A stretch of 64,000 nt of DNA. It comes from a virus. Below, one piece after another: positions 1 to 64,000 of the stretch. Numbering within the stretch: position 1 is the stretch's first letter; the number at the start of each line of letters is the position of its first letter. The stretch lies in IMG/VR virus record IMGVR_UViG_3300023440_000002, positions 44,382 through 108,381 of that record; one strand, given 5' to 3'. The notes under the pieces are model-generated. The model worked only from the letters and a program-made list of their open reading frames with translations. It did no database searches and had not been told where the DNA came from. The translations under genes were made by a program, and so were the position numbers.

Positions 1-16
1 AAAGAGAGGTAACTGA

Positions 17-226
17 TTGATATGTTTGAACTGTAAATTAGGTTATATGACCAGGCATCATGAACAACCATTTGGTGTGAATGAGTGGGTTAAGTGTTCG
101 TTATGTTCATACTGTTGCAAAGGAAGTACGGATGATAGTTGTTATAAAAAAAAGCACCTTAGCCGAAATGAAGAAAAGAATCCAGAGATTAGAAACCCTC
201 CACTTGAAAGCAGTAGAAAGAGCTGA
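17..226 (+). CDS. small Cys-rich (zinc-ribbon-like) hypothetical protein
   Basis: CxxC...CxxC pattern; AGAGG upstream of TTG start; overlaps next ORF. Confidence 0.4.
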   Translation: MICLNCKLGYMTRHHEQPFGVNEWVKCSLCSYCCKGSTDDSCYKKKHLSRNEEKNPEIRNPPLESSRKS

Positions 227-368
227 AAAAGCAATTAAAGACCTCGAAAAAGCAACTAAAAAAAAGAAACCTGAGTGCTCACACACTTTTAACCCAAAAT
301 GGGAATCACACATTGGACCAGCCCCTTGCTTGAAGTGCGGCCATGTAGTGTACCAAACGGACATCTAA
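132..368 (+). CDS. hypothetical protein, coiled coil plus C-terminal CxH/CxxC
   Basis: ORF 81..368 re-started at ATG 132 after AGGAAG; TAATG coupling to next gene. Confidence 0.55.
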   Translation: MIVVIKKSTLAEMKKRIQRLETLHLKAVERAEKAIKDLEKATKKKKPECSHTFNPKWESHIGPAPCLKCGHVVYQTDI

Positions 369-790
369 TGACTTTACTAGTAGACCTACAAAACTTAACG
401 ATTGGCACACAGACGAAGCAGATCGACGCTAATGATTCATACATGGAACATGCCGGACCGGTAGACTTCCGTTCGTTCATGGAATCAAAAGCAAGAAAAG
501 GCGAAACTTCCGCCATGTTCCACTTAGAAAAGGAAGGTAATGCCAGAATAAGAAAGGCAGGTTACCAGTCTCTCAGTGGTCAAATAGGCACCTTAAGACC
601 AGAACCTGGTCGAGGACTGATAAGTCGTAATGGGGTAGGGTGGCTTTATATGAACCTGTCCACTTTAAATGAAACACAATTCAAAGCAGAGGTGCAAGAT
701 TTTATAGATTATCTAGAATCAGAGGGTATCGTAATAACATCAGAGATAGTAGGTACTTCCATGGCGGACATTGGGGTTTCTTGGGCTTAG
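368..790 (+). CDS. hypothetical protein
   Basis: ORF 299..790 re-started at ATG 368 (TAATG overlap). Confidence 0.6.
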   Translation: MTLLVDLQNLTIGTQTKQIDANDSYMEHAGPVDFRSFMESKARKGETSAMFHLEKEGNARIRKAGYQSLSGQIGTLRPEPGRGLISRNGVGWLYMNLSTLNETQFKAEVQDFIDYLESEGIVITSEIVGTSMADIGVSWA

Positions 791-805
791 CTCGCAAAAC
801 TTAAC

Positions 806-832
806 TAAAGTTTTTCAGCAAAGATCCGATAG
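806..832 (+). promoter_or_regulatory. sigma-28 (FliA)-type promoter heading array A
   Basis: TAAAGTTT-N11-TCCGATAG versus consensus TAAAGTTT-N11-GCCGATAA; intergenic, directly upstream of array. Confidence 0.75.
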
Positions 833-878
833 GGTGTATGTAAATGGCAAGTAGCTAACCCAATAAGGGAAAACCTAG

Positions 879-1040
879 ATGGAAACTAAATCTATTGCAA
901 GTAAGGTTCACAGGAAGGTTCACGAGCAGATTCGCTGGCAGGTTTTCGGGCAGATTAACTGGGAGATTAGCAACCAGGTTGCCGATCAAATAATCAATCC
1001 AATAATCAATCCAATAAGGGATGATCTAAATGGAAACTAA
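879..1040 (+). CDS. array repeat peptide (53 aa)
   Basis: METKSIAS...NPIRDDLNGN, hand-translated. Confidence 0.75.
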   Translation: METKSIASKVHRKVHEQIRWQVFGQINWEISNQVADQIINPIINPIRDDLNGN

Positions 1041-1263
1041 AGATATTACAAAAGATGTTCGCCAGCAGGTTTACGAGCAGGTTCGCCAGGAGGTTTACGA
1101 GCAGGTTAACCGGCAGGTTCGCTGGAAGGTTGACGAGCAGATTCACTGGCAAATTCGAGATCAGGTTTACCGGCAGGTTCGCTGGCAGATTAACTGGCAG
1201 ATTAGCGATCAGGTTAACTGACAAATAACTGAACCAATAAAGGATAACCTAGATGAAAGCTAA
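1030..1263 (+). pseudogene. array unit with in-frame TGA (1219-1221) at a Trp-type position
   Basis: ...QVN*QITEPIKDNLDES*; frame intact to the family stop. Confidence 0.65.
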
Positions 1264-1378
1264 AGATATCACAAAAGAGGTTTACCGGCAGGTTCGCTGG
1301 CCGATTCTCGAGCAGGTTGCCGATCAAATAATCAATCCAATAATCAATCCAATAAGGGAAAACCTAAATGGAAGCTAA
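1253..1378 (+). CDS. array repeat peptide (41 aa)
   Basis: MKAKDITKEV...NPIRENLNGS. Confidence 0.7.
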   Translation: MKAKDITKEVYRQVRWPILEQVADQIINPIINPIRENLNGS

Positions 1379-1538
1379 AGTTATTACAAATATAACCGAT
1401 AAGATTTACAGTCAGGTTCTCAACCAGGTTAGCGACCGGATTCACGAGCAGCTTTACTGGGAGATTTACGGGCAGGTCCACGACCAGGTTCTCGGGCAAA
1501 TATCTGACCCAATAGAGGAAAACCTAGATGGAAGCTAA
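1368..1538 (+). CDS. array repeat peptide (56 aa) with embedded sigma-28 motif
   Basis: MEAKVITNITDKIY...DPIEENLDGS. Confidence 0.75.
   Translation: MEAKVITNITDKIYSQVLNQVSDRIHEQLYWEIYGQVHDQVLGQISDPIEENLDGS
1376..1402 (+). promoter_or_regulatory. sigma-28-type promoter inside array unit
   Basis: TAAAGTTA-N11-ACCGATAA. Confidence 0.65.
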
Positions 1539-1713
1539 AGTTATTACTAATAATATTTACGACCAGGTTCGCCAGAAGATTAAACAGCAGATTTTCGAGC
1601 AAGTTTATTGGCAAGTTAGCTTGCAGGTTCGCTGGTATATTAGCGATCAGATTAACCAGCAGGTTCGCGAGCAAATAGCCACCCCAATAAGGGAAAATCT
1701 AAGTGGAAACTGA
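1528..1713 (+). CDS. array repeat peptide (61 aa)
   Basis: ORF track; family caps. Confidence 0.75.
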   Translation: MEAKVITNNIYDQVRQKIKQQIFEQVYWQVSLQVRWYISDQINQQVREQIATPIRENLSGN

Positions 1714-1816
1714 AGATATTACAAAAGAGGTTCGCCGGCATATTGTCAAGCAGATTAACTTGCAGGTTCGCGATCAAGTAACTAATCCAATATGGACTGA
1801 TCTAAATGGAAACTAA
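1703..1816 (+). CDS. array repeat peptide (37 aa, GTG start)
   Basis: (M)ETEDITKEV...NPIWTDLNGN. Confidence 0.65.
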   Translation: METEDITKEVRRHIVKQINLQVRDQVTNPIWTDLNGN

Positions 1817-2012
1817 AGACGTTACAAATACAGCCGATCAGTCCCGCCGGCAGGTTCGCTGGAAGGTTGCCGATCAGGTTTTCGACCAGGTTAATGATCA
1901 GGTTAATGATCAGGTTTACTGGCAGATTAACTGGGAGATTAGCAACCAGGTTGCCGATCAAATAATCAATCCAATAATCAATCCAATAAGGGATGATCTA
2001 AATGGAAACTAA
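1806..2012 (+). CDS. array repeat peptide (68 aa)
   Basis: ORF track; near-identical to 2542..2748; TAAAGACG-N11-GCCGATCA at 1814-1840. Confidence 0.75.
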   Translation: METKDVTNTADQSRRQVRWKVADQVFDQVNDQVNDQVYWQINWEISNQVADQIINPIINPIRDDLNGN

Positions 2013-2187
2013 AGATATTACTAATGAGGTTCGCCAGCAGGTTTACTGGGAGATTCACAGTCAGGTTAACTGGCATGTTCGCAACCAGGTTCGCAACCAG
2101 GTTCGCCGGAAGGTTTTCTCGCAGATTTACGAGCAGGTTTTCGGGCAAATAACTAACCCAATAAAGGAAGATCTAGATGGAAACTGA
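2002..2187 (+). CDS. array repeat peptide (61 aa)
   Basis: ORF track; family caps. Confidence 0.75.
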   Translation: METKDITNEVRQQVYWEIHSQVNWHVRNQVRNQVRRKVFSQIYEQVFGQITNPIKEDLDGN

Positions 2188-2347
2188 AGATGTTACAGAT
2201 AAGATTTACTATCGAATTACCGGACAGGTCCGCAATCAGGTTGAGTGGCAGGTTCGCAGGCAGGTTCGTGACCAGATTATTGACCAGATTTACGACCAGA
2301 TTGACGAACAAATAGTTATCCCAATAAAGGAAAATCTAAATGACTGA
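2177..2347 (+). CDS. array repeat peptide (56 aa)
   Basis: METEDVTDKIY...IPIKENLND. Confidence 0.7.
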   Translation: METEDVTDKIYYRITGQVRNQVEWQVRRQVRDQIIDQIYDQIDEQIVIPIKENLND

Positions 2348-2552
2348 AGCTAAAGTTATTAAAAATAAGATTTACCGGCAGATTCGCGGCCAGATTTGCC
2401 GGCAGATTAACCGGCAGATTCGCTGGCAGACTCGCAGTCAGATTTGCCGGCAGATTAACTGGGATATTCGCGATCAGGTTCGCATTCAGATTTACGATCA
2501 GGCTAATGATCAAATATTTAATCCAATAAGGGATGATCTAAATGGAAACTAA
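2340..2552 (+). CDS. array repeat peptide (70 aa)
   Basis: ORF track; family caps. Confidence 0.75.
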   Translation: MTEAKVIKNKIYRQIRGQICRQINRQIRWQTRSQICRQINWDIRDQVRIQIYDQANDQIFNPIRDDLNGN

Positions 2553-2748
2553 AGATATTACAAATACAGCCGATCAGTCCCGCCGGCAGGTTCGCTGGAA
2601 GGTTGCCGATCAGATTTTCGACCAGGTTAATGATCAGGTTTACTGGCAGGTTTTCGGGCAGATTAACTGGGAGATTAGCAACCAGGTTGCCGATCAAATA
2701 ATCAATCCAATAATCAATCCAATAAGGGATGACCTAAATGGAAACTAA
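2542..2748 (+). CDS. array repeat peptide (68 aa)
   Basis: ORF track; TAAAGATA-N11-GCCGATCA at 2550-2576. Confidence 0.75.
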   Translation: METKDITNTADQSRRQVRWKVADQIFDQVNDQVYWQVFGQINWEISNQVADQIINPIINPIRDDLNGN

Positions 2749-2911
2749 AGATATTGCAAAAGAGATTCACGAGCAGGTTTACGAGCAGGTTTGCGACCAG
2801 GTTAGCGAGCAGGTTCGCCGGCAGGTTCGCCGGCAGGTTTACTGTCAGATTGGCGACCAGACTTACTGGCAAGTAACTAACCCAATAAGGGATGACCTAA
2901 ATGGAAACTGA
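2738..2911 (+). CDS. array repeat peptide (57 aa)
   Basis: METKDIAKEIHEQV...NPIRDDLNGN. Confidence 0.7.
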   Translation: METKDIAKEIHEQVYEQVCDQVSEQVRRQVRRQVYCQIGDQTYWQVTNPIRDDLNGN

Positions 2912-3113
2912 AGATATTGCAAAAGAGATTCACGAGCAGGTTGGCGAGCAGATTCGCCGGCAACTTTACGAGCAGGTTAACCGGCAGGTTCGCTGGAAGG
3001 TTGACGAGCAGATTTACTGGAAGGTTCGCTGGCAGATTCTCAACCAGGTTTCCGAGCAAATTACCAATCAGATTATCTGACAGATTCAAAACCCAATAAG
3101 GGATAACCCCTAA
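2901..3113 (+). pseudogene. last unit of array A, in-frame TGA at 3078-3080
   Basis: ...NQII*QIQNPIRDNP*. Confidence 0.6.
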
Positions 3114-3135
3114 ATAAACTAAGAAAGGAACTATT

Positions 3136-3357
3136 ATGGCAAAGCAAGAATCAACACCGTGGGATGACCTAGAAGGAAGATTGGTCAACTACAAAAAACT
3201 ACACCAGAAGAAAGCCACCGGACCACTCAAGGAAGAACTGGCTAAGGCAAAAACCCTAACTCAAGCTAGAAAGGTACTCTTCGGAGAAAAGAAGAAAAGA
3301 ATCAATTGCTCTAATTGCTCACACAAAGTTTGTGTTTGCGGGAAAACTTCCCGTTGA
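3136..3357 (+). CDS. hypothetical protein, C-terminal Cys cluster
   Basis: strong RBS AAGGAA; CxxCxxxxCxC. Confidence 0.65.
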   Translation: MAKQESTPWDDLEGRLVNYKKLHQKKATGPLKEELAKAKTLTQARKVLFGEKKKRINCSNCSHKVCVCGKTSR

Positions 3358-3365
3358 TTTTCGCA

Positions 3366-3539
3366 GTGAAGGTCAAAATAGAATCATTTGACTCGAGGTT
3401 TACTGAAATAACCCAAGACCTTTATTTCAGTAAACCTCCTAGTGAACAAGAAATAACCAAAGAGGCTTCTATTGACCCGCAAGTAAAGTGGTCATACATC
3501 GTAAAAAGAGTAATCATAATCAACAATGAAGGTATTTAA
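3366..3539 (+). CDS. hypothetical protein
   Basis: ORF 3315..3539, likely GTG start at 3366. Confidence 0.4.
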   Translation: MKVKIESFDSRFTEITQDLYFSKPPSEQEITKEASIDPQVKWSYIVKRVIIINNEGI

Positions 3540-3780
3540 CTTAATATTATGGCTTAAGGGATTGTTCTCTAAAAAGGGTATATCACACACTATTATGAAA
3601 CCCCAAGGATTTAACGCCCTTAAGCCTAGCACCCCATCTAATTGCATTTATTGCGAAAACCAATGGGAAGAATTCGACCAGCATTCTTATGAAAGATGCA
3701 GTAAATGCTTCGATCTAACCAACCTCCACCCAAGCAAAGTAACTTTAAAGAACAATAAAATCACCATTAACTTCGAGTAA
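3526..3780 (+). CDS. hypothetical zinc-finger-like protein
   Basis: CIYC...CSKC. Confidence 0.55.
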   Translation: MKVFNLILWLKGLFSKKGISHTIMKPQGFNALKPSTPSNCIYCENQWEEFDQHSYERCSKCFDLTNLHPSKVTLKNNKITINFE

Positions 3781-3784
3781 ACCC

Positions 3785-6010
3785 ATGACTAAATACGAAC
3801 AATTCAGACAATACATCGCCCAATTCCTCCAAGGCCCTAACGTAGAAGCGATACTTAATAGTTTAGCAGACGATTCAACTAAACTAGAAAACCTATCGAG
3901 ATCCGTAACAGACCAGCTAACCATATCGACAGCCTCAAGTGTTTACTTAGATAAAAGACTAGCTGACAAAGGAATAACTCGCCCACCAGAACTAGGCATG
4001 TCTGACATATCATTCCGTAAGATGGGAATACAAATAACTGCGGCTAAGCAACTAACTGGATTAATCCATACGATACTGGGCACTTTCTATGGTGAAGAAG
4101 CAGTAAGGGCTAACCTGAAGAATACTAAGACAGGACCTTACAACCTAGAAGAAGGAATGGAACTAGAGTTCGAACTAGAGGATGGTATTACTAGGGTGGT
4201 ATCATTCAAAAACACAGACTTCATAAACATCAACCAAGCTACGGCATCAGAGGTAGCATCAGTAATAACACGATTCATAAGAACACAGAACTTAGGAGCT
4301 TTTGCTAGTACAGTAAAGGACTTAAACACAGGCTTAGAGTTCATAAAGTTGTTCGGTGGAGCTGCGGGGCCATACTCAACAGTGACAGTCACAGGAGGCG
4401 AAGCTAATACAATCCTGCAATTTCCTAATATTAGAGGAACCGAGCTGTTAGTTAATGATACAGCATGGGAGATTACCCGTACCGTAGGCAGCACATTACG
4501 GTTCAGATGGGCAGGCAATTCCAAACCGGCATTAGACTTGATATTTCCAACCGACCGCGTAATGATTTACGGGCAAAGTTTTGAGTCTATTGGACTGGCC
4601 GGAACTTTTATTGTCTCAAACGTACGACCTCCACTGATCGGCCCAGACCTAGACGCAGGGTGGTTCGAGATAGAAGTCCCTGCTTTCAGTGGCTTACGTT
4701 CTACTCAGCCTGGCACAACACCCCCAACTAACGTACCACCCGACACTATCTATTCTTATACCATAGTTCAAGCCAACTGGGAAGAGCTAATGTTCATGAA
4801 GCCAGTCAAAGCTTTACCTAACCGCCAGGTGCGTTACGCCTTAGGTTGGGAGCCTAGAGGTGATTTGCTGCGAATTTATATGCCGGCAACAACTGGTATT
4901 GTCTCTAGGGGGATTGAAGGTGCAGCACACTTACATTCGCTTTACGAGGACGGTAATCTGGATGGGGCTTTCGGCTCTGTTACGGATCTTGACTCCGCAG
5001 TGGAAGTTATCTCAGATCGCATTATACGATACCGCCAACTAGGTTACGATAATCACGCTACGGGAGGAGTATTGTCTTGGGGTGGTAATGACTACGAAAT
5101 CGATTATGTCCGGCGTGAGCAATTCACCTCTACCGTATTTTTGAATGAGCCCCACGGATTGCCGGTAGTGCAAGATTCTTTCGGGCGCGACGTTTCTTTG
5201 GAAGTGGTATCTGTTGTGGTGGATATTATGCAGACAGACGATTTAGAATTCAAATCCCCCTATATGGTTGACCTAGGTAAGAACTACACCGTCAGGTCTG
5301 AGTTTGTTACTTCTCGCGCTAAGGTGTTTGCGGGTTCCACCCTGTCCACTTTGGATGTGGATGGTATTTTACCTAATGAGCCAGGGGTATTATTGTTCGA
5401 CTTAAACACCGACAAAGAAGAAGGCCCTATTCGTTATGTTGGGGTTCAGGCTCAAAACGCCCCTAACGTGGTGAATATAGTGACTATTTCCCAAAACGGG
5501 CTGAATGTTACCATTACCACAGATGCTCCTCACGGCGCTACTAGTGGCAGCAACATAGTAATATCAGGTACAACTTTCTTTGATGGGGTGTATCCCGTAG
5601 TGGGCGTACCTAACCCGACTACCATCCAAGCGATTTCCACTGTCGTCCAGGTGGAGAATGAGGTTGGGGTAGGTAGCTTGTCTGTTGTGGTGGATAATGT
5701 TCGGTCTACGTTGCTGCTCGACCCTAGCAATGAATTCAAGTTTGATCATGAAATAGGAGCTGACTTAACTTTGATGTCTTCTAGGAATGCCTACCAGCCT
5801 GCCTTAGATGGCTCAGATTACCCGTTCTACGTTACTGGGGTAGCTGAGGGTAGAGTTTTCGCTGCGGACGTCATAGAGGCTATTACGGCGTTAGGGATTA
5901 ATATCGAAATATTGATCGTCTACCCAAGCGATAAAGGCCTAGGCAACGAAGGAGGTTCAGATGGTAATGAAACCCCTGTGTCAGATAAAGTTACGGTTTG
6001 GGGTGTTTAA
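3785..6010 (+). CDS. putative baseplate wedge/tail structural protein
   Basis: 741 aa; N-terminal 'TISTASSVYLDKRLADKGITRP...DISFRK' resembles baseplate wedge (gpI/DUF2612-like) N-termini; beta-rich body with 'TITTDAPHG...IVISGT' module also repeated in the 1717-aa tail protein. Confidence 0.6.
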   Translation: MTKYEQFRQYIAQFLQGPNVEAILNSLADDSTKLENLSRSVTDQLTISTASSVYLDKRLADKGITRPPELGMSDISFRKMGIQITAAKQLTGLIHTILGTFYGEEAVRANLKNTKTGPYNLEEGMELEFELEDGITRVVSFKNTDFININQATASEVASVITRFIRTQNLGAFASTVKDLNTGLEFIKLFGGAAGPYSTVTVTGGEANTILQFPNIRGTELLVNDTAWEITRTVGSTLRFRWAGNSKPALDLIFPTDRVMIYGQSFESIGLAGTFIVSNVRPPLIGPDLDAGWFEIEVPAFSGLRSTQPGTTPPTNVPPDTIYSYTIVQANWEELMFMKPVKALPNRQVRYALGWEPRGDLLRIYMPATTGIVSRGIEGAAHLHSLYEDGNLDGAFGSVTDLDSAVEVISDRIIRYRQLGYDNHATGGVLSWGGNDYEIDYVRREQFTSTVFLNEPHGLPVVQDSFGRDVSLEVVSVVVDIMQTDDLEFKSPYMVDLGKNYTVRSEFVTSRAKVFAGSTLSTLDVDGILPNEPGVLLFDLNTDKEEGPIRYVGVQAQNAPNVVNIVTISQNGLNVTITTDAPHGATSGSNIVISGTTFFDGVYPVVGVPNPTTIQAISTVVQVENEVGVGSLSVVVDNVRSTLLLDPSNEFKFDHEIGADLTLMSSRNAYQPALDGSDYPFYVTGVAEGRVFAADVIEAITALGINIEILIVYPSDKGLGNEGGSDGNETPVSDKVTVWGV

Positions 6011-6170
6011 GATCTCCCCTTATCAGGTTAGCTACTTGCCAGCTAACCTGCCAGTGAACCCGGTTGCTAGTCTGACGTTGAATATGCCAGTAAACCTGTC
6101 CGCTAACCTGCTCGTAAACCTGCCGGTAAATCTGCTCGCGAATCTTATTAGCAATATCATTAGTTTTCAT
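5991..6170 (-). CDS. array repeat peptide (terminal unit; overlaps baseplate gene end)
   Basis: MKTNDIANK...NLIRGDLKHPKP. Confidence 0.7.
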   Translation of the reverse strand: MKTNDIANKIREQIYRQVYEQVSGQVYWHIQRQTSNRVHWQVSWQVANLIRGDLKHPKP

Positions 6171-6357
6171 CGATATCATCCTTTATTTGGTTAGCTACTT
6201 GCCAGCTAATCTGCTCGAGAATCGGCCAGCGAACCTGCCTTCTAATCTTATTGCTAACCTGCCAGCGGACCTGCCAGTGAACCTGCCAGATAACCTGCCA
6301 GTAAATCTGCTCGCGAACCTGCTGGCGAATCTCTTTTGCAATATCATTAGTTTCCAC
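6160..6357 (-). CDS. array repeat peptide
   Basis: ORF track. Confidence 0.75.
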   Translation of the reverse strand: METNDIAKEIRQQVREQIYWQVIWQVHWQVRWQVSNKIRRQVRWPILEQISWQVANQIKDDIDEN

Positions 6358-6520
6358 TTAGGTCGCTCCATATTGGATCAGTTATTTGCAGGCGAACCTG
6401 CTCGCAAGCCTGCCGGTGAACCTGCCATCCAACCTGCCAGCTAACCTGCTCGATAACCTGCTCGAGAATCTGCTCGTAAATCTGCTCGCGAATCTTACTT
6501 GTAATATCATTAGTTTCCAT
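6347..6520 (-). CDS. array repeat peptide (57 aa)
   Basis: hand-translated, open frame. Confidence 0.7.
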   Translation of the reverse strand: METNDITSKIREQIYEQILEQVIEQVSWQVGWQVHRQACEQVRLQITDPIWSDLSGN

Positions 6521-6707
6521 TCAGATTATCCCTTATTGGGTTGGCTATTTGCTGGCCAACTTGGTCGATAATCCGGTCGCTAACCTGCCGGTAAACCTGC
6601 TCGATAACCTTCCAGTAAACCTGGTCGTCAATCTGCTCGAGAATATGCCAGCAAACCTGATCGTAAACCTCCTGGCGAATCTCTTTTGCAATATCATTAG
6701 TTTCCAC
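6510..6707 (-). CDS. array repeat peptide
   Basis: ORF track. Confidence 0.75.
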   Translation of the reverse strand: METNDIAKEIRQEVYDQVCWHILEQIDDQVYWKVIEQVYRQVSDRIIDQVGQQIANPIRDNLNGN

Positions 6708-6891
6708 TTAGGTCGCTCCATATTGGGTTGGCTATTTGCTCTTGAACCTGCCAGTAAACCTGGTCGTTAACCTTCCAGTAAACCTGTCCGCTAACCTGCT
6801 CGTAAACCTGTCGGTAAATCTGCTCGCGAACCTGATCGATAACCTGCCCTCGAACCTGCTGGCGAATCTCTTTTGCAATATCTTCAGTCAT
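6697..6891 (-). CDS. array repeat peptide
   Basis: ORF track, start MTED. Confidence 0.75.
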   Translation of the reverse strand: MTEDIAKEIRQQVRGQVIDQVREQIYRQVYEQVSGQVYWKVNDQVYWQVQEQIANPIWSDLSGN

Positions 6892-7018
6892 ATAGATCAT
6901 CCTTGATTGGATTAGCTACTTGCAGGCGAACCTGCTCGTAAACCCGCCAGTTAATCTGGTCGTCAATATGGCCGTAAATCTTCCAGCGAATTTCTTTTGT
7001 AATACCTTTAGCTTTCAT
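6884..7018 (-). CDS. array repeat peptide (44 aa)
   Basis: hand-translated, open frame. Confidence 0.7.
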   Translation of the reverse strand: MKAKGITKEIRWKIYGHIDDQINWRVYEQVRLQVANPIKDDLYD

Positions 7019-7193
7019 TAAGGTTATCCTTTATTGGGTTAGCTATTTGATCGAAAACCTGGTCGATAACCTGCCCGCTAACCTGGTCGTCAATCTGCTC
7101 GAGAATATGCCAATAAGCCTGGTCGTTAACCTGCCCCAGAACCTGCTGGCGAACCTGCCAACGAACCTCATTAGTAATAACTTTAGCTTTCAT
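7008..7193 (-). CDS. array repeat peptide
   Basis: ORF track. Confidence 0.75.
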   Translation of the reverse strand: MKAKVITNEVRWQVRQQVLGQVNDQAYWHILEQIDDQVSGQVIDQVFDQIANPIKDNLNES

Positions 7194-7341
7194 CTAGGTC
7201 GCTCCATATTGGATCAGTTATTTGCAGGCGAACCTGGTCTCGAATCTCCCAGTGAACCTGCTCGATAACCTGCAAGTTAATTTGCTTGACAATATGCAGG
7301 TAAGCCTTCCAGCTAATCTCTTTTGCAATATCTTCAGTCAT
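7183..7341 (-). CDS. array repeat peptide (52 aa)
   Basis: hand-translated, open frame. Confidence 0.7.
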   Translation of the reverse strand: MTEDIAKEISWKAYLHIVKQINLQVIEQVHWEIRDQVRLQITDPIWSDLDES

Positions 7342-7525
7342 TTAGGTTTTCCTTTATTGGGTTAGTTATTTGCCAGCTAACCTGCTCGAGAATCTGCCAA
7401 TTAACCTGCTCGATAACCTGCCAGTAAACCTGTTCGATAACCTGCCGGCGGATCTGGTTGCGAACCTGCCCGCTAACCTGGTCGTCAATCTGACAGTAAA
7501 CTTGCCAGCTAATATCTTCAGTCAT
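7334..7525 (-). CDS. array repeat peptide
   Basis: ORF track. Confidence 0.75.
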   Translation of the reverse strand: MTEDISWQVYCQIDDQVSGQVRNQIRRQVIEQVYWQVIEQVNWQILEQVSWQITNPIKENLND

Positions 7526-7700
7526 TTAGGTTATCCTTTATTGGGTCAGATATTTGATCATGAACCTGCCATCCAATCTGCCATCCAATCTGCCGGAAAA
7601 CCTGCCAGTAAACCTGTCGGCGAACCTTCCAGAGAGCTTGGTCGTTAACCTGATCATTAACCTGCCGGTGAACATCTTTTGCAATATCTTCAGTTTCCAT
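7518..7700 (-). CDS. array repeat peptide
   Basis: ORF track. Confidence 0.75.
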   Translation of the reverse strand: METEDIAKDVHRQVNDQVNDQALWKVRRQVYWQVFRQIGWQIGWQVHDQISDPIKDNLND

Positions 7701-7851
7701 TTAGGTTATCCTTTATTGGGTCAGATATTTGATCATGAACCTGCCATCCAATCTGCCATCCAATCTGCCGGAGAGCCTGGTCGTTAATCTGCCAGTAAAT
7801 CTGTTGGTGAATCTGCTGGTGAATCTCATTAGTAATATCTTTAGCTTTCAT
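7690..7851 (-). CDS. array repeat peptide (53 aa)
   Basis: hand-translated, open frame. Confidence 0.7.
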   Translation of the reverse strand: MKAKDITNEIHQQIHQQIYWQINDQALRQIGWQIGWQVHDQISDPIKDNLNGN

Positions 7852-8002
7852 CTAGGTCTTCCCATATTGGATTAGCTATTTGCTCGAAAACCTGCTCGTA
7901 AACCTGCCGGCGAACCTGGTCGTAAACCTGCCCGCGAATCTGCCAGTAAATCTCCCAGTAAACCTGCCAGTTAACCTCTTTTGTGATATCTTCAGATTCC
8001 AT
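7841..8002 (-). CDS. array repeat peptide (53 aa)
   Basis: hand-translated, open frame. Confidence 0.7.
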   Translation of the reverse strand: MESEDITKEVNWQVYWEIYWQIRGQVYDQVRRQVYEQVFEQIANPIWEDLDES

Positions 8003-8213
8003 TTAGATCTACCTTTATTGGGGTGGCTATTTGATTGCGAACCTGCTCGTAAACCTGCCGGCGAACCTGGTCGCAAACCTGCCCGCGAATCTGCCAGTAA
8101 ATCTCCCAGTAAACCTGATCATTAATCTGCCAGTGAAGCTTCCAGTGAACCTGGCCGTTAATCTGCTCTCGAACCTGCTGGCGAATCTCATTAGTAATAT
8201 CTTCAGCTTTCAT
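7992..8213 (-). CDS. array repeat peptide
   Basis: ORF track. Confidence 0.75.
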   Translation of the reverse strand: MKAEDITNEIRQQVREQINGQVHWKLHWQINDQVYWEIYWQIRGQVCDQVRRQVYEQVRNQIATPIKVDLNGI

Positions 8214-8325
8214 CTAGGTCATCCATTATTGGGGTGGCTATTTGATTGCGAACCTGGTCGCTAACCTGCCGACCTTACTTTACATAAACCTTATCGGTTA
8301 TGTCTGTAATAACTTTAGCTTTCAC
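8203..8325 (-). pseudogene. promoter-type array unit (stop at codon 17)
   Basis: (M)KAKVITDITDKVYVK*; carries TAAAGTTA-N11-ACCGATAA at 8291-8317. Confidence 0.7.
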
Positions 8326-8500
8326 TTAGGTCTCCACCTATTAGGTTACGAACCTGCCGGCGAACCTGCCAGTGAACCGGCAGGTTAATTTGCTCGACAA
8401 TATGCAAGTAAGTCTTCCAGCTAGTCTGCTGGTTAACCTGCTGATGGATCTTCCAGTGAATCTGCCGGCGAATCTCTTTTGTAGTATCTTTAGTTTCCAT
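8315..8500 (-). CDS. array repeat peptide
   Basis: ORF track. Confidence 0.75.
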   Translation of the reverse strand: METKDTTKEIRRQIHWKIHQQVNQQTSWKTYLHIVEQINLPVHWQVRRQVRNLIGGDLSES

Positions 8501-8612
8501 TGAGATTTTCCTTTATTGGGTCAGTTATTTGATTGCGAGCTTGATCGTCAATTTGCCGACCTTACTTTACATAAACCTTATCGGCTATATCTGTAATAAC
8601 TTTAGTTTCCAT
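8490..8612 (-). pseudogene. promoter-type array unit (stop at codon 17)
   Basis: METKVITDIADKVYVK*; carries TAAAGTTA-N11-GCCGATAA at 8578-8604. Confidence 0.7.
8578..8604 (-). promoter_or_regulatory. near-consensus sigma-28 promoter inside array
   Basis: TAAAGTTA-N11-GCCGATAA (one mismatch to consensus). Confidence 0.75.
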
Positions 8613-8787
8613 GCAGATCTTCCCTTATTGGTTCAGTTATTTGCCCATGAACCTGGTCGTGAACTTGCCAGTTAATTTGATCGAGAATCTGGCCGTGAAC
8701 CTGGTCGCCAATCTGCTGATAAACACCCCGGCTAATCTGATCATTAATCTGCTGGTGAATCTTACCTATAATATCTTCAGTTTTCAT
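8602..8787 (-). CDS. array repeat peptide
   Basis: ORF track. Confidence 0.75.
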   Translation of the reverse strand: MKTEDIIGKIHQQINDQISRGVYQQIGDQVHGQILDQINWQVHDQVHGQITEPIREDLHGN

Positions 8788-8962
8788 TAAGATCTTCCCA
8801 TATTGGGTCAGTTATTTGCAGGCGAACCTCCCAGTAAGTCTGGTCGCCAATCTGCCAGTAAACCTGCCGGCGAACCTGCTCGAGAACATGGCCGCGAATC
8901 TGATGGTAAATCTCCCAATCAACCTGCCAGTGAATCTTACTTGTAATATCTTTAGTTTTCAT
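8777..8962 (-). CDS. array repeat peptide
   Basis: ORF track. Confidence 0.75.
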   Translation of the reverse strand: MKTKDITSKIHWQVDWEIYHQIRGHVLEQVRRQVYWQIGDQTYWEVRLQITDPIWEDLNEN

Positions 8963-9125
8963 TTAGGTCTACCTTTATTGGAGAGGTTGTTTGCCAGCGA
9001 ACCTGCATATCAACCTGATCTAGAATCTGCCGCTGAATCTGCCAGCGAACCTGATAGTGAACCTGATCTCGAATTTGCCAGTAAATCTGCCAGTTAACCT
9101 CTTTTGTAATATCTTTAGTTTTCAT
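8952..9125 (-). CDS. array repeat peptide
   Basis: ORF track, start MKTK. Confidence 0.75.
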   Translation of the reverse strand: MKTKDITKEVNWQIYWQIRDQVHYQVRWQIQRQILDQVDMQVRWQTTSPIKVDLNEN

Positions 9126-9408
9126 CGAGGTCATCCTTTATTGGGTCGGATATTTGATTGTAAACCTGATTGTGAACCTGATCTAGAATCTGCCAGTAAG
9201 CCTGCCAGTAAGTCTGCCCGCTAGCCTGGCCTTTAATACGCTCGAGAATCTGGCCGTGAACCTCCCAGTGAACCTGATCGTAAATATGCCCGCTAGCCTG
9301 CTGGCCAACCTGATTGGTAATTTGATCGTCAACCTGCTCGTCAACCTGCCAGTAAATCTGTTGACTAATCTGATTATGTACCTTGTCGGCTATATCTTTA
9401 GTTTTCAT
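9115..9408 (-). CDS. array repeat peptide (97 aa, longest unit)
   Basis: ORF track. Confidence 0.8.
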   Translation of the reverse strand: MKTKDIADKVHNQISQQIYWQVDEQVDDQITNQVGQQASGHIYDQVHWEVHGQILERIKGQASGQTYWQAYWQILDQVHNQVYNQISDPIKDDLDEN

Positions 9409-9607
9409 TTAGGTCATCCTTTATTGGGTTAGCTACTTGCTGGTGAACCTGCTCGTGAACCCGCCAGTAAACCTCCTCGTAAGTCTCCTCGTAAACCTCC
9501 CAATAAACACAATCGTAAAGATGCTTGCTAACCTTATCGAGAATCTGATTGCGAACCTGCCAGTGAATCTCATCGTGAATCTTACCTGTAATACCATCAG
9601 CTTCCAT
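9398..9607 (-). CDS. array repeat peptide
   Basis: ORF track. Confidence 0.75.
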   Translation of the reverse strand: MEADGITGKIHDEIHWQVRNQILDKVSKHLYDCVYWEVYEETYEEVYWRVHEQVHQQVANPIKDDLNEN

Positions 9608-9770
9608 CTAAGTCTTCCTTTATTGGGATGGTTATTTGCCAGCGAATCTGATCGCGAACATGCCAGTTAACCTTCCAGCGAACCTGCTCGAGAATCTCCC
9701 AGTCAACCTGCTCGCTAACCTTCCAGCGAATCTGACTGTAAATCTTACTTGCTATATCTTCAATTTTCAT
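9597..9770 (-). CDS. array repeat peptide (57 aa)
   Basis: hand-translated, open frame. Confidence 0.7.
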   Translation of the reverse strand: MKIEDIASKIYSQIRWKVSEQVDWEILEQVRWKVNWHVRDQIRWQITIPIKEDLDGS

Positions 9771-9981
9771 TTAGGTCATCCTTTATTGGGTCGGATATTT
9801 GATTGTAAGCCTGCTCGTGAACATGCTGGCGAACCTGCCGGTTAACCTGCTCGTAAACCTCCCAGCTAACCTGGTCGCAAATCTGCTCGAAAACCTGGTC
9901 GCGAATCTCCCAGTGAATACCCCAATGAACCTGGTCGTAAACCTGCGAGCGAACATCTTTTGTAATATCTTTAGTTTTCAT
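9760..9981 (-). CDS. array repeat peptide
   Basis: ORF track, start MKTK. Confidence 0.75.
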   Translation of the reverse strand: MKTKDITKDVRSQVYDQVHWGIHWEIRDQVFEQICDQVSWEVYEQVNRQVRQHVHEQAYNQISDPIKDDLNEN

Positions 9982-10156
9982 CGAGGTCATCCTTTATTGG
10001 AGAGGTTGTTTGCCGGCGAACCTTACCGTGAATCAGCCAATTAACCTGTTCGCGAATCTGACTGTAAACCTGCCAGTGAACCTGCTCGTAAATCTGCCAG
10101 TGAGCGTGACTGACAATTCGATTGTGAATTTTGTCGGCTATATCTTTAGTTTTCAT
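9971..10156 (-). CDS. array repeat peptide
   Basis: ORF track, start MKTK. Confidence 0.75.
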   Translation of the reverse strand: MKTKDIADKIHNRIVSHAHWQIYEQVHWQVYSQIREQVNWLIHGKVRRQTTSPIKDDLDEN

Positions 10157-10331
10157 CGAGGTCATCCTTTATTGGGTTAGCTACTTGCTCGTGAACCTGA
10201 TTGTGAACCTGATCTAGAATCTGCTCGCTAATCTGCTTGCGAACCTCCCAGTAAGCCTCCCAGCGAATACCCCAATGAACCTGGTCGTAAACCTGCTTAT
10301 AAACCTTATTTGCGGCAATTTTAGCTTCCAT
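10146..10331 (-). CDS. array repeat peptide
   Basis: ORF track. Confidence 0.75.
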   Translation of the reverse strand: MEAKIAANKVYKQVYDQVHWGIRWEAYWEVRKQISEQILDQVHNQVHEQVANPIKDDLDEN

Positions 10332-10494
10332 TTAGTTCATCCCTTATTGGGTTGGCTATTTGATTTCGAATTTGCCTATGAATCTGCTTGCGAACCTCCC
10401 AGTAAACCTCCCAGCGAACCTGCAAGTTAATCTGCTTGACAATATGCAGGTAAACCTCCCAGCTAATCTCTTTTGTAATATCATTAGTTTCCAT
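10321..10494 (-). CDS. array repeat peptide (57 aa)
   Basis: hand-translated, open frame. Confidence 0.7.
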   Translation of the reverse strand: METNDITKEISWEVYLHIVKQINLQVRWEVYWEVRKQIHRQIRNQIANPIRDELNGS

Positions 10495-10657
10495 CTAGAT
10501 CTTCCTTTATTGGGTTAAGTATTTGATCACGAATCTGCCAGTTAACCCTCGAGTAAGCCCTCCAATAAACCAAATAATCAACCTGCTCGCGAACTTGCCA
10601 GTAAATCTTCCGGTAAACCTGCTGGCGAATCTCATTAGTAATATCTTCAATTTCCAT
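10484..10657 (-). CDS. array repeat peptide (57 aa)
   Basis: hand-translated, open frame. Confidence 0.7.
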   Translation of the reverse strand: MEIEDITNEIRQQVYRKIYWQVREQVDYLVYWRAYSRVNWQIRDQILNPIKEDLDGN

Positions 10658-10832
10658 TTAGGTCTTCCCATATTGGATCAACTCCTTGCTCACGAACTTG
10701 AGCGTAAATCTGCCAGTAAATCTGCCAGCGAACCTTCCGGTTAACTTTCTCGTGAATATGATTGATAGTCTGCCGGCGAATCTGCTGGCGAACCTGGTCG
10801 TGAATCTCTTTTGTAATATCTTCAGTTTCCAT
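10647..10832 (-). CDS. array repeat peptide
   Basis: ORF track. Confidence 0.75.
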   Translation of the reverse strand: METEDITKEIHDQVRQQIRRQTINHIHEKVNRKVRWQIYWQIYAQVREQGVDPIWEDLNGN

Positions 10833-11007
10833 TTAGGTCATTCCTTATTGGGTCGATTATCTGTACGTGAACCTGCCAGCGAACATGCAAGCGAACATGC
10901 TCGAGAATCTTCCAGTAGGGGTTCCGGCCAACCTGATCAACGACCTGCTCTCGAACCTGGTCGTAAACCTGCTTATAAACCTTATTTGCGGCAACTTTAG
11001 CTTTCAT
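10822..11007 (-). CDS. array repeat peptide
   Basis: ORF track. Confidence 0.75.
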   Translation of the reverse strand: MKAKVAANKVYKQVYDQVREQVVDQVGRNPYWKILEHVRLHVRWQVHVQIIDPIRNDLNGN

Positions 11008-11179
11008 TTAGATCTTCCTTTATTGGGATAACTATTTGCCCGCGAATTTGATCGTTAATCTGCTCGTTAATCTGTTCGCGAACCTGCCCTCGAACCTGCC
11101 AATAAGTCTGCCAGTCAACCTTCCAACTAATCTCGCTACACACCTTATCGGTTATACCTGTAATAACTTTAGCTTTCAT
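10997..11179 (-). CDS. array repeat peptide with embedded sigma-28 motif
   Basis: ORF track; TAAAGTTA-N11-ACCGATAA at 11145-11171. Confidence 0.75.
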   Translation of the reverse strand: MKAKVITGITDKVCSEISWKVDWQTYWQVRGQVREQINEQINDQIRGQIVIPIKEDLNES

Positions 11180-11191
11180 TTAGATCTTCCT

Positions 11192-11734
11192 TTATTCGCT
11201 CAAATACACAGCACCATCAACAAAACCCGGAGCTATCTTGTCCAGGTACTCTCTATTCATATAGGTTTGGTTCTTGATTAGTTCTTTATAATTCGGAGGG
11301 TTAAATATCTTATTGATCTCTTTATGAATAAAAACATTATCTTTAATTGTCTTTTTAGAATCTTCCATTGTTACAATACATCGAGACGGACAATAATAAT
11401 ACAAGTTATGCATCATCATTGTTGCTTTTGGCGTTAAGTGCCTGGTATCACACAAGGTTGAAATATAAAAGGCCATACTTAGGGCTTTCTTAATCAGGCA
11501 ATGAACTTTAAACCCTCTCTTTTTAATGTCCTGAATTGAAGCCCCTAGCTGAAAAAAAGGCGTAACCGGCCCTCCAGGACTGTCAATTGTTAAATAAACA
11601 TCCCGATGGGTCAACCTAATATAAACTGCCAACGCAGATGCCGACATAGAATCGGTAAGCTTTAGTTTAGATACTTCACTAGCTGAAACCTGACTAGGCA
11701 ACAGGATCATTAAAATTAAAAGTAAGTATTTCAT
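11192..11734 (-). CDS. ClpP-like (S14) serine peptidase with signal peptide
   Basis: IDSPGG, catalytic Ser in ALSMA, His in MMMH; hydrophobic leader MKYLLLILMILLPSQVSA; RBS AAGGAA. Confidence 0.75.
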   Translation of the reverse strand: MKYLLLILMILLPSQVSASEVSKLKLTDSMSASALAVYIRLTHRDVYLTIDSPGGPVTPFFQLGASIQDIKKRGFKVHCLIKKALSMAFYISTLCDTRHLTPKATMMMHNLYYYCPSRCIVTMEDSKKTIKDNVFIHKEINKIFNPPNYKELIKNQTYMNREYLDKIAPGFVDGAVYLSE

Positions 11735-11748
11735 ATTGTTCCTTTCTG

Positions 11749-11811
11749 TTAGGGTTTAATCTCTATTCCATTAACCTTATCGGCTATATCTGCAATATCT
11801 TTAGTTTCCAT
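11749..11811 (-). pseudogene. truncated promoter-type unit upstream of ClpP-like gene
   Basis: METKDIADIADKVNGIEIKP*; TAAAGATA-N11-GCCGATAA at 11777-11803. Confidence 0.65.
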
Positions 11812-11974
11812 TTAGATCTACCTTTATTGGTTCAGTTATTTGCTGGTCAACCTGGTCGCAAACCTGCCAGTGAATATGCCAGTCAACCTGCCAGCGAATC
11901 TCCCAGTGAGCCTGGTCATTAATCTGACGGTCAACCTCCTGACGAATCTTTTTTGTAATATCTTTAGTTTCCAT
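11801..11974 (-). CDS. array repeat peptide (57 aa)
   Basis: hand-translated, open frame. Confidence 0.7.
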   Translation of the reverse strand: METKDITKKIRQEVDRQINDQAHWEIRWQVDWHIHWQVCDQVDQQITEPIKVDLNGN

Positions 11975-12161
11975 TTAGGTCTTCCTTTATTGGGAGGGTT
12001 ATTCGGTCGTCAATCTTTAAGTGGATCTCCCAGAGAACCTCCCGGCGAATCTTCCGACTAATCTGCTCATCAACCTGCTCATCAACCTGCTTATAAGTTT
12101 GGTTGTCAATCTGCAAGCGAACCTGCTCGATAACCTCATTAGTGATATCTTTAGTTTTCAT
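11964..12161 (-). CDS. array repeat peptide
   Basis: ORF track; near-copy of 12477..12662. Confidence 0.75.
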   Translation of the reverse strand: MKTKDITNEVIEQVRLQIDNQTYKQVDEQVDEQISRKIRREVLWEIHLKIDDRITLPIKEDLNGN

Positions 12162-12324
12162 CTAGGTTTTCCTTTATTGGGTTAGCTACTTGCTCGTGAA
12201 CCTGCTCGTCAACATTCCAGTAAATCTCCCGGCTCACCCCCCTGTCAACCTGCCGGTTAATCTGCCAATAAACCTGATCGCTAATCTCCCGACGAATTTT
12301 ATTACCAGTATCTTCAGCTTTCAT
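12151..12324 (-). CDS. array repeat peptide (57 aa)
   Basis: hand-translated, open frame. Confidence 0.7.
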   Translation of the reverse strand: MKAEDTGNKIRREISDQVYWQINRQVDRGVSREIYWNVDEQVHEQVANPIKENLDEN

Positions 12325-12487
12325 CTAGATCATCCTTTATTGGGTTAGCTACTTGCTCGTGAACCCGCCAGTAAACCTGCCTGTGAACCTTCCAGCGAAC
12401 CTGCCCTCTAGCCTGCCAATTAATCTGTTTGTGAACCTTCCAGCGAACCTGCTCGTCAAACTCTTTTGTAATATCTTTAGCTTCCAT
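12314..12487 (-). CDS. array repeat peptide (57 aa)
   Basis: hand-translated, open frame. Confidence 0.7.
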   Translation of the reverse strand: MEAKDITKEFDEQVRWKVHKQINWQARGQVRWKVHRQVYWRVHEQVANPIKDDLDES

Positions 12488-12662
12488 CTAGGTCTTCCTT
12501 TATTGGGAGGGTTATTTGCTCGTCAATCTTTAAGTGGATCTCCCAGAGAACCTCCCGGCGAATCTTCCGACTAACCTGCCAACAAACCTGCTCATCAACC
12601 TGCTTATAAGTTTGGTTGTCAATCTGCAAGCGAACTTTATTACCAATATCTTTAGCTTCCAT
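12477..12662 (-). CDS. array repeat peptide
   Basis: ORF track. Confidence 0.75.
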   Translation of the reverse strand: MEAKDIGNKVRLQIDNQTYKQVDEQVCWQVSRKIRREVLWEIHLKIDEQITLPIKEDLDGS

Positions 12663-12837
12663 CTAGGTCTTCCTTTATTGGGTCGAATACTTGATTGTAA
12701 ACCTGGTCGTGAACCTGTCGGCGAACCTGTCGGTGAACCTGCCATCCAACCTGCCGGAGAACCTGACAGTTAGCCTGCCAGCTAACCTGCCAGCTAACCT
12801 GCCAGCTAACCTTTTTTATAATACCTTTAGTTTCCAT
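12652..12837 (-). CDS. array repeat peptide
   Basis: ORF track. Confidence 0.75.
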   Translation of the reverse strand: METKGIIKKVSWQVSWQVSWQANCQVLRQVGWQVHRQVRRQVHDQVYNQVFDPIKEDLDGS

Positions 12838-13024
12838 CTAGGTCTTCCTTTATTGGATTAGTTATTTGCTCGAAAACCTGGTCGCAAACCTGCCCGCGAA
12901 TCTGCCAGTAAATCTCCCAGTAAAACTGATCATCAATCTGCCAGTGAACCTGGCCGCGAATCTGCCAGTAAACCTGGTCGTCAACCTCCCGACGAATCTT
13001 TTTTATAATACCTTTAGTTTCCAT
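12827..13024 (-). CDS. array repeat peptide
   Basis: ORF track. Confidence 0.75.
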   Translation of the reverse strand: METKGIIKKIRREVDDQVYWQIRGQVHWQIDDQFYWEIYWQIRGQVCDQVFEQITNPIKEDLDGN

Positions 13025-13187
13025 CTAGGTCTTCCCTTATTGGATTGGTTATTTGACCGAAAACCTGCAAGAGAGCATGCAAGCGAACATGCAAGCGAAC
13101 CTTCCAATAAATCTGCCAGTCATCCTGCCAGTTAACCTGCTCGAGAATCTGGTCGCGAATCTCTTTTATAGTATCACTAGCTTCCAT
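13014..13187 (-). CDS. array repeat peptide (57 aa)
   Basis: MEASDTIKEIRDQI...NPIREDLDGN. Confidence 0.7.
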   Translation of the reverse strand: MEASDTIKEIRDQILEQVNWQDDWQIYWKVRLHVRLHALLQVFGQITNPIREDLDGN

Positions 13188-13386
13188 CTAGGTTTTCCTT
13201 TATTGGGTCGGTTATTTGCTCGAAAACCTGGTCGTAAACCTGTCGGCGAATATGCCGGCGAACCTGCCATTCAATCTGCCCTCGAACCTGCCATCCAACC
13301 TGCCGGAGAACCTGACAGTTAGCCTGCCAGCTAACCTGCCCGCGAACCTGTTCGATAACCTCTTTTGCAATATCTTTAGCTTCCAT
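13177..13386 (-). CDS. array repeat peptide
   Basis: ORF track. Confidence 0.75.
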   Translation of the reverse strand: MEAKDIAKEVIEQVRGQVSWQANCQVLRQVGWQVRGQIEWQVRRHIRRQVYDQVFEQITDPIKENLDGS

Positions 13387-13564
13387 TTAGGTCTACCATT
13401 ATTGGGTTAGTTATTTGTGTGCGGATTTTACTGTAAGTACTCCAGCTGACCTGCATGTTAACTTCTTTTCGAGCGTTCCAATCAAAAACACTGCAAGCGG
13501 GTAGATTAGACAGATTAGCAATCTCATCAGTAATACCCAACCGTAAATCAATTATGTCTGTCAT
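13376..13564 (-). CDS. divergent array family member
   Basis: C-terminus QITNPIMVDLNGS matches family cap; N-half diverged. Confidence 0.65.
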   Translation of the reverse strand: MTDIIDLRLGITDEIANLSNLPACSVFDWNARKEVNMQVSWSTYSKIRTQITNPIMVDLNGS

Positions 13565-13739
13565 CGAGATCTCCCTTTATTGAAGCCATCACCTGCAAGC
13601 GGACCTCCAAGTGAATTGCAAAAGTGGTTTGTTGGTAAATGTAACTCCGAACATTAAACCTAAAGAGATCTGGGGAGTTACGTGTGCATTGACTTAGAAG
13701 GTCGATGGCTATCTTATGTTGAATATCAAGGACTTTCAT
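13548..13739 (-). CDS. divergent array family member
   Basis: C-terminus EVRLQVMASIKGDLDD resembles family cap. Confidence 0.6.
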   Translation of the reverse strand: MKVLDIQHKIAIDLLSQCTRNSPDLFRFNVRSYIYQQTTFAIHLEVRLQVMASIKGDLDDRHN

Positions 13740-13948
13740 TTCATACCCTCTAGAAACTCAACTATATCTTCAATATCCAAGTATGAGTTGTAATGGTTAA
13801 GCACTTCCACGTCATTATGGTCCTTATCTATCAACATAAATTTCGTTGATAGGCCGTGAGTGTCGCCTTCCAAATTAACCCCTAAGTACATGTCATATTT
13901 AGCATATAATGCCCTTAGTTCTTCGCAAAACCCTTTAACCTTATTCAC
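13736..13948 (-). CDS. hypothetical protein
   Basis: ORF track; coupled to neighbours. Confidence 0.6.
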   Translation of the reverse strand: MNKVKGFCEELRALYAKYDMYLGVNLEGDTHGLSTKFMLIDKDHNDVEVLNHYNSYLDIEDIVEFLEGMK

Positions 13949-14225
13949 TACTAGCTCCTTTAACCATCTCTATGATTAAATCATATATTCCTTTACTTTT
14001 AAAGTATTTAATTTCGAAAGACATTAACCCGCCAATAGACCGTATTTGATGCACAGCTTCCGACACCTCACAGCAATCCTCATAAAGGGTTGATTCATCT
14101 TCTTCGTACATCTGCCTCTGCAAGAATTCTTTCGTTATGCAGCTGCTGGTGGACATATCAACGTCCATATGGGCGTAAGACTGGATAATGATATCCTTTA
14201 TTAGTTCGTTTCGTTTTGCTGTCAA
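13941..14225 (-). CDS. hypothetical protein
   Basis: RBS AAGGAG; first gene after promoter at 14277. Confidence 0.65.
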   Translation of the reverse strand: MTAKRNELIKDIIIQSYAHMDVDMSTSSCITKEFLQRQMYEEDESTLYEDCCEVSEAVHQIRSIGGLMSFEIKYFKSKGIYDLIIEMVKGASSE

Positions 14226-14276
14226 AACTGTGCTCCTTCATTGCGGGTGATTACGCGGGTTCGCCGCCTAAAGGGT

Positions 14277-14303
14277 TTATCGGTTGACTTGCGAAAAACT
14301 TTA
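14277..14303 (-). promoter_or_regulatory. sigma-28-type promoter heading array B operon
   Basis: TAAAGTTT-N11-ACCGATAA. Confidence 0.8.
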
Positions 14304-14359
14304 GCCTAATATTAACATAGAAGAAAGTGAGTTGTTTTGCTAATTTAAAGGCCATATAT

Positions 14360-14476
14360 ATGTGTAAAGACGAAGAGTTAGAAGAACTCAAAAAAGATAT
14401 AGCTGAAAACAGCCGCCAGTTAGACTCTGATGTCGAAAGAGTTATCTACGAAAACCTGTCAGAGGTTTTCGCCTAA
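14360..14476 (+). CDS. small hypothetical protein (38 aa)
   Basis: MCKDEELEELKKDIAENSRQLDSDVERVIYENLSEVFA, AAAGG upstream. Confidence 0.4.
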   Translation: MCKDEELEELKKDIAENSRQLDSDVERVIYENLSEVFA

Positions 14477-14504
14477 TCGATTCCCGCCGTAAGAGAGGTT
14501 AAAG

Positions 14505-15965
14505 TTGAAGAAAATACTATCAAAATTGCAAATAAAACAAAAGCTTACCTCTTTAGCTGGCAAAGCCAAAGAAAAGATAGATCGCACCTCCCTCGGCAAC
14601 CCTAGTGATAACTTATACAGTGAAATCAAGAGCTTACGTAATATGCAAAGAAAAGGTGCCCGTATGGGTAAGTCGGAAGCCGCTAAGCTACTTAAAGGTT
14701 CTTTGCAGCGACGTAACCCTTTCAATCCCGAAAACGTAGACCCGGACGAAAGGTACGACGTTAAAAGTTGGACTGACAGTTACGGCGACAGAGCTGACAT
14801 TCCTCAAATGCAACCGGAAGCGAAACAGCGCGGCATGCATAAACTACACGGACTCACCCAGTCAAGGCAAAACGAATCAGGTGAAATGGAGTTCTTACTC
14901 CACAGGGGTATGAACCATGATGAGCACGAAGCTATACAAACTTACGGCACCGGGGATAGTACCAGCTCTTGGACTCCTCATGTCGGAATAGCCCAAGACT
15001 TCGCCTCGCATTATCAAGATCAATTCGACCCCCCATCTAAGGTTGTATCGGCCTGGATACCTGAATCTCAAATCCATCATATCCCAAACACCATCGGAGG
15101 AAAGAGGTACCCTGAAGGTAATATTTCTAACTCTAACCATAGCCACGAACAAGAAGTTATAGTTAAACCTCACAGATTCAATACGGTAGATTACCAGCAA
15201 CCCGACAGCGACGACACGATAAACTCAAGAATAAGTGCGAGAGGTAAAAATCTCACGAACTTTAGGTCTTACGCTAAACGCCGACTGGGAAAGAAGGAGG
15301 AACTAGAAAAGGGATCTTTGCAGCGCCGCAACCCTTTCAACCCAATAAAAGATGTTTCACCTAAAGACCGGCGAGACGTAGAAAAATGGCATAGAGGTGT
15401 AGGGGAGAGGTCGGACAGGGATTCTGCTCCAAGTAAAATTCCGGAAAACGCCACAAAGCGCGGCATGCATAAACTACATGGACTTACCCAGTCAAGGCAA
15501 AACGAATCGGGCGAACGAGAGTTCCTGCTCCATAGAGGTGCTGGCGCTCAAGAATCCGGATGGCTAAACAGCTCTAAGGTTCTTAGCGGACATTCGAGCT
15601 GGACTCCTAAGTATAAAGTGGCAGAACGATTTGCTAGTATGAACCCCCACGCAAAGGGCAATGTTTTTAGTGCGTGGATTCCTGAATCTCAAATAGCTGG
15701 AACACCTAATGCGATTGGGGAAGCTGGGTATTCTATAAAGCAAGATCACCACCTCCCCAAAGAAACCCCAGCCAAAATGATGAGGCCTGCATATTTTAGC
15801 AGCGAACAAGAAGTCATAGTTAAACCCCACAAGTTCAATATAGTAGACCATCAACACCCCGACGACCAAGAAACCTCCCTTAACTCCAGAGTAAACCTAA
15901 GAGGGTCAGGTTCGGACAGCTTCAAGGATTATGCCGAAAGGATCATCAGGAGGAGACAAAAATGA
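14505..15965 (+). CDS. tandem ADP-ribosyltransferase-like (R-S-E) protein, possible virion-delivered Alt-like effector
   Basis: two ~200-aa internal repeats, each with LLHRG, SSWT and EQEVIV. Confidence 0.65.
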   Translation: MKKILSKLQIKQKLTSLAGKAKEKIDRTSLGNPSDNLYSEIKSLRNMQRKGARMGKSEAAKLLKGSLQRRNPFNPENVDPDERYDVKSWTDSYGDRADIPQMQPEAKQRGMHKLHGLTQSRQNESGEMEFLLHRGMNHDEHEAIQTYGTGDSTSSWTPHVGIAQDFASHYQDQFDPPSKVVSAWIPESQIHHIPNTIGGKRYPEGNISNSNHSHEQEVIVKPHRFNTVDYQQPDSDDTINSRISARGKNLTNFRSYAKRRLGKKEELEKGSLQRRNPFNPIKDVSPKDRRDVEKWHRGVGERSDRDSAPSKIPENATKRGMHKLHGLTQSRQNESGEREFLLHRGAGAQESGWLNSSKVLSGHSSWTPKYKVAERFASMNPHAKGNVFSAWIPESQIAGTPNAIGEAGYSIKQDHHLPKETPAKMMRPAYFSSEQEVIVKPHKFNIVDHQHPDDQETSLNSRVNLRGSGSDSFKDYAERIIRRRQK

Positions 15966-16228
15966 CAAACAAAGATTACTCCCTTTATGGGTTGCTAGAT
16001 AAGTACTATGAAGCTAAGCGCACTTATTACCGTACCGGCAAATGCAGCATAACCGACCAGGAATACGACGCGCTAGAGGCATCTATCAAAACAATCCACG
16101 GCGAAAACACAACTATAGAGTTCGGCACCGTCGGTTATGACTCAGAAAAACACGACAAGATAAAACAGCTATTCAAACAACAAAAAGAACTATTCCGTTC
16201 TACATTTAATGGTAACAATAATGATTAA
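15962..16228 (+). CDS. stand-alone NAD+-dependent DNA ligase domain-Ia-like protein
   Basis: YY...ITDQEYDAL matches the LigA N-terminal YY...ISD.EYD.L motif; no adenylation domain follows. Confidence 0.6.
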   Translation: MTNKDYSLYGLLDKYYEAKRTYYRTGKCSITDQEYDALEASIKTIHGENTTIEFGTVGYDSEKHDKIKQLFKQQKELFRSTFNGNNND

Positions 16229-16658
16229 GCAACCCTTAATGGTCCCTACAGGGGAAAGCGAATATACCTTAGTTGAAGACTATAGTTACACCTGGGTTGC
16301 CATGGGTAACGACGGGAAAATTAAAGAGCAGGTGATGGTAGTGCCAAAATACCACAAATCTGACGGTGCTAGTGTTCCTCGGTTTTTATGGTCTATTACT
16401 GGGATTCGACCTGATGGGCTAAACAGAGCTGCGGCGTTAATTCATGATTTCATTTATGAAAATAAAGGGGTTATGCCAAAACAATCCCATTTTGTGATAA
16501 AAAAAGATCGATGGGTTGAAGCTGACCACAAATGGACAAGAAAGGAAGCCGACAGGATCTTCTGTCGGCTCTTAAGGCAGGCCGGTGTCGGCAAGGTGAA
16601 AAGGCGCATGGCCTTTATAGCAGTGAGGGTTGGGGGGTATTTTTCATGGAAGGAATAA
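16209..16658 (+). CDS. DUF1353-family protein
   Basis: VP...SDGASVPRFLW, AALIHDFIY, RKEADRIF, AVRVGG. Confidence 0.75.
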   Translation: MVTIMIKQPLMVPTGESEYTLVEDYSYTWVAMGNDGKIKEQVMVVPKYHKSDGASVPRFLWSITGIRPDGLNRAAALIHDFIYENKGVMPKQSHFVIKKDRWVEADHKWTRKEADRIFCRLLRQAGVGKVKRRMAFIAVRVGGYFSWKE

Positions 16659-16660
16659 CT

Positions 16661-16873
16661 TTATTTTGTCCAATTTTCATAGTGTCTTGTTGGGTTGTGG
16701 GGGATATCAGTTCTTCTGATTGAATCCATAGCGCGAACGATTTTGTTTGCCGGTTGAACACTGCGAATTACTCCCTCATATCTAACTGTGACTTCAGAGC
16801 CACCTTTAATGTCTTTTATTTTAATTATGTAGTTAATATTAATCCACACCCCTACTTTTATCTCTAGCATCAT
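16661..16873 (-). CDS. hypothetical protein
   Basis: ORF track, RBS GGAGG. Confidence 0.6.
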   Translation of the reverse strand: MMLEIKVGVWININYIIKIKDIKGGSEVTVRYEGVIRSVQPANKIVRAMDSIRRTDIPHNPTRHYENWTK

Positions 16874-17133
16874 AACTCTACCTCCTTAAACCCATTAAAG
16901 TTTTCGGCGTATTCATCTAAAGCTAGCTCAGCTTTGAGTTTGTCTTGCTTACTTAAACCTTCCGGAAGTCCAACTTCCAAAAAACTAAAACCCGACATAG
17001 GAAACCCTCTATTGCCGTCTGCGTCAGCCCCATAGTTTGGGTCACTCCAGTATTCAATTATAGCAGACAGCTCGTGCTCTTCGCCTTTCTCGTCTGCCCA
17101 GTCAACATAAATAACTACCGTTTCGTTTTTCAT
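16870..17133 (-). CDS. hypothetical protein
   Basis: ORF track, RBS GGAG. Confidence 0.65.
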   Translation of the reverse strand: MKNETVVIYVDWADEKGEEHELSAIIEYWSDPNYGADADGNRGFPMSGFSFLEVGLPEGLSKQDKLKAELALDEYAENFNGFKEVEL

Positions 17134-17142
17134 TTCTCCACC

Positions 17143-17811
17143 TTAATGTAAAGTTTCTTTGTTTACCTTGAAGTTGACACTAATTGCCTTAGATCCCTCA
17201 TCAATCAGCCTCATCAGAGATTCAGGTGATGTTGAAATATTAATTACATTGGAATAAGCAGTAGTGTTCTTGTTCGCTAAACAAAGGTCGCAAAAATCCG
17301 TAAGTTTCGAGGTTTGGCTTTTGTTGAGTGCCCTTATTTTGTTTTGACCTATAATTGCGACATCTACGGTTGTCGCTTTTACGAAATTGTCGATATTTAT
17401 AGGTTCGTTAGATTCTAGTTTTGCTCGCTCTACGTCAGCCATCATAACGCAAGCCCCTTTTGGGTGAATAAGCCACTGAACTCTACCTTCAGTTTTTAGG
17501 GCTACCTCATCACTTAATTTCATTTCTTCTAGCATTAGGTTGGCTGCCAAATCTTCTGATGTAGCAGACTTATTAATCAAACTAGACCATAAACCCTTCT
17601 TTCCATACCTTTCGAAAAAATCAACCTGAAGGTTGGCTCTTTGTTTTTGTTCTAGGGTTAACCCCTTAATGATTTTGGTAGCTCTTTTCAGCACATCGTT
17701 TTTTTTGATCTCTTTAGATGCATTAAGGATATTTCTTTTTTGCTCTTCTGTGCATCCTTCAAGCACCTTATCTAATTCGTCTTTATTTAAAACTATCGTC
17801 TCATCTTTCAT
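17143..17811 (-). CDS. hypothetical protein
   Basis: ORF 17143..17844, likely start MKDET. Confidence 0.65.
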   Translation of the reverse strand: MKDETIVLNKDELDKVLEGCTEEQKRNILNASKEIKKNDVLKRATKIIKGLTLEQKQRANLQVDFFERYGKKGLWSSLINKSATSEDLAANLMLEEMKLSDEVALKTEGRVQWLIHPKGACVMMADVERAKLESNEPINIDNFVKATTVDVAIIGQNKIRALNKSQTSKLTDFCDLCLANKNTTAYSNVINISTSPESLMRLIDEGSKAISVNFKVNKETLH

Positions 17812-17828
17812 GGTAAACCCTTCCCGGA

Positions 17829-18041
17829 TTATGATTTGCTGCAACAGTCGCCTGCTTGCTGGTATGTGTAGTATTTAAGTTCGCACTCTTTGCATTGATG
17901 GTTTTTTGGTTGAGCTTTTCCGTCCGAGATAGTGTATTTGTATGGCACATTGCTCATTTTAAGCATCTGCACCAGATCTTCTGCGTGCTCTCTTTCGTCG
18001 AATTGCTCGGTTCGACCTTGAAATATAACTAAATGAGGCAT
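17829..18041 (-). CDS. hypothetical protein, C-terminal Cys motif
   Basis: RBS AAGGAA; CKEC...CC. Confidence 0.6.
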   Translation of the reverse strand: MPHLVIFQGRTEQFDEREHAEDLVQMLKMSNVPYKYTISDGKAQPKNHQCKECELKYYTYQQAGDCCSKS

Positions 18042-18063
18042 CTTAATTCCTTCTTCAATTACC

Positions 18064-18091
18064 TTATCGGTTGTTTTTGGCTAAATCTTTA
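18064..18091 (-). promoter_or_regulatory. sigma-28-type promoter
   Basis: TAAAGATT-N12-ACCGATAA overlapping end of upstream CDS. Confidence 0.55.
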
Positions 18092-18540
18092 GCTTTAGTT
18101 GCGCTTTTCCAAAAAATTATAATAGCTTCTTTGTCTGCCAGTAAAAAAGAGGTGTAATGACTCCTATAAACCGACTCTAGATTCAACAGGGCTTTATCTG
18201 TTATGTTGACGTACTCCTCTTCTGGAATCGTATCAAGCATATAAGCCAACATACTTCCGGCTTTATATGTATCTATCGTCGCCCCGCTAGACCATTTGCC
18301 GGTTAAGGTAGCTCTTGAGTATAAAGCTATAAGCCGGCTAAATCTAGCCCCTTCGGTTTTTGCTTTTCTGGTTTTGTTTGTTTTAGTTTTAAGCTTATCG
18401 ACTAGTTCGTCGTAAGTGAAATTAAAGAAAATGTCCGTTACTTCACCTAATTCGGTGACCACTGGAGAATCCACAGGCGCTTCCAAGCTAAGAATATCCC
18501 CTTTTCTTAGTGTTACTTTTCTTCCTTCTGTTGCTTTCAT
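18064..18540 (-). CDS. hypothetical protein
   Basis: ORF track. Confidence 0.65.
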   Translation of the reverse strand: MKATEGRKVTLRKGDILSLEAPVDSPVVTELGEVTDIFFNFTYDELVDKLKTKTNKTRKAKTEGARFSRLIALYSRATLTGKWSSGATIDTYKAGSMLAYMLDTIPEEEYVNITDKALLNLESVYRSHYTSFLLADKEAIIIFWKSATKAKDLAKNNR

Positions 18541-18542
18541 GG

Positions 18543-18905
18543 CTAATCTCCGTAAACTGACGAACTACTGAAGAAAAAATCCCGCATCTTTTCTTTTTCG
18601 GTTGGTTCGTTTTCTGACTCTGTGAAGCCCTCTACGGCTTGGAACTGACTGGAATCAGCTCTTCTTATTAAGTCCATAAAGGTCGAATAAGTTACTTCTG
18701 GTTTGGGGCATGTCGAAAAATAATCATCGATGTTTCGACTTATTATGTCGAAACCTTCATCGGCCGCATTGACTTCTAGCCAAGCCCCCAAAGAAGGAGC
18801 TATCACTCTAACGTGATCTAAATCTTTCGTTAGTTCTTTAATTTGACCTATTCTTTCTGGCGCTGACAAAACAGACAGCCAAACCTTGCATTCTTTCATT
18901 TTCAT
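18543..18905 (-). CDS. hypothetical protein
   Basis: ORF track; C-terminus identical to 19390..19773. Confidence 0.65.
   Translation of the reverse strand: MKMKECKVWLSVLSAPERIGQIKELTKDLDHVRVIAPSLGAWLEVNAADEGFDIISRNIDDYFSTCPKPEVTYSTFMDLIRRADSSQFQAVEGFTESENEPTEKEKMRDFFFSSSSVYGD
18544..18603. repeat. 60-bp direct repeat, copy 1 (copy 2 at 19391-19450)
   Basis: exact match, encodes TEKEKMRDFFFSSSSVYGD. Confidence 0.9.
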
Positions 18906-19099
18906 TGTCCGTTTACCATCCCAATCACAATCATAGCTAAAAGGTTCATCTCAATCAAAACAAAAACAATAATCAGAGTAGCTCCGATATCTTCCAGTAG
19001 CTTTACCATTTTAGGGTTATCTTCCTTTCGAGCTTTAACCCAAAGACGAGATAACATATAGAGACATATTACGATGATAATAAAAACTATAAACATCAC
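18902..19099 (-). CDS. small membrane protein
   Basis: two hydrophobic segments; RBS AAGGAG. Confidence 0.6.
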   Translation of the reverse strand: MMFIVFIIIVICLYMLSRLWVKARKEDNPKMVKLLEDIGATLIIVFVLIEMNLLAMIVIGMVNGQ

Positions 19100-19115
19100 T
19101 AACTCCTTATTGTTC

Positions 19116-19143
19116 TTATCGGGTGTTCGGTGAGAAAACTTTA
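19116..19143 (-). promoter_or_regulatory. sigma-28-type promoter
   Basis: TAAAGTTT-N12-CCCGATAA, intergenic. Confidence 0.7.
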
Positions 19144-19153
19144 GCTAAAAACT

Positions 19154-19387
19154 TCAAGATTGTTCTTTTATCCATTTAGCTAGGTTTTCATAGGCGAACT
19201 GTAACGCTTTTTTGTGTGATCTTGCCACGCCTTCAATATGATGAACCCTACCGAAAGGGGTTTCTACGCATGCTGTTACGTATCCTTTTTCTGGTACATC
19301 TTGAATAAACCAGGTGACGGTATCAAATGCGTCACCGTCTCGATCTTTAATTGATTCTAAATCTTCTGATAGTGTTGTTGTTCTCAT
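19154..19387 (-). CDS. hypothetical protein
   Basis: ORF track. Confidence 0.6.
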   Translation of the reverse strand: MRTTTLSEDLESIKDRDGDAFDTVTWFIQDVPEKGYVTACVETPFGRVHHIEGVARSHKKALQFAYENLAKWIKEQS

Positions 19388-19389
19388 GG

Positions 19390-19773
19390 TTAATCTCCGT
19401 AAACTGACGAACTACTGAAGAAAAAATCCCGCATCTTTTCTTTTTCGGTTCGCTCTTCTTTTTTTGGCATTCTAGGCGTAATAGGCGTGGTGGGTTCATA
19501 TGTGACAGTTCTGGCTTCGGCAATCTCCTTCGTTAGCCCTCCCTTATCTACCACCATATAACCTGAAATGTCAATATTTGACGAATTAATAAACTCGGCA
19601 ACAATATGACCATTATCAGTGTTTTCAAAAATAATAGCATCATTTGGACTATCTGGGGTGTTTAGGTTTGTTTTAGTTGAAATGCCGAAATCCCGAGACA
19701 ACCATATAGATAAATGACGAGACACCCCACACCCTGAAATAAAATACATGATCAGGTTACTCTCCAGTCTCAT
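19390..19773 (-). CDS. hypothetical protein
   Basis: ORF track, RBS GAGG. Confidence 0.6.
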   Translation of the reverse strand: MRLESNLIMYFISGCGVSRHLSIWLSRDFGISTKTNLNTPDSPNDAIIFENTDNGHIVAEFINSSNIDISGYMVVDKGGLTKEIAEARTVTYEPTTPITPRMPKKEERTEKEKMRDFFFSSSSVYGD

Positions 19774-19924
19774 CCGCCACCTCTTTATTTTTCATTTTTA
19801 AGGCCAGAGATTCTAAGGCGTACCTTATGGATGTGTTTTTATTTATTGAGATGCCTTCACCTTCTAGGTTTGTGAATTCCGGAAAAGATATGGTAGTCAA
19901 ATAGCATCCTCTTTTTTTATCCAT
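19757..19924 (-). CDS. small hypothetical protein (55 aa)
   Basis: MDKKRGCYLTTISFPEFTNLEGEG..., fills gap between neighbours. Confidence 0.45.
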   Translation of the reverse strand: MDKKRGCYLTTISFPEFTNLEGEGISINKNTSIRYALESLALKMKNKEVADETGE

Positions 19925-19925
19925 C

Positions 19926-20786
19926 TTAATCATAGCTTTTAATTCCTATTTCATTCCCGGATCTAAACTCTAGGGCTTTATATAGCTCCACAACTTCCGG
20001 GGTTTTTAAGCAAAGTTCGCTAACTTTAAGTTGATCAATACTCAACCCTAGGTTTATGTGGGTTTTAATATCAACCAAAGATTTAGATAAATACGCATTA
20101 TCTTTACCTTTAATTAGGTTCGCAGGTAACGCATTACCTTTAATGTTGGTGATGTTTTGGTAAACTCCATCCAATGTTCCGAACTCATTCAGCAAAGCAG
20201 AAGCTTTTTTTGCCCCCACTCCTTTCACTCCTGGCACATTATCGGCAGCATCACCCATTAAAGATAAATAATCGATCATTTGATTGGCTTCGATACCCAA
20301 CTTGAGATTAACCCCTTCAGCTCCAACGAAAGGCTTATCTGTCCACCCTAATGATACGTTAGGGTGGTCGAGGAGCTGCATGAAGTCCTTATCTGAGGAT
20401 AGAATACCAACCTCTGCGTCGTCTTGAAAGAACCTTACAGCCGACCCTATGACGTCATCAGCCTCAAACCCCTTGCATTCAATCAAATGAATACCCATAC
20501 GCTTGAACATATCGTAATAGTCTGGAATCTGCTCTAGGAATTCTGGATCTTTCGGCTTCCGTCCCGCCTTATATTCCGGATACATATCGTGTCTGAAGGT
20601 AGGGCCTGGGGCGTCGGTTACCGCCAAGAAATGGGTGGGTTTTATTAGCTGGAAAACATCCACCATGAAGTTTCTAGCTCCGAAAACCATACCGGTATGT
20701 CTACCTTTGGAGTTCATTAGTTCTTTATGAACCCAATAGCATTTATGTGCCAGGTTCATTACGTCCAATATTAACAACTTAGTCAT
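19926..20786 (-). CDS. 5'-3' exonuclease / flap endonuclease (Pol I N-terminal, T4 RNase H-like)
   Basis: LILD, FRH..YPEYKAGR, EADDVIG, SSDKDFMQL, GDAADNVPGVKGVGAKKA (H3TH). Confidence 0.92.
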   Translation of the reverse strand: MTKLLILDVMNLAHKCYWVHKELMNSKGRHTGMVFGARNFMVDVFQLIKPTHFLAVTDAPGPTFRHDMYPEYKAGRKPKDPEFLEQIPDYYDMFKRMGIHLIECKGFEADDVIGSAVRFFQDDAEVGILSSDKDFMQLLDHPNVSLGWTDKPFVGAEGVNLKLGIEANQMIDYLSLMGDAADNVPGVKGVGAKKASALLNEFGTLDGVYQNITNIKGNALPANLIKGKDNAYLSKSLVDIKTHINLGLSIDQLKVSELCLKTPEVVELYKALEFRSGNEIGIKSYD

Positions 20787-20855
20787 TAAAGTGAAACCCC
20801 AAAAAAAGAATTACAATTGAAATCACTATAACGGCAATCCCCAACTCTGAATAAC

Positions 20856-21131
20856 TCATGTTTCCATCCGGTACATATAGGATTGATTACTGAACCCGCC
20901 TTCGCGTTTACATATCACTGTATGTCCGCCATATTTTTCCTTACGTAAATCCCTAAGTCTGGCTGAAACCGAAGCATCTGAACCGCCGCAAGAGTTTTTA
21001 ATCTCCGACAGTTCATGCCACTCACCGTCACTCATAGCATCACGAACCCGATCTAGCAGTGTTCCTCCGACTTGAGCGATTACTGGACTTGGAACCCCGA
21101 GACCGAAAATACCTTTGATTGCATTAAACAT
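20856..21131 (-). CDS. small winged-HTH-like protein
   Basis: DGEWHELSEI...SDASVSARLRDLRK. Confidence 0.55.
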   Translation of the reverse strand: MFNAIKGIFGLGVPSPVIAQVGGTLLDRVRDAMSDGEWHELSEIKNSCGGSDASVSARLRDLRKEKYGGHTVICKREGGFSNQSYMYRMET

Positions 21132-21141
21132 AACTAACCCT

Positions 21142-21498
21142 TTAATATGACTTGAAAACCGCATAACCCAATGAAACTAAAGCGTCATTGATATTGGTTT
21201 CGTTAATGAAAAGTTCGGCTATATACCTGCCGTACTTACCTTTTTTGATTTTAGTCGTCCGAATGGAAATGTCGGCAGCTGGATTAGAATAAACCTGAGA
21301 CTTAAGCCAAACTTTAGCTTCCAGCCCCTTAGCTTTCATCTTCGGAGTTGTCCCTCTACCTAAACGGGTTTCGTAGGCGTCAATTCTAGCTAGGCGGATA
21401 TCTAACCCCTTAAAGGTTATTCCGAACCCTAAATCGACATCCACAATAATACTGTCACCGTCTTTAACCCTTACGACTTTTACTTTATATTCAAACAC
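21142..21498 (-). CDS. thermonuclease (SNase-like) nuclease
   Basis: RVKDGDSI.VD.DLGF, IRLARIDAYE, GKYGRYIA; GTG start. Confidence 0.85.
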   Translation of the reverse strand: MFEYKVKVVRVKDGDSIIVDVDLGFGITFKGLDIRLARIDAYETRLGRGTTPKMKAKGLEAKVWLKSQVYSNPAADISIRTTKIKKGKYGRYIAELFINETNINDALVSLGYAVFKSY

Positions 21499-21499
21499 A

Positions 21500-21889
21500 T
21501 TACACCTGCCACAAAGCAATATCTTCTGGTACGTTAGCTTCAACCCAGTCGATCATGATAGTTCGAGCTTCTTTAATACTTATGCTTCTGTTTTTAATGT
21601 CGATACTTTCCCACACATATGAGATGGCCGTAATCCAGTTTTCAGGTAGAGCTTCGTCCCATGCTGTAGGAGAAGGTTTACCTTTAATTTGGTGAATAAT
21701 ATCATCCTCGACTCGAAGTTTAGTTTTCGAAGAAAACGACCTGAATGTTGAACCGACAGCGCAAACTTTACATTTATATTCCGATATAGGTAACCGGCTA
21801 TCTTCATACATACTAACTTTAACCCAAGTCCCAAAACCTAAAGGTTCTGTTGCTAATGCTTCAACTAAGTCTTCTTTGTAAATGTTCAT
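21500..21889 (-). CDS. hypothetical protein
   Basis: ORF track. Confidence 0.6.
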   Translation of the reverse strand: MNIYKEDLVEALATEPLGFGTWVKVSMYEDSRLPISEYKCKVCAVGSTFRSFSSKTKLRVEDDIIHQIKGKPSPTAWDEALPENWITAISYVWESIDIKNRSISIKEARTIMIDWVEANVPEDIALWQV

Positions 21890-21894
21890 TTAAG

Positions 21895-22218
21895 TTACTC
21901 TCCAGTGGTGTAATATTTTCCATTTAACGTTTCTAAACTTTCTGCATTGCAAATATAAGATATTTCTTTTCGCCAACTTAAGGGTAGATTTGACAGGTCG
22001 CCGGACTCATCAAAAGACCAAGCTTTTTGACACTCACCCCTAAACCTAGCTAAGAATACCTCTTTTTCTTTGTAAGGTAAAGCTGTTTTTGTCGAAAAAG
22101 ATATACTTTTATGATGCAGCTTACTTTGCGACTCTATCAGGTAATTTAACGTTCCGTCATCTTCTTTACCTGCTATAGATATCGACACGTAAACCATAAA
22201 TACCATTTTAACCCACAT
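21895..22218 (-). CDS. hypothetical protein
   Basis: ORF track. Confidence 0.55.
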   Translation of the reverse strand: MWVKMVFMVYVSISIAGKEDDGTLNYLIESQSKLHHKSISFSTKTALPYKEKEVFLARFRGECQKAWSFDESGDLSNLPLSWRKEISYICNAESLETLNGKYYTTGE

Positions 22219-22226
22219 AACAACCC

Positions 22227-22415
22227 CTATTCTGGATCTCTAGGTATACCAACAGGGCGTTTAACGACCTTACTTCCTAGATATCTATCCCAATTTCTAT
22301 TTCTTTCTTCGTCGTAGCTTTTCCTTAGTTTGCGTAGCTCGTCGCTGAGATTATTAATCGCAGCAAAGATAAGAACTAAAGAAAAGAACACAAAACTTAA
22401 ACCAATACTAACCAT
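22227..22415 (-). CDS. small membrane-anchored protein
   Basis: N-terminal TM; paralog at 23421-23612. Confidence 0.6.
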   Translation of the reverse strand: MVSIGLSFVFFSLVLIFAAINNLSDELRKLRKSYDEERNRNWDRYLGSKVVKRPVGIPRDPE

Positions 22416-22417
22416 AT

Positions 22418-22750
22418 CTATTCCTTTATAAATGATATTACCGTAACCTTATCCGAATTCGATATTTCTTTTTTGTTGTAGTATAAACGAAGAAAAGCTC
22501 GCAATGCCTCCTTAGTTAACCCTTCGTTATCCAACACAAAATCCTCGGATAAGGAGCCAAAGCAAAGGTGCTGTATAGAGGTGACCCTCACTTTAATGTC
22601 TGGGGTTCCATCTACCAATGTAGATATTATTGTAGTCTCACCTAAGGTTACCTTCTTTAATCCTAAACGCACCGTCGATTTTTTCAACCCGCACTCAACT
22701 AAGGTCATCCAAACTTCGTCCAGCATTAAAACCTGTTTATTATCTTTCAC
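22418..22750 (-). CDS. ASCH-domain protein
   Basis: GLKKSTVR motif, C-terminal VTVISF. Confidence 0.6.
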   Translation of the reverse strand: MKDNKQVLMLDEVWMTLVECGLKKSTVRLGLKKVTLGETTIISTLVDGTPDIKVRVTSIQHLCFGSLSEDFVLDNEGLTKEALRAFLRLYYNKKEISNSDKVTVISFIKE

Positions 22751-22923
22751 AGTTCCGCCTCATCAGTAATAAGTAATAATACACCAATAGACGCGAAAGC
22801 ATAGAAAGGGTAAATAAACCGCAGAGCACCCTCATGCATATCAAAATACAAAAACATTAACACATCACCCAAAACTACACCAAAAAAAATAAGAACATTG
22901 ACAAAAAATGAGGTTTTTAGCAT
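22747..22923 (-). CDS. small membrane protein (58 aa)
   Basis: MLKTSFFVNVLIFFGVVLG..., RBS GGGAG, GTGA coupling. Confidence 0.5.
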   Translation of the reverse strand: MLKTSFFVNVLIFFGVVLGDVLMFLYFDMHEGALRFIYPFYAFASIGVLLLITDEAEL

Positions 22924-22954
22924 ATCAACTCCCTTAATGTTAAACCTGTTACTC

Positions 22955-22981
22955 TTATCGGTTGTTTAATATAAAACTTTA
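22955..22981 (-). promoter_or_regulatory. sigma-28-type promoter
   Basis: TAAAGTTT-N11-ACCGATAA, intergenic. Confidence 0.8.
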
Positions 22982-22983
22982 GG

Positions 22984-23346
22984 TTAAACTTCTAGTGCTG
23001 CTGGTGATGTCATCAGTTTGTTATTCTTATATTCAACCCACTTAGCAAATAACACAGGCTCTTTGGTGTCCATCCGGATGAATGAATCACCTTCGTAGGG
23101 GTTATATCTTATTTCAACCGTGGCGTCAGTAGCTGGATGTTTATCGTCTGTTGTGTACACCGCACAAGCTACGTAAGCGTGCACGTTTTTGCGTTTTTCT
23201 TTTAAAACTCTTTCCCTGCCCTTTTGAGACACCTTGAATTCTACCGAAAAAGCTATTAAAGAGTTTGGACGTTCAATAACTAAACCCTTAAACTTAACCG
23301 ACGCACATTTTTTATGTAGGTTTCTGTAGACGTAATATTTAGCCAT
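22984..23346 (-). CDS. conserved-type phage hypothetical protein
   Basis: VYRNLH...VSQKGRERVLKEKRKNVHA...YNPY pattern recalled from many phages. Confidence 0.65.
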   Translation of the reverse strand: MAKYYVYRNLHKKCASVKFKGLVIERPNSLIAFSVEFKVSQKGRERVLKEKRKNVHAYVACAVYTTDDKHPATDATVEIRYNPYEGDSFIRMDTKEPVLFAKWVEYKNNKLMTSPAALEV

Positions 23347-23420
23347 AACTTTACCCTATGAAAACCAATATCATTAATAATACCCAAATTACGGCCATTG
23401 CTAAAACAGTATAATTCACT

Positions 23421-23612
23421 TTAATTTCCTTCCAGGTCTAAATCTTTAGGCGTACCAACAGGACGCTTAATAACCTTGCTTGCTAGATATTTATCTCAAT
23501 CTCTTTCTTCGTCGTAGCTTTTTCTAAGTTTTTTTAGTTCATTGAGTATATCCATCATAACCCAAATTGTCCAAGATGTAACTACTACAGCTAAAAATAT
23601 ATTCATTATCAT
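23421..23612 (-). pseudogene. paralog of 22227..22415 with in-frame TGA (23496-23498)
   Basis: KLRKSYDEERD*DKYLASKVIKRPVG versus KLRKSYDEERNRNWDRYLGSKVVKRPVG. Confidence 0.6.
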
Positions 23613-23628
23613 CACACATCCTTTGGTT

Positions 23629-23682
23629 AAGTCTCATCAGTTACGTCATCAACGTAAGACCACCCGAAGGTGGTTTCGACTT
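23629..23682 (-). ncRNA. type II hammerhead ribozyme
   Basis: AAGUC-GAAA-CCACC(UUCG)GGUGG-UC^-UUACGU(UGAUG)ACGUAA-CUGAUGA-GACUU; all core nucleotides and three stems present. Confidence 0.9.
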
Positions 23683-23684
23683 GG

Positions 23685-25679
23685 TTAATCGTCATCACTC
23701 GCAAGAGGTGATGGGCAGGTTACAGTTGGGATACTAAGAATTCTGGTTCGTGTAGACCAGTGATAGTGACCACCACCACCATGATAATATTTATATCGCT
23801 CTGATATAGCCACTGTGGATACAGTCACGCTACACACTAAGTCAGGGTTTGATTCTAGAGCCGCGATAGCATCCGAGTTAGCCTGAATCAATGCGGTTAG
23901 TGTTTCGATGCTACCACCAGCACCAGAGATACTCTCAATGTCCGCCTGAACTTGAGTGTCATCATAAACAGTATCTGAATCATTTGCATCGGCGTAATCG
24001 TTAGCTGCTTGTTCAGCGTCATCAATTGCTTGAAGTAATGATGTATTTTGAGCATCTAGATCAGTTTGCAAATCATCAATCCTATTTGATAATGCTAAGT
24101 CAGCTCCATCAATATAACCCTTAGCTAGCAACAACACTTGATAAGCTACGTCATTTTGATAAGAGTTCTCAGAGTCAATATACAACTCTAATGTGCTAAC
24201 CGCAGATGCTAATGCTTGATCTTGTCTTCCATTTTCAGAGTCAACATAAGATCTCAACAACTGATCAGCTAATTCGCTAGCTGCCTGATTAGTATCAACA
24301 TCTAATTGCAGTCTATCAATCATCGCTACCAAGCTTGACCTTAATGCGCCGTCTTGTCTGTCTGCATAAGCCTTAGCAGATTGTTCAGATCTAGAGATTC
24401 TGTGTTCTAAAGAGTGAACTGCCGAATTTAGCCGTCTAGACATTCTTGAATCTAATCGCCTGATCTTGTATCGCAATCTTCTCTTTACTCGTCGAATTTT
24501 AGATCGCAACTCACTTTCAAGGATGTCATCTTGATTGTCAGCGTACAATTTAGCAGCTTGTTCAGCTTGTCCAATTTCAACCCTCAGTTGAGCAAGTTCA
24601 GTTGCTAGTACTGTATCTTGATCTGTATTTGCTTGATTTAGGATACCTACAGCTTCCTGCAAAGCAGCTTCAGCGAGACTTACTGATTCAGCATCTCCTT
24701 CAGAAATTGCTGTGTTCAGGTTAGATATTGCAGTTGCTAGTACTGTATCTTGATCTGTATTTGCTTGATTTAGATCTTCGAGCATTGCAGCTATCGCGAC
24801 TTCAATTTCACCTTTGGCTGTATTTAGTGCGTCCATTAGCTCCATATCAGCCTCTTCCATGTCGGATCGTAAAGAGTCCATATCGCTATCGACATCCCGA
24901 AACTCACCATCCACCAATATAGCTCTTAATTCTGCTTCCAGTTCTAACTGGCTAATCAAAACAGTATGCGCTGATGATTGAGCCTCTTCAGCACTTAGAC
25001 GCGACTCACTATTAGCCATCCGCTCATCAGCAAGCTTCTCAGCTGCTAATCTATCCAAACGCTCTTGTTCGGCCTGATTTTGCAGTCGCTTAAGCTCCTC
25101 TCGCTCTTCTCGGTTAGGATCTCTCATTTGATCAAGTCGATCGGTGGTATAGCCTTTGGTTATCTCACCTTTGCGCCGAACCTTACCTTCGTAGTCATCG
25201 AATTGCTTGCTGAAAGCATCTCCGGTGATATTACGATCTCCAGTATAGCCGGCAGCTTTATTTTTGCTAGCTGAAACTTTGTCTTTGTTGTTCATATAAC
25301 CAGAGTCAACTTTATCCCGACTATTAACGTAACCTTTGTCGGTATCGCTAACTGTGTCGTTTTCAAAGTTTTGAAGGTCTTCGCCAGTCATATTCCGATC
25401 ATTCATATAACCAGAAGCTTTCTTATCTGTGGCAACAACCTTCTCTTTCTGGTCAACATAACCTTTGTCGGTGTCACTCGCCACCTTGTTTTGGAAGTTT
25501 TGAAGATCTTCACCGGTCATGTTGCGCTTAGTGAAGTAATCCTTAGCTCCTTCAGTACCAAACTCAAAAGTCGGAGCATTTAGTGAAACATCACTAACAC
25601 CATTCATGCCATCAAGCTTCATCTCTTGAGTACCACACCCAAGGAATAACAATGCTAGCGTTAACAATAAATACTTCAT
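23685..25679 (-). CDS. long coiled-coil lipoprotein
   Basis: start MKYLLLTLALLFLG-C (lipobox), RBS GGAG; internal repeats; A..YAD motifs. Confidence 0.7.
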   Translation of the reverse strand: MKYLLLTLALLFLGCGTQEMKLDGMNGVSDVSLNAPTFEFGTEGAKDYFTKRNMTGEDLQNFQNKVASDTDKGYVDQKEKVVATDKKASGYMNDRNMTGEDLQNFENDTVSDTDKGYVNSRDKVDSGYMNNKDKVSASKNKAAGYTGDRNITGDAFSKQFDDYEGKVRRKGEITKGYTTDRLDQMRDPNREEREELKRLQNQAEQERLDRLAAEKLADERMANSESRLSAEEAQSSAHTVLISQLELEAELRAILVDGEFRDVDSDMDSLRSDMEEADMELMDALNTAKGEIEVAIAAMLEDLNQANTDQDTVLATAISNLNTAISEGDAESVSLAEAALQEAVGILNQANTDQDTVLATELAQLRVEIGQAEQAAKLYADNQDDILESELRSKIRRVKRRLRYKIRRLDSRMSRRLNSAVHSLEHRISRSEQSAKAYADRQDGALRSSLVAMIDRLQLDVDTNQAASELADQLLRSYVDSENGRQDQALASAVSTLELYIDSENSYQNDVAYQVLLLAKGYIDGADLALSNRIDDLQTDLDAQNTSLLQAIDDAEQAANDYADANDSDTVYDDTQVQADIESISGAGGSIETLTALIQANSDAIAALESNPDLVCSVTVSTVAISERYKYYHGGGGHYHWSTRTRILSIPTVTCPSPLASDDD

Positions 25680-25693
25680 TTTCTCTCCTAAAA

Positions 25694-25792
25694 AATTAAA
25701 AATAGGCGTGATTGCCAAGATTAGTACTATTATCGGTTTATTTTCAAATAACTTTAGCGGTTTCTTATTATTTCTTCTACACCCTCAAAAGA
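25694..25792. repeat. 99-bp perfect direct repeat, copy 1 (copy 2 at 27127-27225)
   Basis: exact match; contains sigma-28 motif. Confidence 0.92.
25730..25756 (-). promoter_or_regulatory. sigma-28-type promoter
   Basis: TAAAGTTA-N11-ACCGATAA. Confidence 0.75.
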
Positions 25793-26293
25793 TACGGAAC
25801 AGCAGTGAGATGTTTCGCACTTAGGGCATGCATTCTCAATAGATATGTATTCCCCACTTACTGAATCTTCTATTGTTCCGTCTATCAGTTCGGAATAGTC
25901 GAAAGTGGATTTACAATCAAAACACTTAACTTTTTTGGGTAGATATTCATACAGCCATTTCGGTTCCGGGGCCATAGACGTAAATACCTCATGAGGAGTA
26001 TTTACTTCATAATCCCGCAAATTATATGCTTCCAACCCCTTCAGTTCAGTTTCAGTTAGCGGCCTACTTAAAACAACAACACATGTTTTATTTTTTGACC
26101 AGGTTTTTTGATAATCCACTTTCCAGCACATTATGGCACCTATGGAGCCTAAACCTAAAGGTAAGGCCTCTTCAGGGTTACAGTCTAAAGTTAATGTTAC
26201 CGTAGTTCTACCGCTAGGAACCAAATATTGCGTTTCTCCTGCATCAGGATTCTTCTTTATGGAAGACTTCCTGATTTTTACTAAATACATCAT
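25754..26293 (-). CDS. hypothetical protein with C-terminal zinc finger
   Basis: CFDC...CPKC. Confidence 0.6.
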   Translation of the reverse strand: MMYLVKIRKSSIKKNPDAGETQYLVPSGRTTVTLTLDCNPEEALPLGLGSIGAIMCWKVDYQKTWSKNKTCVVVLSRPLTETELKGLEAYNLRDYEVNTPHEVFTSMAPEPKWLYEYLPKKVKCFDCKSTFDYSELIDGTIEDSVSGEYISIENACPKCETSHCCSVSFEGVEEIIRNR

Positions 26294-27111
26294 TGATTCA
26301 TGACACTACGAACAAACTTAAAGATTTGCCCAGAAGCCCCTTTCGTAATTGCTTTGATTTCATCTTTGCTGCCTTTAATTTCGCCCTCATCGACAAGGTC
26401 TTTAGTGTATTGCTTAACAATTAAACCTAAAGATTTAGGGAAGTTGCGGGTAAGAGCTTCATCTTTCGAAACCACCTTTTCTAATCTGATCGGCTGGCAA
26501 AGGTGAGAGTAATCAACCACAACTCGAGATGTTTTAGTTTTTTTGTTTTTATCTCCACCAGTCCATTTGGTGCTTTCAGGTTCGAACACTTTTTTGTATC
26601 TTTGTCCGCCAATCATAACCACAACACCTTCGACCCGCATAAAACCTTCAGCTCCTTCAACTTTAGATCCGCTAGTTTTAAGGGTTTCAGCTACTGTATT
26701 AATCATTGAACTAGATATGTCGTTTCCGTCGTAAAGTACCGGCACTGTACCTATGCGTTCTGGTAAAGACCTTTCGTATCTCCACCAGTCAAACAACAAA
26801 AACCTTCTCTCTTTTAGACCTTCGCCAGAATTCACCCCTAAGCCACACCATTCACCGTCATGGCGACCTAAGCCTAACTTTTCGACAATCTCATCCTTGT
26901 TGCTGTAACAAAAAGAGGCGAACCCATAATTGTCGTTTTCTGGTGTTATGAATCTATTTCTAGAACCGCAAAGTAGGCCCTTAGATCCGTCTTCATTTTC
27001 GAATACTAGAATATGAGCATTAGTTCCATGGATCTTCTGAGTTATAGTCATCCGAAGATCTCTGAGTTGTTTTATTTTCTTGAAAGACTTGAATTCTAAA
27101 GACATAAACAC
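26290..27111 (-). CDS. RNA ligase 2 (Rnl2)-family nucleotidyltransferase
   Basis: QKIHGTN (motif I), GEW, FLLFD, EGVV, YKK; C-terminal IRLEKVVSK. Confidence 0.8.
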   Translation of the reverse strand: MFMSLEFKSFKKIKQLRDLRMTITQKIHGTNAHILVFENEDGSKGLLCGSRNRFITPENDNYGFASFCYSNKDEIVEKLGLGRHDGEWCGLGVNSGEGLKERRFLLFDWWRYERSLPERIGTVPVLYDGNDISSSMINTVAETLKTSGSKVEGAEGFMRVEGVVVMIGGQRYKKVFEPESTKWTGGDKNKKTKTSRVVVDYSHLCQPIRLEKVVSKDEALTRNFPKSLGLIVKQYTKDLVDEGEIKGSKDEIKAITKGASGQIFKFVRSVMNQ

Positions 27112-27126
27112 CCCCTTAAGGACAAT

Positions 27127-27225
27127 AATTAAAAATAGGCGTGATTGCCAAGATTAGTACTATTATCGGTTTATTTTCAAATAACTTTAGCGGTTTCTTA
27201 TTATTTCTTCTACACCCTCAAAAGA
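27127..27225. repeat. 99-bp perfect direct repeat, copy 2 (sigma-28 motif at 27163-27189, minus strand)
   Basis: exact match to 25694-25792. Confidence 0.92.
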
Positions 27226-27369
27226 AATAAATACCTCCTTAAGGATAATAATTAAAAAAATCGAAAACCATGCCAGTTATGTCGAACTGAACATCTAAAG
27301 CGTGGAATAAAATACAACCGATAAAACAAACAGTCAAGTGAATAACCGCCCCTCCTATAAATTCAGCCA

Positions 27370-27564
27370 TCACGATACCTTCTTTCTTGTTAGGTGGTAA
27401 AGATTACAGTTAGGGCAAAGGTAAGGTTCTTGGTCGCTTTTATATAAATAAAAAGCCAAAACCGCTGCATCCTCTGCCTCTTCTTTTGTTGCTAGAGTTT
27501 TCTTGTTCCAGCACATTTTACTTCTTGCTTTGAACTTATTTGATTTCTTCCTAAAACCAGACAC
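27370..27564 (-). CDS. small zinc-finger protein
   Basis: C..K...YLCPNCNLYHLT; RBS GGAGG. Confidence 0.65.
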   Translation of the reverse strand: MSGFRKKSNKFKARSKMCWNKKTLATKEEAEDAAVLAFYLYKSDQEPYLCPNCNLYHLTRKKVS

Positions 27565-27597
27565 TTTAACCTCCTAGCTGTCCTTATAATGTTAAGT

Positions 27598-28311
27598 TTA
27601 GTACACTGAGGGTGTTTTATTTATGTAGTTTACGCTAAAAATATCCATAGATGGCCATAAAATACCCGAAAGCTTCCTTCCATGGCTAGTATCTACACAA
27701 ACTGCAAACTTTTCTTTGTTTTTGGTGAAAAAACGCACGTTTTTCATTGCATTATGGCCATGAAATTGCATATTCACCCCCTTTATTGGAGTAGGTGCCC
27801 CTCTATTCCAACAAAGACTGTAATCCTCCATGGTGTTTACTTTTTTTAGTTTTTCAAATCCATAAACAGGATTGATAGGTGCATGGGTAATGATGATTTT
27901 ACCGAAATTGTCTTCATGTTCAATAAACAGCGGAAGCCGATTAAGGAACTTAATGTGTTTTTTTGGGATTAAATCTACCCCACCATAAGAGTCTACAGTG
28001 CTAAACCCCCCATTGCCTTTCCATACACCCCAGTTGTATTTTTCGTTGTATTTCGGTAAGAAGCCCTCATTATGACCATTAACGAAATCTCGCATTAAGT
28101 CTTCGTGGTTTCCTAAAATAGCTTTTGCGTCTTTTTCAGCAGAAAAGAATTCTAAAACCTTGTTAGATTCGCTACCCCTGTCAACCATATCCCCTACAGA
28201 TACGACAGTAAAATCCCCACAAGCTTTTCTTGCCATATCCATAAGCATCTCTAGTTCGGTAAACCGACCAGCAATATCACCTATTATTAGTATGTTATCT
28301 TTCACTTTCAC
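27598..28311 (-). CDS. metallophosphoesterase (Ser/Thr phosphatase / ApaH-like)
   Basis: GDIAG, GDMVDRG, GNHE, THA, HGH, VDT. Confidence 0.85.
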   Translation of the reverse strand: MKVKDNILIIGDIAGRFTELEMLMDMARKACGDFTVVSVGDMVDRGSESNKVLEFFSAEKDAKAILGNHEDLMRDFVNGHNEGFLPKYNEKYNWGVWKGNGGFSTVDSYGGVDLIPKKHIKFLNRLPLFIEHEDNFGKIIITHAPINPVYGFEKLKKVNTMEDYSLCWNRGAPTPIKGVNMQFHGHNAMKNVRFFTKNKEKFAVCVDTSHGRKLSGILWPSMDIFSVNYINKTPSVY

Positions 28312-28555
28312 CTTCCTTGTAGATAGTCGCCGCGCCATCTATGGTTTCATGTGGCACAGTAGAACCTCTACTATACCTATCGGTTTTTTTGTTAGAAACT
28401 TTAATGTTATTTTCTTTTATTGCTGAATTGTACCCTGCATAAAAACCCTGAGTGTAAGCTGTTTCGATATCTTCAAAACCTACATTCGCGATAACTCGCT
28501 TCCAGGCATCACACGATTTGATCCATAACCACATCTTAAATTTATTTTTTGACAC
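28295..28555 (-). CDS. hypothetical protein
   Basis: ORF track. Confidence 0.5.
   Translation of the reverse strand: MSKNKFKMWLWIKSCDAWKRVIANVGFEDIETAYTQGFYAGYNSAIKENNIKVSNKKTDRYSRGSTVPHETIDGAATIYKEGESER
28377..28403 (-). promoter_or_regulatory. sigma-28-type promoter
   Basis: TAAAGTTT-N11-ACCGATAG upstream of the phosphoesterase. Confidence 0.65.
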
Positions 28556-28802
28556 CCTTTTCTCCTAACCTTTTATCTAGCTCTATAGCCAAATACGTAC
28601 CCACAAAAGCCCCGGCAATTGCCGCAGGTGCTTGTTCTGGATTACTAACAAAACCAGTAATAATAAAAACATTTGCCGCCATTATTAACATGGCATAGGC
28701 ACTAGAAGCGAAAGATTTACCTTCAGCTGCCGCCCTTGTATAAAAAGCAAAGAAAAAATCCAACAAAACTACCGCAAAAAAAGCAATTAAATGTTCCATC
28801 AT
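28542..28802 (-). CDS. small membrane protein (3 TM)
   Basis: hydrophobic segments, GAFVGTY. Confidence 0.65.
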   Translation of the reverse strand: MMEHLIAFFAVVLLDFFFAFYTRAAAEGKSFASSAYAMLIMAANVFIITGFVSNPEQAPAAIAGAFVGTYLAIELDKRLGEKGVKK

Positions 28803-29020
28803 GCGGCAATATCCCCCTCGTCTTTATTTTTTATGGTTGAAGCAACCCACAACTTCCAAAAAAAGAAATAATAATATTTAAAGTAAACAGAGTCGATAAT
28901 CTCGACATAATTAGACATATCCAATATAACCCCATCACCAACCTTAGGCGAAGAACCCCAAATCGGTGTTTTTATGATAGAGATGCCGGGTATGGTAGCT
29001 TCTGCTTTCCAAATATTCAT
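28799..29020 (-). CDS. hypothetical protein
   Basis: ORF track, AAAGG upstream. Confidence 0.5.
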   Translation of the reverse strand: MNIWKAEATIPGISIIKTPIWGSSPKVGDGVILDMSNYVEIIDSVYFKYYYFFFWKLWVASTIKNKDEGDIAA

Positions 29021-29158
29021 AAATAATACCTTTACCAGTAAAAAGGTTCAACTTAATCGCAGAATAGCACTTTAAACCTAATATTGAAAGGGAAATAATC
29101 CTCAAAAGCCTTATTCTGGGTTTTATTATTATATATAACAATAACGGTAACTTATAAT

Positions 29159-29629
29159 ATGGCACAATCACAATTAAGAACAGCCCCAAATATGACGTTA
29201 AAGGTTTCTTATGGCAGATCAGAAGCTGCTGAAAAAACAATAGGTTACGCTCAAAACTTATCTTTTAGTCAAACCTTAGGTCAGAAATCTATCTACACTG
29301 TTGATTCTCCTTTTATTCAAGAGATAGCTCAAGGTGCTGCACCTAGCGCAATACGAGGCACCGTCACATTATTTATGCCTAAAGGGTCAGATCCGGTAAG
29401 GGCCGGACTGGTAACTCCAGCGACAAATATAGAAAAAAAAGACGGAGTTCCTTTGCAAGTAGCTAGCCAGTTTTTAAACTGGCGCTTTTATGATAGATTT
29501 ACTCAAGAATTAGCGTTTGCTCTTAATTTCGTAAAAGTTTCCAGCTGGTCCGTTTCAGTGTCAGCAAAAAGAACTGTTCAGGTATCTTTAAATTTCGAAG
29601 GTATTTTTTATGAACAAGGAACCCAATAA
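29159..29629 (+). CDS. tail tube-like structural protein
   Basis: 156 aa beta-rich, IGYAQNLSF...IQEIA.G...GTV, ends in FEG; heads the structural cluster. Confidence 0.55.
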   Translation: MAQSQLRTAPNMTLKVSYGRSEAAEKTIGYAQNLSFSQTLGQKSIYTVDSPFIQEIAQGAAPSAIRGTVTLFMPKGSDPVRAGLVTPATNIEKKDGVPLQVASQFLNWRFYDRFTQELAFALNFVKVSSWSVSVSAKRTVQVSLNFEGIFYEQGTQ

Positions 29630-29692
29630 TCACACCAAAAAGTCAATTATTATCCTAATATTTACATTGACTAAACTGTAAGGTACAGATAA

Positions 29693-32600
29693 ATGAGTGT
29701 AAAAAGAAGACTAACAGGTTACAGCGGAATGAGAGTCGATTGGCCTCATATCCGATCTATTGAATCATCTATTTCGTTCGACTTTGATAGTGTTTTGCGT
29801 GGTATGGTTACCGGGCTGGATTCTCCTTATCTAGTTCGAGGGTTTGAGATTCAAATACCTGACGCCGCAGTCAACGCTAATAGCCTACAGATTGAAGTGG
29901 CTGATACGGCCGTCTTACATTCGACTGCCGGAGAATCAGGGACAATTTTTACTATCCCTAACGGAACCCCATCAGACGCACTAAACAACTCGAACAGTAG
30001 AGTTGTCGGATCTTTTCAAAGTGGAGTTCCAAATTATGTAAGTGTCGAGCTGGTTAGAGTTACAGATCCGGACTCAGCCGACCAAACAGCTGGATGGTCA
30101 GAAGCGCAAAAAACAGAATTTCAAAGAACTGTTCCTATTGGGACAATGCTCGACTATCGCTATATTATCACAACTAGCGGCTTTTCAACAAACCTCCCAC
30201 TTTACATTATCGGAGTTTCCTCTACAGGAGCCGTAGATTATATTCAAAACAGCCGGACCAATCTTTTTCGTTTAGGTAAAGGTGGCACAGTGCCGGACCC
30301 TTACTCTACTTTTGATTTTGGTGGGACCGGTAATGCACAATCACCCACTTCACCAAGAAGAGAGTGGATCAACCAAAACACAACAATAAACCCGAACCCT
30401 GTAGTTGTTACTCCTGGAGATGACATTGCGGCGTTTCGTTACGGTGATTTTTCCATCACATCCTTAAAAGAATGGATGGATGCAATAATGACCCGAATTA
30501 AAGAAATTACGGGTTCTAGTTATTGGTACACAGACAGCACCCTTTTAGGTGATTCGATTAATACGTTTGATTTGTGGTGGGACTCTGTAGGTTCGGTTAT
30601 GACCGGGGCGGGACAGATATCTTATAATTTAATCATGGAAATAACATCGCTTTCAAGTGGAGCGTTGCAAACATCCTTTACCGACTCTAACGTTCTCCCT
30701 GGCGACAGCTACATCGAAGGTGCTATATCTGGCAATAAAGCAACATTACAAGCTTTTAATAATAATCAGCTAGTAATAAACTCTCTAATTAGAGAAGAGT
30801 TTGTTTATGATGAAGAACTAAGAAACCGAAGAATATGGCGACCTAACGCTTCTATTTTTGAAATAGATGATGATTCTGATCCGAATGCAGGTGAAAGGTA
30901 CGGCGTAGTAAAAAGAGTTTCCACTGCTTCACTGTCTGGTCCCTTTTCTATTTCTTCCTGGGCATTTACTGGTAATATTATCACTATCAATACTGCGTCA
31001 TCTCACGGGTATGAAGTAGGTGATTACGCATTAATTGAGAATCTAGAGCATACGGCTATACCTGCCGAGCTTAACAAGTTATTACCAAACGGGGTTCATC
31101 TCGTTAAACAAATAACAAGCCCAACTCAATTTCAATTTACAGCCCAGTTTACCCCTTTAGGTACCCCATCAACCGGAGGTGCACCTAAAACAAGTAAAGA
31201 TAGCAGTGACTTCCACCCTTTTATGCCTAGATTTGCTGTAGAAAATTGGGATGTTGTGGGTTCCGAAGTGTTCTTTACTATTCCAGGGCATAGCTTTAAA
31301 GCTGGCGACGATATCGTCATTAGCGGGACAACCGCTGCGACTAACGCCCCAAATGGAAGATTCCTAGGCATAAGTGTAGAGCCTGATTTAAAAATAAAAG
31401 TGGACGTAACGGGGGTTGAACCTACTGTCCCTTCCATTACAGGTAACGAGATTTGCCGTGCCGACAAATACGAATTCCTACTTACTGTAGGTGGAACACA
31501 ACCGGACACTTACGAAGTTAATAATATAGTAGCTACAGCCTGGTCTGACGCTCAATTATCTTACCTTATTGGTCCAGACACTTTACCTTCACAACCCACA
31601 GCGTCTGGGGCTATAATTTTAGATGGAGTTGTTGCCTCTACAACAGTGGCCAATCCAGTAAAAGTACTTCGAGTTGATAATGATGGATCAGGTAATCTAT
31701 TAATATCCACAAGTGCAGCTCACGGACTATCAACAAATGCAGGACCTTTAACTTATACTATTTACGGCGACCAGTCTCTTTCCACCTACATCAGAACTTA
31801 TGAAAATATGGGAATCAACACTATCAATAAAAGTATTGTTGGTATTGTTAAGGGTGGATTAAAGGCTAAGTCAACACTATCAATAACAAACAATACTTTT
31901 GATGGTGGAGAAACAGTAGAAATTAATACTGTGGATTTCACTGAAACTACAAATTGGGCTGTCGGAGTGGACGCCGATGCAACGGCCGTCAATATAGCCG
32001 CAGCCATAAACGCAAGTGTCGATATTTCTATTGCCGGTATTGTAACCGCAACCCCAATAGGAAGCACTGTCGAAATCGAAGCAGATCTGGAGGGGGTTAG
32101 TGGTAACTCTATAATGTCGATTGTAACCAATGAAGGGGTTACAACTAACTTGCAATTCAGTTCGACTACACTAACGGGTGGGTACAGTTTCTTAGAAGTA
32201 ACAACAACAACACCTCACGGGTTTTTTGTTGGTAATGAGATAGAAGTAACCGGCAATGCGGAAGTTGCGTTTAATTCGACATTCACACTAGACTCTATTT
32301 TAAGTGCTACGTCTTTTAGGTTAAATTTTGGCGGAAACGGAACACAAACATCTCAATTAGGCGGGTCTGTCGAAAATAACAGTCAATTCCAGTTGGTACC
32401 TATAGCTCCAGACGGAACATTAATCACACCTCCTCCGTTTAGTTATGTTAACCCTGGGAATGAAGACACTTATGCTAGATTCCCTGATAATCCATACCCT
32501 GGTCCGATCCAATGGAATAAAGATATCTTTGTTAAAGGTATCGTTGGTGATAGGTATTTCAGAGTACCTCAAACAGCTTTAGCTACCGGCACAGCCCTAG

Positions 32601-34846
32601 CAAATAGATTTAACATTAATGGGCTAACCGGAACTGCATTCTTGCAAGATGGGGAGGTTGCATACATAAACCTTGAGAGAGGTGGATTAACAAGCAATGG
32701 CGACTCCTACGAAATGTCGGGAAGTTTCACTATTATCGGTGCTACCCCTCCTGTTGATGAAGCTGGATCACCTCTAGTTTCTGGAGATTTCGTAAGGTTT
32801 GAATCTGATTCTGAAGCTCGCTGGCTTAGAATTGCGGGCACTTATGGGGTTCCTGTACTAACCAACACCTTTATTTTAGAGTCCGACAACGGACAGCCAC
32901 CAACTCAAGATCAAAGACCCGCAGCTACCGGCAGGTTGATTTACGCTAAGACTACATATGACGAAGTTATTGTTAAACCTCACTGGGAAGTTACCCCTTC
33001 TCCAGATATTTACTGGTTAGCGGTAAGAAGAGATAATGGATCTGCTAAGTCTAAGATATACTTTAAAGGTTTGGAGTTGGAGCAAGGTGAAACTCGCGAA
33101 ATTAACGACAACGAATTGAGCAATCACTTAATCTATACTGGAGCTAAAACAGAAGCGGCAATTAACCCTAATTACACAGTAATCGACTCGACCGGTAACT
33201 ATGGACCTTCACAATCTCTAGTTGTAGGATCAAATATAGAAGATATTGATGTAAAAACAAAACAAATAACATTTAACGAAGGTCCAGAATTAGGTTTTGA
33301 AGCTGAAGATAAACTAACTTTCACTCATCCAGTTAGTTCACTTCCAATAACTTACATCATCAACTTTCTTATTAGTAGTAGAACTGTCGTAGTAAAAGAA
33401 GATATTTCTGATTTAACTTTAAGTCAAGATGTTCTTTTTATTAGAGATAATTATAAAATAGAAGATGCGGATAACCTAACTTTAGCTGTTAGAAAATCAG
33501 ATAGAGAATCCGCAAGAATCAACACGTCACTGGAAAGACCGGTTTATGATGAAAGTGTTTTTCCGGTACAAATAAACCTTTCCGGTGTAGGGGTTGTTAA
33601 ATCGGGTAGCTTTATTTATCAAGGACCTGAAGCTAACCCTACAGCGCTAGCTTGGGTTTTACACGGATCTGATGGAGTTACAGAAAAAATAGAATCATTC
33701 GACAAAAACATGCCGGGAGGTCACCCCTCTATAGGGTCAAATGCGATATTGGTTCATGTTTATTCAGGGCCATTCCTTGACACTACCTCGATATTCCAAA
33801 ATGGGAGCAACACTGGAAGATCGGTCGATAATGCCGGAAATCCAGACTTTGGCAGTCCTGAGTTGGCTGGAGGGAGCAATGGAATTGAATTGGTTTTACC
33901 TCCAAACAGAAGAACAAAAGTTGAAGGTACGGCTATAGTAACTTTCCCTTCTAATTCGATATATAAAGCTAGTGTTGAGGATGGGTTAGCTGGCGAAGAG
34001 TTGATGGTCATATCCAACGACTCAATACGAGAAGCTAACGTAGATTACGAAGAAACTTTCGGCGGACCTAAAGCTAAAATAAAAATATTAAGAACTATGC
34101 CCCCTAGCACTAAACTAAGGTTTAGAGTTATGGCTGCTTTCGGTAGCGCCCTAGCTAAACTTGCAGGAAACGTAACGCTCCAGTTAGCTTATGATGGCGG
34201 TAGGATTATTTCCACCATATCCGGAACTCCAGTTGATATTAGAGCGGGAGATGCAGTGACGGGAGGGTCAGCTCTTGTAACTAGAGGTTCTGTTGAAATC
34301 AACGGGCAAGGTTCCTCTTCGACAGATATAGTTGGTGGAATTTTCGGGCCAAGAACCCCAATCAATCAAGATCAAGCTTTTTTGATCGGAAGAGAGAATA
34401 ATAAACCAAAAGAATCATGGAAAGGAGAAGATTATGTTAAATCACATTCAGGTTACACTGGCTCAGCTTGGGTACGTAAAACTGGAGCAGGTACTTCTAC
34501 TGGCTCTAGTTCTTTCCCTTTGGTTAGTACCGGGTTAAGCACTGCCGTTAAAGTAGAGACAGGTAAATCAGCTAGAATAAAAATGAATGCTACAGCTAGA
34601 AGGACTGATGGAGACTTAGGAATAGCTTCTTTTGAGATAGAGGGGACATTCTATAATGACGGAACACTGAAAGCGGCCGGAAGCCCAACAACTACACATC
34701 TCGGAGGTGCAGGTGACGGAGACTTCTATGCTGTAAGTTTCGGGATTATAGGTGATGATGTTGTTTTAGTTGTTTTTGGAACTAACGGATCTACAATCCA
34801 GTGGGTTGTAGGTATGGATTATCAAATCCTGGAGGATAGCCTCTAA
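29693..34846 (+). CDS. large baseplate/tail fibre protein
   Basis: 1717 aa, Gly/Thr/Ser-rich beta repeats (T...HG...GD.I.I.G) in tail cluster. Confidence 0.7.
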   Translation: MSVKRRLTGYSGMRVDWPHIRSIESSISFDFDSVLRGMVTGLDSPYLVRGFEIQIPDAAVNANSLQIEVADTAVLHSTAGESGTIFTIPNGTPSDALNNSNSRVVGSFQSGVPNYVSVELVRVTDPDSADQTAGWSEAQKTEFQRTVPIGTMLDYRYIITTSGFSTNLPLYIIGVSSTGAVDYIQNSRTNLFRLGKGGTVPDPYSTFDFGGTGNAQSPTSPRREWINQNTTINPNPVVVTPGDDIAAFRYGDFSITSLKEWMDAIMTRIKEITGSSYWYTDSTLLGDSINTFDLWWDSVGSVMTGAGQISYNLIMEITSLSSGALQTSFTDSNVLPGDSYIEGAISGNKATLQAFNNNQLVINSLIREEFVYDEELRNRRIWRPNASIFEIDDDSDPNAGERYGVVKRVSTASLSGPFSISSWAFTGNIITINTASSHGYEVGDYALIENLEHTAIPAELNKLLPNGVHLVKQITSPTQFQFTAQFTPLGTPSTGGAPKTSKDSSDFHPFMPRFAVENWDVVGSEVFFTIPGHSFKAGDDIVISGTTAATNAPNGRFLGISVEPDLKIKVDVTGVEPTVPSITGNEICRADKYEFLLTVGGTQPDTYEVNNIVATAWSDAQLSYLIGPDTLPSQPTASGAIILDGVVASTTVANPVKVLRVDNDGSGNLLISTSAAHGLSTNAGPLTYTIYGDQSLSTYIRTYENMGINTINKSIVGIVKGGLKAKSTLSITNNTFDGGETVEINTVDFTETTNWAVGVDADATAVNIAAAINASVDISIAGIVTATPIGSTVEIEADLEGVSGNSIMSIVTNEGVTTNLQFSSTTLTGGYSFLEVTTTTPHGFFVGNEIEVTGNAEVAFNSTFTLDSILSATSFRLNFGGNGTQTSQLGGSVENNSQFQLVPIAPDGTLITPPPFSYVNPGNEDTYARFPDNPYPGPIQWNKDIFVKGIVGDRYFRVPQTALATGTALANRFNINGLTGTAFLQDGEVAYINLERGGLTSNGDSYEMSGSFTIIGATPPVDEAGSPLVSGDFVRFESDSEARWLRIAGTYGVPVLTNTFILESDNGQPPTQDQRPAATGRLIYAKTTYDEVIVKPHWEVTPSPDIYWLAVRRDNGSAKSKIYFKGLELEQGETREINDNELSNHLIYTGAKTEAAINPNYTVIDSTGNYGPSQSLVVGSNIEDIDVKTKQITFNEGPELGFEAEDKLTFTHPVSSLPITYIINFLISSRTVVVKEDISDLTLSQDVLFIRDNYKIEDADNLTLAVRKSDRESARINTSLERPVYDESVFPVQINLSGVGVVKSGSFIYQGPEANPTALAWVLHGSDGVTEKIESFDKNMPGGHPSIGSNAILVHVYSGPFLDTTSIFQNGSNTGRSVDNAGNPDFGSPELAGGSNGIELVLPPNRRTKVEGTAIVTFPSNSIYKASVEDGLAGEELMVISNDSIREANVDYEETFGGPKAKIKILRTMPPSTKLRFRVMAAFGSALAKLAGNVTLQLAYDGGRIISTISGTPVDIRAGDAVTGGSALVTRGSVEINGQGSSSTDIVGGIFGPRTPINQDQAFLIGRENNKPKESWKGEDYVKSHSGYTGSAWVRKTGAGTSTGSSSFPLVSTGLSTAVKVETGKSARIKMNATARRTDGDLGIASFEIEGTFYNDGTLKAAGSPTTTHLGGAGDGDFYAVSFGIIGDDVVLVVFGTNGSTIQWVVGMDYQILEDSL

Positions 34847-35532
34847 TGGCAATAGCTAAAGTATCTGGTTTAAAAATTGGACCAGATAACATTAACAGTA
34901 AAAATTTAGAATGCGAAGTGTTCTCTTTTGATCGGAAACCTAAAGATGGCACCCCGGCAACGTTAGAGTGGGCTTCTGGTACCACGTACAATACAGGTGA
35001 TGCGGTATTATTTGAAGAGATTAGTTACAATTCACTTACGAATTCAAATAACGGTAATCAACCTGACACTTCACCTTTAAATTGGGTTGTTGTTGACGGG
35101 AAGGATGGCGATTTATGGATTCAGGTTCCTGCCGGTGGATTTCCGGCTGGAGGTGGAGATACCGAAATTTACATCAAAAACTTCACTGTTTGGCGACCTT
35201 TAAGTGGATCTAACCCAAAAACTATAAGTTTGGTTGACGGACAAACCACCGAAGCTACAGCTTTTGAATTCCCTTCCGGTTTTTTACCGTATGCGACTAT
35301 AGAATACACTGTACGCAGGGGTAGTGGACACGGAAGAAAAAGAAAAGGTGTGTTTAATATTCTTAACGCAAACGCAGACCCTGAATTTACTCACGAACTA
35401 TTAGAAATAGGGTCTGATATTAACGTACCTTTTAGTGTTGACTATTCAGGTGGAAAAATAAGATTAAGGTATACTTCCGTACTTGAAAGTTCGGCAATAG
35501 AGTTAAGGTTCCTACTTAAAGGGTGGCAATAA
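34846..35532 (+). CDS. tail-associated protein
   Basis: W.SGTTY.TGD.V carbohydrate-binding-like segment; C-domain shared with 37825 and 39992. Confidence 0.55.
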   Translation: MAIAKVSGLKIGPDNINSKNLECEVFSFDRKPKDGTPATLEWASGTTYNTGDAVLFEEISYNSLTNSNNGNQPDTSPLNWVVVDGKDGDLWIQVPAGGFPAGGGDTEIYIKNFTVWRPLSGSNPKTISLVDGQTTEATAFEFPSGFLPYATIEYTVRRGSGHGRKRKGVFNILNANADPEFTHELLEIGSDINVPFSVDYSGGKIRLRYTSVLESSAIELRFLLKGWQ

Positions 35533-36770
35533 TGGCACATGACGACACAATAGAAAAAAAGCAAGGTGCTATCAAGGTCAGTGAAACCTACACTGACGAG
35601 CAACTAAAAATAATACAAAACGCCGTCGGCGAATCTGGTATAAAAACCTTAAGATTGATCATGAATCCGATCAGTGATGCTATTCGGATGAACAACTTTA
35701 TCCTACATAGTAGCGGGCAGATTAACTGGACTGGTACCGAAATACAATTCGACAGTGACAGTAAAGGTAATAATATTACACTTAGACTTTTAATGCTAGA
35801 TGATGAAGCTAACGCAAAAACTGTCGATCTGATACTGGAAGGCACTACAGGGGCAAACTCTGCACTTCTCTTTAATTCTATTTCGTTAAATAACCAAGAA
35901 TTGCTTTATATAGAACTTGATCGTCAAAAAATACTAGATGCCGTAAGTGTATCTCCTGGAACGGAACCAGCTAAGATTGTTATTGAAAATGGCGTAAGTG
36001 GAGGAGCTATCACCCCAGGTTCTATCCTGAAAAAGGTTAGTTTATCTGACACTTCCGGTATGCCTTCTATGTTAGCCACTGAAACCACATCCGAGACGGT
36101 AAATATACCACTAGTTTCCCGGTTTGATTGGAGTGATGGGATAACGCCAACAGATTTTCAGGATATTTGGTGGATACCTCACGGAATTAGATGGCCTACA
36201 GGAACAAGAAGTGTTCTGGGTGCCGTTGTAGTTAAGGGGCTAGAAACCTACCCTACAACGTTCGTTAGGAAGCAAGTCGAATTACAGAACGCACTTTTAG
36301 ATATTAATGTAGCTGCGGAGGGTGGTATTATATTAGTCAGCGAAAATATCGATATAGACTCAGTAATAACAATCCCTTCTGGCGTTACTTTGCTTTCTAG
36401 GGGTTCACCTCAAGACGGGACAGTTCCCGCAATTTCCAGTTTAAGGTTAGGTGTAGGGGGTAAGATAATCCTCGAAACAAGATCTAAGCTTTTCAATATT
36501 AATATTGAAGCTACATCCGTTTTCGGAGATGCATTAGAAGAAGATCTTGTTTTGGTTAGCGGCGATAACGTAGAAATAAGAGATTGCGCCTTCAAGTTGG
36601 ATGTTTCATCTGGAGCGACTAAGGCGAATTGCGTGAAAATAACAGGAAGCAATAATAGAATATGGAACTCTAAATTTAGAATTCAAAACATAGCCAACCA
36701 TGTAGGTATTAGTTATTTCGCAGGGGCAAATAACGTAGATACTGATTCAATTTTTGATTATACGGTGTAA
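35532..36770 (+). CDS. tail fibre/spike protein with C-terminal beta-helix-like region
   Basis: LQNAL...GGIILV...I.IPSGVTL then Asn/Cys-ladder repeats. Confidence 0.55.
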   Translation: MAHDDTIEKKQGAIKVSETYTDEQLKIIQNAVGESGIKTLRLIMNPISDAIRMNNFILHSSGQINWTGTEIQFDSDSKGNNITLRLLMLDDEANAKTVDLILEGTTGANSALLFNSISLNNQELLYIELDRQKILDAVSVSPGTEPAKIVIENGVSGGAITPGSILKKVSLSDTSGMPSMLATETTSETVNIPLVSRFDWSDGITPTDFQDIWWIPHGIRWPTGTRSVLGAVVVKGLETYPTTFVRKQVELQNALLDINVAAEGGIILVSENIDIDSVITIPSGVTLLSRGSPQDGTVPAISSLRLGVGGKIILETRSKLFNINIEATSVFGDALEEDLVLVSGDNVEIRDCAFKLDVSSGATKANCVKITGSNNRIWNSKFRIQNIANHVGISYFAGANNVDTDSIFDYTV

Positions 36771-36774
36771 TTAA

Positions 36775-37587
36775 ATGGTAGATATAGCACAAAACACAAC
36801 AGACCTTTTAACAGGTAGCGTAGCTCAAGAAAAGCTTGTGCCTTTAATGAATGGTGCCGGAATTATACCGGTAGGTGGTATAATTTCTATTATGCCGCAC
36901 TTAGCCGGCACATCTAATATCACAGCGACCACGATAGCTGGACTAGATGGATGGGTTAGATGTAACGGGCAGACCATATCTGACCCTCAAAGCCCAATGA
37001 ACGGAACAGTTGTCCCTAATATTAACAACAGCGTATTTTTGGAAGGACACACCACTTCCGGATCGACTGGCGGGTCTAATTCGAAAACTCTTGCTGTTTC
37101 TGAGATACCAACACATAAACACGGAATGCTACACAGTCACAATATCAACCATGGACACGGATTAACTATAACATCTAACGCCATCGATAGTTCGCACGCT
37201 CATGTCGTAAATTCACACTCACATGATAGCGGATCTTACGGCGCAAGGATAGGTCAGCACGTCAACTCTATTACCACCCAAATAGCTCTTCAACATAAAC
37301 CTATGCCTAATTGGACTTCAAACGTAATAGGTAACGTAATCCTTAATTACAGTTCGGCAGCAATCGCAACTCAATCTTGGGGTGTGGATGTTGCCGGGTT
37401 TTCCGGTACCAGCGCTCCTACTACTGGGTTCGCAGGTAACTCACCAGCAACAATAACAGGCTCCGTAACGGATATGTCGGGTTTATCAGGCAATTCCCCA
37501 TCAAACACATCAAACGAAGGTTCTTCAACTGCTTTTAATATGAGACCTAACTACATTACAACAGTTTACCTTATAAGGATTAAGTAA
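36775..37587 (+). CDS. short tail fibre with collar domain
   Basis: PVGGII...GWVRCNGQ...PN, HxH repeats, C-terminal N.RP.Y..V.YLIRIK. Confidence 0.8.
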   Translation: MVDIAQNTTDLLTGSVAQEKLVPLMNGAGIIPVGGIISIMPHLAGTSNITATTIAGLDGWVRCNGQTISDPQSPMNGTVVPNINNSVFLEGHTTSGSTGGSNSKTLAVSEIPTHKHGMLHSHNINHGHGLTITSNAIDSSHAHVVNSHSHDSGSYGARIGQHVNSITTQIALQHKPMPNWTSNVIGNVILNYSSAAIATQSWGVDVAGFSGTSAPTTGFAGNSPATITGSVTDMSGLSGNSPSNTSNEGSSTAFNMRPNYITTVYLIRIK

Positions 37588-37823
37588 TGGAATATAAATT
37601 CAAATACAGAAGAAAGTGGTTTTGGAGGTCTATTAAGATTGCTGGTCACTCTTATCAAGAAAACCAAGACAAGATGGTTTTATACAAAAAAGACGGATCT
37701 ATAGAAGAGATTCACCACTGGAAAGATTGCAGCGCCAAGCTGGGCACCGACTGGGTTTTGTTTACTAAAACACAAATGGAAAAACAATCAGGTCAACAAA
37801 TAAATATAAACCAAGAAGGTTAA
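37587..37823 (+). CDS. hypothetical protein (paralog of 45841..46059)
   Basis: YKFKYRRKWFW...GH...DKM.L. Confidence 0.65.
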   Translation: MEYKFKYRRKWFWRSIKIAGHSYQENQDKMVLYKKDGSIEEIHHWKDCSAKLGTDWVLFTKTQMEKQSGQQININQEG

Positions 37824-37824
37824 A

Positions 37825-39960
37825 ATGAGTATTGGATTTAAACAATTTGAAGCTGGATTGCGAATAAAACCTCATTCGTCATTTACTAGTGATCCTATCA
37901 CCGGCAAAGTCGGGCAAATATACTGGAACGTAACTCGCAGTGTGCTCCGGATTTGTATTTCTGCGACACCGGAATGGCAAGATCTTTTTATTCATAACCA
38001 TACAATTGACGACGCAACCTTAAGGTGGGATTCGACAGCAGATAGATGGATTCAAAATGATGACCTGAGGATCAACTCAAGTTCAATCTACACCCCCGAC
38101 GGAACAACAGCGTTAGGATTAAACTTAACAACCGGAGACACATCAACAGTTTCAGTTGACGGAGCGGACATCACATTAACTCCAGGTTCAGGTGGAGCCG
38201 GAGCAAACCAAGGTCGATTAATATTAGACCTGGCTGAAATTACAGCACTACCTGTAGCTGGCGGTAAGGCGTTAAGCTTTTCGACTCCAGATAATACAAC
38301 CGCAGGTCAGTTTGGTAGCGACTTTACTTTTTCTACGGGATCTGGACCTCTAGGTCTTGGGTCATCCACCTGGAACGCAGAAAACGAAACCCATAATGTA
38401 ACCCAATCATTTAATTTATCATCAACATCTGCCTTTATAGAAGGCACAACCAGAATAAACCTTTCATCTCAGCGTATTGGAATTAAAGCTCAATCTTTAA
38501 CTGATCCATTAACTGCGGAAGAGGGCGATATTTATTACAATTTAGAATTCAAAAGATTAAAAAAATATATAGGGTCGAGGTGGGAGTTTTGGGATGTCAA
38601 CGACAAACACCAAAATATCAATCTTATCACCTACAAAGACGACATCTCTACCATTTACCCTGCAACAGACGCCACCTTAATTGAAGGTCAAACTATAGTT
38701 GACGGCGATTATGTTATTTTCACTAATTTAACTGTCGCTCCTAATAAAATGTACAAAGCTAACGTTGACGGATCAGGCAACATTATATGGACCGATCTTG
38801 TCTTTAGTACTGACGCTACAGGGAACCCAACAAAAGGTCAAGTAGCTTTTATTACGTCCGGAAATACCAACACTGACTATTTGTTTATATGGGATGGAAC
38901 CCAATGGTTAAATCATGGTTTATTTCGAGGCGAAACTGACGATATTCTTCGTTGGGGTGGCACTCAATGGGAACCTAACGAATTTATACACTCAGACGGA
39001 CAAAAATTCTACCTAAAAGATAATGCAATAGCTGATACAGTAAAAGCGGAAGACTTCACATTAAGAGCTAGCAATAAAACTGCCGGAACCGGAGATGGTG
39101 GAGATTTAATTGTTCGGCCAGGAACTTCTCTAGGTGGCATCCAAGGACGAACAATACTAGAAGGAGATAGGGTTAAGTTTGCGGCACAAAGCGCCGGAAA
39201 CCCTGCCGCAGAGGAAGAATCCGACGTTTATTACGACACCGTAGATAAAAACCTCAAGCTTAGAAATGATGGTGCATGGAACAGACTGGAAAGTTCTCGA
39301 GTTATCAACGAAAACCAAATAACTACTGTTACAGGTGGCGGGACTATCACATGGGACTCAACATCAAGTTCTTTAGCGTGGGCTAGCGAGATCTCAGTAA
39401 ATATCGCCGGAGTCGATATAACAAAAAACAAAATAGCTGCATCTAACTTACTATTAAGTAGCGATGGAGATGCCGCCTATGCAATAATAGATCGCACAGG
39501 GGCAACCACCATAATTACAGCTACAGTACAATCAATGTCAACAATCGCAACCCAAAATAACGTAAGTGAAAACAAGGTAATGTTAGCTTTCCGCGACAAA
39601 GGTGAAATCTATTGGGGTTCTGGAAATGACATTAAATCAACCGTAAATGGCGGAATATTTACAAAGAAAACAATCACTAATAATACCTCCGGAATTGTTT
39701 TTGCGGTAGATGCATCGGAAAATGACGCAATTATCGTTAAATATTCCATAAAAAGAGGTACAAATATCGAAGTTGGGCAGTTTTTTATCACAAATGACGG
39801 AACTAACGCCGGAATCAGTAATCAAAGTAACGCTTTGTCGCCTACAGGTATCGTTTTTGATGCAAATATTAACACAACGGACATAGAATTAACCTATATG
39901 GCCGATAATTCGGGATTAGGCGCAGAAATTAGGTATTCTTTGTCTAAATGGACAGCATAA
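37825..39960 (+). CDS. tail fibre protein
   Basis: repeated P...EG.IYY...W modules; Gly-rich beta segments. Confidence 0.7.
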   Translation: MSIGFKQFEAGLRIKPHSSFTSDPITGKVGQIYWNVTRSVLRICISATPEWQDLFIHNHTIDDATLRWDSTADRWIQNDDLRINSSSIYTPDGTTALGLNLTTGDTSTVSVDGADITLTPGSGGAGANQGRLILDLAEITALPVAGGKALSFSTPDNTTAGQFGSDFTFSTGSGPLGLGSSTWNAENETHNVTQSFNLSSTSAFIEGTTRINLSSQRIGIKAQSLTDPLTAEEGDIYYNLEFKRLKKYIGSRWEFWDVNDKHQNINLITYKDDISTIYPATDATLIEGQTIVDGDYVIFTNLTVAPNKMYKANVDGSGNIIWTDLVFSTDATGNPTKGQVAFITSGNTNTDYLFIWDGTQWLNHGLFRGETDDILRWGGTQWEPNEFIHSDGQKFYLKDNAIADTVKAEDFTLRASNKTAGTGDGGDLIVRPGTSLGGIQGRTILEGDRVKFAAQSAGNPAAEEESDVYYDTVDKNLKLRNDGAWNRLESSRVINENQITTVTGGGTITWDSTSSSLAWASEISVNIAGVDITKNKIAASNLLLSSDGDAAYAIIDRTGATTIITATVQSMSTIATQNNVSENKVMLAFRDKGEIYWGSGNDIKSTVNGGIFTKKTITNNTSGIVFAVDASENDAIIVKYSIKRGTNIEVGQFFITNDGTNAGISNQSNALSPTGIVFDANINTTDIELTYMADNSGLGAEIRYSLSKWTA

Positions 39961-39991
39961 TTAACCTTAGTGGATCATGGGAAACTAGGAA

Positions 39992-40813
39992 ATGTCAAAA
40001 AAGTTTTTAACAATACGTAACGGGATTTTACTCACCCCGCAGTCGCCACCTCCAAGTGACCCATCGGAAGGGGATTTCTATTTTGATTCCTCTTTAGGTC
40101 TCCAGATATATCAAAATGGAGCATGGCAAACACCTTCAGGGGCAATAAGTAACAGCGACAGGAACAGTGCTCTGTTAGGCGGCGGAACAATCAAATGGAA
40201 GGAATCTACTACAACTTTAAGTTGGTCTAAAGATGCCTTTTTGCAAGTGCCGGGAACTGCCTCTGCTAGAAACAAAATAACTACAGGGTCTCTTTCCCTT
40301 CCGAATGATGGAGATGTGGCTTACGTTGACGTCAACAGGGAATCTGGAGCTGCCGCAACACTAACACCTGTCGTTATTAATATTTCAGCTTTAGGTATCG
40401 ACAACCCTACCAATGAAAGCCGTTTCGTTATTGCTAGAAATAGCGGCGGCGAAATATATTGGGGATTACAGGACGGACAAAGAATATCTACCGACGGTGG
40501 AGTTTTAATAGAAAAAACACTAACCGACAATACGACGGCCGGATTCGTCTTAGATGAAAACGCCGCAGACAATGACACATTAATTATCAAATACTCACTA
40601 AAAAGAGGTTCCGCTGTAGAGGTTGGACATCTTTACGTTACCAATAATGGAACCATTGCGGGATTAAGCGGATCTAGCAATGAATTGTCCACTGTGGGGG
40701 TTACATTTCAAGCTGTAATTAACGGAATTAACGTAGAATTACAGTACGATACAACAAATACAGGCACCGACGTAGAAATGCGATATATCGTAGAAAAGTG
40801 GGACGCTTCATAA
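39992..40813 (+). CDS. tail fibre protein, paralog of C-terminal part of 37825..39960
   Basis: GGGTI.W....L.W, IIKYSLKRG..EVG...TN.GT.AG. Confidence 0.7.
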   Translation: MSKKFLTIRNGILLTPQSPPPSDPSEGDFYFDSSLGLQIYQNGAWQTPSGAISNSDRNSALLGGGTIKWKESTTTLSWSKDAFLQVPGTASARNKITTGSLSLPNDGDVAYVDVNRESGAAATLTPVVINISALGIDNPTNESRFVIARNSGGEIYWGLQDGQRISTDGGVLIEKTLTDNTTAGFVLDENAADNDTLIIKYSLKRGSAVEVGHLYVTNNGTIAGLSGSSNELSTVGVTFQAVINGINVELQYDTTNTGTDVEMRYIVEKWDAS

Positions 40814-40857
40814 CCTAATATTATTACTAATAACCTTGATGGATTGGGAAATCAAGA

Positions 40858-42771
40858 ATGTCAAATCAGCATCTAAAAGTTCGAAAAGGTCTAAATCTAA
40901 CACCTCAAAGCGTGGAACCTACAAACCCTGTAGAAGGGGCTATGTATTTTGACGTCGTTGTTGGTTTACGATTAAGAAAAAATGGCGTATGGCAAACAGC
41001 CGGAGGTCAAGGTGAAGTAAAGGTCGCTTTAGTTGATAGGTCGGCAACATCACTCCCTTTGATTGCCGGGGGCATCATAGACGGCGAAGTTATCTTAGAT
41101 GGAGATAAAGTACTTTTCTCCAACTTAAGTATTGATAATAATAGAGTTTATAGAGCTTCTATTTCTGGCGGGGCAATATCATGGTCTGCTCAACCTGATT
41201 TTGCCGGCCAGTTCGACCCAGCTCAAGCTGATGTTGTTCGAGTTATCAAAGGTACGGTTTACTGTAAATCTCAGTTTATATTCCAAGGGTCAGTTTGGCT
41301 TTGGGGTATGATCAATATCGATCAGAAAGAGTTAGGATCTGCGGCTGAAAGTTGGTCATCTGCACATATCGACTCACTTATAGGTAAGACGGTAGCAATC
41401 ACCACCGACTCCACAAATGGCGATGCAGTTATTTCCGGAACAGAAAGTTTAATTATTAGTGCTTCCGGAGGTTTAAATGTAAACAGCGGAGTTACTCAAA
41501 CAAAATCTGTTTTTCAATTAACTCAAGTAACTGATATATCACAGCTGTTTTCTGACGCCAACTTAGGTGGAGATATAGGTCAATCTTTTACTCCTACCCA
41601 AAACGGCAAACTTAAAGAAGTCAAACTTGATTTAGGTATTTCCGGAACAGGCAGTGTTGTTGTTGATATTTACGCTGATGGTTCAGGGGTACCTACAGGT
41701 CCGATTTTACAGACTAGTGCACCAATAGCAGCACCCGTATCTCAAGGGTCATTAACTTCGTTTATTTTCGATGGAACCTTTGATTTAGTTGCAGCGACTA
41801 AATATCATTTTGTTATTAATTTGGTATCACTCTCAGGTAGCGTTTCCGTTAAAGGATCTTTAGGTGGAAACGTTTACACTGGGGGTACTTTCATATTCTC
41901 TACTGATGGAGGGGTGACGTGGAATAATAACGCATTCAGGGATTTACTTTTTGAAGTTGATCTACTTGCTAATTCATCAACCGCAAACCCTAACATTAAA
42001 CTAAATGCCGCAACTTCAGGTAGTGTTGGTTTAGGTACCCCTGCGACGGTTACTGATTATAATTTATTATTACCTGACGCTCAGGGAACCTTAGGGCAAT
42101 TCATGAGTAATGATGGCCTAGGAGGGTTGTCTTGGTCAGATCCAGTAATAGGGTTCAGTTCATGGACCGTGATCAACTCAAACATCACAGCTTCAGTGTT
42201 TAATGACCTAGGGGTAGAAACAAACCTTAATACTGTTGATATTACATTACCAGCAACGCCAATTAATGGAGCTAAAATAAGAGTTATAGATCGATTAGGA
42301 ACATTCTCTACCAACTCTTGCTTTATCAAAACAACCGACGGATCAACAATATCAAACCAAGCTCAACCTTTAGAGATTGATGTTTCGTATATTTGGGCTG
42401 AGTTTCTTTATGATTCGGCGGCCAACAACTGGGTTATTTATGGGCCTTTAGCGGATGACTCTCTCAGTCATTGGGGAACCAAAACCAAAACAAGCGCCAA
42501 TAATGGCGACGTAATATTAGAAAGAGATCAGGCTTTAATTGATTCAACTGGCGGAGTTTTCGGGTTAGTTCTACCACCTATAACTAAAGACGGCATGTCT
42601 GTAAGATTCTTAGATGCCGCGTCGAATAATGATATCAATAATGTAACCATCACACCAGACGGAGCAAATACAATAAATGGAGCAGCTACTTTAGTGCTGA
42701 ACATCAAAAATGGACACGTAGAGTTAGTGTCCTCTGGAACAAACTGGATTGTTCTTGGTTTATATTCATAG
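40858..42771 (+). CDS. tail fibre protein
   Basis: shared N-terminal module; GQSF...V.L beta-sandwich; two ITLP..P..G..I.V.D repeats. Confidence 0.7.
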   Translation: MSNQHLKVRKGLNLTPQSVEPTNPVEGAMYFDVVVGLRLRKNGVWQTAGGQGEVKVALVDRSATSLPLIAGGIIDGEVILDGDKVLFSNLSIDNNRVYRASISGGAISWSAQPDFAGQFDPAQADVVRVIKGTVYCKSQFIFQGSVWLWGMINIDQKELGSAAESWSSAHIDSLIGKTVAITTDSTNGDAVISGTESLIISASGGLNVNSGVTQTKSVFQLTQVTDISQLFSDANLGGDIGQSFTPTQNGKLKEVKLDLGISGTGSVVVDIYADGSGVPTGPILQTSAPIAAPVSQGSLTSFIFDGTFDLVAATKYHFVINLVSLSGSVSVKGSLGGNVYTGGTFIFSTDGGVTWNNNAFRDLLFEVDLLANSSTANPNIKLNAATSGSVGLGTPATVTDYNLLLPDAQGTLGQFMSNDGLGGLSWSDPVIGFSSWTVINSNITASVFNDLGVETNLNTVDITLPATPINGAKIRVIDRLGTFSTNSCFIKTTDGSTISNQAQPLEIDVSYIWAEFLYDSAANNWVIYGPLADDSLSHWGTKTKTSANNGDVILERDQALIDSTGGVFGLVLPPITKDGMSVRFLDAASNNDINNVTITPDGANTINGAATLVLNIKNGHVELVSSGTNWIVLGLYS

Positions 42772-42780
42772 TAGGAACTA

Positions 42781-43404
42781 ATGGCAAAATTAAGTGAAGT
42801 TTACAATTCGTTTTTACCTGTAGGCGCTGTACAGCACTCTATCCTTACGCTTGCTCAGTTTCAGGCAGTTATGGGAACTGATTGGGTGCTAATGAATGGT
42901 GCTAGCATTGTAGGATCTAAACTTGCCGGAATTACGGGGGATACAAATCTACCCGACGCAACAGGACGTTTCCTTAGGAATGCTGGAGGTTCTGCGGCAG
43001 CGCTTAAGGCGGCACAAGGACAAGGGACGGCTAAAAACGGTTTAAGTAATGCGGCATCCTCTGTTAGTGGATCAACCAGTATTAACCACAGCCATGGAAC
43101 AATTCCGTCGAACACTGTTTCTGCTAATCATACCCACTCAGGAGATCGTATTCCTTTTGGTCATACTTCCGTCCCATCCAACTCTAGACTCGGTAGCAGT
43201 ACGAACAACCAAGGTACTTTTGGCACAGGTCAATCAACTGGCACTATTTCAGCTAATCATACCCATACAGTTCCAATTCCACCATACAGTACAGGAAATA
43301 GAGCTTTAGTTTCAGGTAATGCCGCAGCACAAGCAATATCATCAACCGACGGCGAAACAAGACCGGTAAATATAACAATCAATATTTTTATAAAAATAAA
43401 TTAA
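42781..43404 (+). CDS. short tail fibre/collar protein
   Basis: PVG, WVLMNG, LPDATGRFLR, HTH repeats, ETRPVNI...IKIN. Confidence 0.8.
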   Translation: MAKLSEVYNSFLPVGAVQHSILTLAQFQAVMGTDWVLMNGASIVGSKLAGITGDTNLPDATGRFLRNAGGSAAALKAAQGQGTAKNGLSNAASSVSGSTSINHSHGTIPSNTVSANHTHSGDRIPFGHTSVPSNSRLGSSTNNQGTFGTGQSTGTISANHTHTVPIPPYSTGNRALVSGNAAAQAISSTDGETRPVNITINIFIKIN

Positions 43405-43416
43405 AAAGGAACAATC

Positions 43417-43959
43417 ATGGGTTTTGCTAATTTTTTAATAAATGGATCTTACACTAGCATCGAAAGGGTTGTGTATAGTAAAAATACAAAAAGTATATCT
43501 TTTAGTTTAGTTACGTACGCAGACAACACTAAAACAGCGCTAATTAAGGAAGATGCCTATACGTTTGAAAAAATGGAAGAATTTTTCTATGATGGGGAAG
43601 TTGTTAATGAAACTGACGTAGACATCCTACCTGACGGAGAATACCTATCTTTAACTGGAGGTGTTGGTTATTCTGGGTCTCCTCAAATATTTAAAAAAGG
43701 TGACCAGTTCCAACTTAAGCAGCAACCCTGCACTTACGGAACCGTTTATATTTCTAAGATAGATAATTCTAGAAAGATACTAGACGAAACAAACAAAATA
43801 TGGACGGAAGCGGACGAGAGAAATTCATTTTCACTTGGGGTTTTTAATAAATATTTTAGTTTATCAGATATGAACGGCCAAGGTCAAGATATTTACAGGC
43901 AAATATATTTATTTCTGAAAACACTGCCAGAGTTCGGCAATACGATCGACATATACTAA
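43417..43959 (+). CDS. tail fibre partner protein
   Basis: N- and C-termini (QIY..LKT...F...D) shared with 44742 and 45303. Confidence 0.55.
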   Translation: MGFANFLINGSYTSIERVVYSKNTKSISFSLVTYADNTKTALIKEDAYTFEKMEEFFYDGEVVNETDVDILPDGEYLSLTGGVGYSGSPQIFKKGDQFQLKQQPCTYGTVYISKIDNSRKILDETNKIWTEADERNSFSLGVFNKYFSLSDMNGQGQDIYRQIYLFLKTLPEFGNTIDIY

Positions 43960-43970
43960 CAGGTTTACTT

Positions 43971-44732
43971 ATGACTAAATGGAGCGACATATTTGTAAAG
44001 ACGGTACCTACAAGGGCCTATAACCCTCCAGTTGGTACTGTAGTGCAGTCCATACTGTCTCTAGCTCAATTCCAAGCTGAAATGGGAGACTTAAGCTGGG
44101 TATTGATGGATGGGTCTAATATCGCAGGATCTACATTATCTGGACTAACAGGAAATGTATTACTACCTGATGCTACAGGTAGATTCCTAAGAACAGCTGG
44201 GGGTGATGCTGCGGCCCTTGGTACAATTCAACCTCAAGCCACTGCGGTGAATGGACTAACTAACGAGCCCAGTGCTGTAACAGGAACAACTAGTATAAAT
44301 CACACCCATAGCCCTGTTACATCAGATCCAATCTCAGCTAACCACACCCACACAGCAACCCACAACCATCCAGCTCAAGGATCTACAGGGGTTTCAGCGA
44401 ATCACGTACACAATATTAGTGGTGGAAACTGGATGTTTCGCATTTCATTTACCACTTACGTCCAAACTGGAGGTACCGGATGGGATTTCAACACAGCAAC
44501 CCCAACAATGGGCGGTGTTACCTCTGATCACGGACACACAACTGACCTTCCTAATTTAGGAGTAACGACAGGTACAGTTTCATCTAATCATACACATCTC
44601 GTATCTATTCCGGCATTAAGTACGGCGGGAGTGGCTTTGTCTGGCGGATCAGCAGCCGCTCAAAACCAGACAGGTGACACAGAAACAAGACCAACAAACG
44701 TAACAGTTAATACGTTTATTAAAATTAATTAA
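43971..44732 (+). CDS. short tail fibre/collar protein (paralog of 42781)
   Basis: same motifs, extra HxH repeats. Confidence 0.8.
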   Translation: MTKWSDIFVKTVPTRAYNPPVGTVVQSILSLAQFQAEMGDLSWVLMDGSNIAGSTLSGLTGNVLLPDATGRFLRTAGGDAAALGTIQPQATAVNGLTNEPSAVTGTTSINHTHSPVTSDPISANHTHTATHNHPAQGSTGVSANHVHNISGGNWMFRISFTTYVQTGGTGWDFNTATPTMGGVTSDHGHTTDLPNLGVTTGTVSSNHTHLVSIPALSTAGVALSGGSAAAQNQTGDTETRPTNVTVNTFIKIN

Positions 44733-44741
44733 GAGGTTGAT

Positions 44742-45290
44742 ATGGCAATAGCTAACTACATAACAACAGGAACATACTCTACCGTAGAATTCGTTAATTT
44801 TTCGTCTGAATCTCAAACTTTGGCTTTTTTGTTAGTTGTTTACTCTGACAGCAGCAAAACAGACAAAATAGCCGAAAAAACTTTCGACTTTATGATGAAA
44901 GAAAAAAAAGAATCCCTGTTAGGAGTTGAGCAAACAACTCCACCGCAAAACCCTACCCCTGGAGATAAATATATCATAGCTTCAACAGGAGCTATTGGTG
45001 AGTGGGCCGATTACCCAAATAAAATAGCTACATGGAGGGAACACAGTGGAGGGTGTTGGACCTACGAACAACCTAGCGTCGGGACTATATATTACGACGA
45101 AATTACAACATCTTACGTAAAAATAACACAAAACGGATACATTACAAGGAATAACCTTCCAGACTCTAGGGTTTGGGAGTTGTTTTTTAATAAAAACGCA
45201 ATTTTTAACACCCCGGGGAATAATTTGCATACCCAAATCTACAAACTGTTAAAAACCCAAAAAGGGTTTGAACTTACAGTTGACACATAG
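44742..45290 (+). CDS. DUF2793-like tail-associated protein
   Basis: TTPP..P..GD.YIIA..GA.GEWA...IA.W. Confidence 0.6.
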   Translation: MAIANYITTGTYSTVEFVNFSSESQTLAFLLVVYSDSSKTDKIAEKTFDFMMKEKKESLLGVEQTTPPQNPTPGDKYIIASTGAIGEWADYPNKIATWREHSGGCWTYEQPSVGTIYYDEITTSYVKITQNGYITRNNLPDSRVWELFFNKNAIFNTPGNNLHTQIYKLLKTQKGFELTVDT

Positions 45291-45302
45291 AGAGGAAGTA
45301 CG

Positions 45303-45860
45303 ATGGCATTGGCTGACTATATAGGAACAGGAACATATTCTATGGTGGATCACATAGGGTTTAATGAAAAAATCAAACACGTTAAATTTCAACTAAATGT
45401 CTTTGCGGATAACACCAAAGAGGATAAGATAGCCGAAAAGTTTTTTGATTTCGTTATGGATACACCAAAAGAATCTGTAATTAATATTGAACAAACCACC
45501 CCTCCGATAACGCCAAATACAGGAGATAGATATATCGTAGCTTCAACAGGAGCTACTGGTGAGTGGGCTGACTATCCAGGCCAGTTAATGACGTGGGATT
45601 TTGATGGTTCGGGTGAGTGGATGAGCATGAAATTGCAAAAAGACTTAGTTTTGTTTAACGAAACATCAAACTCCTACATAAAAGTGATAGATGATAGTGG
45701 TACTTACACACCTTACATAGAGAATGAATGCTCTAGAATCTGGGATTCTTATTTCACTAAAACATTAGTTTTTAACACTCCAGGTAATAACTTGCACACT
45801 CAAATCTACAAGCTACTAAAAACCCAAAAAGGGTTTGAATTTACATCTGATGTTTTTTGA
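45303..45860 (+). CDS. DUF2793-like tail-associated protein (paralog)
   Basis: same motif; near-identical C-terminus to 44742. Confidence 0.6.
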   Translation: MALADYIGTGTYSMVDHIGFNEKIKHVKFQLNVFADNTKEDKIAEKFFDFVMDTPKESVINIEQTTPPITPNTGDRYIVASTGATGEWADYPGQLMTWDFDGSGEWMSMKLQKDLVLFNETSNSYIKVIDDSGTYTPYIENECSRIWDSYFTKTLVFNTPGNNLHTQIYKLLKTQKGFEFTSDVF

Positions 45861-46059
45861 TCGGTGTGTTTTTTGAGTTTATTTTATGAAACTCAGAATC
45901 TAATTTGAATGTGTACTTAGACCATTTAGGGATAGAAATCATTGATAGATCAACGAAAAACAAATCCATTCTATCTAGTTTTGGGTCTAATCTGTGACCT
46001 GTTATTTTACTTTTCTTCCAAAAAAACACTTTCTTGTATTTAATAGTGTACTCGTCCAT
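45841..46059 (-). CDS. hypothetical protein (paralog of 37587..37823)
   Basis: YTIKYKKVFFW...GH...DRMDL; TGCTATAAT upstream at 46089-46097. Confidence 0.6.
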   Translation of the reverse strand: MDEYTIKYKKVFFWKKSKITGHRLDPKLDRMDLFFVDLSMISIPKWSKYTFKLDSEFHKINSKNTPIKKHQM

Positions 46060-46136
46060 AATTTACCCCCTAATAAGTCTACCTTACTATTATAGCACAA
46101 AAAACCTAATGTTTAACAACAAAAAGGGAACGAACT

Positions 46137-46901
46137 GTGAATATTTTTAAAATAATAATGAGCTTCTTCAAAAAGAAAAATAAACAAAAAACACTAGAAA
46201 GAAAAGTGCAGGAAAGGCGCATACTTGAACCACCAAAGCCGATTAATTCGGCACATCACGAACCAGAAATAAAAAACCAACCAAAAAGACAAGAAGATAT
46301 TTCTTGGGTTTACCCTAACAATCACAAGTACGTAGTTGACCCTGATGGTGGAAAGAAGTTACTTAAAACAAAAGGAAATAAGCCGATAGGTGTAGTTATT
46401 CATCACACAGCAACCTATAACTTAAAATCAACTGTTAACTACTTTAAAAGAAACGCCGTTGATGTTCAGTTTGTCTTAGGTCACGACGGAAAAATAGTGC
46501 AAATGGTGCAATGCAACAGAAATGCGGCACATGCCGGAAAATCAGAATGGAATGGAAAGAAATGGTTGAATAATTATTATGTAGGTATCGAAGTGATAAA
46601 TATCGGATGGCTAAACAAAAAAGGCGACAAATACATAGATGGGTACAAGAGGGAATGGAAAGGTGCTGTCAGGGAACGTAAAGCAGAAGGTTACAGGTAT
46701 TGGGAGCCATTCACAAAAAACCAAGAGAAGGCACTTAAAGAGCTTTGTGTGTGGTTAGTTAAGGAGTACGACATACCAATAGAAAACATAGCAGCTCACT
46801 ATGAAGTGTCGCCAGGTCGCAAAAACGACCCGGCCGGAGGATTATCTATATCGATGGATCAATTCCGAAGTCTGGTACAGAGGTCGGTATCTCAGAACTA
46901 A
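46137..46901 (+). CDS. N-acetylmuramoyl-L-alanine amidase (Amidase_2) endolysin
   Basis: VVIHHTA, HAG.S.W, GIEV, HYEVSPGRKNDP. Confidence 0.88.
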   Translation: MNIFKIIMSFFKKKNKQKTLERKVQERRILEPPKPINSAHHEPEIKNQPKRQEDISWVYPNNHKYVVDPDGGKKLLKTKGNKPIGVVIHHTATYNLKSTVNYFKRNAVDVQFVLGHDGKIVQMVQCNRNAAHAGKSEWNGKKWLNNYYVGIEVINIGWLNKKGDKYIDGYKREWKGAVRERKAEGYRYWEPFTKNQEKALKELCVWLVKEYDIPIENIAAHYEVSPGRKNDPAGGLSISMDQFRSLVQRSVSQN

Positions 46902-47100
46902 TTCTATCAACAGACCTGTCGAGATCTTGCATTGCGGCCTTCAGTTCCTTGAAACTAACCTTGACTTTCATGTAGTCCATCAAGGTTAATGTCGGATCTC
47001 TCTCGTTCAGGTTTTTATTTAAAACATAAAGTTCGGTGTTTAATCTAGATGTTATCTCAAACACCGAGCCGAACTCAGAAATAAGACTTAACATTGGCAT
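46846..47100 (-). CDS. hypothetical protein
   Basis: TAATG coupling to upstream gene. Confidence 0.45.
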   Translation of the reverse strand: MPMLSLISEFGSVFEITSRLNTELYVLNKNLNERDPTLTLMDYMKVKVSFKELKAAMQDLDRSVDRISSEIPTSVPDFGIDPSI

Positions 47101-47819
47101 TAAAGCCTACTCCTTTCCATAAGATAAACAAATTCTTCAACTTCATTATTAAAGGCTGACAATGTTCCTTTATTATCAACTTGGAAATCCATAGAATAGT
47201 CATCTAAATCTCTTTCTGATGGGTCAGAGCTTGGGGATTTTGAAAACCTGTTTATTCTACAAGTAACTAAGTTTTCGCCGAAAGCGTAACTTAATTGTCC
47301 AACCTCGCTTTGATATCGCATATCAGTTATTACAAATTTAGCTAAAGGGTCTTCTTTTGTTTTTTTATCTATCTGAGAAACAACCTGTTCCACCCAATAC
47401 TCCGAAGATACAGATCTTTTCACTGACCCTTCCAAGATACACAAAGCTCTAGGTGTCCAAAAAACTGGAGCATAACGAACAAACACCCCCTTATTGTCTA
47501 AAATTAACCCTCTTGTTCCGTCGTCAGTGTTTTCTATTTTGGTTGGAATCTCGCCCGAACTAGACCTAAACTCCTTAATCATAAAATTATGAAGCATTAA
47601 AGTGAAGTTGTCCTCACTCTCAACAGGGAACTGAAAAAGAGGGGCCTCTTTAGTTTCTGGTGTATGGCAAACACTAACTGGAATCCCGTACTGTTTCGCC
47701 ACCATCTCTTTTAGCACATCAGCAAAAGAAAATCTGATGTATTTATGGTCTTTGATGAGCGTTTCGGCTAAGGTGTCTTTTCCAGACCCTTTCCATCCAG
47801 ATAAAGCAAGAACTATCAT
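47100..47819 (-). CDS. deoxynucleoside monophosphate kinase
   Basis: SGWKGSGKDT P-loop, SFADVLKE, ITDMRY..E, SE..LD. Confidence 0.85.
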   Translation of the reverse strand: MIVLALSGWKGSGKDTLAETLIKDHKYIRFSFADVLKEMVAKQYGIPVSVCHTPETKEAPLFQFPVESEDNFTLMLHNFMIKEFRSSSGEIPTKIENTDDGTRGLILDNKGVFVRYAPVFWTPRALCILEGSVKRSVSSEYWVEQVVSQIDKKTKEDPLAKFVITDMRYQSEVGQLSYAFGENLVTCRINRFSKSPSSDPSERDLDDYSMDFQVDNKGTLSAFNNEVEEFVYLMERSRL

Positions 47820-48562
47820 TCAACATCTCCTTCAATAAAGTTTATTATGTCATTAGAGGTAACAGCTGTGCCCCAACCTCTTTTATCCATAGACTTAATT
47901 ACACCAACTACATCGCCCATAATATTAAAAACAGGACTTCCTGAGTTGCCTAGTCGTATATCTATGTCAGTTTTTATCGTGTCGTAAAAAAAACTGCACG
48001 AACCATCACTATAAACAGCCGACAATTTTTCTTTTTTGCATTCACCTGTAGATGTGTCGTAATGGGTTGTGCCCCATCCTCCATTCACACCTATAAGGTA
48101 CCCTTTACTTAACTTAAGTCCGTAACCTAATGGGTAACCTAAGACGTATAAAGGGGCCCTATAAAAGACTTCTACAGATCTAGATAAAGTAACCGGATTT
48201 GCACCTTCAACTGAACTAAGAAGGCATAAATCTCTTGTTTTATGCATTTTAATAATACGAATGTTCTGTTTTTTTATGTTAATTGTTAAGGCGGAAATAT
48301 CCTTATTTTTTGAGCAAAAGTGATAGTTAGTTAATATGAAGCTTTCACCTTTAGAGTTTTCAACAAAAAAACCTGTCGCATTACGTTCTGGCGAATCTAG
48401 GTATACCACCTTTTTTATATTATTGTTAATTAGCAATGACTCTTGTATAGGAGCAGATAGCAACCCAACAGAAACCAACAAGAAGAGAAGAACTAATACA
48501 TTCACAACACGAACAGTAAAAAGCATCAAATTGCGATATAAAAAATCTAAAAACTTAAACAT
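47816..48562 (-). CDS. membrane-anchored trypsin-like (S1) serine protease
   Basis: TNYH, RDLCLL, GNSGSPV triad motifs; N-terminal TM. Confidence 0.85.
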   Translation of the reverse strand: MFKFLDFLYRNLMLFTVRVVNVLVLLFLLVSVGLLSAPIQESLLINNNIKKVVYLDSPERNATGFFVENSKGESFILTNYHFCSKNKDISALTINIKKQNIRIIKMHKTRDLCLLSSVEGANPVTLSRSVEVFYRAPLYVLGYPLGYGLKLSKGYLIGVNGGWGTTHYDTSTGECKKEKLSAVYSDGSCSFFYDTIKTDIDIRLGNSGSPVFNIMGDVVGVIKSMDKRGWGTAVTSNDIINFIEGDVE

Positions 48563-48571
48563 AATTAACTC

Positions 48572-49135
48572 CTAAAAAGTAAAACCGACGCTAACTCCGA
48601 ATTCGCCGGAAGATATGCCATACCCTCCGACCGACACGGGCCCTAAAAATTGATAAGTTGCATGAACCCCATAGGTTAGCTGGTATTTGCCCGTAAAATC
48701 AAAAGGGTCTTTAGATTGAGTTAAAGCTGAGGTTCCGACCAACACAGAAACTTGCACTTTTTTCGTGTTGTATTTAGTTGTTTTTTCGACTTCCTTAATA
48801 GTGGTCTTTTCTTTTACATTAGATAGATCTGTAGCTTCTTTTTCTGTGGAGTCTGCAAAAGTAACATCCTCCTCTGACTCTATCTTCTCTTCCACTATAG
48901 TTCCGTCAGGTTTTGTTATTTTCTTGGTAATCACATGCTTCTTTTTTGCTGTTTTTTTGATTTCCTGTTTAATGAAAACCTTTTTCTCTACGGTAACTAT
49001 TCGTTCAACTTCGATGTTTTTGGTTTTAATTACCACCTTTTCTGGTGTGGCATACCTACCAAAACCTACACCTATAATTAAAGACAGAACAACCGCAATA
49101 ATCATAGATCGATTCTTTTTTAGTATTTCTTTCAT
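48572..49135 (-). CDS. membrane-anchored protein (possible lysis/spanin-related)
   Basis: N-terminal TM, K/E/V/T-rich linker, C-terminal beta strands ending in Phe. Confidence 0.4.
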   Translation of the reverse strand: MKEILKKNRSMIIAVVLSLIIGVGFGRYATPEKVVIKTKNIEVERIVTVEKKVFIKQEIKKTAKKKHVITKKITKPDGTIVEEKIESEEDVTFADSTEKEATDLSNVKEKTTIKEVEKTTKYNTKKVQVSVLVGTSALTQSKDPFDFTGKYQLTYGVHATYQFLGPVSVGGYGISSGEFGVSVGFTF

Positions 49136-49147
49136 AGTTAAACCTTT

Positions 49148-49753
49148 TTATTTAGTTGAGTACAATTCAAATAAGGACTTTGTAATTCTATCTTCAGGCT
49201 TAACACCTAAAGGCGATAATTTGCTTTCCCAGTAAACGATCTCATCAAAAGCTGCTTTTTCGTCAGTCCAAGGAAACTCTTCATTAGCTTCGATTTCTAT
49301 AAAAGTATCCAGCATTGCACCTTCTATGTCGAATGTTGTATATCTAGAAAAAACCACCCTATCTAACCAGTAAACTTGAACATCTTTTCTTATAGAAAAA
49401 TCATGCTCAAGTCCATGCATCAACGAAAAAGCCGAAGCTTTATCGAAACTCATATCTTTCGAAACTAAAGGGATGTTAATTTCTTCCCTTATGTTGTTGT
49501 CATGAGAATTGGTTTTGATTTTAGATGTCAACTCCCAAAGGTCGCCACTATTGTTATCTTGACCTTGCCTCCACCTCATAAACCTAGAGGTTTTTTTATC
49601 TGAGAAGTAATAATCTATCGGGGCTTGACCTTGACTTGGATATGCAGGTCTTTCAATACTTGAGTTAGGAAGGAACCCTTCGATTAGTTCACAAAAAGCA
49701 TTTTTAGATATTCTTAGTCCGTAATACTTAAACTCCACCTCTTTAAATTTCAT
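49148..49753 (-). CDS. CYTH-domain protein (triphosphate tunnel metalloenzyme)
   Basis: EVEFK, DYYF, RWR, LTSK, REE, FIEIE. Confidence 0.8.
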   Translation of the reverse strand: MKFKEVEFKYYGLRISKNAFCELIEGFLPNSSIERPAYPSQGQAPIDYYFSDKKTSRFMRWRQGQDNNSGDLWELTSKIKTNSHDNNIREEINIPLVSKDMSFDKASAFSLMHGLEHDFSIRKDVQVYWLDRVVFSRYTTFDIEGAMLDTFIEIEANEEFPWTDEKAAFDEIVYWESKLSPLGVKPEDRITKSLFELYSTK

Positions 49754-49817
49754 AACAACCCTTTCCAATTGAATGTGACTACCACAGACGAAAGATTAAG
49801 GCAGGAATACTCAAAAG

Positions 49818-50837
49818 TCAAGTATTAATCTTACCATCTGATGGTACCTCAACCCCAAATTTCATTTTAATTAATTTCATCTCTATTATCGGTATATTAT
49901 TAATAGCGAAACCGACTTTAGAAAGCAACTCTTTGGATAAAAAACTGGATTCTGGGGATGGGGCGTCAGATTTAACGAAATCTTGAAGTGTGAGTTCGGT
50001 GTCGCCTGTTTTCTGATCTAAACTTGCAACTCCGGACGACGCAGACATAATACTTCTTAATCGATAAAGTGAGACGTTCTTGAACGACTCTCTAACATAA
50101 TTCAATATATCTTCAGGTTCGGTAAGCTTAGCTTTAATTCGTGCATTGTTAGCTCGATATAGGATTCTTTTTTCTACGGGTGACAGTTTCAGCATAGTAG
50201 AACTCGAGTCTGTTATCATATTTAGCGTCATTCGGCCTATAGCGGTAGACCTAAAAACCGCCTTATAGGGAGGTACGAATTTATCTATAGCTGTCATTAA
50301 TCCTTCATTTGCGTCTTGTATGAAGTCCATATAATCTAAACTGGAATTTGGAGACTTTGACCAAAAAATCTTAGCCCTGTTGATAGCTAAAGGGATATTA
50401 TTTTCACATAAAACTTTTCTTAGTTTAATGATATCATCAAAAATACTCAACAATTCTTCTTTGTTTTTTCCTTCATATTTCGAACAAACCCACTTAGCGA
50501 AACTGTAATTAATTGAAAATTTATATAGAACCCAATAATTATTGTTTTTAAAGCATTTAGATATCTTGCTAGAAAAAACAGCCTGCCTCTCTCTAAAGTA
50601 AACTCGAGCTGATAGGATATTGCCTTTTTCTTCCACAATAAAATTAACAAACTCTTTATATATTAATCTACCTTTAGGGGAAGAAATTAATAGATTTTTA
50701 AATTTATTCTCAAGGTCGAACAGGTCTTCTAATAGTTTTTGCTGACCTCTTCCATCTTCTTTGGAGTTGTCAGCTAGAACGCCGTTCATTGCGGAAATAA
50801 ATTCCTTAAAAACATCTTTATCCATAAAATTAACCAA
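49818..50837 (-). CDS. phage sigma-70-family RNA polymerase sigma factor
   Basis: NIPLAINRAK, DFIQDANEGLMTAIDKF, FRSTA (region 2), SLD (3.2). Confidence 0.85.
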   Translation of the reverse strand: MVNFMDKDVFKEFISAMNGVLADNSKEDGRGQQKLLEDLFDLENKFKNLLISSPKGRLIYKEFVNFIVEEKGNILSARVYFRERQAVFSSKISKCFKNNNYWVLYKFSINYSFAKWVCSKYEGKNKEELLSIFDDIIKLRKVLCENNIPLAINRAKIFWSKSPNSSLDYMDFIQDANEGLMTAIDKFVPPYKAVFRSTAIGRMTLNMITDSSSTMLKLSPVEKRILYRANNARIKAKLTEPEDILNYVRESFKNVSLYRLRSIMSASSGVASLDQKTGDTELTLQDFVKSDAPSPESSFLSKELLSKVGFAINNIPIIEMKLIKMKFGVEVPSDGKINT

Positions 50838-52293
50838 TTATATCCACAGAATAGTCTGTTAATGTAGAGTAGATTCCAGCTCGGCTATCTGCATGGCGCT
50901 CTAAAATAGGAGATCCTTCTATTTTAAAATCACAAACCCACAAATCCTCATGAGCTACAGGTCTGGTACCTCTCCCGATCCCTTGTTTTACTTTTATTTC
51001 AGATAAACCACCTTGAAGATAAATCACACACCCGGTAGGTTTAATATCTACGCCGGTAGAAATAGCTGTGGTTCCGATAATACAAGGAAGATCCCCGCTA
51101 TTGAACTCATCGACAATATCAGCAATATCACACTTCCAGTACTCTTCAGGTAGCACTTTTTTTGTTTCTTTTGTGACAGTCCCATGGGCGAATTTATAGG
51201 CAATTTTCATATGATTCTTAAGTAGAACGAATTGACTATATTCTTCAATTAAAATAACAACTTGACGCCCAGACAACCTGTAAGCTTTCTCTGCCAGCAT
51301 AGCGGCAAGTCTGATTGCGTTCGGATTTTCGTATAAATTAACCCTGGTTTCTTTTTTTGGATCTTGATGTGATTTCCTCGAAGGGGCACATTTAAACACC
51401 CTGGCTTTTATTTTTTTTAGATATTTACTTTCAGCTAATTCTTTATATTCTTTTCTGTAAACCACCGGACCTGTAACGCCCTCTAACAGCAAAGCTGAGC
51501 CGTCCGTTCTAGTTTGGGTAGCCGAGACAAAGAATCTTAGCTGGGCGGCACTGGCGACCCCATTAAGGCATATCTTCTTGAATGATTCGGAAGGTACCAC
51601 GTGAGATTCGTCAAAAATTACCATTTCAACCTTAGATAGAATATCCCACTCTTTAGTTCCTGGTTTTATCTTCGTAGCTGACTGAGCATTAGCAACAGTA
51701 AACAACTTGTCGATCTTTTTTCTTCCGTCGCCTAGCTGACCCACACTAGCAACACCAAAAGCAGACTCCAGGTCGCAACGTAACTGTTTAGTTATATTAG
51801 TAAAAGGTGTAACTATTAATGTCTTGACTGGGTATTTTTTTAATAAATTAACAATAACTAAAGATTTTCCGGAACCTGTGGGTAATTCTATAGCTCCATG
51901 ACCAATACCAACCAAAGCATCGAAAGCTTCTTTCTGGTACGGTCTCATAGTAAAAGGTTTTTTCTTCCAGGGGATTAAATCATCGTAACAAGTTGAAGGT
52001 AGCTCTCTTTGTACTTTCCATCCAAATTTTTCGGTTATTCTTTTAGCTAAACCAGAATAAGTCCAAGGAACCCCGTCGTCGTCATGATTCAGTAAACATT
52101 TTTTCTGAAGAGCTTTGAGTTCATCAACCTTAGCAAGAAACGAAACGGGGTCGTTTCTTCGAAAATAGACATTCTGCTTTAGTCGAGCTAGTTGGAAACC
52201 GACAGCCTTATCTGTGTAAGTAAGGAAATCCGTTATCTCTTTCGAGTCGGTTGGTAAAATAAGTTTTGTTGTTGTTACGAGTCTCATCTTCAT
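50830..52293 (-). CDS. superfamily 2 DNA helicase (UvsW-like)
   Basis: RPYQ, PTGSGKS, DESH, SAT, QGIGRGTR; start moved to MKMRL. Confidence 0.9.
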   Translation of the reverse strand: MKMRLVTTTKLILPTDSKEITDFLTYTDKAVGFQLARLKQNVYFRRNDPVSFLAKVDELKALQKKCLLNHDDDGVPWTYSGLAKRITEKFGWKVQRELPSTCYDDLIPWKKKPFTMRPYQKEAFDALVGIGHGAIELPTGSGKSLVIVNLLKKYPVKTLIVTPFTNITKQLRCDLESAFGVASVGQLGDGRKKIDKLFTVANAQSATKIKPGTKEWDILSKVEMVIFDESHVVPSESFKKICLNGVASAAQLRFFVSATQTRTDGSALLLEGVTGPVVYRKEYKELAESKYLKKIKARVFKCAPSRKSHQDPKKETRVNLYENPNAIRLAAMLAEKAYRLSGRQVVILIEEYSQFVLLKNHMKIAYKFAHGTVTKETKKVLPEEYWKCDIADIVDEFNSGDLPCIIGTTAISTGVDIKPTGCVIYLQGGLSEIKVKQGIGRGTRPVAHEDLWVCDFKIEGSPILERHADSRAGIYSTLTDYSVDIIG

Positions 52294-52299
52294 ATCTTT

Positions 52300-52449
52300 A
52301 TTGTAGCATAAAAGCACATAATTCTTGTTTTTTTCTGAGATGAGGCATAAGAACAATTTAATACAATGAATATTATATAATATATACTAGGAGATTACTT
52401 ATGCCTCATTTCAGAAAAATGAAAAAAAAAGTGCTTTATATGCTATAAT
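52300..52449. promoter_or_regulatory. divergent extended -10 promoters
   Basis: TGCTACAAT on - (52300-52308) and TGCTATAAT on + (52441-52449). Confidence 0.6.
52330..52419. repeat. 22-bp inverted repeat around 46-bp AT-rich spacer; candidate replication origin
   Basis: TTTTTCTGAGATGAGGCATAAG (52330-52351) / CTTATGCCTCATTTCAGAAAAA (52398-52419), 1 mismatch; spacer has 7 G+C in 46. Confidence 0.75.
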
Positions 52450-52507
52450 AAATATGAGAAATTAATTTAGTTTATTTTTATTGTAACTCCCTCAGAAAAG
52501 GAAAAAG

Positions 52508-53221
52508 ATGAGTATTTTTGAAGAGGTAAAAAAAACAGTCAGTGATATGGATATTATTCATACAGAAGCTTTCGCATTAAAGTTCCAAAAAGCTTTCATT
52601 AAATTTAACACAATACGAACTAAATTCCCTTCAACTACTGTTTTATCAGAAAAAGAAAGAGAGCTTCTTCATATTTTAGAAACAAGATCTGAAGGCAATA
52701 ACGGTGACACTAAAATTAGAGATTCCAACCTTCAAGAGTTGATTGGAAAAAGCCGCCAAACTATCAGTCGCTACCTGAGAAAACTTGAAGATCTTGGTTA
52801 TATTAACAGGTTAAGTATCCCCTTAAAGTTTAAGGGTGATCATCCGACGATGAAAGTGTGGAAAGATCGAACTATTCGATGTCTCCGAATACTTCTAAAG
52901 AATCGTTTTAAATGGGAAAGAGATCTTAAATGGAAAAGAGATTTTAGACCTGATTTTGATTTAGGTGCAGCTTTTGATATCTCTACTGGCCGGAAATTAA
53001 ACATAAAATGGATATTAGATGTTGGAACTGTAGTTACTTTGATGGGCGAAGAGATAAGGGCGGCATGGGATTGGATGCCAGGTTTATGTCAGATGGGATT
53101 GCTTGATCCAGAACAGCAAGCGATGTTTGAAGATTTAAGAGATAAAATAGAAGTTAATCATGAAGATCCAGAGGCGACGGCAGTCTTGGGAATGAAAGTT
53201 AAATATACGAGGGCATGGTAA
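52508..53221 (+). CDS. winged-HTH DNA-binding protein, possible replication initiator
   Basis: LQELIGKSRQTISRYLRKLEDLGYINR; adjacent to inverted repeat. Confidence 0.6.
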   Translation: MSIFEEVKKTVSDMDIIHTEAFALKFQKAFIKFNTIRTKFPSTTVLSEKERELLHILETRSEGNNGDTKIRDSNLQELIGKSRQTISRYLRKLEDLGYINRLSIPLKFKGDHPTMKVWKDRTIRCLRILLKNRFKWERDLKWKRDFRPDFDLGAAFDISTGRKLNIKWILDVGTVVTLMGEEIRAAWDWMPGLCQMGLLDPEQQAMFEDLRDKIEVNHEDPEATAVLGMKVKYTRAW

Positions 53222-54978
53222 TGGGTTTATTTCAATCAAGCAAGCCAAAATCGGCTGGTAAAATAATGGTTTCAGATAGTAAAGAATTAACATCTTTGGT
53301 TTCCGAAACCCTTAAACATATGGCTGAGATGGCTGGTAAAACTTTAGGTCCAGGAGGCCGTCAAGTTCTAATTGAAAGACCGGAAATGGGGATGAAACCT
53401 ATCATTACAAAAGATGGGGTTACCGTTATAAAGAATTTAGGTTACTCTGACTCCGTAAAGCAGTTAATTTTAGAATCAGCCAGAGATGCAGCTCTTCGAA
53501 CTGCGTCAGAGGCTGGCGACGGAACCACCACAGCAACGATCTTATCTTCAGCTATCTCCAAATACACAGAAGAGATTTCCAAAATACACCCTAAGATGAG
53601 CCCTCAACGAATTGTAAGGGAGCTTCAAGGTTTAATCCCAGAAATTAAAGAGTTTGTGAAATCTTTCAGTGTTGTTTCCTCTGCCGATAATTACGAAAAA
53701 ATCCTGCATAGCGTGGCGTCTCTTTCGGCTAATGGTGATTCCAGTTTAGCTGATTCTGTTTTAGAAGCTTTCGACACTGTAGGTGAAGAGGGCAATTTAA
53801 CCATCGTCGAAGCCACAGGTGCAAGCCGGTACGAAGTGGAAAGAATTTCTGGATATACCGTAGATCAGGGGTATGAGGAATCACTTAAGAGATTTTCTAA
53901 TGGTTTCATTAATGATCGCACTGGAACATTAGTTGGAATGGAAAAGCCGGTAGTTTTGCTGTATGATGGTGTTATTAATGATCTTTCACAGGTTTTCCCT
54001 GCACTTCAAAGCCTTAGTGAGTATTGGGATCAAACTAAGCATCAATTCAAGAATGTTGTTTTGGTCGCCCACGGTTTTTCTGATTTAGTTTTAGGTGATA
54101 TGCATCAAAACTGGGTTCACCCTTCAACCATTAATGTTTTGCCGTTAATTACTCCTCAAACAGCTATTAAGAATTGGCGAACTCAGTTTTTATATGATCT
54201 TCAGTCGTATACTGGATCTCCAGTTTTTAACCCTCTAGATAAGCCTATTTCTGACTTAAATCCGGAATCTATGACGAAAAACAACCTGGTCACTAATGTT
54301 GAATGCTCTAGATTTAGAACTTCGATTATATCTGAAGAGGATGAGATTTTAATTGAAGGTCGAGTTGGTGAGCTGAAAGAGCAACTTAAGAGCCCGGAAA
54401 GCCAATATGAAGAAAATGACCTTAATGTTAGAATCGGCAAGCTGACTAGTGGTATTGCAAGGCTTTATGTTTATGGTCCATCTCAAGGCGAAACGAGAGA
54501 AAAAAGGGACAGGGCAGAGGATGCATGGATGGCAATAAGAGGTGCTGTAAAATATGGAGCTGTTCCTGGTGGAGGGTATGTTCTGGTCAGGCTTGCAGCT
54601 AAAATGCTGGTTAGTGCTGTATCTGTCCCTCTGTCGCCTAAGCAGGTGGCAATGTCTATTTTATCTCAAGCTCTGCTTGAACCAATAGATTTCCTTTACG
54701 GCAATTACGGATACACAGAATCCGAAATAGAAGAGGTTCGAGAGAAACTTTTACTTGATGATAATCAAACATTTGATGTTATGAATCAAGAGTGGGTCGA
54801 TAAAAACTCATTACTAGACTCATTACCTGCGGTAACCGAAGCTATAGAAAACTCAATATCAATAGCTTCTTTGTTGGGAACTTTAGGTGGTATCGTATCT
54901 TTCGATAGGGATACGGAAGCTGATTCTAGGGAGCAAGTTTTAGAGAGAAATTACCAGAAAGCCGTTGGTGGTAACTGA
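53221..54978 (+). CDS. groEL: phage-encoded GroEL-like chaperonin
   Basis: TLGPGGR, ITKDGVTV, AGDGTTTAT, EKRDRAEDA, VPGGG. Confidence 0.92.
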   Translation: MGLFQSSKPKSAGKIMVSDSKELTSLVSETLKHMAEMAGKTLGPGGRQVLIERPEMGMKPIITKDGVTVIKNLGYSDSVKQLILESARDAALRTASEAGDGTTTATILSSAISKYTEEISKIHPKMSPQRIVRELQGLIPEIKEFVKSFSVVSSADNYEKILHSVASLSANGDSSLADSVLEAFDTVGEEGNLTIVEATGASRYEVERISGYTVDQGYEESLKRFSNGFINDRTGTLVGMEKPVVLLYDGVINDLSQVFPALQSLSEYWDQTKHQFKNVVLVAHGFSDLVLGDMHQNWVHPSTINVLPLITPQTAIKNWRTQFLYDLQSYTGSPVFNPLDKPISDLNPESMTKNNLVTNVECSRFRTSIISEEDEILIEGRVGELKEQLKSPESQYEENDLNVRIGKLTSGIARLYVYGPSQGETREKRDRAEDAWMAIRGAVKYGAVPGGGYVLVRLAAKMLVSAVSVPLSPKQVAMSILSQALLEPIDFLYGNYGYTESEIEEVREKLLLDDNQTFDVMNQEWVDKNSLLDSLPAVTEAIENSISIASLLGTLGGIVSFDRDTEADSREQVLERNYQKAVGGN

Positions 54979-55247
54979 TGGGCTGGTTCAGCTATAAGTG
55001 CAATACCTGTGAGAATACATTTCGAAAGTCACTTCCTTTGAGAAAAAAAACTCAAGAGTGTGTTATTTGCCACGAAGAGGCTGAAGTTATTTTGAAGGTA
55101 GGTTCAGTTCAGGTTGTTGAGCGTCTAGATAATGGAGCTATGGCTAGGGCGGTAGAGCGGCTTCATAATATTGAGGAGATTATGGATGAGCGTGATGCTA
55201 AAAGCACAAAAAGAAATATGGAAGGTTTAGAGGGTTTAGATGAATAA
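54978..55247 (+). CDS. FmdB-like zinc-ribbon protein
   Basis: YKCNTC...F...ECVIC. Confidence 0.6.
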   Translation: MGWFSYKCNTCENTFRKSLPLRKKTQECVICHEEAEVILKVGSVQVVERLDNGAMARAVERLHNIEEIMDERDAKSTKRNMEGLEGLDE

Positions 55248-55308
55248 ATAGGTTGCTGTGTTCCGTTTCTTTTGTTATGTTTTTTAGGTAATCACTAAGG
55301 GGGTATTT

Positions 55309-57018
55309 ATGAGTGGCAATTTAAGACCAGTTGAATTAAGTTTAGAAGGTTTTAGGTCTTTTGTTGACAAGACAACAATAAAATTCCCCGACATTAAACG
55401 GGGAGCTATCCTGATTAGTGGTTCGTATAAGGATGGGGAGACATCTTCAGGTTCCGGCAAGTCTACCATCTTGATGGCTATGGCTTTCGCTTTAGGTTTC
55501 TGTGACATACCTAACACTGAACTTAAAAGCTGGTACGGGAAAAACAAATTGAATGTCAAGCTTGTTTTGACTGATGACGACAATACCTATGAGATAATTA
55601 GAAATCCGAAACTTAAACTAGTTATCAATGGAGAGAAATTTGGAGGTACGTCTGCGGGAGCTAAAGAGAAATTAGAGGAAATCTTAAAGGCACCTTCAGA
55701 GTTAATTAAGGCGCTAACTTACAGACCTCAAAGAGAGAAAGGTACATTCCTAACAAACACTGACTCTAAAAATAAAGAGTTTTTAACGAAAATCCTATCT
55801 CTGAATTCGATAGAGTCGGCTAGTGATTCTTTTCTTCAAGAGTTAAACTCGATAAATTTCAAGAGATCTTCCCTAGAAAGCTCTATTTCTGTATTAAAAT
55901 CAACACTAAGTAATTCAAACGTTTCTGATGCTCAAATCACTGAAGCTCAAGCGACGGTAAATTCCCTTAAAACTAAACTTGAATCTATGGGATCGGTAGC
56001 TGAGGATGTTGCGGGATATCAAGAAAGTATCGATAGTATTAATGTTGAACTTTCACGTATAGCAAAAGCGAGTAATGAGGTTTTGGTAGCCAAAAACCAA
56101 AATCTGGCGATAAGGGTTAAGGTTGGAGAACTACAATCTGAAATATCAGAATTAAAAAAAGGTGTTTGTGTTACATGTAAGAGGGAGTGGGATCAGTTCC
56201 AATCTTTAGTGTCTATGAAGGCGGAAGATATCTCTAATCTTCTGGATTCCATGAAATCTAATATCGCTTTAATTAATTCGGCAGCTCAGCTAATCAACCC
56301 TCAACATAAAGCTCAAATGGAAGAATCTAGGCAGCTTTATCAGATAAAGATCGGTGAGGTGTCTGCGCCAGTCGGCAGTGCAACACAGTCTTATAACTTA
56401 GCTGTATCTAACCTTGATAATTTGAATAGAATGAAAAAAATGAACAGCTCTTATGTTGAGCAACTTTCATCTCAAGAGATAGAACTAAAAGGTTTGGATA
56501 TTGAAGTTCATTTGCTGGATCATTGTGTTAAAATAATAGGAAGGCAGGGGTTCTTAGGTGGTATTTTTGATGAGGTTTTATCTGAAATAAAAATGAGAAC
56601 TAATGACCTTATGGTTTATATGCCTAATATTAATACATTTTCTTTGGATGTTTCATCGACATCGGTTACTCAAACAGGGAAAGTAAATAAGAAAATAAAT
56701 ACTGTGATGTATAAGGATGGAATGCCAAAATCTTTAAAGTCTATGTCTGGAGGTCAACAAGTAGCCTCAGAGCTTTGCGCCGATCTGGCTGTGTCAGAGA
56801 CTATAAAGTCCAGGTCGGGCTCTAGATTGGGGTGGGTAGGGCTAGATGAGGCTATGGAAGGGTTGGATGTTGAAACTAAGATTGCAGCTCTTGATGCTAT
56901 AAAATCAAAAGTTGACGGATTGCTTATAATTGTAGATCATTCAACAGAAATTAAAGAGTCTTTTGATATGGTCATAGATGTCCAATTTGACGGAAAAAGG
57001 AGCTGGGTTGAACAGTAA
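55309..57018 (+). CDS. sbcC: SbcC/Rad50-like (gp46-like) recombination ATPase
   Basis: GSGKST, CVTC zinc hook in coiled coil, MSGGQ, LDE...LD, VDH. Confidence 0.88.
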   Translation: MSGNLRPVELSLEGFRSFVDKTTIKFPDIKRGAILISGSYKDGETSSGSGKSTILMAMAFALGFCDIPNTELKSWYGKNKLNVKLVLTDDDNTYEIIRNPKLKLVINGEKFGGTSAGAKEKLEEILKAPSELIKALTYRPQREKGTFLTNTDSKNKEFLTKILSLNSIESASDSFLQELNSINFKRSSLESSISVLKSTLSNSNVSDAQITEAQATVNSLKTKLESMGSVAEDVAGYQESIDSINVELSRIAKASNEVLVAKNQNLAIRVKVGELQSEISELKKGVCVTCKREWDQFQSLVSMKAEDISNLLDSMKSNIALINSAAQLINPQHKAQMEESRQLYQIKIGEVSAPVGSATQSYNLAVSNLDNLNRMKKMNSSYVEQLSSQEIELKGLDIEVHLLDHCVKIIGRQGFLGGIFDEVLSEIKMRTNDLMVYMPNINTFSLDVSSTSVTQTGKVNKKINTVMYKDGMPKSLKSMSGGQQVASELCADLAVSETIKSRSGSRLGWVGLDEAMEGLDVETKIAALDAIKSKVDGLLIIVDHSTEIKESFDMVIDVQFDGKRSWVEQ

Positions 57019-57451
57019 AAGTAGACTTTTAGATATGTCAAGACCCTTACCTTCAATGGTAATACCTGATAGGTATTATTTGTCATATTATGACGTTGTT
57101 AGTAATAGTGGGCCTTTATATGTTGTACTGTCGATAAATGAAGGGGAATCTTCTTTGTATTTTTCTAAAAACAAAGAAGGGGAGTTTGTGTCTTATGTTT
57201 TTTATCGGATATCTGACGCAAACAAATACCTTAAAACTGTTAGAACCTTTAAGGGGGAGGATGTGTCAGCTTTAGTGTTATGGGGAGGTACAGCGTCAAT
57301 ATTGGCAAACTCCTATAGCAAGGTACTAAAAAAAGAAAAAAGTGGTGTTAGAGGGCAAAGGAAACTTAAAGCGGTTTCTTCTGTGTTTATTAATGATCGG
57401 TTTGTCGATCTTGAACTTTTTTGGGTTGACGATAACCTAAAAATAAATTAG
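56978..57451 (+). CDS. hypothetical protein
   Basis: ORF track. Confidence 0.55.
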   Translation: MSNLTEKGAGLNSKSRLLDMSRPLPSMVIPDRYYLSYYDVVSNSGPLYVVLSINEGESSLYFSKNKEGEFVSYVFYRISDANKYLKTVRTFKGEDVSALVLWGGTASILANSYSKVLKKEKSGVRGQRKLKAVSSVFINDRFVDLELFWVDDNLKIN

Positions 57452-57452
57452 A

Positions 57453-57728
57453 ATGGGTGATGATTTGGAAGATGTTATGAAAAAACAAAGGGAAGGTTAC
57501 GTAGCTCAACTAGAAGAGGCAGGGGGAGAAATCATTAAAATGAAAGAAACTCGAGAGAAAACTATAGCACAGATTGACAATCGAGTGTCTATTTTACAAT
57601 CCAGGTGTGATCAACTGAAAGGTGCAATATTTGCCCTTGACAGTCTGGTTCAAGCCGAAACAGAAACAGAAACAGAAACAGAAACAGAAACAGAAACAGA
57701 AAGTGAGGGAGATGATGCGAAAAAGTAG
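57453..57728 (+). CDS. coiled-coil protein with (ET)7 tail
   Basis: ORF track. Confidence 0.6.
   Translation: MGDDLEDVMKKQREGYVAQLEEAGGEIIKMKETREKTIAQIDNRVSILQSRCDQLKGAIFALDSLVQAETETETETETETETESEGDDAKK
57657..57698 (+). repeat. (GAAACA)7 microsatellite
   Basis: seven perfect copies, in frame. Confidence 0.9.
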
Positions 57729-58002
57729 ACAGCCTAAAACCTTAGAAGAAAAAGTGTTTTCTATTGACCCTGATTTTATTACAGAAATCAGGGGAGGGAC
57801 GCTAGATGAGGCAAAAAATAAGTTATTTCGCCTTGATAAGTACGAAACCGAACTTATGGATGCGAGAGATGATGATCAAGACCTTGCTTCGAAAAGAGAA
57901 GAGCTGAAGGTGGCAAATCAAACCTACTCAGAACCTCTAAAGGCTATTAAACTGAAAAGAGCTTTCGCTCTTAAGGTTTTAGCTGAAAAGGGTGACATTT
58001 GA
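57712..58002 (+). CDS. hypothetical protein
   Basis: start MMRKSR after GAGGGAG. Confidence 0.6.
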   Translation: MMRKSRQPKTLEEKVFSIDPDFITEIRGGTLDEAKNKLFRLDKYETELMDARDDDQDLASKREELKVANQTYSEPLKAIKLKRAFALKVLAEKGDI

Positions 58003-58601
58003 AGGTTGTGGGTTTGGATATGTCAACCAAAACAGGGTATGCCGTCATTAATGACGGCACCTTGTCCGATTATGGTATGATCCTTAGATCCCCAAGGTCA
58101 CTCGACGAAGAAACTCAGCTTAATGTTGAGGATTACGGATTCTTATCTGACGCAAAGGATATAGCTATAGGTGCTCTAGGTGTAGCTCAGAGAGAAAAAC
58201 CAGACTTTATTTATATAGAACAAACCAATAAAGGCAGGAATAGGGTGTCGCAAAAACAGCTAGAGTTTATCCACTGCATGGTACTTGATGGCTTGTTAGG
58301 TGGCGGAATGGCCGGTAAAGTTAGGTATGTCGATACTTCAGCTTGGAGACGTCACTTGTCTGTGAGATTATCAAAAGATGACTCTAAACATAACAAACTA
58401 GTAAAAAACAGGCTAGCTCGGGGTAAAATAACAACAAAACATTTAGCTGTAAGATGGGCTAACGACAAATTTAACCTGAATTTGATTTTAAAAGACAATG
58501 ACATAGCTGACGCAATAGCTGTCGCAACTTATGGTATTAATTACGAAACAAAAACTAAACCCAACATTACAGAAACTGATATAAATAATTTATTCAAATA
58601 A
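57999..58601 (+). CDS. RuvC-like Holliday junction resolvase
   Basis: VGLDMSTKTGYA, YIEQ, DIADAIAVA. Confidence 0.8.
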   Translation: MKVVGLDMSTKTGYAVINDGTLSDYGMILRSPRSLDEETQLNVEDYGFLSDAKDIAIGALGVAQREKPDFIYIEQTNKGRNRVSQKQLEFIHCMVLDGLLGGGMAGKVRYVDTSAWRRHLSVRLSKDDSKHNKLVKNRLARGKITTKHLAVRWANDKFNLNLILKDNDIADAIAVATYGINYETKTKPNITETDINNLFK

Positions 58602-58634
58602 TCTTAATGTTTGTGCTATAATAAGAAGGTAAGT

Positions 58635-59465
58635 ATGGATTTTGACTGGGATGAAGAATTGATCGAAACTCAACATAAAAAACCGGAAGAAGATCCTCCT
58701 GAAGAGGATGGTTGGGAATATGTTGATGAGTTAATTGATGATGAAACTGATGATTCAACCGTAACTCTTGCGATTAAAAGAATTGAACAAGCTAAACTTT
58801 ACGAGTCATTAATTACTCATGATTTTTTCGCTCCAGGTTCCGCTAGACCGGAAATCCAAAGTAAAGTAACAAAAGAGATTCGTGATTTTATATTAGATAG
58901 ACTTTCCGTTCTCGTCGGTCTAAAAGACGAACCAAGCACTGTTCAAGTTAAGGCGGAAATGCCGTGGAATGAAAGTCAAATCGAAGCGTTAACTTCTATA
59001 GCTAACAGGCTTGTAGATAAAAAAAGCACTACGGTGTTAAATAAACCTACAGTTCAGCAATTTTCAGCTGTAAGTAGCTCTGTACCTGTAGTTAATGTGG
59101 TTAATCAATCTCCAGTTCAGCCTAAACAAGCAGAGGTTGATTATCAACCTGTTCAGAAAAGAACAAAAAGAACAAAAAGAACTAGAAGGCGTAAAGCTGA
59201 AGCAAAAGTCAAACTACCTTCCGGTGTAAAGATCGACGATAACACTGGACGTCCAATGTCAGAAAACGGTATCGTCCTATATGGAGGGCAAGTTACAAAT
59301 AAATCTTCACCTCCAAAAAAAATGCCAACACAAGCTGAAATGAACATGATTAATAATAGGGCTGTTCAGAGAAATCAAGCCGGAACTGGAAGTATAGGTG
59401 ATAAACTTTTAGGTATGGCAATTAATCAAGCCCAGAGTTTAAATAGAAACATACTTGAGGAGTAA
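58635..59465 (+). CDS. hypothetical protein (acidic N-terminus)
   Basis: start MDFDW; TGCTATAAT at 58614-58622. Confidence 0.65.
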   Translation: MDFDWDEELIETQHKKPEEDPPEEDGWEYVDELIDDETDDSTVTLAIKRIEQAKLYESLITHDFFAPGSARPEIQSKVTKEIRDFILDRLSVLVGLKDEPSTVQVKAEMPWNESQIEALTSIANRLVDKKSTTVLNKPTVQQFSAVSSSVPVVNVVNQSPVQPKQAEVDYQPVQKRTKRTKRTRRRKAEAKVKLPSGVKIDDNTGRPMSENGIVLYGGQVTNKSSPPKKMPTQAEMNMINNRAVQRNQAGTGSIGDKLLGMAINQAQSLNRNILEE

Positions 59466-59469
59466 AAAT

Positions 59470-60048
59470 ATGAGTACTTTAGAGAGAATTCAAAAACTGG
59501 AAGAGTCTATGGGACAAGTCGTAGCTCGTGTTACTCAACCAGATCAAATGCTGCAAATGGCCATGAATAAAATTGTGGGTATTGAGCAATCTGTCGCTTC
59601 GTTAGGTAAAACATTAACGGCCGTTACTGAAGAGTTAGCGGAAACAGAAACCTTAAATAGTATGAACGTAATGATTAGACTTCGAAGATCTGAAGATGAG
59701 TCTTCAAGATCTAATGTTGAATCTCTATTAAGCCAAGACATAATAGAAGTTTCTGATGTTGTGTCTGATGACTCTTTAGTGGCTCTTGAGCAGAAGATCA
59801 TTAATATGGATTCGGGAGAATCGACTGTGTTAGCTGAATATAACCTAATTGGGATGGCGTCACCTGTAACTAGTGTTGTATGGAAGGACTCTCTGCTTGG
59901 TAAGTCGGTTGGGGACACAGTAAAAGGTACTAATGAGGGTGCCGAAGATGAACTTTTAACTGTTATTGCTATTTACTCAGTAAAAGAAAAAGAAGTGATA
60001 GGTGACAGTACGAAACAGGAAAATCAACAATCAGTATCGGAAGTTTAA
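59470..60048 (+). CDS. hypothetical protein (coiled coil plus C-terminal LLGKSVGD domain)
   Basis: RBS GAGGAG. Confidence 0.65.
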   Translation: MSTLERIQKLEESMGQVVARVTQPDQMLQMAMNKIVGIEQSVASLGKTLTAVTEELAETETLNSMNVMIRLRRSEDESSRSNVESLLSQDIIEVSDVVSDDSLVALEQKIINMDSGESTVLAEYNLIGMASPVTSVVWKDSLLGKSVGDTVKGTNEGAEDELLTVIAIYSVKEKEVIGDSTKQENQQSVSEV

Positions 60049-60051
60049 ACT

Positions 60052-61326
60052 ATGGCAAAGAAAAAAAACAAACTGGTGGACCAGATAGCTGCCGACATGA
60101 AAAGGGTTGCTAAAAAACTTGGGATTAATCCGGCACTTCTAACTAAAGCTAAGTATTTTAGTGGTGAGCCAAAAATAAGCGAATGGGATCTTCGTAAATC
60201 TGGTGGTTTTATTGGGATTCGGAATGCTTATTTTGAGTATGATGATGACAGTAGAGACGAGGCAGCATGGACAGAAAACGCTGATCTAAGAAAAGCGTTC
60301 AGGAAGCTTCGCCGTGATTCTGGTTCTATGGATCTTATGTTTAATAGGATCTCCGAAGCTATATCTAAAATACCAAAGATTAAGGTTAAACCATACAAAG
60401 CAACTAAAAGCAAAAAAAAGGTGAAAACTAAAGATCTTAGAACTTTAAATTTAGTATTATCTGATCTTCACTTTGGTTCCGACTTAACAGAAGATGAGCA
60501 TGGTCATGATTTTGGTAGGGTTGAGGAAGCTAGAGCTTTAGCTGTTGTTGTGAAGAATGTATGTAATTACAAACTAGAATACAGAGATCAAACGGAACTT
60601 GTTGTTAATATTTTAGGTGATGTTATAGAAAACGAACTTCACGGTTCCGGTTCGGCAGACTATCTTCACTTACAGTGTTGTAGAGCTATGTGGCTTTTAT
60701 CTCAAGCTTTAGCTAAGTTTTCTGAGAATTTCTACAAAGTTAGGGTTAATTTTGCTGTAGGAAATCACGGAAGAGACACCTCTATTCACCCTAAAAGAGC
60801 AACTGACGTTAAATTTAACGCCCTCGAAACAACTATTTATTACGGAGTTAAGTTGGCGTGCTCAGGTATGAGCAATATCGAGTTTAATCAACCTAAAACC
60901 CCATGGATAACATATAAAGCTCAAGGTCACAATATGTATGCTACTCATGGAGATACAAACTTAAATCCGGGCAATCCCGGAAATAAACTTGATGTTAGGG
61001 GGATGGAAGGGCAAATAAATAAAATAAATGCAGCTTTAGATGACAGTGAAGAGTATGAAGTGTTTATGGCAGGGCACGTCCATCACGCTATGGCTACACC
61101 CATGCCTAATGGTACATTTCTTATTACTAACGGGGCATTAGTTCCACCTAACAGTTTTGCACAAACCTTAAATATAATGGAATCACAACAAATACAGGTT
61201 TTATTTGAAACAACTAAAGAATTTGCTGTTGGTGATTTTAGATTTATCAATATAACATCATCGGACTATAGCAGTAACAAATCACTTGATTTAATCATCC
61301 AGCCATTTAAAAGTCTGGACATCTAA
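60052..61326 (+). CDS. calcineurin-like metallophosphoesterase with N-terminal extension
   Basis: SDLHFG, GDVIE, GNHG, THGD, GHVH. Confidence 0.85.
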   Translation: MAKKKNKLVDQIAADMKRVAKKLGINPALLTKAKYFSGEPKISEWDLRKSGGFIGIRNAYFEYDDDSRDEAAWTENADLRKAFRKLRRDSGSMDLMFNRISEAISKIPKIKVKPYKATKSKKKVKTKDLRTLNLVLSDLHFGSDLTEDEHGHDFGRVEEARALAVVVKNVCNYKLEYRDQTELVVNILGDVIENELHGSGSADYLHLQCCRAMWLLSQALAKFSENFYKVRVNFAVGNHGRDTSIHPKRATDVKFNALETTIYYGVKLACSGMSNIEFNQPKTPWITYKAQGHNMYATHGDTNLNPGNPGNKLDVRGMEGQINKINAALDDSEEYEVFMAGHVHHAMATPMPNGTFLITNGALVPPNSFAQTLNIMESQQIQVLFETTKEFAVGDFRFINITSSDYSSNKSLDLIIQPFKSLDI

Positions 61327-61338
61327 TAAAGACCTCTT

Positions 61339-61689
61339 ATGATAAAAAAACCTAAAATTGTTCGTTCGGCAGCTGAAGAGAAAAAACACTATAAGGGAGT
61401 AATAAGAGATAAAAACAAAAGAATTAAAATATTAGAAAGAGAGGTTTCCAGGTTAAGTAAATACTTAGTCAGGGAGGGTTTTGAATATAAATGGGACGAA
61501 GAGGAGAATCAAGTTGCATCACCAAACCAAGGCCCTGACTGGGAATGCGTTAAGTGTGAGCATAATGAATGTTACGAGTTCGAACTACCTCAAGGCAGTT
61601 CAATTCGAAAATACTTCACTTGTAAGAATTGTGGTAACAGAACTAGGGCTGTGATTGATGGTAAAGTTATGGACCCCTCAGGGGAATAA
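61339..61689 (+). CDS. zinc-ribbon protein
   Basis: CVKC...CKNCG. Confidence 0.6.
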   Translation: MIKKPKIVRSAAEEKKHYKGVIRDKNKRIKILEREVSRLSKYLVREGFEYKWDEEENQVASPNQGPDWECVKCEHNECYEFELPQGSSIRKYFTCKNCGNRTRAVIDGKVMDPSGE

Positions 61690-62041
61690 AAAGCAAACAG
61701 AGATTGATATTAAGCTTACTAGTATAGTTAATTACACTAGTAAATTAAAAATAGATCTTACAGTTTTAAGGCGTCAACTTATAGGTATTGAGGAAGACAC
61801 ATACGAACTGGAATCTTGCTTAGATAAACTTAAAAATGAGGCCTTGGTGGTGTCGGCTAGTCAGTTTGGTTTAATTAGAGGTAAGTTAAACGAATCAATC
61901 AAACAAAGAGACAAAATACTACTTTTTATAAAAAATACTAAAGCTACGGTGGCTGATCTTTCTAGGCAATCTGAAGAGTTGATAAAGCTTCGAAGTTTAT
62001 CTGATACAAAAATTATTCATATTGATTTTGGAAAAAAATGA
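61658..62041 (+). CDS. coiled-coil hypothetical protein
   Basis: ORF track. Confidence 0.55.
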   Translation: MVKLWTPQGNKKQTEIDIKLTSIVNYTSKLKIDLTVLRRQLIGIEEDTYELESCLDKLKNEALVVSASQFGLIRGKLNESIKQRDKILLFIKNTKATVADLSRQSEELIKLRSLSDTKIIHIDFGKK

Positions 62042-62247
62042 AAGAAAAAAAGAGAGACTTACGGCTAGAGACAGATAGGGATTTTATTGTATCCGAAAGG
62101 TATAATAATAATCTATCCGAACTGATATCTAACTACCCTGACGGAGTGCCTGATAAGGTAATTTGTCGAACCTTACAAATAACCCAAAAAGAGCTGGAAA
62201 CCTATTACGATTGTGCTATAATTAATTTGAAAAAAGTTATGGAGTAG
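62038..62247 (+). CDS. small HTH-like protein
   Basis: DKVICRTLQITQKEL...AIINLK. Confidence 0.5.
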   Translation: MKEKKRDLRLETDRDFIVSERYNNNLSELISNYPDGVPDKVICRTLQITQKELETYYDCAIINLKKVME

Positions 62248-62249
62248 TT

Positions 62250-64000
62250 ATGTCTAAGTTTAAACAACTCATAAATCCTCACTCTCACAGTGACGGATCG
62301 TTAGATGGTGCGGCCACCATAAAAGATATAGTAAAAAGAAATGTAGAATTAGGGGCATCTCACGTTACATGTACTGAGCATGGCAATATGAATACCGCTA
62401 TGGATTTATATTCAACGTGCCACAGTATGGGCGTTAAGCCTATTTTAGGTTGCGAACTGTACGTACAAACACCCTTTAAAGATGAACTGGAAAAACAACT
62501 AAGAGAAAAGTTTAAGGGTGATAAAGACATTGAAAAGAAAATCAATAAAAAACTAGAAGGGCATTACGTTCACCTTACTGTTCATTTTAAGGATGAGTGG
62601 GCTTGGAAGTATTTTTGTAATCTTAGCCCAATAATGGACGCAAGGGGTTTGGTTCGTTGGGGTGAGAAAAAATCACTATGCACTATAGAAGAACTAGCTG
62701 GAGCTTCAGGTCACATAACGATATGTTCCAGTTGTTTAGTTGGAGCTGTACAGAAATGGTTACTGCCTGACAGGGATACCGGACATGTAAGACCTGATCT
62801 GGCAGAAAAGTCATATCGAATGATTCGGGATATAGCTGGCGATGAAAATTTCTTCGTTGAGGTTTTCCCTCATGAGGTAACTCACAACTGGCAAGCGCCG
62901 AAAAGAGAAAAAGGTAAAAGGACGATAATATCACCAGGGTACTTTAAGGCTATCGAATGCACCCCTGACTTTCCGGATGGTGATTTGCAGAAAAAAGCCA
63001 ACCAGTTCGTTATGGATTTAGCAAAAAAATATAACGATCCTTTAATTATCTCTTTAGATTCTCATTTTGCTACACCGGAACAAAAAATAACTCAAGATGC
63101 AAAGCTAGGGAATGGAAGAGAAGCTTGGAAGTTTTATAATTCTTACCATATAGCTAGCACCGAAGAGGTAGCAAAAACACTGACTTCTACCTTAGGTTTA
63201 ACTGATCGAGAGATAGGTAAGATGGTTGATAATTCTTACTTGTTTGCGTCACGGTTTGATGGATTCAAACTAACAACATCTAATGATCGATGGGTAATGC
63301 AAGATCTCCCAGAAAATTGGAAGGTGATGCTTAAACAGAAAATAGATTCGTATGGAAGGATGGATTGGTCTGACAAAGCTATGTGTGACAGACTTAAGGA
63401 AGAAATTGGCGTTATAGCGTTCAACCCTAAGCTTAACTTTATTCCTTATTTGTTTACTGTTGAGGATGTAGCTAATTTTTGTAAAAAAGAAGGTATCCTT
63501 ATGACAGTAAGGGGTTCCGCCGGCGGGTGCTTATTGTTGTATTTGTTGGGAGTAAGTGCAGTAAACCCATTAAAGCACGACCTATTGTTTGGTAGGTTTT
63601 TAACCTTAGGTCGTATAGACTCTAATAATATTCCCGACGTCGATATGGATATTTCAGATAAAGATAAGGTTCTAGGTTATCTGGAAGAAACTTACGGTGA
63701 CGGTTTTTGCAAACTGTCTATAGATTCCATGCTTAAGTTGAAATCATCAATTAAGGACGCTGAAAGGTCAATGAAAGGTGAAGTTTCAAAAGAAACTGAA
63801 GCTATGTGTAAAAAACTGCCACAGTCCGGCCAAGGTGGAAACGAAAAGGATATTGTTTTTGGTTATGTAGATTCTGAAGGTCATCATGTGTCAGGTCTAG
63901 TTCAAACTAATCAATATTTAAGTAAGTGGGTTGCGAAAAATAAAGATATTTGGGATGCTGTATCTCAAATGCTGGGAGTGCAAAGGCAAAAGTCAGTGCA
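62250..64000 (+). CDS. dnaE: DNA polymerase III alpha subunit (truncated by window end; absent from ORF track)
   Basis: PHP motifs HSHSDGSLDG, TEHG, KPILGCELY, DSH; RGSAGG; PDVDMD catalytic motif; spot-checked in one frame from ATG 62250; TGCTATAAT at 62214-62222. Confidence 0.93.
   Translation, partial: MSKFKQLINPHSHSDGSLDGAATIKDIVKRNVELGASHVTCTEHGNMNTAMDLYSTCHSMGVKPILGCELYVQTPFKDELEKQLREKFKGDKDIEKKINKKLEGHYVHLTVHFKDEWAWKYFCNLSPIMDARGLVRWGEKKSLCTIEELAGASGHITICSSCLVGAVQKWLLPDRDTGHVRPDLAEKSYRMIRDIAGDENFFVEVFPHEVTHNWQAPKREKGKRTIISPGYFKAIECTPDFPDGDLQKKANQFVMDLAKKYNDPLIISLDSHFATPEQKITQDAKLGNGREAWKFYNSYHIASTEEVAKTLTSTLGLTDREIGKMVDNSYLFASRFDGFKLTTSNDRWVMQDLPENWKVMLKQKIDSYGRMDWSDKAMCDRLKEEIGVIAFNPKLNFIPYLFTVEDVANFCKKEGILMTVRGSAGGCLLLYLLGVSAVNPLKHDLLFGRFLTLGRIDSNNIPDVDMDISDKDKVLGYLEETYGDGFCKLSIDSMLKLKSSIKDAERSMKGEVSKETEAMCKKLPQSGQGGNEKDIVFGYVDSEGHHVSGLVQTNQYLSKWVAKNKDIWDAVSQMLGVQRQKSV

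Follow-up and report, generated by a model that had tools for sequence, protein, structure and literature searches.

The record IMGVR_UViG_3300023440_000002 comes from a large uncultured relative of Myxococcus phage Mx1. At the DNA level, no similarity to cultured phages was found for it. We scanned the 108 kb of the record, which is estimated to be 68% complete, and refer to the 64,000-nucleotide stretch analysed here (record positions 44,382 to 108,381) as the window. A 32-kb accessory block, reaching from record position 40.8 kb to window position 28.4 kb, contains ~55 mini-genes in two convergent arrays along with a group of nucleic-acid enzymes, and its transcription units are headed by sigma-28-type sites (Table 1). 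Two further small minus-strand islands with sites of this type lie upstream of the block. tRNA genes are absent from the window.

Table 1. Predicted promoters, promoter-like signals and the sigma factor gene of the phage (window coordinates, except where record coordinates are indicated)
Position	Strand	Feature	Details
806..832	+	Predicted sigma-28-type promoter, head of plus-strand mini-gene array	32 bits; first gene 879-1040, ATG with ribosome-binding site 47 nt downstream
1376..1402	+	In-array site in codons 3-12 of mini-gene 1368-1538 (MEAKVITNITDK)	41.6 bits
1813..1841	+	Array near-site, -10 box GCCGATCA	22 bits
2549..2577	+	Array near-site, -10 box GCCGATCA	32 bits
8291..8317	-	Predicted in-array promoter cassette, mini-gene head cut to 16-codon stump	40 bits; in one of the few array gaps
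8578..8604	-	Predicted in-array promoter cassette, build as in 8291	41 bits
11145..11171	-	In-array site within first codons of mini-gene 10997-11179	39 bits
11777..11803	-	Predicted in-array promoter cassette (20-codon stump)	Ahead of ClpP-like gene 11192-11734
14277..14303	-	Predicted promoter heading minus-strand array	First gene 13941-14225; adjoins divergent CCTAATATT at 14305
18064..18091	-	Predicted sigma-28-type promoter, N12 spacer	Ahead of genes 17829-18041 onward
19116..19143	-	Predicted sigma-28-type promoter, N12 spacer	Ahead of 18902-19099 onward
22955..22981	-	Predicted sigma-28-type promoter	Ahead of a run of 58-133-aa genes including SNase-like nuclease
25691..25792	-	Predicted 102-nt promoter cassette, motif 25730-25756	Ahead of 664-677-aa gene; duplicate of 27124-27225
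27124..27225	-	102-nt cassette, second copy, motif 27163-27189	Ahead of RNA-ligase-like gene 26290-27111
28377..28403	-	Predicted sigma-28-type promoter	Ahead of calcineurin-like phosphoesterase gene 27598-28338
Record 12529, 23375	-	Sigma-28-type sites upstream of window
Record 40842, 42841	+	Sigma-28-type sites upstream of window
49818..50837	-	Phage sigma factor, 339 aa	Regions 2, 3 and first helix of region 4; without region-4.2 helix-turn-helix
52294..52507		Divergent control region, mirrored TGCTAYAAT at 52300 (-) and 52441 (+)	Ahead of helicase-sigma and DnaD/GroEL-like operons
29654..29662	+	One-box CCTAATATT signal	31 nt ahead of 1717-aa virion-zone gene
29077, 40814, 14305	+	Further CCTAATATT signals

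The initial annotation had described a FliA-type motif heading the gene runs of this region, and its enrichment held against shuffled controls. The strict pattern TAAAGWTW-N{11,12}-CCGATAR matches the window 11 times where 0.01 matches are expected, and none of 100 shuffles reached 11. A weight matrix built from the sites themselves gave 18 matches of at least 12 bits across the 108-kb record, versus 0-1 in 20 shuffles; counting three N12-spaced sites, the record holds about 20 in total. A looser regular expression recovered all eight sites listed at the outset (18064 and 19116 with an N12 spacer), and the seven reported inside the arrays were also found, five of them exact and those at 1813 and 2549 with one mismatch in the -10 box. 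The region from 29 to 64 kb, in which none had been noticed by eye, is indeed free of credible sites, its single weak look-alike (46364) being intragenic and lacking the G of TAAAG. Sigma-70-type -35/-10 matches are not enriched in the 14-30 kb region (36 found, 39.1 expected).

Each of the 17 strict sites has the same orientation as the genes that follow it, and most lie 12-80 nt upstream of a start codon with a ribosome-binding site. The earlier statement that each site precedes a run of small genes holds for orientation but not, at every site, for the kind of gene, as the sites at 25730, 27163 and 28377 precede a 664-677-aa gene, an RNA ligase and a phosphoesterase, respectively. The two 8-mers are separated by N11 in 14 of the 17 sites and by N12 in the other three. 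TAAAG and CCGATA were imposed by the search; outside these letters, and not forced by the search, a C precedes TAAAG in 13 of 14 aligned sites, TT(A/T) follows it in 13-14 and a G follows CCGATAA in 11, while 12 of 14 retain the A after CCGATA. The -10 box opens with A at ten of the 14 sites and with G, as in the sigma-28 consensus, at three. Among the non-duplicated sites, conservation is limited to the two boxes and the spacers vary, and at least ten sites have unrelated flanks. Judged by motif, enrichment, orientation and placement, these appear to be genuine, if predicted, sigma-28-class promoters, limited to the accessory, non-structural portion of the genome, as had been suggested.

The arrays also point to a probable origin of some of these sites. 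Nearly every mini-gene unit starts with ATG GAA ACT AAA GAT ATT, which amounts to a ready-made -35 box (CTAAAGATATT), and a few units have ACC GAT AAG at codons 10-12, which forms the -10 box. Additional in-array promoters were probably made from the first 12 codons of the mini-genes themselves, by gain of ACC GAT AAG. At three array sites decay has left a stump of 16-20 codons of the mini-gene, with both boxes still perfect.

The rest of the genome would appear to run on two other signals. TGCTAYAAT, a sigma-70-like extended -10 element, lies ahead of the replication genes and of the phage sigma gene, and the one-box CCTAATATT signal lies ahead of virion genes. The latter is probably read by the truncated phage sigma factor, the product of the sole sigma-like gene in the record, which forms a pair with a helicase gene. 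The protein ends at the position of residue 571 of the 613 of E. coli RpoD, before the region-4.2 helix-turn-helix that reads the -35 box, and the same truncation is seen in 27 of the 27 family members examined. The seven-base -35 box of the accessory motif is strongly conserved, and hence the motif is not the one-box signal that would suit a sigma factor without region 4.2. Against profile models, the phage sigma matches RpoD-type models best and FliA_WhiG with E=0.026. Its closest relatives share 59-70% identity with it, and its region 2.3/2.4 (FRSTAIGRMTLNM) is almost identical to that of G015 and G003, two relatives without the motif. No stand-alone Sigma70_r4, r4_2 or GerE-type piece was found in the record or in the related genome G022; the relative G015 has a 74-aa GerE-type helix-turn-helix ORF.

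Among the sigma-bearing genomes (25 IMG/VR relatives and Mx1) the motif is absent in 25 and present in G022 alone. The sigma tree places G022 as the sister of this phage (support 99/98). The motif is therefore a mark of one clade and might, in principle, follow a phage factor peculiar to that clade; for this reason its absence from 25 of the 26 genomes carries less weight with us as separate evidence that the phage sigma is not the reader. The two sister genomes have a collinear core, with 44 of 179 proteins in common. The genes behind their promoters are almost all different, yet the promoter type is common to both, as is AGGTTTAnGTAA downstream of the -10 box. Two of the promoters precede the RNA-ligase-like and phosphoesterase genes, for which IMG/VR contains no relatives; this confined orthologous promoter footprinting to the closer relatives L225 and L229, each of which carries a site on the same strand and at the corresponding place to the left of the 1717-aa gene. 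In the 169 kb of Mx1 there is one loose chance match. Outside this family, we found clusters of the motif in 14 unrelated viral contigs, with 3-16 sites each versus 0-1 for reversed-pattern controls. None of the 14, four of which are 93-100% complete, has a Sigma70_r2 match. Comparison of three other motif-bearing contigs with cultured phages gave nothing, or short Staphylococcus phage matches only.

We consider it probable that these sites act as sigma-28 (FliA/SigD/WhiG)-class promoters and that host RNA polymerase, together with the sigma-28-family factor of the host, recognises them. A host FliA-family sigma, which the initial annotation also assumed, is favoured over the phage sigma, because the latter is truncated, because its -10-reading segment is as in motif-less relatives and because the 14 unrelated contigs lack a sigma gene. 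The identity of the reading sigma, the time of firing and the link to host motility are what we infer from these sequence features. A reader encoded by the phage seems quite unlikely to us: the sites would then form a middle class, activated after expression of the sigma, and be recognised by the truncated protein, perhaps with a sigma-4-like partner, or by a sigma-28-like protein in the missing third of the genome. The presence of a phage sigma gene downstream of a sigma-70-like signal would fit such a scheme, as would the ORF in G015 and the restriction of the motif to one clade of the sigma tree, and since the record is 68% complete, a sigma-28-like gene or a separate sigma-4 piece could lie in the unseen part. 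The truncated sigma would, however, have to recognise a strong seven-base -35 box at exact sigma-28 spacing without the corresponding helix-turn-helix, and the poor FliA_WhiG score, the resemblance of the -10-reading segment to that of motif-less relatives, the failure to find a sigma-4/GerE piece in the record or in G022, the motif-bearing contigs without sigma and the separate one-box signal available to the phage sigma all argue against a reader encoded by the phage. Several points nevertheless weigh against the host-FliA reading, namely that the record is incomplete, that a clade-specific factor could in principle underlie the motif of this phage and G022, that the first -10 base is mostly A where the consensus has G, and that it would be unusual for a third of a lytic genome to rely on a usually minor sigma factor.

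Sigma-28 also occurs in a non-flagellated host, Chlamydia, and Myxococcus was formerly grouped with Bdellovibrio in the deltaproteobacteria. The host factor could be a sigma-28-family protein not tied to motility, either a broad life-stage regulator, the role that FliA has in Bdellovibrio, or the sigma-28 of a non-flagellated host, in which case expression restricted to motile cells would be the wrong expectation; we regard this as unlikely. It would agree with the host of Mx1, the nearest cultured relative, which infects Myxococcus, and with the finding that FliA-type boxes precede 66% of B. bacteriovorus attack-phase promoters (PMC3627812), but the Bdellovibrio consensus in that paper, unlike the phage motif, has TTAAG and one more base in its spacer, and Mx1 lacks such sites. 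It is very improbable that the sites lack promoter function, being repeats that multiplied with duplicated mini-gene heads or else sites bound by a regulator. Seven of them do lie in repeated mini-gene heads and two in the duplicated 102-nt cassette; the sites in unrelated flanks, where the two boxes alone are conserved, the strict orientation and placement ahead of ribosome-binding sites and the occurrence of the two-box signal before unrelated genes in G022 and in the 14 unrelated contigs speak against this explanation.

In E. coli and Salmonella, class 3 flagellar and chemotaxis promoters follow the sigma-28 (FliA) consensus TAAAGTTT-n11-GCCGATAA (PMC2859248). Both boxes and the spacing match in the phage. 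Compared with these promoters, the phage has about 20 on a lytic-type genome and ahead of genes unlinked to flagella, its -10 box mostly begins with A, and conservation extends by a C ahead of the -35 box and by a G following the -10 box. The phage sites within mini-gene codons resemble E. coli intragenic sigma-28 sites that drive the next gene (PMC4183435). In Bdellovibrio bacteriovorus, where FliA is a global regulator of the attack phase and its consensus is TTAAG-N16-CCGATA (PMC3627812), a sigma-28-type signal is likewise used far beyond flagellar genes; the phage motif, in contrast, is CTAAAG-N15-CCGATAAG, the E. coli form. TTAAG-N13-17-CCGATA has zero sites in the record and in G022, and a TTAAG-type -35 variant sought in 25 genomes was enriched nowhere. 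A prophage flagellin gene, fliC_P, is expressed through host FliA (bioRxiv 10.1101/2023.11.30.569447), which is similar in that phage DNA recruits the host sigma-28 programme, as predicted here; there, it concerns one flagellar conversion gene of a temperate phage, whereas here it would be a promoter class over about a third of a large genome. Mx1 (OR576727.2) shares the helicase-sigma pair and a sigma truncated in the same way (36% identity), but is without sigma-28-type sites.

A literature search of limited coverage returned no paper that describes a class of sigma-28 promoters for a lytic phage. Accounts of phage transcription usually have the host primary sigma act first, followed by phage factors. 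In the SPO1 cascade, host sigma-A is followed by gp28 and then by gp33/34, and T4 late genes are read by gp55 with gp33. The phage described here resembles these in having several promoter classes, including a one-box class probably read by a minimal phage sigma, but differs in that its extra class matches a host alternative sigma rather than a phage sigma. We tentatively propose, as a possibility that may well prove wrong, that this Mx1-like lytic phage makes about a third of its genome, including the two arrays of ~55 variable mini-genes, dependent on a motility or life-stage sigma of the host, with in-array boosters derived from mini-gene codons. If so, the accessory programme would run only in swimming (or attack-phase) cells, with replication and virion genes on other signals, and an entire class of promoters fitted to an alternative host sigma would tie lytic gene expression to the physiological state of the infected cell. 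Since the signal is likewise clustered in 14 or more unrelated contigs of uncultured viruses, this may be a common, overlooked strategy.

For uncultured phages, the motif might in addition be used as an indication of a host trait, namely an active sigma-28. A search for FlgM gave one weak match in the array (15.3 bits, below the cut-off) with internal stop codons, which we treated as noise. In a scan of genome contigs for host clues, the only match was a contig of phage origin in the bin of an Elusimicrobia MAG.

The strict pattern TAAAGWTW-N11/12-CCGATAR matched 11 times in the window, against 0.01 expected, and a weight matrix returned 18 sites scoring 12 bits or more compared with 0-1 in 20 shuffles, so that the sigma-28 (FliA)-type promoter motif proposed in the initial annotation is enriched over shuffled controls. 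A looser regular expression recovered all eight sites listed there, including 18064 and 19116 with their N12 spacers, and added four that lie before the window's start, at record positions 12529(-), 23375(-), 40842(+) and 42841(+). Five of the seven sites assigned to the gene arrays were exact, and the other two, picked up by the weight matrix, have GCCGATCA. As had been claimed, every site has the orientation of its downstream genes, and the sole exception to the reported absence from 29-64 kb is a weak intragenic look-alike at 46364. The description of the downstream genes as small holds for some units but not for others, since site 25730 heads a 664-677-aa gene. Across 14 aligned N11 sites, conservation is limited to the two boxes and three adjoining positions, the spacers being variable; a C before TAAAG, TT after the -35 box and a G after CCGATAA are conserved even though the search did not force them. 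Most sites are found 12-80 nt ahead of a start codon that has its ribosome-binding site. Classical sigma-70 -35/-10 matches across 14-30 kb numbered 36, with 39.1 expected, and so showed no enrichment.

The sigma-28-type sites stand at the head of the transcription units that make up an accessory block between record 40.8 kb and window 28.4 kb. Two arrays within it hold about 55 mini-genes of 41-97 aa, and the genes behind other sites include a calcineurin-like phosphoesterase, RNA-ligase-like, L5 gp82-like, SNase-like nuclease, ClpP-like and DUF6745 genes. The array junctions are conserved (CCAATAAAGGAnGAyCTAnATG, with mini-gene heads reading METKDITKE), and the overlap of stop, ribosome-binding site and start at these junctions suggests that the mini-genes are translationally coupled. 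Nearly every array unit starts with ATG GAA ACT AAA GAT ATT, a head that spells CTAAAGATATT and so comes with a -35 box already in place; units that also have ACC GAT AAG at codons 10-12, supplying the -10 box, make up the array sites. At sites 8291, 8578 and 11777, which fill the array's only gaps, the mini-gene has decayed to a stump of 16-20 codons with both boxes perfect, as expected if selection acts on the boxes and not on the codons.

Features of the accessory block and of the sigma and divergent control regions (window coordinates)
Feature	Position	Strand	Remark
Plus-strand mini-gene array	879-3080	+	begins behind site 806
Minus-strand mini-gene array	5991-13564	-	convergent; begins behind site 14277
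ClpP-like gene, 180 aa	11192-11734	-	inside minus-strand array; own sigma-28-type cassette in front
5'-3' exonuclease gene	19926-20786		inside unit headed by site 22955
Duplicated 102-nt cassette			contains sites 25730 and 27163
Sigma-like gene	49818-50837	-	sole sigma-like gene of the record
Divergent control region	52294-52507		two mirrored cassettes, TTATGCCTCATYTCAGAAAAA ... GTGCTTT..TGCTAYAAT

The window covers bases 44382-108381 of an IMG/VR virus record of 108,381 bp that is 68% complete according to CheckV. The closest cultured relative of this phage is Myxococcus phage Mx1, with which it has a helicase-sigma gene pair in common (sigma 36% identical); the phage sigma family is often carried by uncultured contigs of 100-173 kb. 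The sister genome G022 has a collinear core, with 44 of 179 proteins in common, and almost none of the genes behind the sigma-28-type promoters are common to both. The cargo thus turns over while the promoter type is retained. The slot between the homologues of the 2231-aa and 156-aa core proteins spans 33 kb in this phage (record 40.3-73.5 kb, to window 29158) and 5.6 kb in G022 (G022 21.3-26.9 kb), and is thus a strongly expanded accessory region compared with the sister. Two closer relatives from metagenomes, L225 and L229, have one site apiece, on the same strand and in the same slot.

An alternative to a host factor is that the phage's own sigma reads the sites, and the evidence argues against it. 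This protein matches RpoD-type models best, its FliA_WhiG match being marginal (E=0.026). Aligned to E. coli RpoD (613 residues), the family profile (28 members) covers residues 363-571 and goes no further, and all 27 family sequences examined, Mx1's included, end a few residues past the first helix of region 4, indicating that the family is without the -35-reading helix-turn-helix, whereas a strong -35 box is part of the motif. Neither this record nor G022 has a detectable stand-alone Sigma70_r4, r4_2 or GerE-type piece; a 74-aa GerE-type ORF is present in the relative G015. Furthermore, the -10-reading region 2.3/2.4 is almost identical to that of motif-less relatives. The N-terminal part of the phage sigma, ~120 residues long, is conserved and matches no family. 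In another relative, G021 (IMGVR_UViG_3300037424_001778, locus L068), the sigma gene has a ~420-aa insert in region 2.4 that starts with C, ends HNF...SN and looks like an intein.

In the sigma-bearing set of 25 IMG/VR relatives and Mx1, the motif occurs in G022 only, with 10 sites and 0 in the reversed-pattern control. The lack of the motif in the other relatives might be read as independent evidence against the phage sigma, but this phage and G022 group together on the sigma tree (support 99/98); the motif is thus the mark of a single clade, which makes the argument weaker than it appears. Motif-bearing contigs without the sigma are a cleaner test. A motif scan of IMG/VR matched at least 117 stretches, and among the matches listed were 14 unrelated contigs in which 3-16 sites cluster (0-1 in reversed-pattern controls); no Sigma70_r2 match was found in any of the 14, four of which are 93-100% complete. 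Contigs of this kind include G029 (L119), G034 (L146), G027 (L116), G031 (L114) and G032 (L108); in G029 and G034 every motif site points forward and falls within 9.5 kb of the contig's start.

The phage consensus CTAAAGTT(A/T)TT-N9-(A/G)CCGATAAG matches the E. coli sigma-28 consensus TAAAGTTT-n11-GCCGATAA (PMC2859248) in both boxes and in spacing, but differs from the Bdellovibrio FliA consensus derived from mapped 5' ends, TTAAG-N16-CCGATA (PMC3627812), a Bdellovibrionota host having been one suggestion of the initial annotation. No sites of the latter form occur in this record. The closest precedent for sigma-28 use in phage DNA is fliC_P, a prophage flagellin gene whose expression is driven by host FliA (bioRxiv 10.1101/2023.11.30.569447); in the literature searched, we found no published description of a lytic phage with a class of sigma-28 promoters.

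The genome also has other promoter-like signals. TGCTAYAAT occurs six times in the window (1.3 expected) and precedes the helicase-sigma operon, the DnaD/GroEL-like operon, the DNA polymerase gene and others; one cassette of the divergent control region faces the first of these operons and the other cassette the second. Eight copies of CCTAATATW (2.0 expected) are all on the plus strand of the window, four of them 14-74 nt before plus-strand genes, with three of these four (29077, 29654, 40814) in the virion zone, and in G007, a relative without the sigma-28 motif, this signal counts 20 forward versus 0 reverse. CCTAATATT, found on the plus strand in 10 of 10 cases in the record (window 14305, 29077, 29654, 37015, 40814, 56623 and others) and with the same 20:0 bias in G007, is a candidate one-box late promoter; most copies closely precede plus-strand genes, several of which are in the virion zone. 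From the sequence signals we infer a simple model in which transcription of the accessory block would depend on a host sigma-28-family factor, that of the virion genes on the phage's truncated sigma, and that of the replication genes and the gene for the phage sigma on the host primary sigma. Three sigma-28-type sites, near record 42831, 58686 (window 14305) and 23419, abut or are close to an opposite-facing CCTAATAT(T/A) (AATATTAGG-CTAAAG), and these arrangements may represent divergent promoter pairs or a shared upstream element.

Follow-up and report, generated by a model that had tools for sequence, protein, structure and literature searches.

The window, a 64,000-nucleotide stretch of a 108-kb contig (~68% complete) from a large uncultured T4-like phage, contains 55 mini-genes in two convergent arrays, and 50 of these are intact and five broken. 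The plus-strand array spans 879–3113 and has 13 mini-ORFs (11 intact, two with a late in-frame TGA), and the minus-strand array spans 5991–13739 and has 42 (39 intact, two with an early TAA, one truncated). The features of the locus are as follows, with the strand in brackets.

845–881 (+): C-cap remnant ending in KWQVANPIRENLDGN and a stop, in frame 2 of 840–890; gives the first plus-strand unit its Shine-Dalgarno sequence and start
879–3113 (+): array of 13 chained mini-genes, 11 intact
1030–1221 (+): unit with late TGA; the C-cap runs on to 1252
2901–3080 (+): unit with late TGA; runs on to 3113
3785–6010 (+): 741-aa ORF between the arrays, given for context
5991–6170 (−): last unit of the minus-strand array, with a variant C-end; overlap with the convergent 741-aa ORF at the 3' end of the latter
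5991–11179 (−): downstream block of 30 units, 28 intact
8203–8325 and 8490–8612 (−): units with one common early TAA
11170–11200 (−): C-cap remnant ending in RIKEDLNES and a stop, just 3' of the ClpP-like gene; restores the coupling to the next unit
11192–11734 (−): ClpP-like protein of 180 aa with a signal-peptide-like N-terminus, inserted within a unit (PF00574, E 1.1e-5)
11745–11811 (−): truncated unit ending in METKDIADIADKVNGIEIKP and a stop, the 5' stump left after the gene insertion
11801–13739 (−): upstream block of 11 units; profile matches include P0090
13548–13739 and 13376–13564 (−): first two units, divergent and repeat-poor, with the C-cap kept

The ClpP-like protein also matched the NCBIfam ClpP-related head maturation protease, below the cut-off; such a gene was not seen beside the arrays at other loci, and it is probably a passenger and not part of the system. 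The 741-aa ORF had no family match in the protein-family searches. A 2231-aa baseplate-wedge-like gene (phrog_6, E 1.6e-17) is found in the vicinity of the arrays.

The units encode products of 37–97 aa, all distinct among the 52 scored, and start with ATG (n = 49) or GTG (n = 3). Chained units overlap, stop over start, by 11 nt at 41 junctions and by 8 nt at four. The junction consensus CCAATAAAGGAAGACCTAAATGGAAACTAAAG contains the Shine-Dalgarno sequence (AAGGA/AGGGA), the following ATG and the stop, and a degenerate 32-nt form of the junction pattern was found 38 times in the window against none in 100 shuffles. Units of 53, 57, 61, 65 and 69 aa (162–210 nt) differ by steps of 12 nt, and the length is 1 modulo 4 in 36 of the 52 units, which indicates that the tetrad register is continuous from Met to stop. 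The repeat consensus of 12 nt is CAG-RTT-NNC-NRG, and all its copies in the 108-kb contig fall within 845–13739. Thus the initial annotation, which had described two convergent arrays of about 55 units (13 and 42), some 50 of them with uninterrupted frames and no two full units alike, coupled by 11- or 8-nt overlaps, with the next Shine-Dalgarno sequence encoded in the C-cap and lengths stepping by 12 nt, was confirmed in its counts and coordinates.

Codon variation in the units

In each tetrad, the variation is concentrated at positions 1 and 2 of two codons (x1 and x2), and synonymous sites are near-fixed. The nucleotide entropy at codon positions 1, 2 and 3 was found to be 1.84, 1.48 and 0.84 for x1 and 1.86, 1.31 and 1.27 for x2, and that of the third base of the V codon was 0.22. 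Codon use in the units also departs from the rest of the phage, with CAG at 82% versus 28%, CGC+CGG at 74% versus 14% and GTT at 89% versus 48%. The residues at x1 and x2 are rich in W, Y, R, H, D, E and N.

When the 25 closest unit pairs were compared, there were 43 synonymous and 491 non-synonymous codon differences, a ratio that is inflated by tetrad misalignment. The pN/pS obtained by a crude method was 0.83–0.86 for the caps and 1.25 for the x codons, so the dN/dS comparison proposed in the initial annotation was not cleanly passed, and because the cap value is near 1 the case for coding rests on other evidence. The x1 codons are of the NNC type and cannot become stops. At x2, T is the first base in 34% of codons and A the second base in 46%, almost never together, and TAG is absent against ~11% predicted under independence. 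Judged from this composition, the avoidance of TAG at x2 is frame selection. The data support units that are coding and have a helical form, in which a V/I and Q stripe is conserved and each tetrad varies at two positions. The helical peptides with a V/I stripe and variable positions that had been proposed earlier were upheld in this way, and the proposed expansion by unequal recombination and slippage found support as tetrad gain or loss plus non-synonymous change.

Relation of the units to the DUF6745 family

A profile (A1) built from 49 units was searched against 1.84e9 proteins and gave 788 matches at E ≤ 1e-3, although profile E-values are inflated on repeats and the top match (P0013) is an unrelated EEIAEPVA-repeat protein. 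The matches are mostly 300–550 aa long with the tract internal, and PF20530 (DUF6745) was located C-terminal to the tract in 10/10 scanned matches of one set and in 21/24 top matches of another. The tract is a series of x-x-[Q/S]-[V/I/L] tetrads, each variable at two residues, and most relatives carry, as a single polypeptide, an N-domain, an (x1-x2-[Q/S]-[V/I/L])n tract and DUF6745. The tract of a fused relative was helical in a low-confidence model. The profile search that the initial annotation had suggested therefore leads to the tract of an uncharacterised Pfam family. The units themselves gave no PF20530 match in the Pfam scan, and since the DUF6745 domain sits on a separate tract-less protein, they are a detached part and not members of the Pfam family. 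The link of the units to this tract-less gene, which lies just upstream of the window, had been missed earlier. The two further genes of the neighbourhood are as follows.

G000:C1:42904-43797, equal to L009:12905-13798 (outside the window): DUF6745 (PF20530) gene of 297 aa without the tract, ~1.1 kb upstream of the plus-strand array, termed the core
L009:13922-14308: partner gene of 128 aa, near the core and the arrays

The core matches PF20530 at E 1.5e-11, is the sole DUF6745 copy in the contig and aligns with the fused relatives except for the tract. It keeps the N-domain (KLTxEQ..IGL.T....DSPxAA) and the C-domain with the NxExR motif (alignments A2 and A3), and its structure model is of high confidence (pLDDT 94). 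The DUF6745 fold matches nothing solved and is thus without a functional anchor; no paper was found on the family, and its function is not described in the literature. Clusters of tract-less DUF6745 proteins of ~300 aa are 69–91% viral, and in a cyanobacterial cluster DUF6745 is paired with LRR repeats.

The fused proteins, found in phages and prophages, include gp38 of the M. abscessus prophage prophiGD102-1 (MW584211.1), with an (xxQL)n tract, and the metagenomic P0014, P0015 and P0021. They share the tetrad type with the units and the N- and C-domains with the core of this phage, but there the tract lies within the DUF6745 polypeptide, whereas here it takes the form of 55 separate capped mini-genes beside a repeat-less core. 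Coding the tract as separate mini-genes makes ~50 variants per genome possible at once, against one when fused. The fused genes of prophiGD102-1 and of a siphovirus have early or accessory genes as neighbours.

The three-part neighbourhood of a tract-less DUF6745 gene, a partner of ~115–128 aa and chained mini-genes was found to recur in independent metagenome contigs. The L143/L144 loci have 6–7 chained (xxSV)n units, a 315-aa core and a 113-aa partner; L145/L146 have ~15 units, a 322-aa core and a 116-aa partner; at L130 units flank a 305-aa core on both sides, and L128 has at least two chained units. The partner of L143 is homologous to that of this contig (E 1e-9), and the independently assembled L143 array has the same codon signature. 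These loci thus resemble the present one in core, partner, chained capped mini-genes and codon signature, and differ from it in their anchors (TCT-GTT, S-V), in their caps (MKTETV..DWVxERNKEV and MTSTNNS..KQKLKEYDFNK) and in having 2 to ~15 units in the sequenced DNA. The cores of the L143/L145 group form a clade distinct from the core described here. For some tract-less cores, such as that of L137 (17.6 kb), the sequenced DNA shows no array. No paper was found that describes core, partner and mini-gene array together. The earlier statement that no described phage system has this architecture thus holds for the split form, but published tetrapeptide-repeat phage proteins share the codon signature (Tweety gp54, PMC2884959), and a cultured M. 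abscessus prophage has the fused form.

Predicted docking, possible role and alternatives

When a unit was modelled in complex with the core, the ipSAE was 0.88, 0.87 and 0.88, against 0.00 for the best of three controls. The ipSAE mark is reached by 58/80 solved complexes and 2/110 mismatched pairs, counts that are rough here, the alignments being self-supplied. At least 91% of contacts were common to the docking runs, with partner pLDDT of at least 86. The modelled interface takes in 14/14 V/I/L and 14/14 Q-phase positions plus the caps, 9/14 of the x2 positions lie outside the listed contacts, x2 is mostly exposed, and the contacts on the core ring the tract insertion point (residues 68–99). 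A unit is therefore predicted to dock on the repeat-less core, with the score to be read as likeness and not as binding of this pair, since split-gene halves tend to pass, and the pass may reflect the memory of the model for fused DUF6745 chains.

On balance, we favour the reading that the 55 mini-genes are a detached and amplified form of the variable central tract of DUF6745, docking on the core and likely serving as a binder set. The tract would have been lost from the DUF6745 protein of this phage and kept as ~50 separately translated helical proteins with conserved caps. The 11-nt stop/start overlaps would couple translation, and we infer that the units are made together from two convergent operons. 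Each unit would dock in trans on the core, at or around the site of the tract in fused relatives, through the Q/V stripe and the caps, and x2 and partly x1 would be left exposed. With an invariant docking face and these exposed positions, the phage would produce a mixed population in which one core has many alternative surfaces, so that one core may carry ~50 interchangeable surfaces, probably together with the conserved 128-aa partner. Diversity could arise when tetrads slip or recombine unequally on the constant CAGGTT anchors, and also as changes at codon positions 1 and 2 of x1 and x2 become fixed. Our best guess at the role, drawn from analogy to the non-homologous Tweety gp54, is a diversified set of binders against variable targets of the host or rival phages, in counter-defence or host takeover. 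The anatomy, the tract homology, the recurring neighbourhood and the codon signature are computational findings; translation, docking in vivo and the biological role are inferences. The diversified peptide library of the initial annotation survives as this binder set, but the units would be a detached DUF6745 tract and not a stand-alone orphan family. A further extension, that the phage makes an antibody-like polyclonal library of an invariant core and partner with ~50 co-translated helical modules, whose variable residue pairs would offer different binding surfaces to variable host defences or targets, arisen more than once and with its size set by an arms race, is offered tentatively and seems rather doubtful.

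The units might instead act alone as mimics of the tract, poisoning or titrating DUF6745 proteins, or their ligands, of the host, a prophage or a competitor. Fused DUF6745 proteins are indeed present in prophages, the conserved Q/V face of the units would pair with a DUF6745 body, and many variants would cover many targets; however, core and partner are kept beside the arrays in several lineages, and this conservation favours a function of the units with their own core, and we regard such mimicry as unlikely. A structural role, as a helical co-polymer, a bundle or a decoration of the virion or baseplate with variation for host-surface recognition, appears quite improbable. It would suit long amphipathic helices encoded near the baseplate-wedge-like gene and the 741-aa ORF, but cultured phages place the fused genes among early genes and not in structural modules, the metagenome neighbourhoods carry MORN and small accessory genes, and the family searches gave no structural match. 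The co-polymer put forward in the initial annotation found no support.

We give very little credence to the arrays being a non-functional by-product, either selfishly expanding 12-bp/175-bp repeat DNA, with the frame kept open only by a lack of stops in the repeat, or an assembly artefact. Long open stretches also occur in the other frames and on the antisense strand, the cap pN/pS is near 1 and another contig holds a collapsed 29-aa recombinant unit (P0164), as a by-product would allow, but a single frame, the one homologous to the DUF6745 tracts, is phase-locked with ATG, Shine-Dalgarno sequence and stop at 45 junctions, TAG is avoided at x2, stops do arise (five broken units) and yet 50 units are intact, and the same architecture was assembled independently from other samples. 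It is scarcely credible that the units are silent or semi-silent cassettes recombining into the core, as in pilin or VlsE, or a product of DGR-like NNC retroelement diversification: each unit comes with a start, a Shine-Dalgarno sequence and a stop of its own, the core lacks a tract that could serve as homologous recipient and the variation runs over ~400 tetrads and not one template-variable pair, even though x1 shares its NNC codons with DGR variable regions and a cassette-like array adjoins a recipient-like gene. No reverse transcriptase (PF00078) was found in the 108-kb contig (~68% of the genome), and a DGR target is unsupported in this part of the genome. A RiPP precursor array was also rejected, as both ends are conserved, the whole chain keeps one tetrad register, no modifying enzyme was found among the scanned neighbours and the core matches a protein tract and not a peptide family.

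Known routes of phage diversity alter one gene at a time, by contingency-tract slippage as in Tweety gp54, by DGR mutagenesis or by shufflons. Under the detached-tract reading, a variable part would seemingly have been cut out, capped, multiplied and chained, giving tens of variants at once on one core. If docking and target binding are true, standing diversity of this kind would be a new strategy in the conflict of phage and host, the widespread viral family DUF6745 would gain its first functional handle, and engineered binders could draw on a compact natural scaffold (helical repeats of four residues, two of them free).

What tetrapeptide tracts can do has a tested precedent in mycobacteriophage Tweety gp54, a counter-defence protein with an (AAxx)n repeat whose third codon positions are invariant and whose first and second vary, and whose repeat number varies between relatives (PMC2884959); gp54 variants that differ in repeat number defeat the Phrann gp29/gp30 defence (PMC9262239). 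Tweety gp54, Che8 gp57 and PMC gp51 (phrog_3416) have, like the units, a 12-nt/4-aa repeat in which two residues are fixed and two vary, but gp54 is a single fused gene tuned by mutation, in contrast to the separate mini-genes of a putative expressed library here. Homology to gp54 was rejected (hhalign probability 0.1%, no PF20530 match in gp54), as was membership in phrog_3416, which gp54 matches at E 1e-142 and the units and core do not. TAL effectors and DGR variable proteins also have near-identical DNA repeats with variation in few codons, a resemblance only, with no relation in sequence or fold and no sign that a tetrad reads one polymer unit. For annotation, gene callers can easily overlook or fuse ~50 real genes per genome, and assemblies tend to break at arrays of this kind.

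Organisation of the mini-gene arrays

The two arrays of chained tetrapeptide-repeat mini-genes (units) in the window are real, and they are a large representative of a split, so far unpublished form of DUF6745 (PF20530) that recurs at other loci. In this form a tract-less DUF6745 protein (the core), a small partner ORF and the units are encoded separately. The mechanism and role of this form are predicted. The 13 units on the + strand and 42 on the - strand reported in the initial annotation were recovered with the same coordinates by ORF listing and sequence parsing. Its account of the frames also held (50 intact and 5 broken), as did the individuality of the units (52 of 52 scored products distinct) and the overlap of each start with the preceding stop, by 11 nt at 41 junctions and 8 nt at 4.

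Features of the arrays and their surroundings (window coordinates unless prefixed)
879-3113, +, array of 13 units (ORF listing and parsing)
5991-13739, -, array of 42 units (ORF listing and parsing)
1030-1221, +, broken unit with late TGA (parsing)
2901-3080, +, broken unit with late TGA (parsing)
8203-8325 and 8490-8612, -, broken units with one common early TAA (parsing)
11745-11811, -, unit truncated by insertion of the ClpP-like gene (parsing)
11192-11734, -, ClpP-like protein of 180 aa inside an array unit (PF00574, E = 1.1e-5)
14505-15965, +, 486-aa ORF with two similar halves, each with motifs LHRG..., SSWTP... and EQEVIVKP
53215-54978, +, phage-encoded GroEL-like chaperonin (phrog_5725, E = 7e-85)
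just upstream, baseplate-wedge-like giant protein (phrog_6)
L009:12905-13798 (C1:42904-43797), upstream of the window, DUF6745 core (PF20530, E = 1.5e-11)
C1:43921-44307, partner ORF of 128 aa next to the core (phrog_27831)

The units start with ATG (49) or GTG (3), and the Shine-Dalgarno sequence is supplied by the end of the preceding unit, as had been proposed, with AAGGA or AGGGA lying some 9 nt ahead of the following ATG. The junction DNA is strongly conserved, and a degenerate 32-mer derived from it occurs 38 times as against none in shuffled sequences. Within the contig every copy of the unit family falls inside the array interval, and the junction pattern was absent from all other viral and metagenome contigs searched. 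The tetrad register spans the entire unit including its conserved N- and C-terminal caps, the length being 1 mod 4 in 36 of 52 units; in the cores of these 36, the fourth phase is V/I in 91% and the third is Q in 82%. The two broken units at 8203-8325 and 8490-8612 share their early TAA, and therefore their duplication postdates the mutation. The inserted ClpP-like protein has a signal-peptide-like N-terminus, MKYLLLILMILLPSQVSA, and its gene is flanked by the N-cap stump of the interrupted unit and, on the 3' side, by a C-cap remnant that re-establishes the coupling; a gene of this kind was not observed next to the arrays of the other loci compared.

At the head of the - array, the genes at 13548-13739 and 13376-13564 retain C-cap and coupling but next to no tetrad core; they may be ancient members, degenerate ones, or ones with a different specialisation. 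Two other frames, +1 (RFxxRFxx...) and antisense (NLPxNLPx...), stay open for 30-100 aa across the units (879-13739), which is a by-product of the repeat that could mislead gene callers. A 29-aa database protein (P0164) from a JGI contig of 4059 bp reads like a recombinant of two adjacent units, the N-part of that at 12314-12487 being joined at DEQV to the C-part of that at 12151-12324; this points either to unequal crossover in nature, in another sample, or to a collapsed assembly.

The window spans C1:44382-108381 of its source contig, and its gene content points to a large T4-like phage, as judged from the baseplate-wedge-like giant, tail-fibre-like, helicase, GroEL, SbcC/D-like nuclease and family-B DNA polymerase genes. 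No tRNA genes were found, and a promoter and terminator scan gave signals not above the level of shuffled sequence. The 486-aa ORF was without a match in Pfam, PHROG, PADLOC and NCBIfam; its motifs resemble the R-S-ExE signature of ADP-ribosyltransferases of the T4 Alt/Mod type, a tentative lead.

Relationship of the units to DUF6745 proteins

Searches of Pfam, PHROG, PADLOC and NCBIfam assigned no family to the units, and DUF5759, EnY2, GvpQ and YpjP were rejected as below-cut-off matches by repeat composition. The initial annotation had suggested a profile search; an HMM of 49 units, run against 1.84 billion representative proteins, matched 788 at E ≤ 1e-3. Besides the phage's own units and spurious repeat proteins, the matches were proteins of 300-550 aa with the tract in the middle, and PF20530 lay C-terminal to it in 10 of 10 matches of one scan and 21 of 24 of another. 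These fused relatives begin with an N-domain of some 80 aa that closes with DSPxAA, followed by a (x-x-Q/S-V/I/L)n tract of 50-250 aa and then DUF6745. The best-scoring match (P0013, 2570 aa, E = 9e-50) was rejected as an unrelated EEIAEPVA-repeat protein, which shows that repeat periodicity alone strongly inflates profile scores. A cultured example of the fused form is gp38 of the M. abscessus prophage prophiGD102-1, with a (xxQL)n tract, placed among the early genes Gam, ERF, RepA and WhiB. No mention of DUF6745/PF20530 was found in published papers.

The core is the sole DUF6745 copy in the contig, and in it, as in its ten closest relatives, the N-domain runs straight into DUF6745 with the tract absent. 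Its structure model was confident (pLDDT 94); Foldseek found no PDB match at E ≤ 0.001, and the best VIA-align Z of 5.2 covered a 71-residue sheet only, so that no solved fold was matched. A search of viral contigs found no relative of the core; tract-less DUF6745 clusters are mainly viral. The domain includes a stretch that resembles a MORN hairpin. MORN-repeat proteins adjoin split DUF6745 systems on the metagenome contigs L143 (4200-5692 and 6462-6691) and L145 (8969-9244), and one such protein aligns with the middle of the DUF6745 profile (positions 63-96, E = 7e-9); a MORN-like hairpin thus seems to be part of DUF6745. In the ESM Atlas, a cluster of 62 cyanobacterial proteins combines DUF6745 with LRR_4/LRR_8 repeats, and the variable part of the family may therefore be supplied by different repeat modules.

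Complex models of the core with a unit gave ipSAE values of 0.88, 0.87 and 0.88, whereas the best of three controls scored 0.00. The threshold of the tool was passed by 58 of 80 solved complexes and by 2 of 110 mismatched pairs, a calibration that is a rough guide here because our own alignments were supplied. The docking runs had at least 91% of contacts in common, with partner pLDDT of at least 86. In the modelled interface all 14 hydrophobic-phase and all 14 Q-phase unit residues contact the core, as do 12 of 14 residues at x1, the first tetrad position; of the residues at x2, the second position, 9 of 14 are without a listed contact. The core side comprises helix 13-30, residues 68-99 round the tract insertion point and the invariant L11, W92 and W125. 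These models support, short of showing, the binding of a unit to the core; split-protein halves can pass docking through their likeness to fused chains. For the tract of a fused relative the model shows long helices, with low confidence (pLDDT 36-55).

Split and fused forms at other loci

The core alignment, used to scan metagenome contigs, hit 28 loci, several of which hold core, partner and chained units together.

Split forms at other loci
L143/L144, (xxSV)n units, six or seven in a chain, capped by MKTETV...DWVxERNKEV; tract-less DUF6745 of 315 aa; partner of 113 aa
L145/L146, about 15 units capped by MTSTNNS...KQKLKEYDFNK; core of 322 aa; partner of 116 aa
L130, a 305-aa core with W-rich xxQV units on either side
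L128 (viral contig), a chain of two or more units at the contig end

The partner at these loci is homologous to the 128-aa ORF beside the core of the window phage (E = 1e-9; phrog_27831), and its look-alike clusters are mostly viral. The idea that one database protein (P0012) fuses the partner with DUF6745 was rejected, the match being too weak (23 residues, E = 0.026). Fused forms were found at L131-133, L136, L147 and L156, and in a virus at L063. The CAGRTT-period-12 DNA pattern occurred at 119 loci in viral contigs, nearly all unrelated repeats, and only L063, L030 and L128 were relevant.

In an unrooted tree of the domains built after removal of the tracts, the window core fell within a clade of 13 proteins without a tract (support 100/100) and the L143/L145 group was placed elsewhere, nested among fused forms. 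The tract state has therefore changed several times, and the well-supported branches require at least four changes. L143 (1-1852) and L144 (1373-2982), from sister samples, are near-identical and collinear, with a shift in offset of about 194 nt inside the array that would match the gain or loss of one unit.

Diversification of the units and their putative role

The 12-nt repeat has the consensus CAG-RTT-NNC-NRG, and nucleotide entropies per site were computed over 320 in-register tetrads.

Entropy by codon position, and codon use in the arrays versus the rest of the phage
x1 codon, 1st 1.84, 2nd 1.48, 3rd 0.84
x2 codon, 1st 1.86, 2nd 1.31, 3rd 1.27
V codon, 3rd 0.22
Q codon, 3rd 0.99
CAG, 82% versus 28%
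CGC+CGG, 74% versus 14%
AGC, 57% versus 12%
GTT, 89% versus 48%
TAC, 84% versus 44%

The entropies and codon use therefore indicate a common DNA template in which synonymous sites have barely moved and the first two bases of x1 and x2 are near saturation. The pattern is starker in L143, where 100 tetrads all carry TCT and GTT unchanged, with NNG at x1 and RAT at x2. Between the closest unit pairs the differences are tetrad indels and 43 synonymous versus 491 non-synonymous codons, a count inflated by misalignment. The dN/dS comparison bearing on the earlier claim of selection for translation was run as a crude Nei-Gojobori (NG86) pN/pS, and was not decisive (1.25 for x codons, 0.83-0.86 for caps). 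Given these limits, the claim is restricted to a diversification focused on x1 and x2 and stops short of formal positive selection. Selection on the reading frame is clearer, because only the unit frame has phase-locked starts and stops, it is homologous to the DUF6745 tract, and TAG is essentially absent at x2 despite T as first base in 34% and A as second base in 46%.

A diversity-generating retroelement was rejected as the source of this variation, as the source contig (108,381 bp, estimated 68% complete) holds no reverse transcriptase. Homology with the mycobacteriophage tetrapeptide-repeat protein Tweety gp54 (phrog_3416) was ruled out by sequence comparison. The units are most likely a diversified set of binders for counter-defence or host takeover, since early or accessory regions hold the fused DUF6745 genes, tract-less clusters are mainly viral, a cyanobacterial cluster pairs DUF6745 with LRR repeats, and residues at the predicted exposed positions are of a kind common in binding surfaces; the step from these observations to such a role is an inference. 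The binder proposal of the initial annotation is thus retained as the most likely reading, with the units now placed as the tract of DUF6745 proteins and not as orphans. Its statement that no such phage system had been described stands in that no published paper with mini-gene arrays of this architecture was found, and falls in that Pham et al. reported an equivalent codon pattern in Tweety gp54 (PMC2884959). That protein, non-homologous to units and core, is the nearest tested analogue as a tetrapeptide-repeat counter-defence system, its repeat-number variants overcoming the Phrann gp29/gp30 prophage defence (PMC9262239).

Follow-up and report, generated by a model that had tools for sequence, protein, structure and literature searches.

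Organization of the minigene arrays

The window (the whole 64,000-nt stretch of DNA analyzed) comes from an uncultured large phage, whose record spans 108 kb and is 68% complete. It contains two arrays of short tandem genes, comprising about 55 minigenes together, as well as genes for a ClpP-like and a sigma-70-family protein:

879–3080, plus strand: array of 14 overlapping minigenes with xQ[V/I]x tetrads
5991–13564, minus strand: array of about 43 minigenes
11192–11734, minus strand: ClpP-like gene, 180 aa, with a signal-peptide-like N-terminus (PF00574, E 1.1e-5)
49818–50837, minus strand: sigma-70-family protein, 339 aa, stopping before region 4.2

The minus-strand array belongs to an operon in which the promoter at 14303 is followed by four small genes and then by the minigenes. 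The ClpP-like gene, the sole foreign gene in the array, fills the place of a unit body, with a promoter-bearing head on one side and a unit-type junction on the other. The antisense strand also has open NLPxNL frames, but as these have neither regular starts nor ribosome-binding sites, it was rejected as the coding strand. No terminator-like sites were found within the arrays, which show no enrichment of sigma-70-like promoters or terminators.

The unit profile, which gives 61 matches on the phage's own genome as a positive control, was searched together with DNA patterns of unit junctions and heads against viral and metagenome contigs, and no homologous arrays were found; the profile likewise found none in relatives G007-G010. 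A protein database search returned only nine short QV-repeat proteins, mostly distant and from other DNA. A helicase search found no close relatives, and a sigma search of contigs yielded one 17-kb contig lacking the promoter motif. The phage also encodes a GroEL, for which no relative was found in bacterial genomes, and no tRNA genes were found in the phage record.

A promoter motif upstream of phage genes

The leader of the plus-strand array at 806 and five copies within the arrays (1376, 8317, 8604, 11171 and 11803) fit the pattern TAAAGTT(T/A)-N11-RCCGATA(A/G). Exact matches to this pattern number 13 in the 108-kb record, against none for the reversed control, and no shuffle of the window equalled the observed motif count. 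The exact 11-nt spacing reported in the initial annotation holds for the gap between the 8-mer -35 and the 8-mer -10, following the sigma-28 convention, and corresponds to 14 nt counted from the end of TAAAG. All 12 non-array sites have the -35 element TAAA(GTTT), as do the five strong copies of the arrays; it takes the form TAAAGTTA or TAAAGATA in array heads. The -10 element GCCGATAA is also present, and reads RCCGATA(A/G) in the strong copies. Every array copy has a spacing of N11; of the non-array sites, 9 (representing 8 different sequences) have N11 and 3 have N12.

At eleven motif sites outside the array, a start codon with a ribosome-binding site follows on the same strand, 47–102 nt downstream. 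The non-array promoters include:

806–843, plus strand: leader promoter of the plus-strand array, with -35, N11, -10 and then a leader box matching at 10/11 positions (28.3 bits)
14277–14303, minus strand: intergenic promoter heading the minus-strand operon (34.6 bits)
18064–28403, minus strand: six more non-array promoters, starting at 18091, 19143, 22981, 25756, 27189 and 28403

The last six precede genes for small membrane proteins, a lipoprotein, an RNA ligase and a phosphatase. Most likely, judging from these positions, the motif represents the working promoter class of the phage, which would head both arrays (806 and 14303) and at least 10 other transcription units. In the 806 leader, the leader box precedes a remnant unit tail, which is the source of the ribosome-binding site for unit 879; the unit profile matches this leader at 818–886, with one stop inside.

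Motif copies inside the arrays

Seven motif copies had been proposed within array units, and all were found at the positions given, along with two heads carrying a -10-like box at a different spacing:

1376–1402, plus strand: strong motif in codons 3–12 of full-length unit 1368–1538 (31.8 bits)
1814–1840, plus strand: weak copy with a poor -35, in unit 1806–2012 (13.3 bits)
2550–2576, plus strand: moderate copy in unit 2542–2748 (23.2 bits)
8275–8325, minus strand: putative promoter-only cassette with a 16-codon head, motif at 8291–8317, leader box 11/11 and an in-frame TAA (32.3 bits)
8562–8612, minus strand: second putative promoter-only cassette, 16 codons, motif at 8578–8604, leader box 11/11 and the same stop (27.0 bits)
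11145–11171, minus strand: strong motif in the head of full-length unit 10997–11179 (32.3 bits)
11749–11811, minus strand: truncated 20-codon unit head, motif at 11777–11803, leader box 9/11 (25.6 bits)
9379–9408, minus strand: head KDIADK, with a GCCGAC box 2 nt past a -35-like 8-mer, equivalent to a promoter-bearing head minus 9 nt
10127–10156, minus strand: second head with a -10-like box at spacing 2

Scores were obtained with a matrix trained on non-array sites only and scanned over the 108-kb record, where it recovers the array copies (the 1814 copy at only 13.3 bits) and no other sites, the best background match being 17.8 bits. Of the seven copies, five are strong (25.6–32.3 bits, scores that intergenic sites also reach and that exceed the background maximum), 2550 is moderate and 1814 is weak. 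The latter two, which have CCGATCA as the -10 and score lower, belong to the near-duplicate units 1806 and 2542. Unit heads are bimodal, those other than the motif copies scoring at most 4.2 bits. The -35-like TAAAG, described earlier as present in most heads, occurs in 30/54, a majority rather than nearly all of them.

Units 1368 and 11179 are full length and have the usual ribosome-binding site and start codon, so that the motif lies within a translated frame. Unit 10997–11179 is the first unit past the inserted ClpP-like gene, and the truncated head 11811 lies 43 nt upstream of that gene. From the array motif copies the next start codon is 69–188 nt away, and when the six cassettes are aligned, the columns that do not vary are those of the two promoter boxes. 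Sequence comparison confirmed that units 8325 and 8612 have a common block, stop at codon 17 and resemble the 806 leader. In cassette 8325 a short unit tail after the TAA runs to the start of unit 8213.

A box, GGTTTAWGTAA, lies downstream of the -10 in the three truncated units and in the 806 leader (11/11 positions at 8317 and 8604, 10/11 at 806 and 9/11 at 11803; random 11-mers match at 9 or more positions at a rate of 0.0005), and the in-frame stop of units 8325 and 8612 is formed by the bases directly after it. Because distant relatives (G007 and G009) carry this box at their intergenic promoters, as do other phages (L015, L044 and L145), the truncated units and the 806 leader are recognizable as canonical promoter modules.

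Codon choice in motif-bearing heads

Synonymous resampling of the array heads, using the array's own codon usage, showed that the observed codons give the maximum attainable promoter score, which is reached by a fraction of 0.0004–0.0014 of resamplings per head (0.0004 for unit 1368). Minority codons are used in the motif, namely ACC (12%), GCC (23%) and ATA (27%). All array copies have the same 3-codon (9-nt) insertion and could go back to one variant head, so that the statistics for individual heads are not independent, and the agreement of codons with the motif maximum represents one or a few independent events.

Proposed function and alternative explanations

The phage motif resembles the class 3 flagellar and chemotaxis promoters recognized by sigma-28 (FliA of E. 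coli and Salmonella, SigD of B. subtilis), having the same boxes, the 11-nt spacing and 15/16 consensus positions. Its letters and spacing agree with E. coli FliA promoters such as tar and tsr, which are listed together with flxA in PMC4183435. Unlike class 3 flagellar promoters, those of the phage precede accessory, RNA-repair and minigene-array genes, and have an additional conserved box just past the -10.

We favor, at a probability of roughly 60%, the reading that this promoter class is of the sigma-28 type, that the array copies provide additional entry points for RNA polymerase, and that the reader is the host sigma-28 holoenzyme. The promoter would be carried in the first 12 codons of full-length units 1368 and 11179, and by the bodiless cassettes 8325, 8612 and 11811. 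Transcripts would start about 7 nt past the -10 box, and the ribosome-binding site in a unit tail would then allow translation of the next unit or, at 11811, of the ClpP-like gene. A head would gain or lose promoter competence by an in-frame 9-nt indel, which shifts the -10-like box between spacings of 2 and 11. The initial annotation viewed interspersed promoter-bearing and promoter-only units as re-initiating transcription along the array. The 11 intergenic copies, the optimal codons and the leader box argue for a sigma-28-type promoter, with promoter-bearing and promoter-only units interspersed, while the lack of terminator-like sites in the arrays makes added entry points a better fit than re-initiation after termination, and leaves the need for internal promoters not obvious.

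Alternatively, the promoters may be real but read by a phage-encoded factor, either the 339-aa sigma acting together with a partner or the product of a gene from the third of the genome that the record lacks, which is possible though on balance unlikely. The phage does encode a sigma-70-family protein, a similar gene (342 aa) is present in relative G007, where the motif occurs 8 times, and a divergent sigma or other factor could sit in the missing 32%. Against this, the phage protein aligns solely to sigma-70 residues 374–570, with no region 4 match found, region 4.2 being the part of sigma that reads -35 elements, and its score is nearer to RpoD than to FliA. Moreover, Mx1 and G001 have homologous sigmas and zero motif copies, while the complete records G003, G005 and G008, with 3–5 motif sites each, gave no Sigma70_r2 match. 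Since the phage sigma lacks region 4.2 and complete motif-bearing phages have no detectable sigma, a host sigma-28, assuming that the host has one, appears the likelier reader.

It is also conceivable, although we consider it rather doubtful, that one head came to resemble a promoter by chance and was spread by duplication and recombination, its copies being silent or their transcripts useless. The 9-nt insertion common to all seven copies points to such a single origin, the near-duplication of units 1806 and 2542 fits such spreading, re-initiation is not needed without internal terminators, and most intragenic FliA promoters of E. coli are not conserved. Chance resemblance accounts less well for codons at the maximum for the motif, for the three bodiless cassettes that retain both boxes together with the leader box of relatives' intergenic promoters, and for one copy being placed 43 nt ahead of the ClpP-like gene, the array's only foreign gene.

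A bolder extension of the entry-point reading, to which we give a low probability, is that the heads are evolvable promoters. By in-frame 9-nt slippage between spacing 2 (the silent heads 9408 and 10156) and spacing 11 (active), the phage could make and erase entry points anywhere in the 55-gene library while leaving the frames intact, and the unit family itself may descend from a promoter-leader-ribosome-binding-site module. The stronger form of this last idea, in which the minigene family was born from such a module with an opened frame and every head is a decayed promoter, is improbable. The standard head resembles a -35 region, the 806 leader is a promoter joined to a unit tail, and in phage L015 several small genes in a row are each preceded by one promoter module; but the 806 leader could equally be a unit minus its body, no minigene units were found in relatives having the module, and inferring the direction would take homologous arrays. 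The earlier suggestion that the family grew from a promoter-ribosome-binding-site cassette is speculative, the unit-tail remnant at 806 fitting either direction of descent.

Titration of sigma-28 holoenzyme by the -35-like half-sites of unit heads, also suggested initially on the basis of the many TAAAG-bearing heads, is very improbable, as heads without a -10 box total at most 4.2 bits, both promoter elements are required for stable sigma-28 binding, and the half-site amounts to codons for T/A-K-D/V-I.

Comparison with known systems

A FliA promoter that constrains an overlapping protein is known from the motA promoter within flhC (Fitzgerald et al., bioRxiv 10.1101/188474). As in that case, the sigma-28-type promoter of the phage arrays would be embedded in codons, drive the gene that follows and limit which codons and residues can be used. 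The two cases differ in that the phage promoter is present in several copies, placed in the N-terminal codons of paralogous minigenes that lie in tandem, and some of these copies are no longer coding. The ClpP-like gene, lying behind its own promoter copy in the array, is reminiscent of moron-type insertions, in which a gene arrives with its own promoter. In contrast to morons, the gene has a unit head as its promoter and a unit tail at its 3' junction, so that it replaces a unit body rather than being inserted between genes, and no terminator follows it. Literature searches for sigma-28 promoters in phages gave no relevant result, and no paper was found that describes a phage minigene library wired to the motility sigma factor of its host. 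The new element is the apparent dual coding of a sigma-28-type promoter inside a minigene array.

The extended promoter-leader box can be used to search metagenomes for this phage lineage. Should the internal copies be active, the arrays would be a compact natural example of bases shared by promoter and protein code in a family of repeated genes, one in which the intermediates can be seen as full units, silent heads and promoter-only cassettes. Expression of this highly unusual minigene library, and of the RNA-repair and envelope genes of the phage, would in that case also be tied to the motility sigma factor of the host.

The phage and its minigene arrays

The source record (IMG/VR, 108,381 bp, ~40% G+C), of which the window covers bases 44382-108381, has an estimated completeness of 68%, leaving a third of the genome missing, and derives from a large tailed phage encoding GroEL, an SbcC-like nuclease, DNA polymerase, tail-fibre genes, a helicase and a sigma-like gene. 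About 57 overlapping minigenes (units) of 37-97 codons each, made of xQ[V/I]x tetrads, lie in two convergent arrays, in which the tail of the preceding unit encodes the ribosome-binding site and start codon of each minigene:

879-3080, plus strand, plus array of overlapping minigenes
13564-5991, minus strand, minus array of overlapping minigenes

The array units matched no Pfam family, and no homologous array was found in viral and metagenome contigs, searched with the unit profile and with junction and head DNA patterns, or in the relatives G007-G010, searched with the unit profile. A DUF6745 protein is encoded just upstream of the window. At the end of a 73-aa gene after the plus array, a terminator-like hairpin with a T-rich tail (3338-3354, plus strand) may close array transcripts ahead of a 741-aa structural-like gene.

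A sigma-28-type promoter class

Outside the arrays, a bipartite motif has 11 copies, of which four precede the window and seven fall inside it:

14303, head of the minus-strand operon running into the array
18091, minus strand
19143
22981
25756, minus strand
27189
28403

All 11 sites are co-oriented with a start codon bearing a ribosome-binding site, located 47-102 nt downstream, and the genes behind them include those for an RNA ligase, a metallophosphatase, a lipoprotein, small membrane proteins and the DUF6745 protein mentioned above. A further copy, at 806, heads the plus array. A reversed-pattern control gave 0 matches in the whole record. The motif consensus equals, in letters and in geometry, that of the E. 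coli FliA promoters (e.g. tar, tsr) used as reference (PMC4183435). On sequence evidence, the motif represents a genuine promoter class of this phage.

An identical ~100-nt module of promoter plus leader (minus strand, 25690-25790 and 27125-27225) precedes the genes for a 664-aa lipoprotein and the RNA ligase, and looks like a duplicated promoter cassette. The RNA ligase (26290-27111, minus strand) and a calcineurin-like phosphoesterase (27598-28338, minus strand), each with its own sigma-28-type promoter upstream, are a possible RNA-repair pair. Non-array promoters overlap coding sequence too: one (18064-18091, minus strand) lies in the last codons of an upstream 158-aa gene, and the -35 box of promoter 25756 contributes its TAA (25754-25756, minus strand) as the stop codon of an upstream 179-aa gene. 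Among 7-mers, intergenic DNA is most enriched in a second motif, TAATATTAGG, which has a palindromic core and is present in 11 of the 35 intergenic regions outside the arrays (14304-14313 in the window; genome 42833-42839 and 23425, ahead of the window). It adjoins the -35 box of promoters 14303 and genome 42841, and may represent another class of promoter or else an operator, perhaps serving the region-4-less sigma of the phage.

Predicted promoters in unit heads

Sigma-28 promoters within genes are known; new here is a predicted promoter encoded within the head codons of paralogous minigenes in tandem, alongside silent and promoter-only variants. All seven array copies reported in the initial annotation (1376, 1814 and 2550 on the plus strand; 8291-8317, 8578-8604, 11145-11171 and 11777-11803 on the minus strand) are present where it placed them, and its 11-nt spacing holds between the two 8-mers, as for sigma-28 promoters. 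TAAAG is found in 30 of 54 unit heads.

A weight matrix trained on ten different non-array sequences only was used to scan both strands of the whole record. Hits of at least 23 bits comprised the training sites, the 806 leader, array copies and nothing else (32.3 bits for 11171 and 8317, 31.8 for 1376, 27.0 for 8604, 25.6 for 11803 and 23.2 for 2550); the top background hit reached 17.8 bits. Scores over the 54 unit heads were bimodal, with 1814 at 13.3 bits and the remaining heads at 4.2 or below. When synonymous codons were redrawn across the 14 N-terminal residues of every head from the array's own codon usage, the observed codons of the five strong heads (1376, 8317, 8604, 11171, 11803) gave the maximum attainable motif score, reached by 0.04-0.14% of draws, and the better -35 TAAAGTT was present in 4/5 strong versus 4/49 other heads (Fisher p = 0.001). 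These figures do not count as independent, since a single 3-codon insertion is common to all copies, which may represent one head lineage. The -10 box requires ACC or GCC together with ATA, minority codons in the array (12%, 23%, 27%).

Promoter-bearing heads are three codons longer than standard heads. That of the truncated unit 11811 carries D-I-A in two tandem copies, and heads 10156 and 9408 (KDIADK) differ from it only in lacking one of the 9-nt copies; their GCCGAC box lies 2 nt past the -35-like 8-mer, versus 11 nt in head 11811. From this difference we infer that a single in-frame slippage would switch the promoter geometry on or off.

Promoter-only cassettes and the leader box

The reading frames of units 8325 and 8612 are only 16 codons long, and that of unit 11811 is 20. 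The block described as common to 8325 and 8612 is identical from the -10 box through the in-frame TAA at codon 17, and its likeness to the 806 leader was borne out. On alignment of these three units and 806 with the two full-length promoter units (1368, 11179), only the columns of the two promoter boxes are invariant.

A motif scan of IMG/VR revealed clustered copies in many phages, some of which encode proteins 31-45% identical to proteins of this phage. Copies in relatives were as follows:

G007, 136.8 kb, 8 motif copies
G008, 5 motif copies
G009, 2 motif copies

At intergenic promoters of G007, G009 and the IMG/VR loci L015, L044 and L145, a conserved box, GGTTTAWGTAA, directly follows the -10. 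In the window this box is matched 11/11 at 8317 and 8604, 10/11 at 806 and 9/11 at 11803, and 5/11 in the full-length promoter units, where those bases must encode protein; among random 11-mers, a fraction of 0.0005 match at 9 or more positions. We therefore take the truncated cassettes to be canonical promoter-plus-leader modules of the phage lineage. The box (window 833-843, 8280-8290, 8567-8577; L129-L132, L015, L044, L145) is conserved across phages otherwise barely related, and could mark the start site, form an RNA 5' element or bind a regulator.

Immediately 3' of the box come the bases holding the stop of 8325 and 8612, and the leaders of two relatives, L132 and L015, continue similarly there. 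Cassette 11811 lies 43 nt ahead of a ClpP-like gene, which takes the position of a unit body and has a unit-type junction at its 3' end. A unit profile search also picked out the remains of a unit tail in the 806 leader. In L015 (8100-9560), three near-identical promoter-leader modules each precede one of three consecutive genes for small secreted or membrane proteins.

Which sigma factor reads the promoters

The phage's own sigma (339 aa; 49818-50837, minus strand) matches only one named phage, Myxococcus phage Mx1 (36% identity), with which the helicase-sigma gene order is also shared. The protein covers regions 2-4.1 without region 4.2, its N-terminal 120 residues have no match, and homologues of similar length occur in Mx1 and G007. 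It scores nearer RpoD than FliA and aligns to E. coli sigma-70 residues 374-570 only, thus ending before the region 4.2 helix that reads -35 elements; no region 4 hit was obtained in it or in the next gene. There is no motif copy in Mx1 or contig G001, both with homologous sigmas, and no Sigma70_r2 match in three complete phage records carrying 3-5 motif copies each. Together, these results make host sigma-28 the likelier reader, to which we give a probability of about 0.6 for a record lacking a third of its genome. No paper was found on phages run from sigma-28-type promoters.

Proposed role of the internal promoters

The initial annotation suggested that internal promoters re-initiate transcription along the array. 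No terminator-like sites were found inside the arrays on the coding strands, so the internal copies would supply extra transcripts instead of restoring terminated ones; additional entry points fit this better than re-initiation after termination. From their coordinates, the putative entry points of the minus array (14303, 11803, 11171, 8604, 8317) split the minus operon into three stretches of 2.3-2.6 kb, one of 0.63 kb containing the ClpP-like gene, and one of 0.29 kb containing one unit. A transcript begun inside unit N would be unable to encode unit N, and its leader would be the tail of unit N, supplying the ribosome-binding site for unit N+1.
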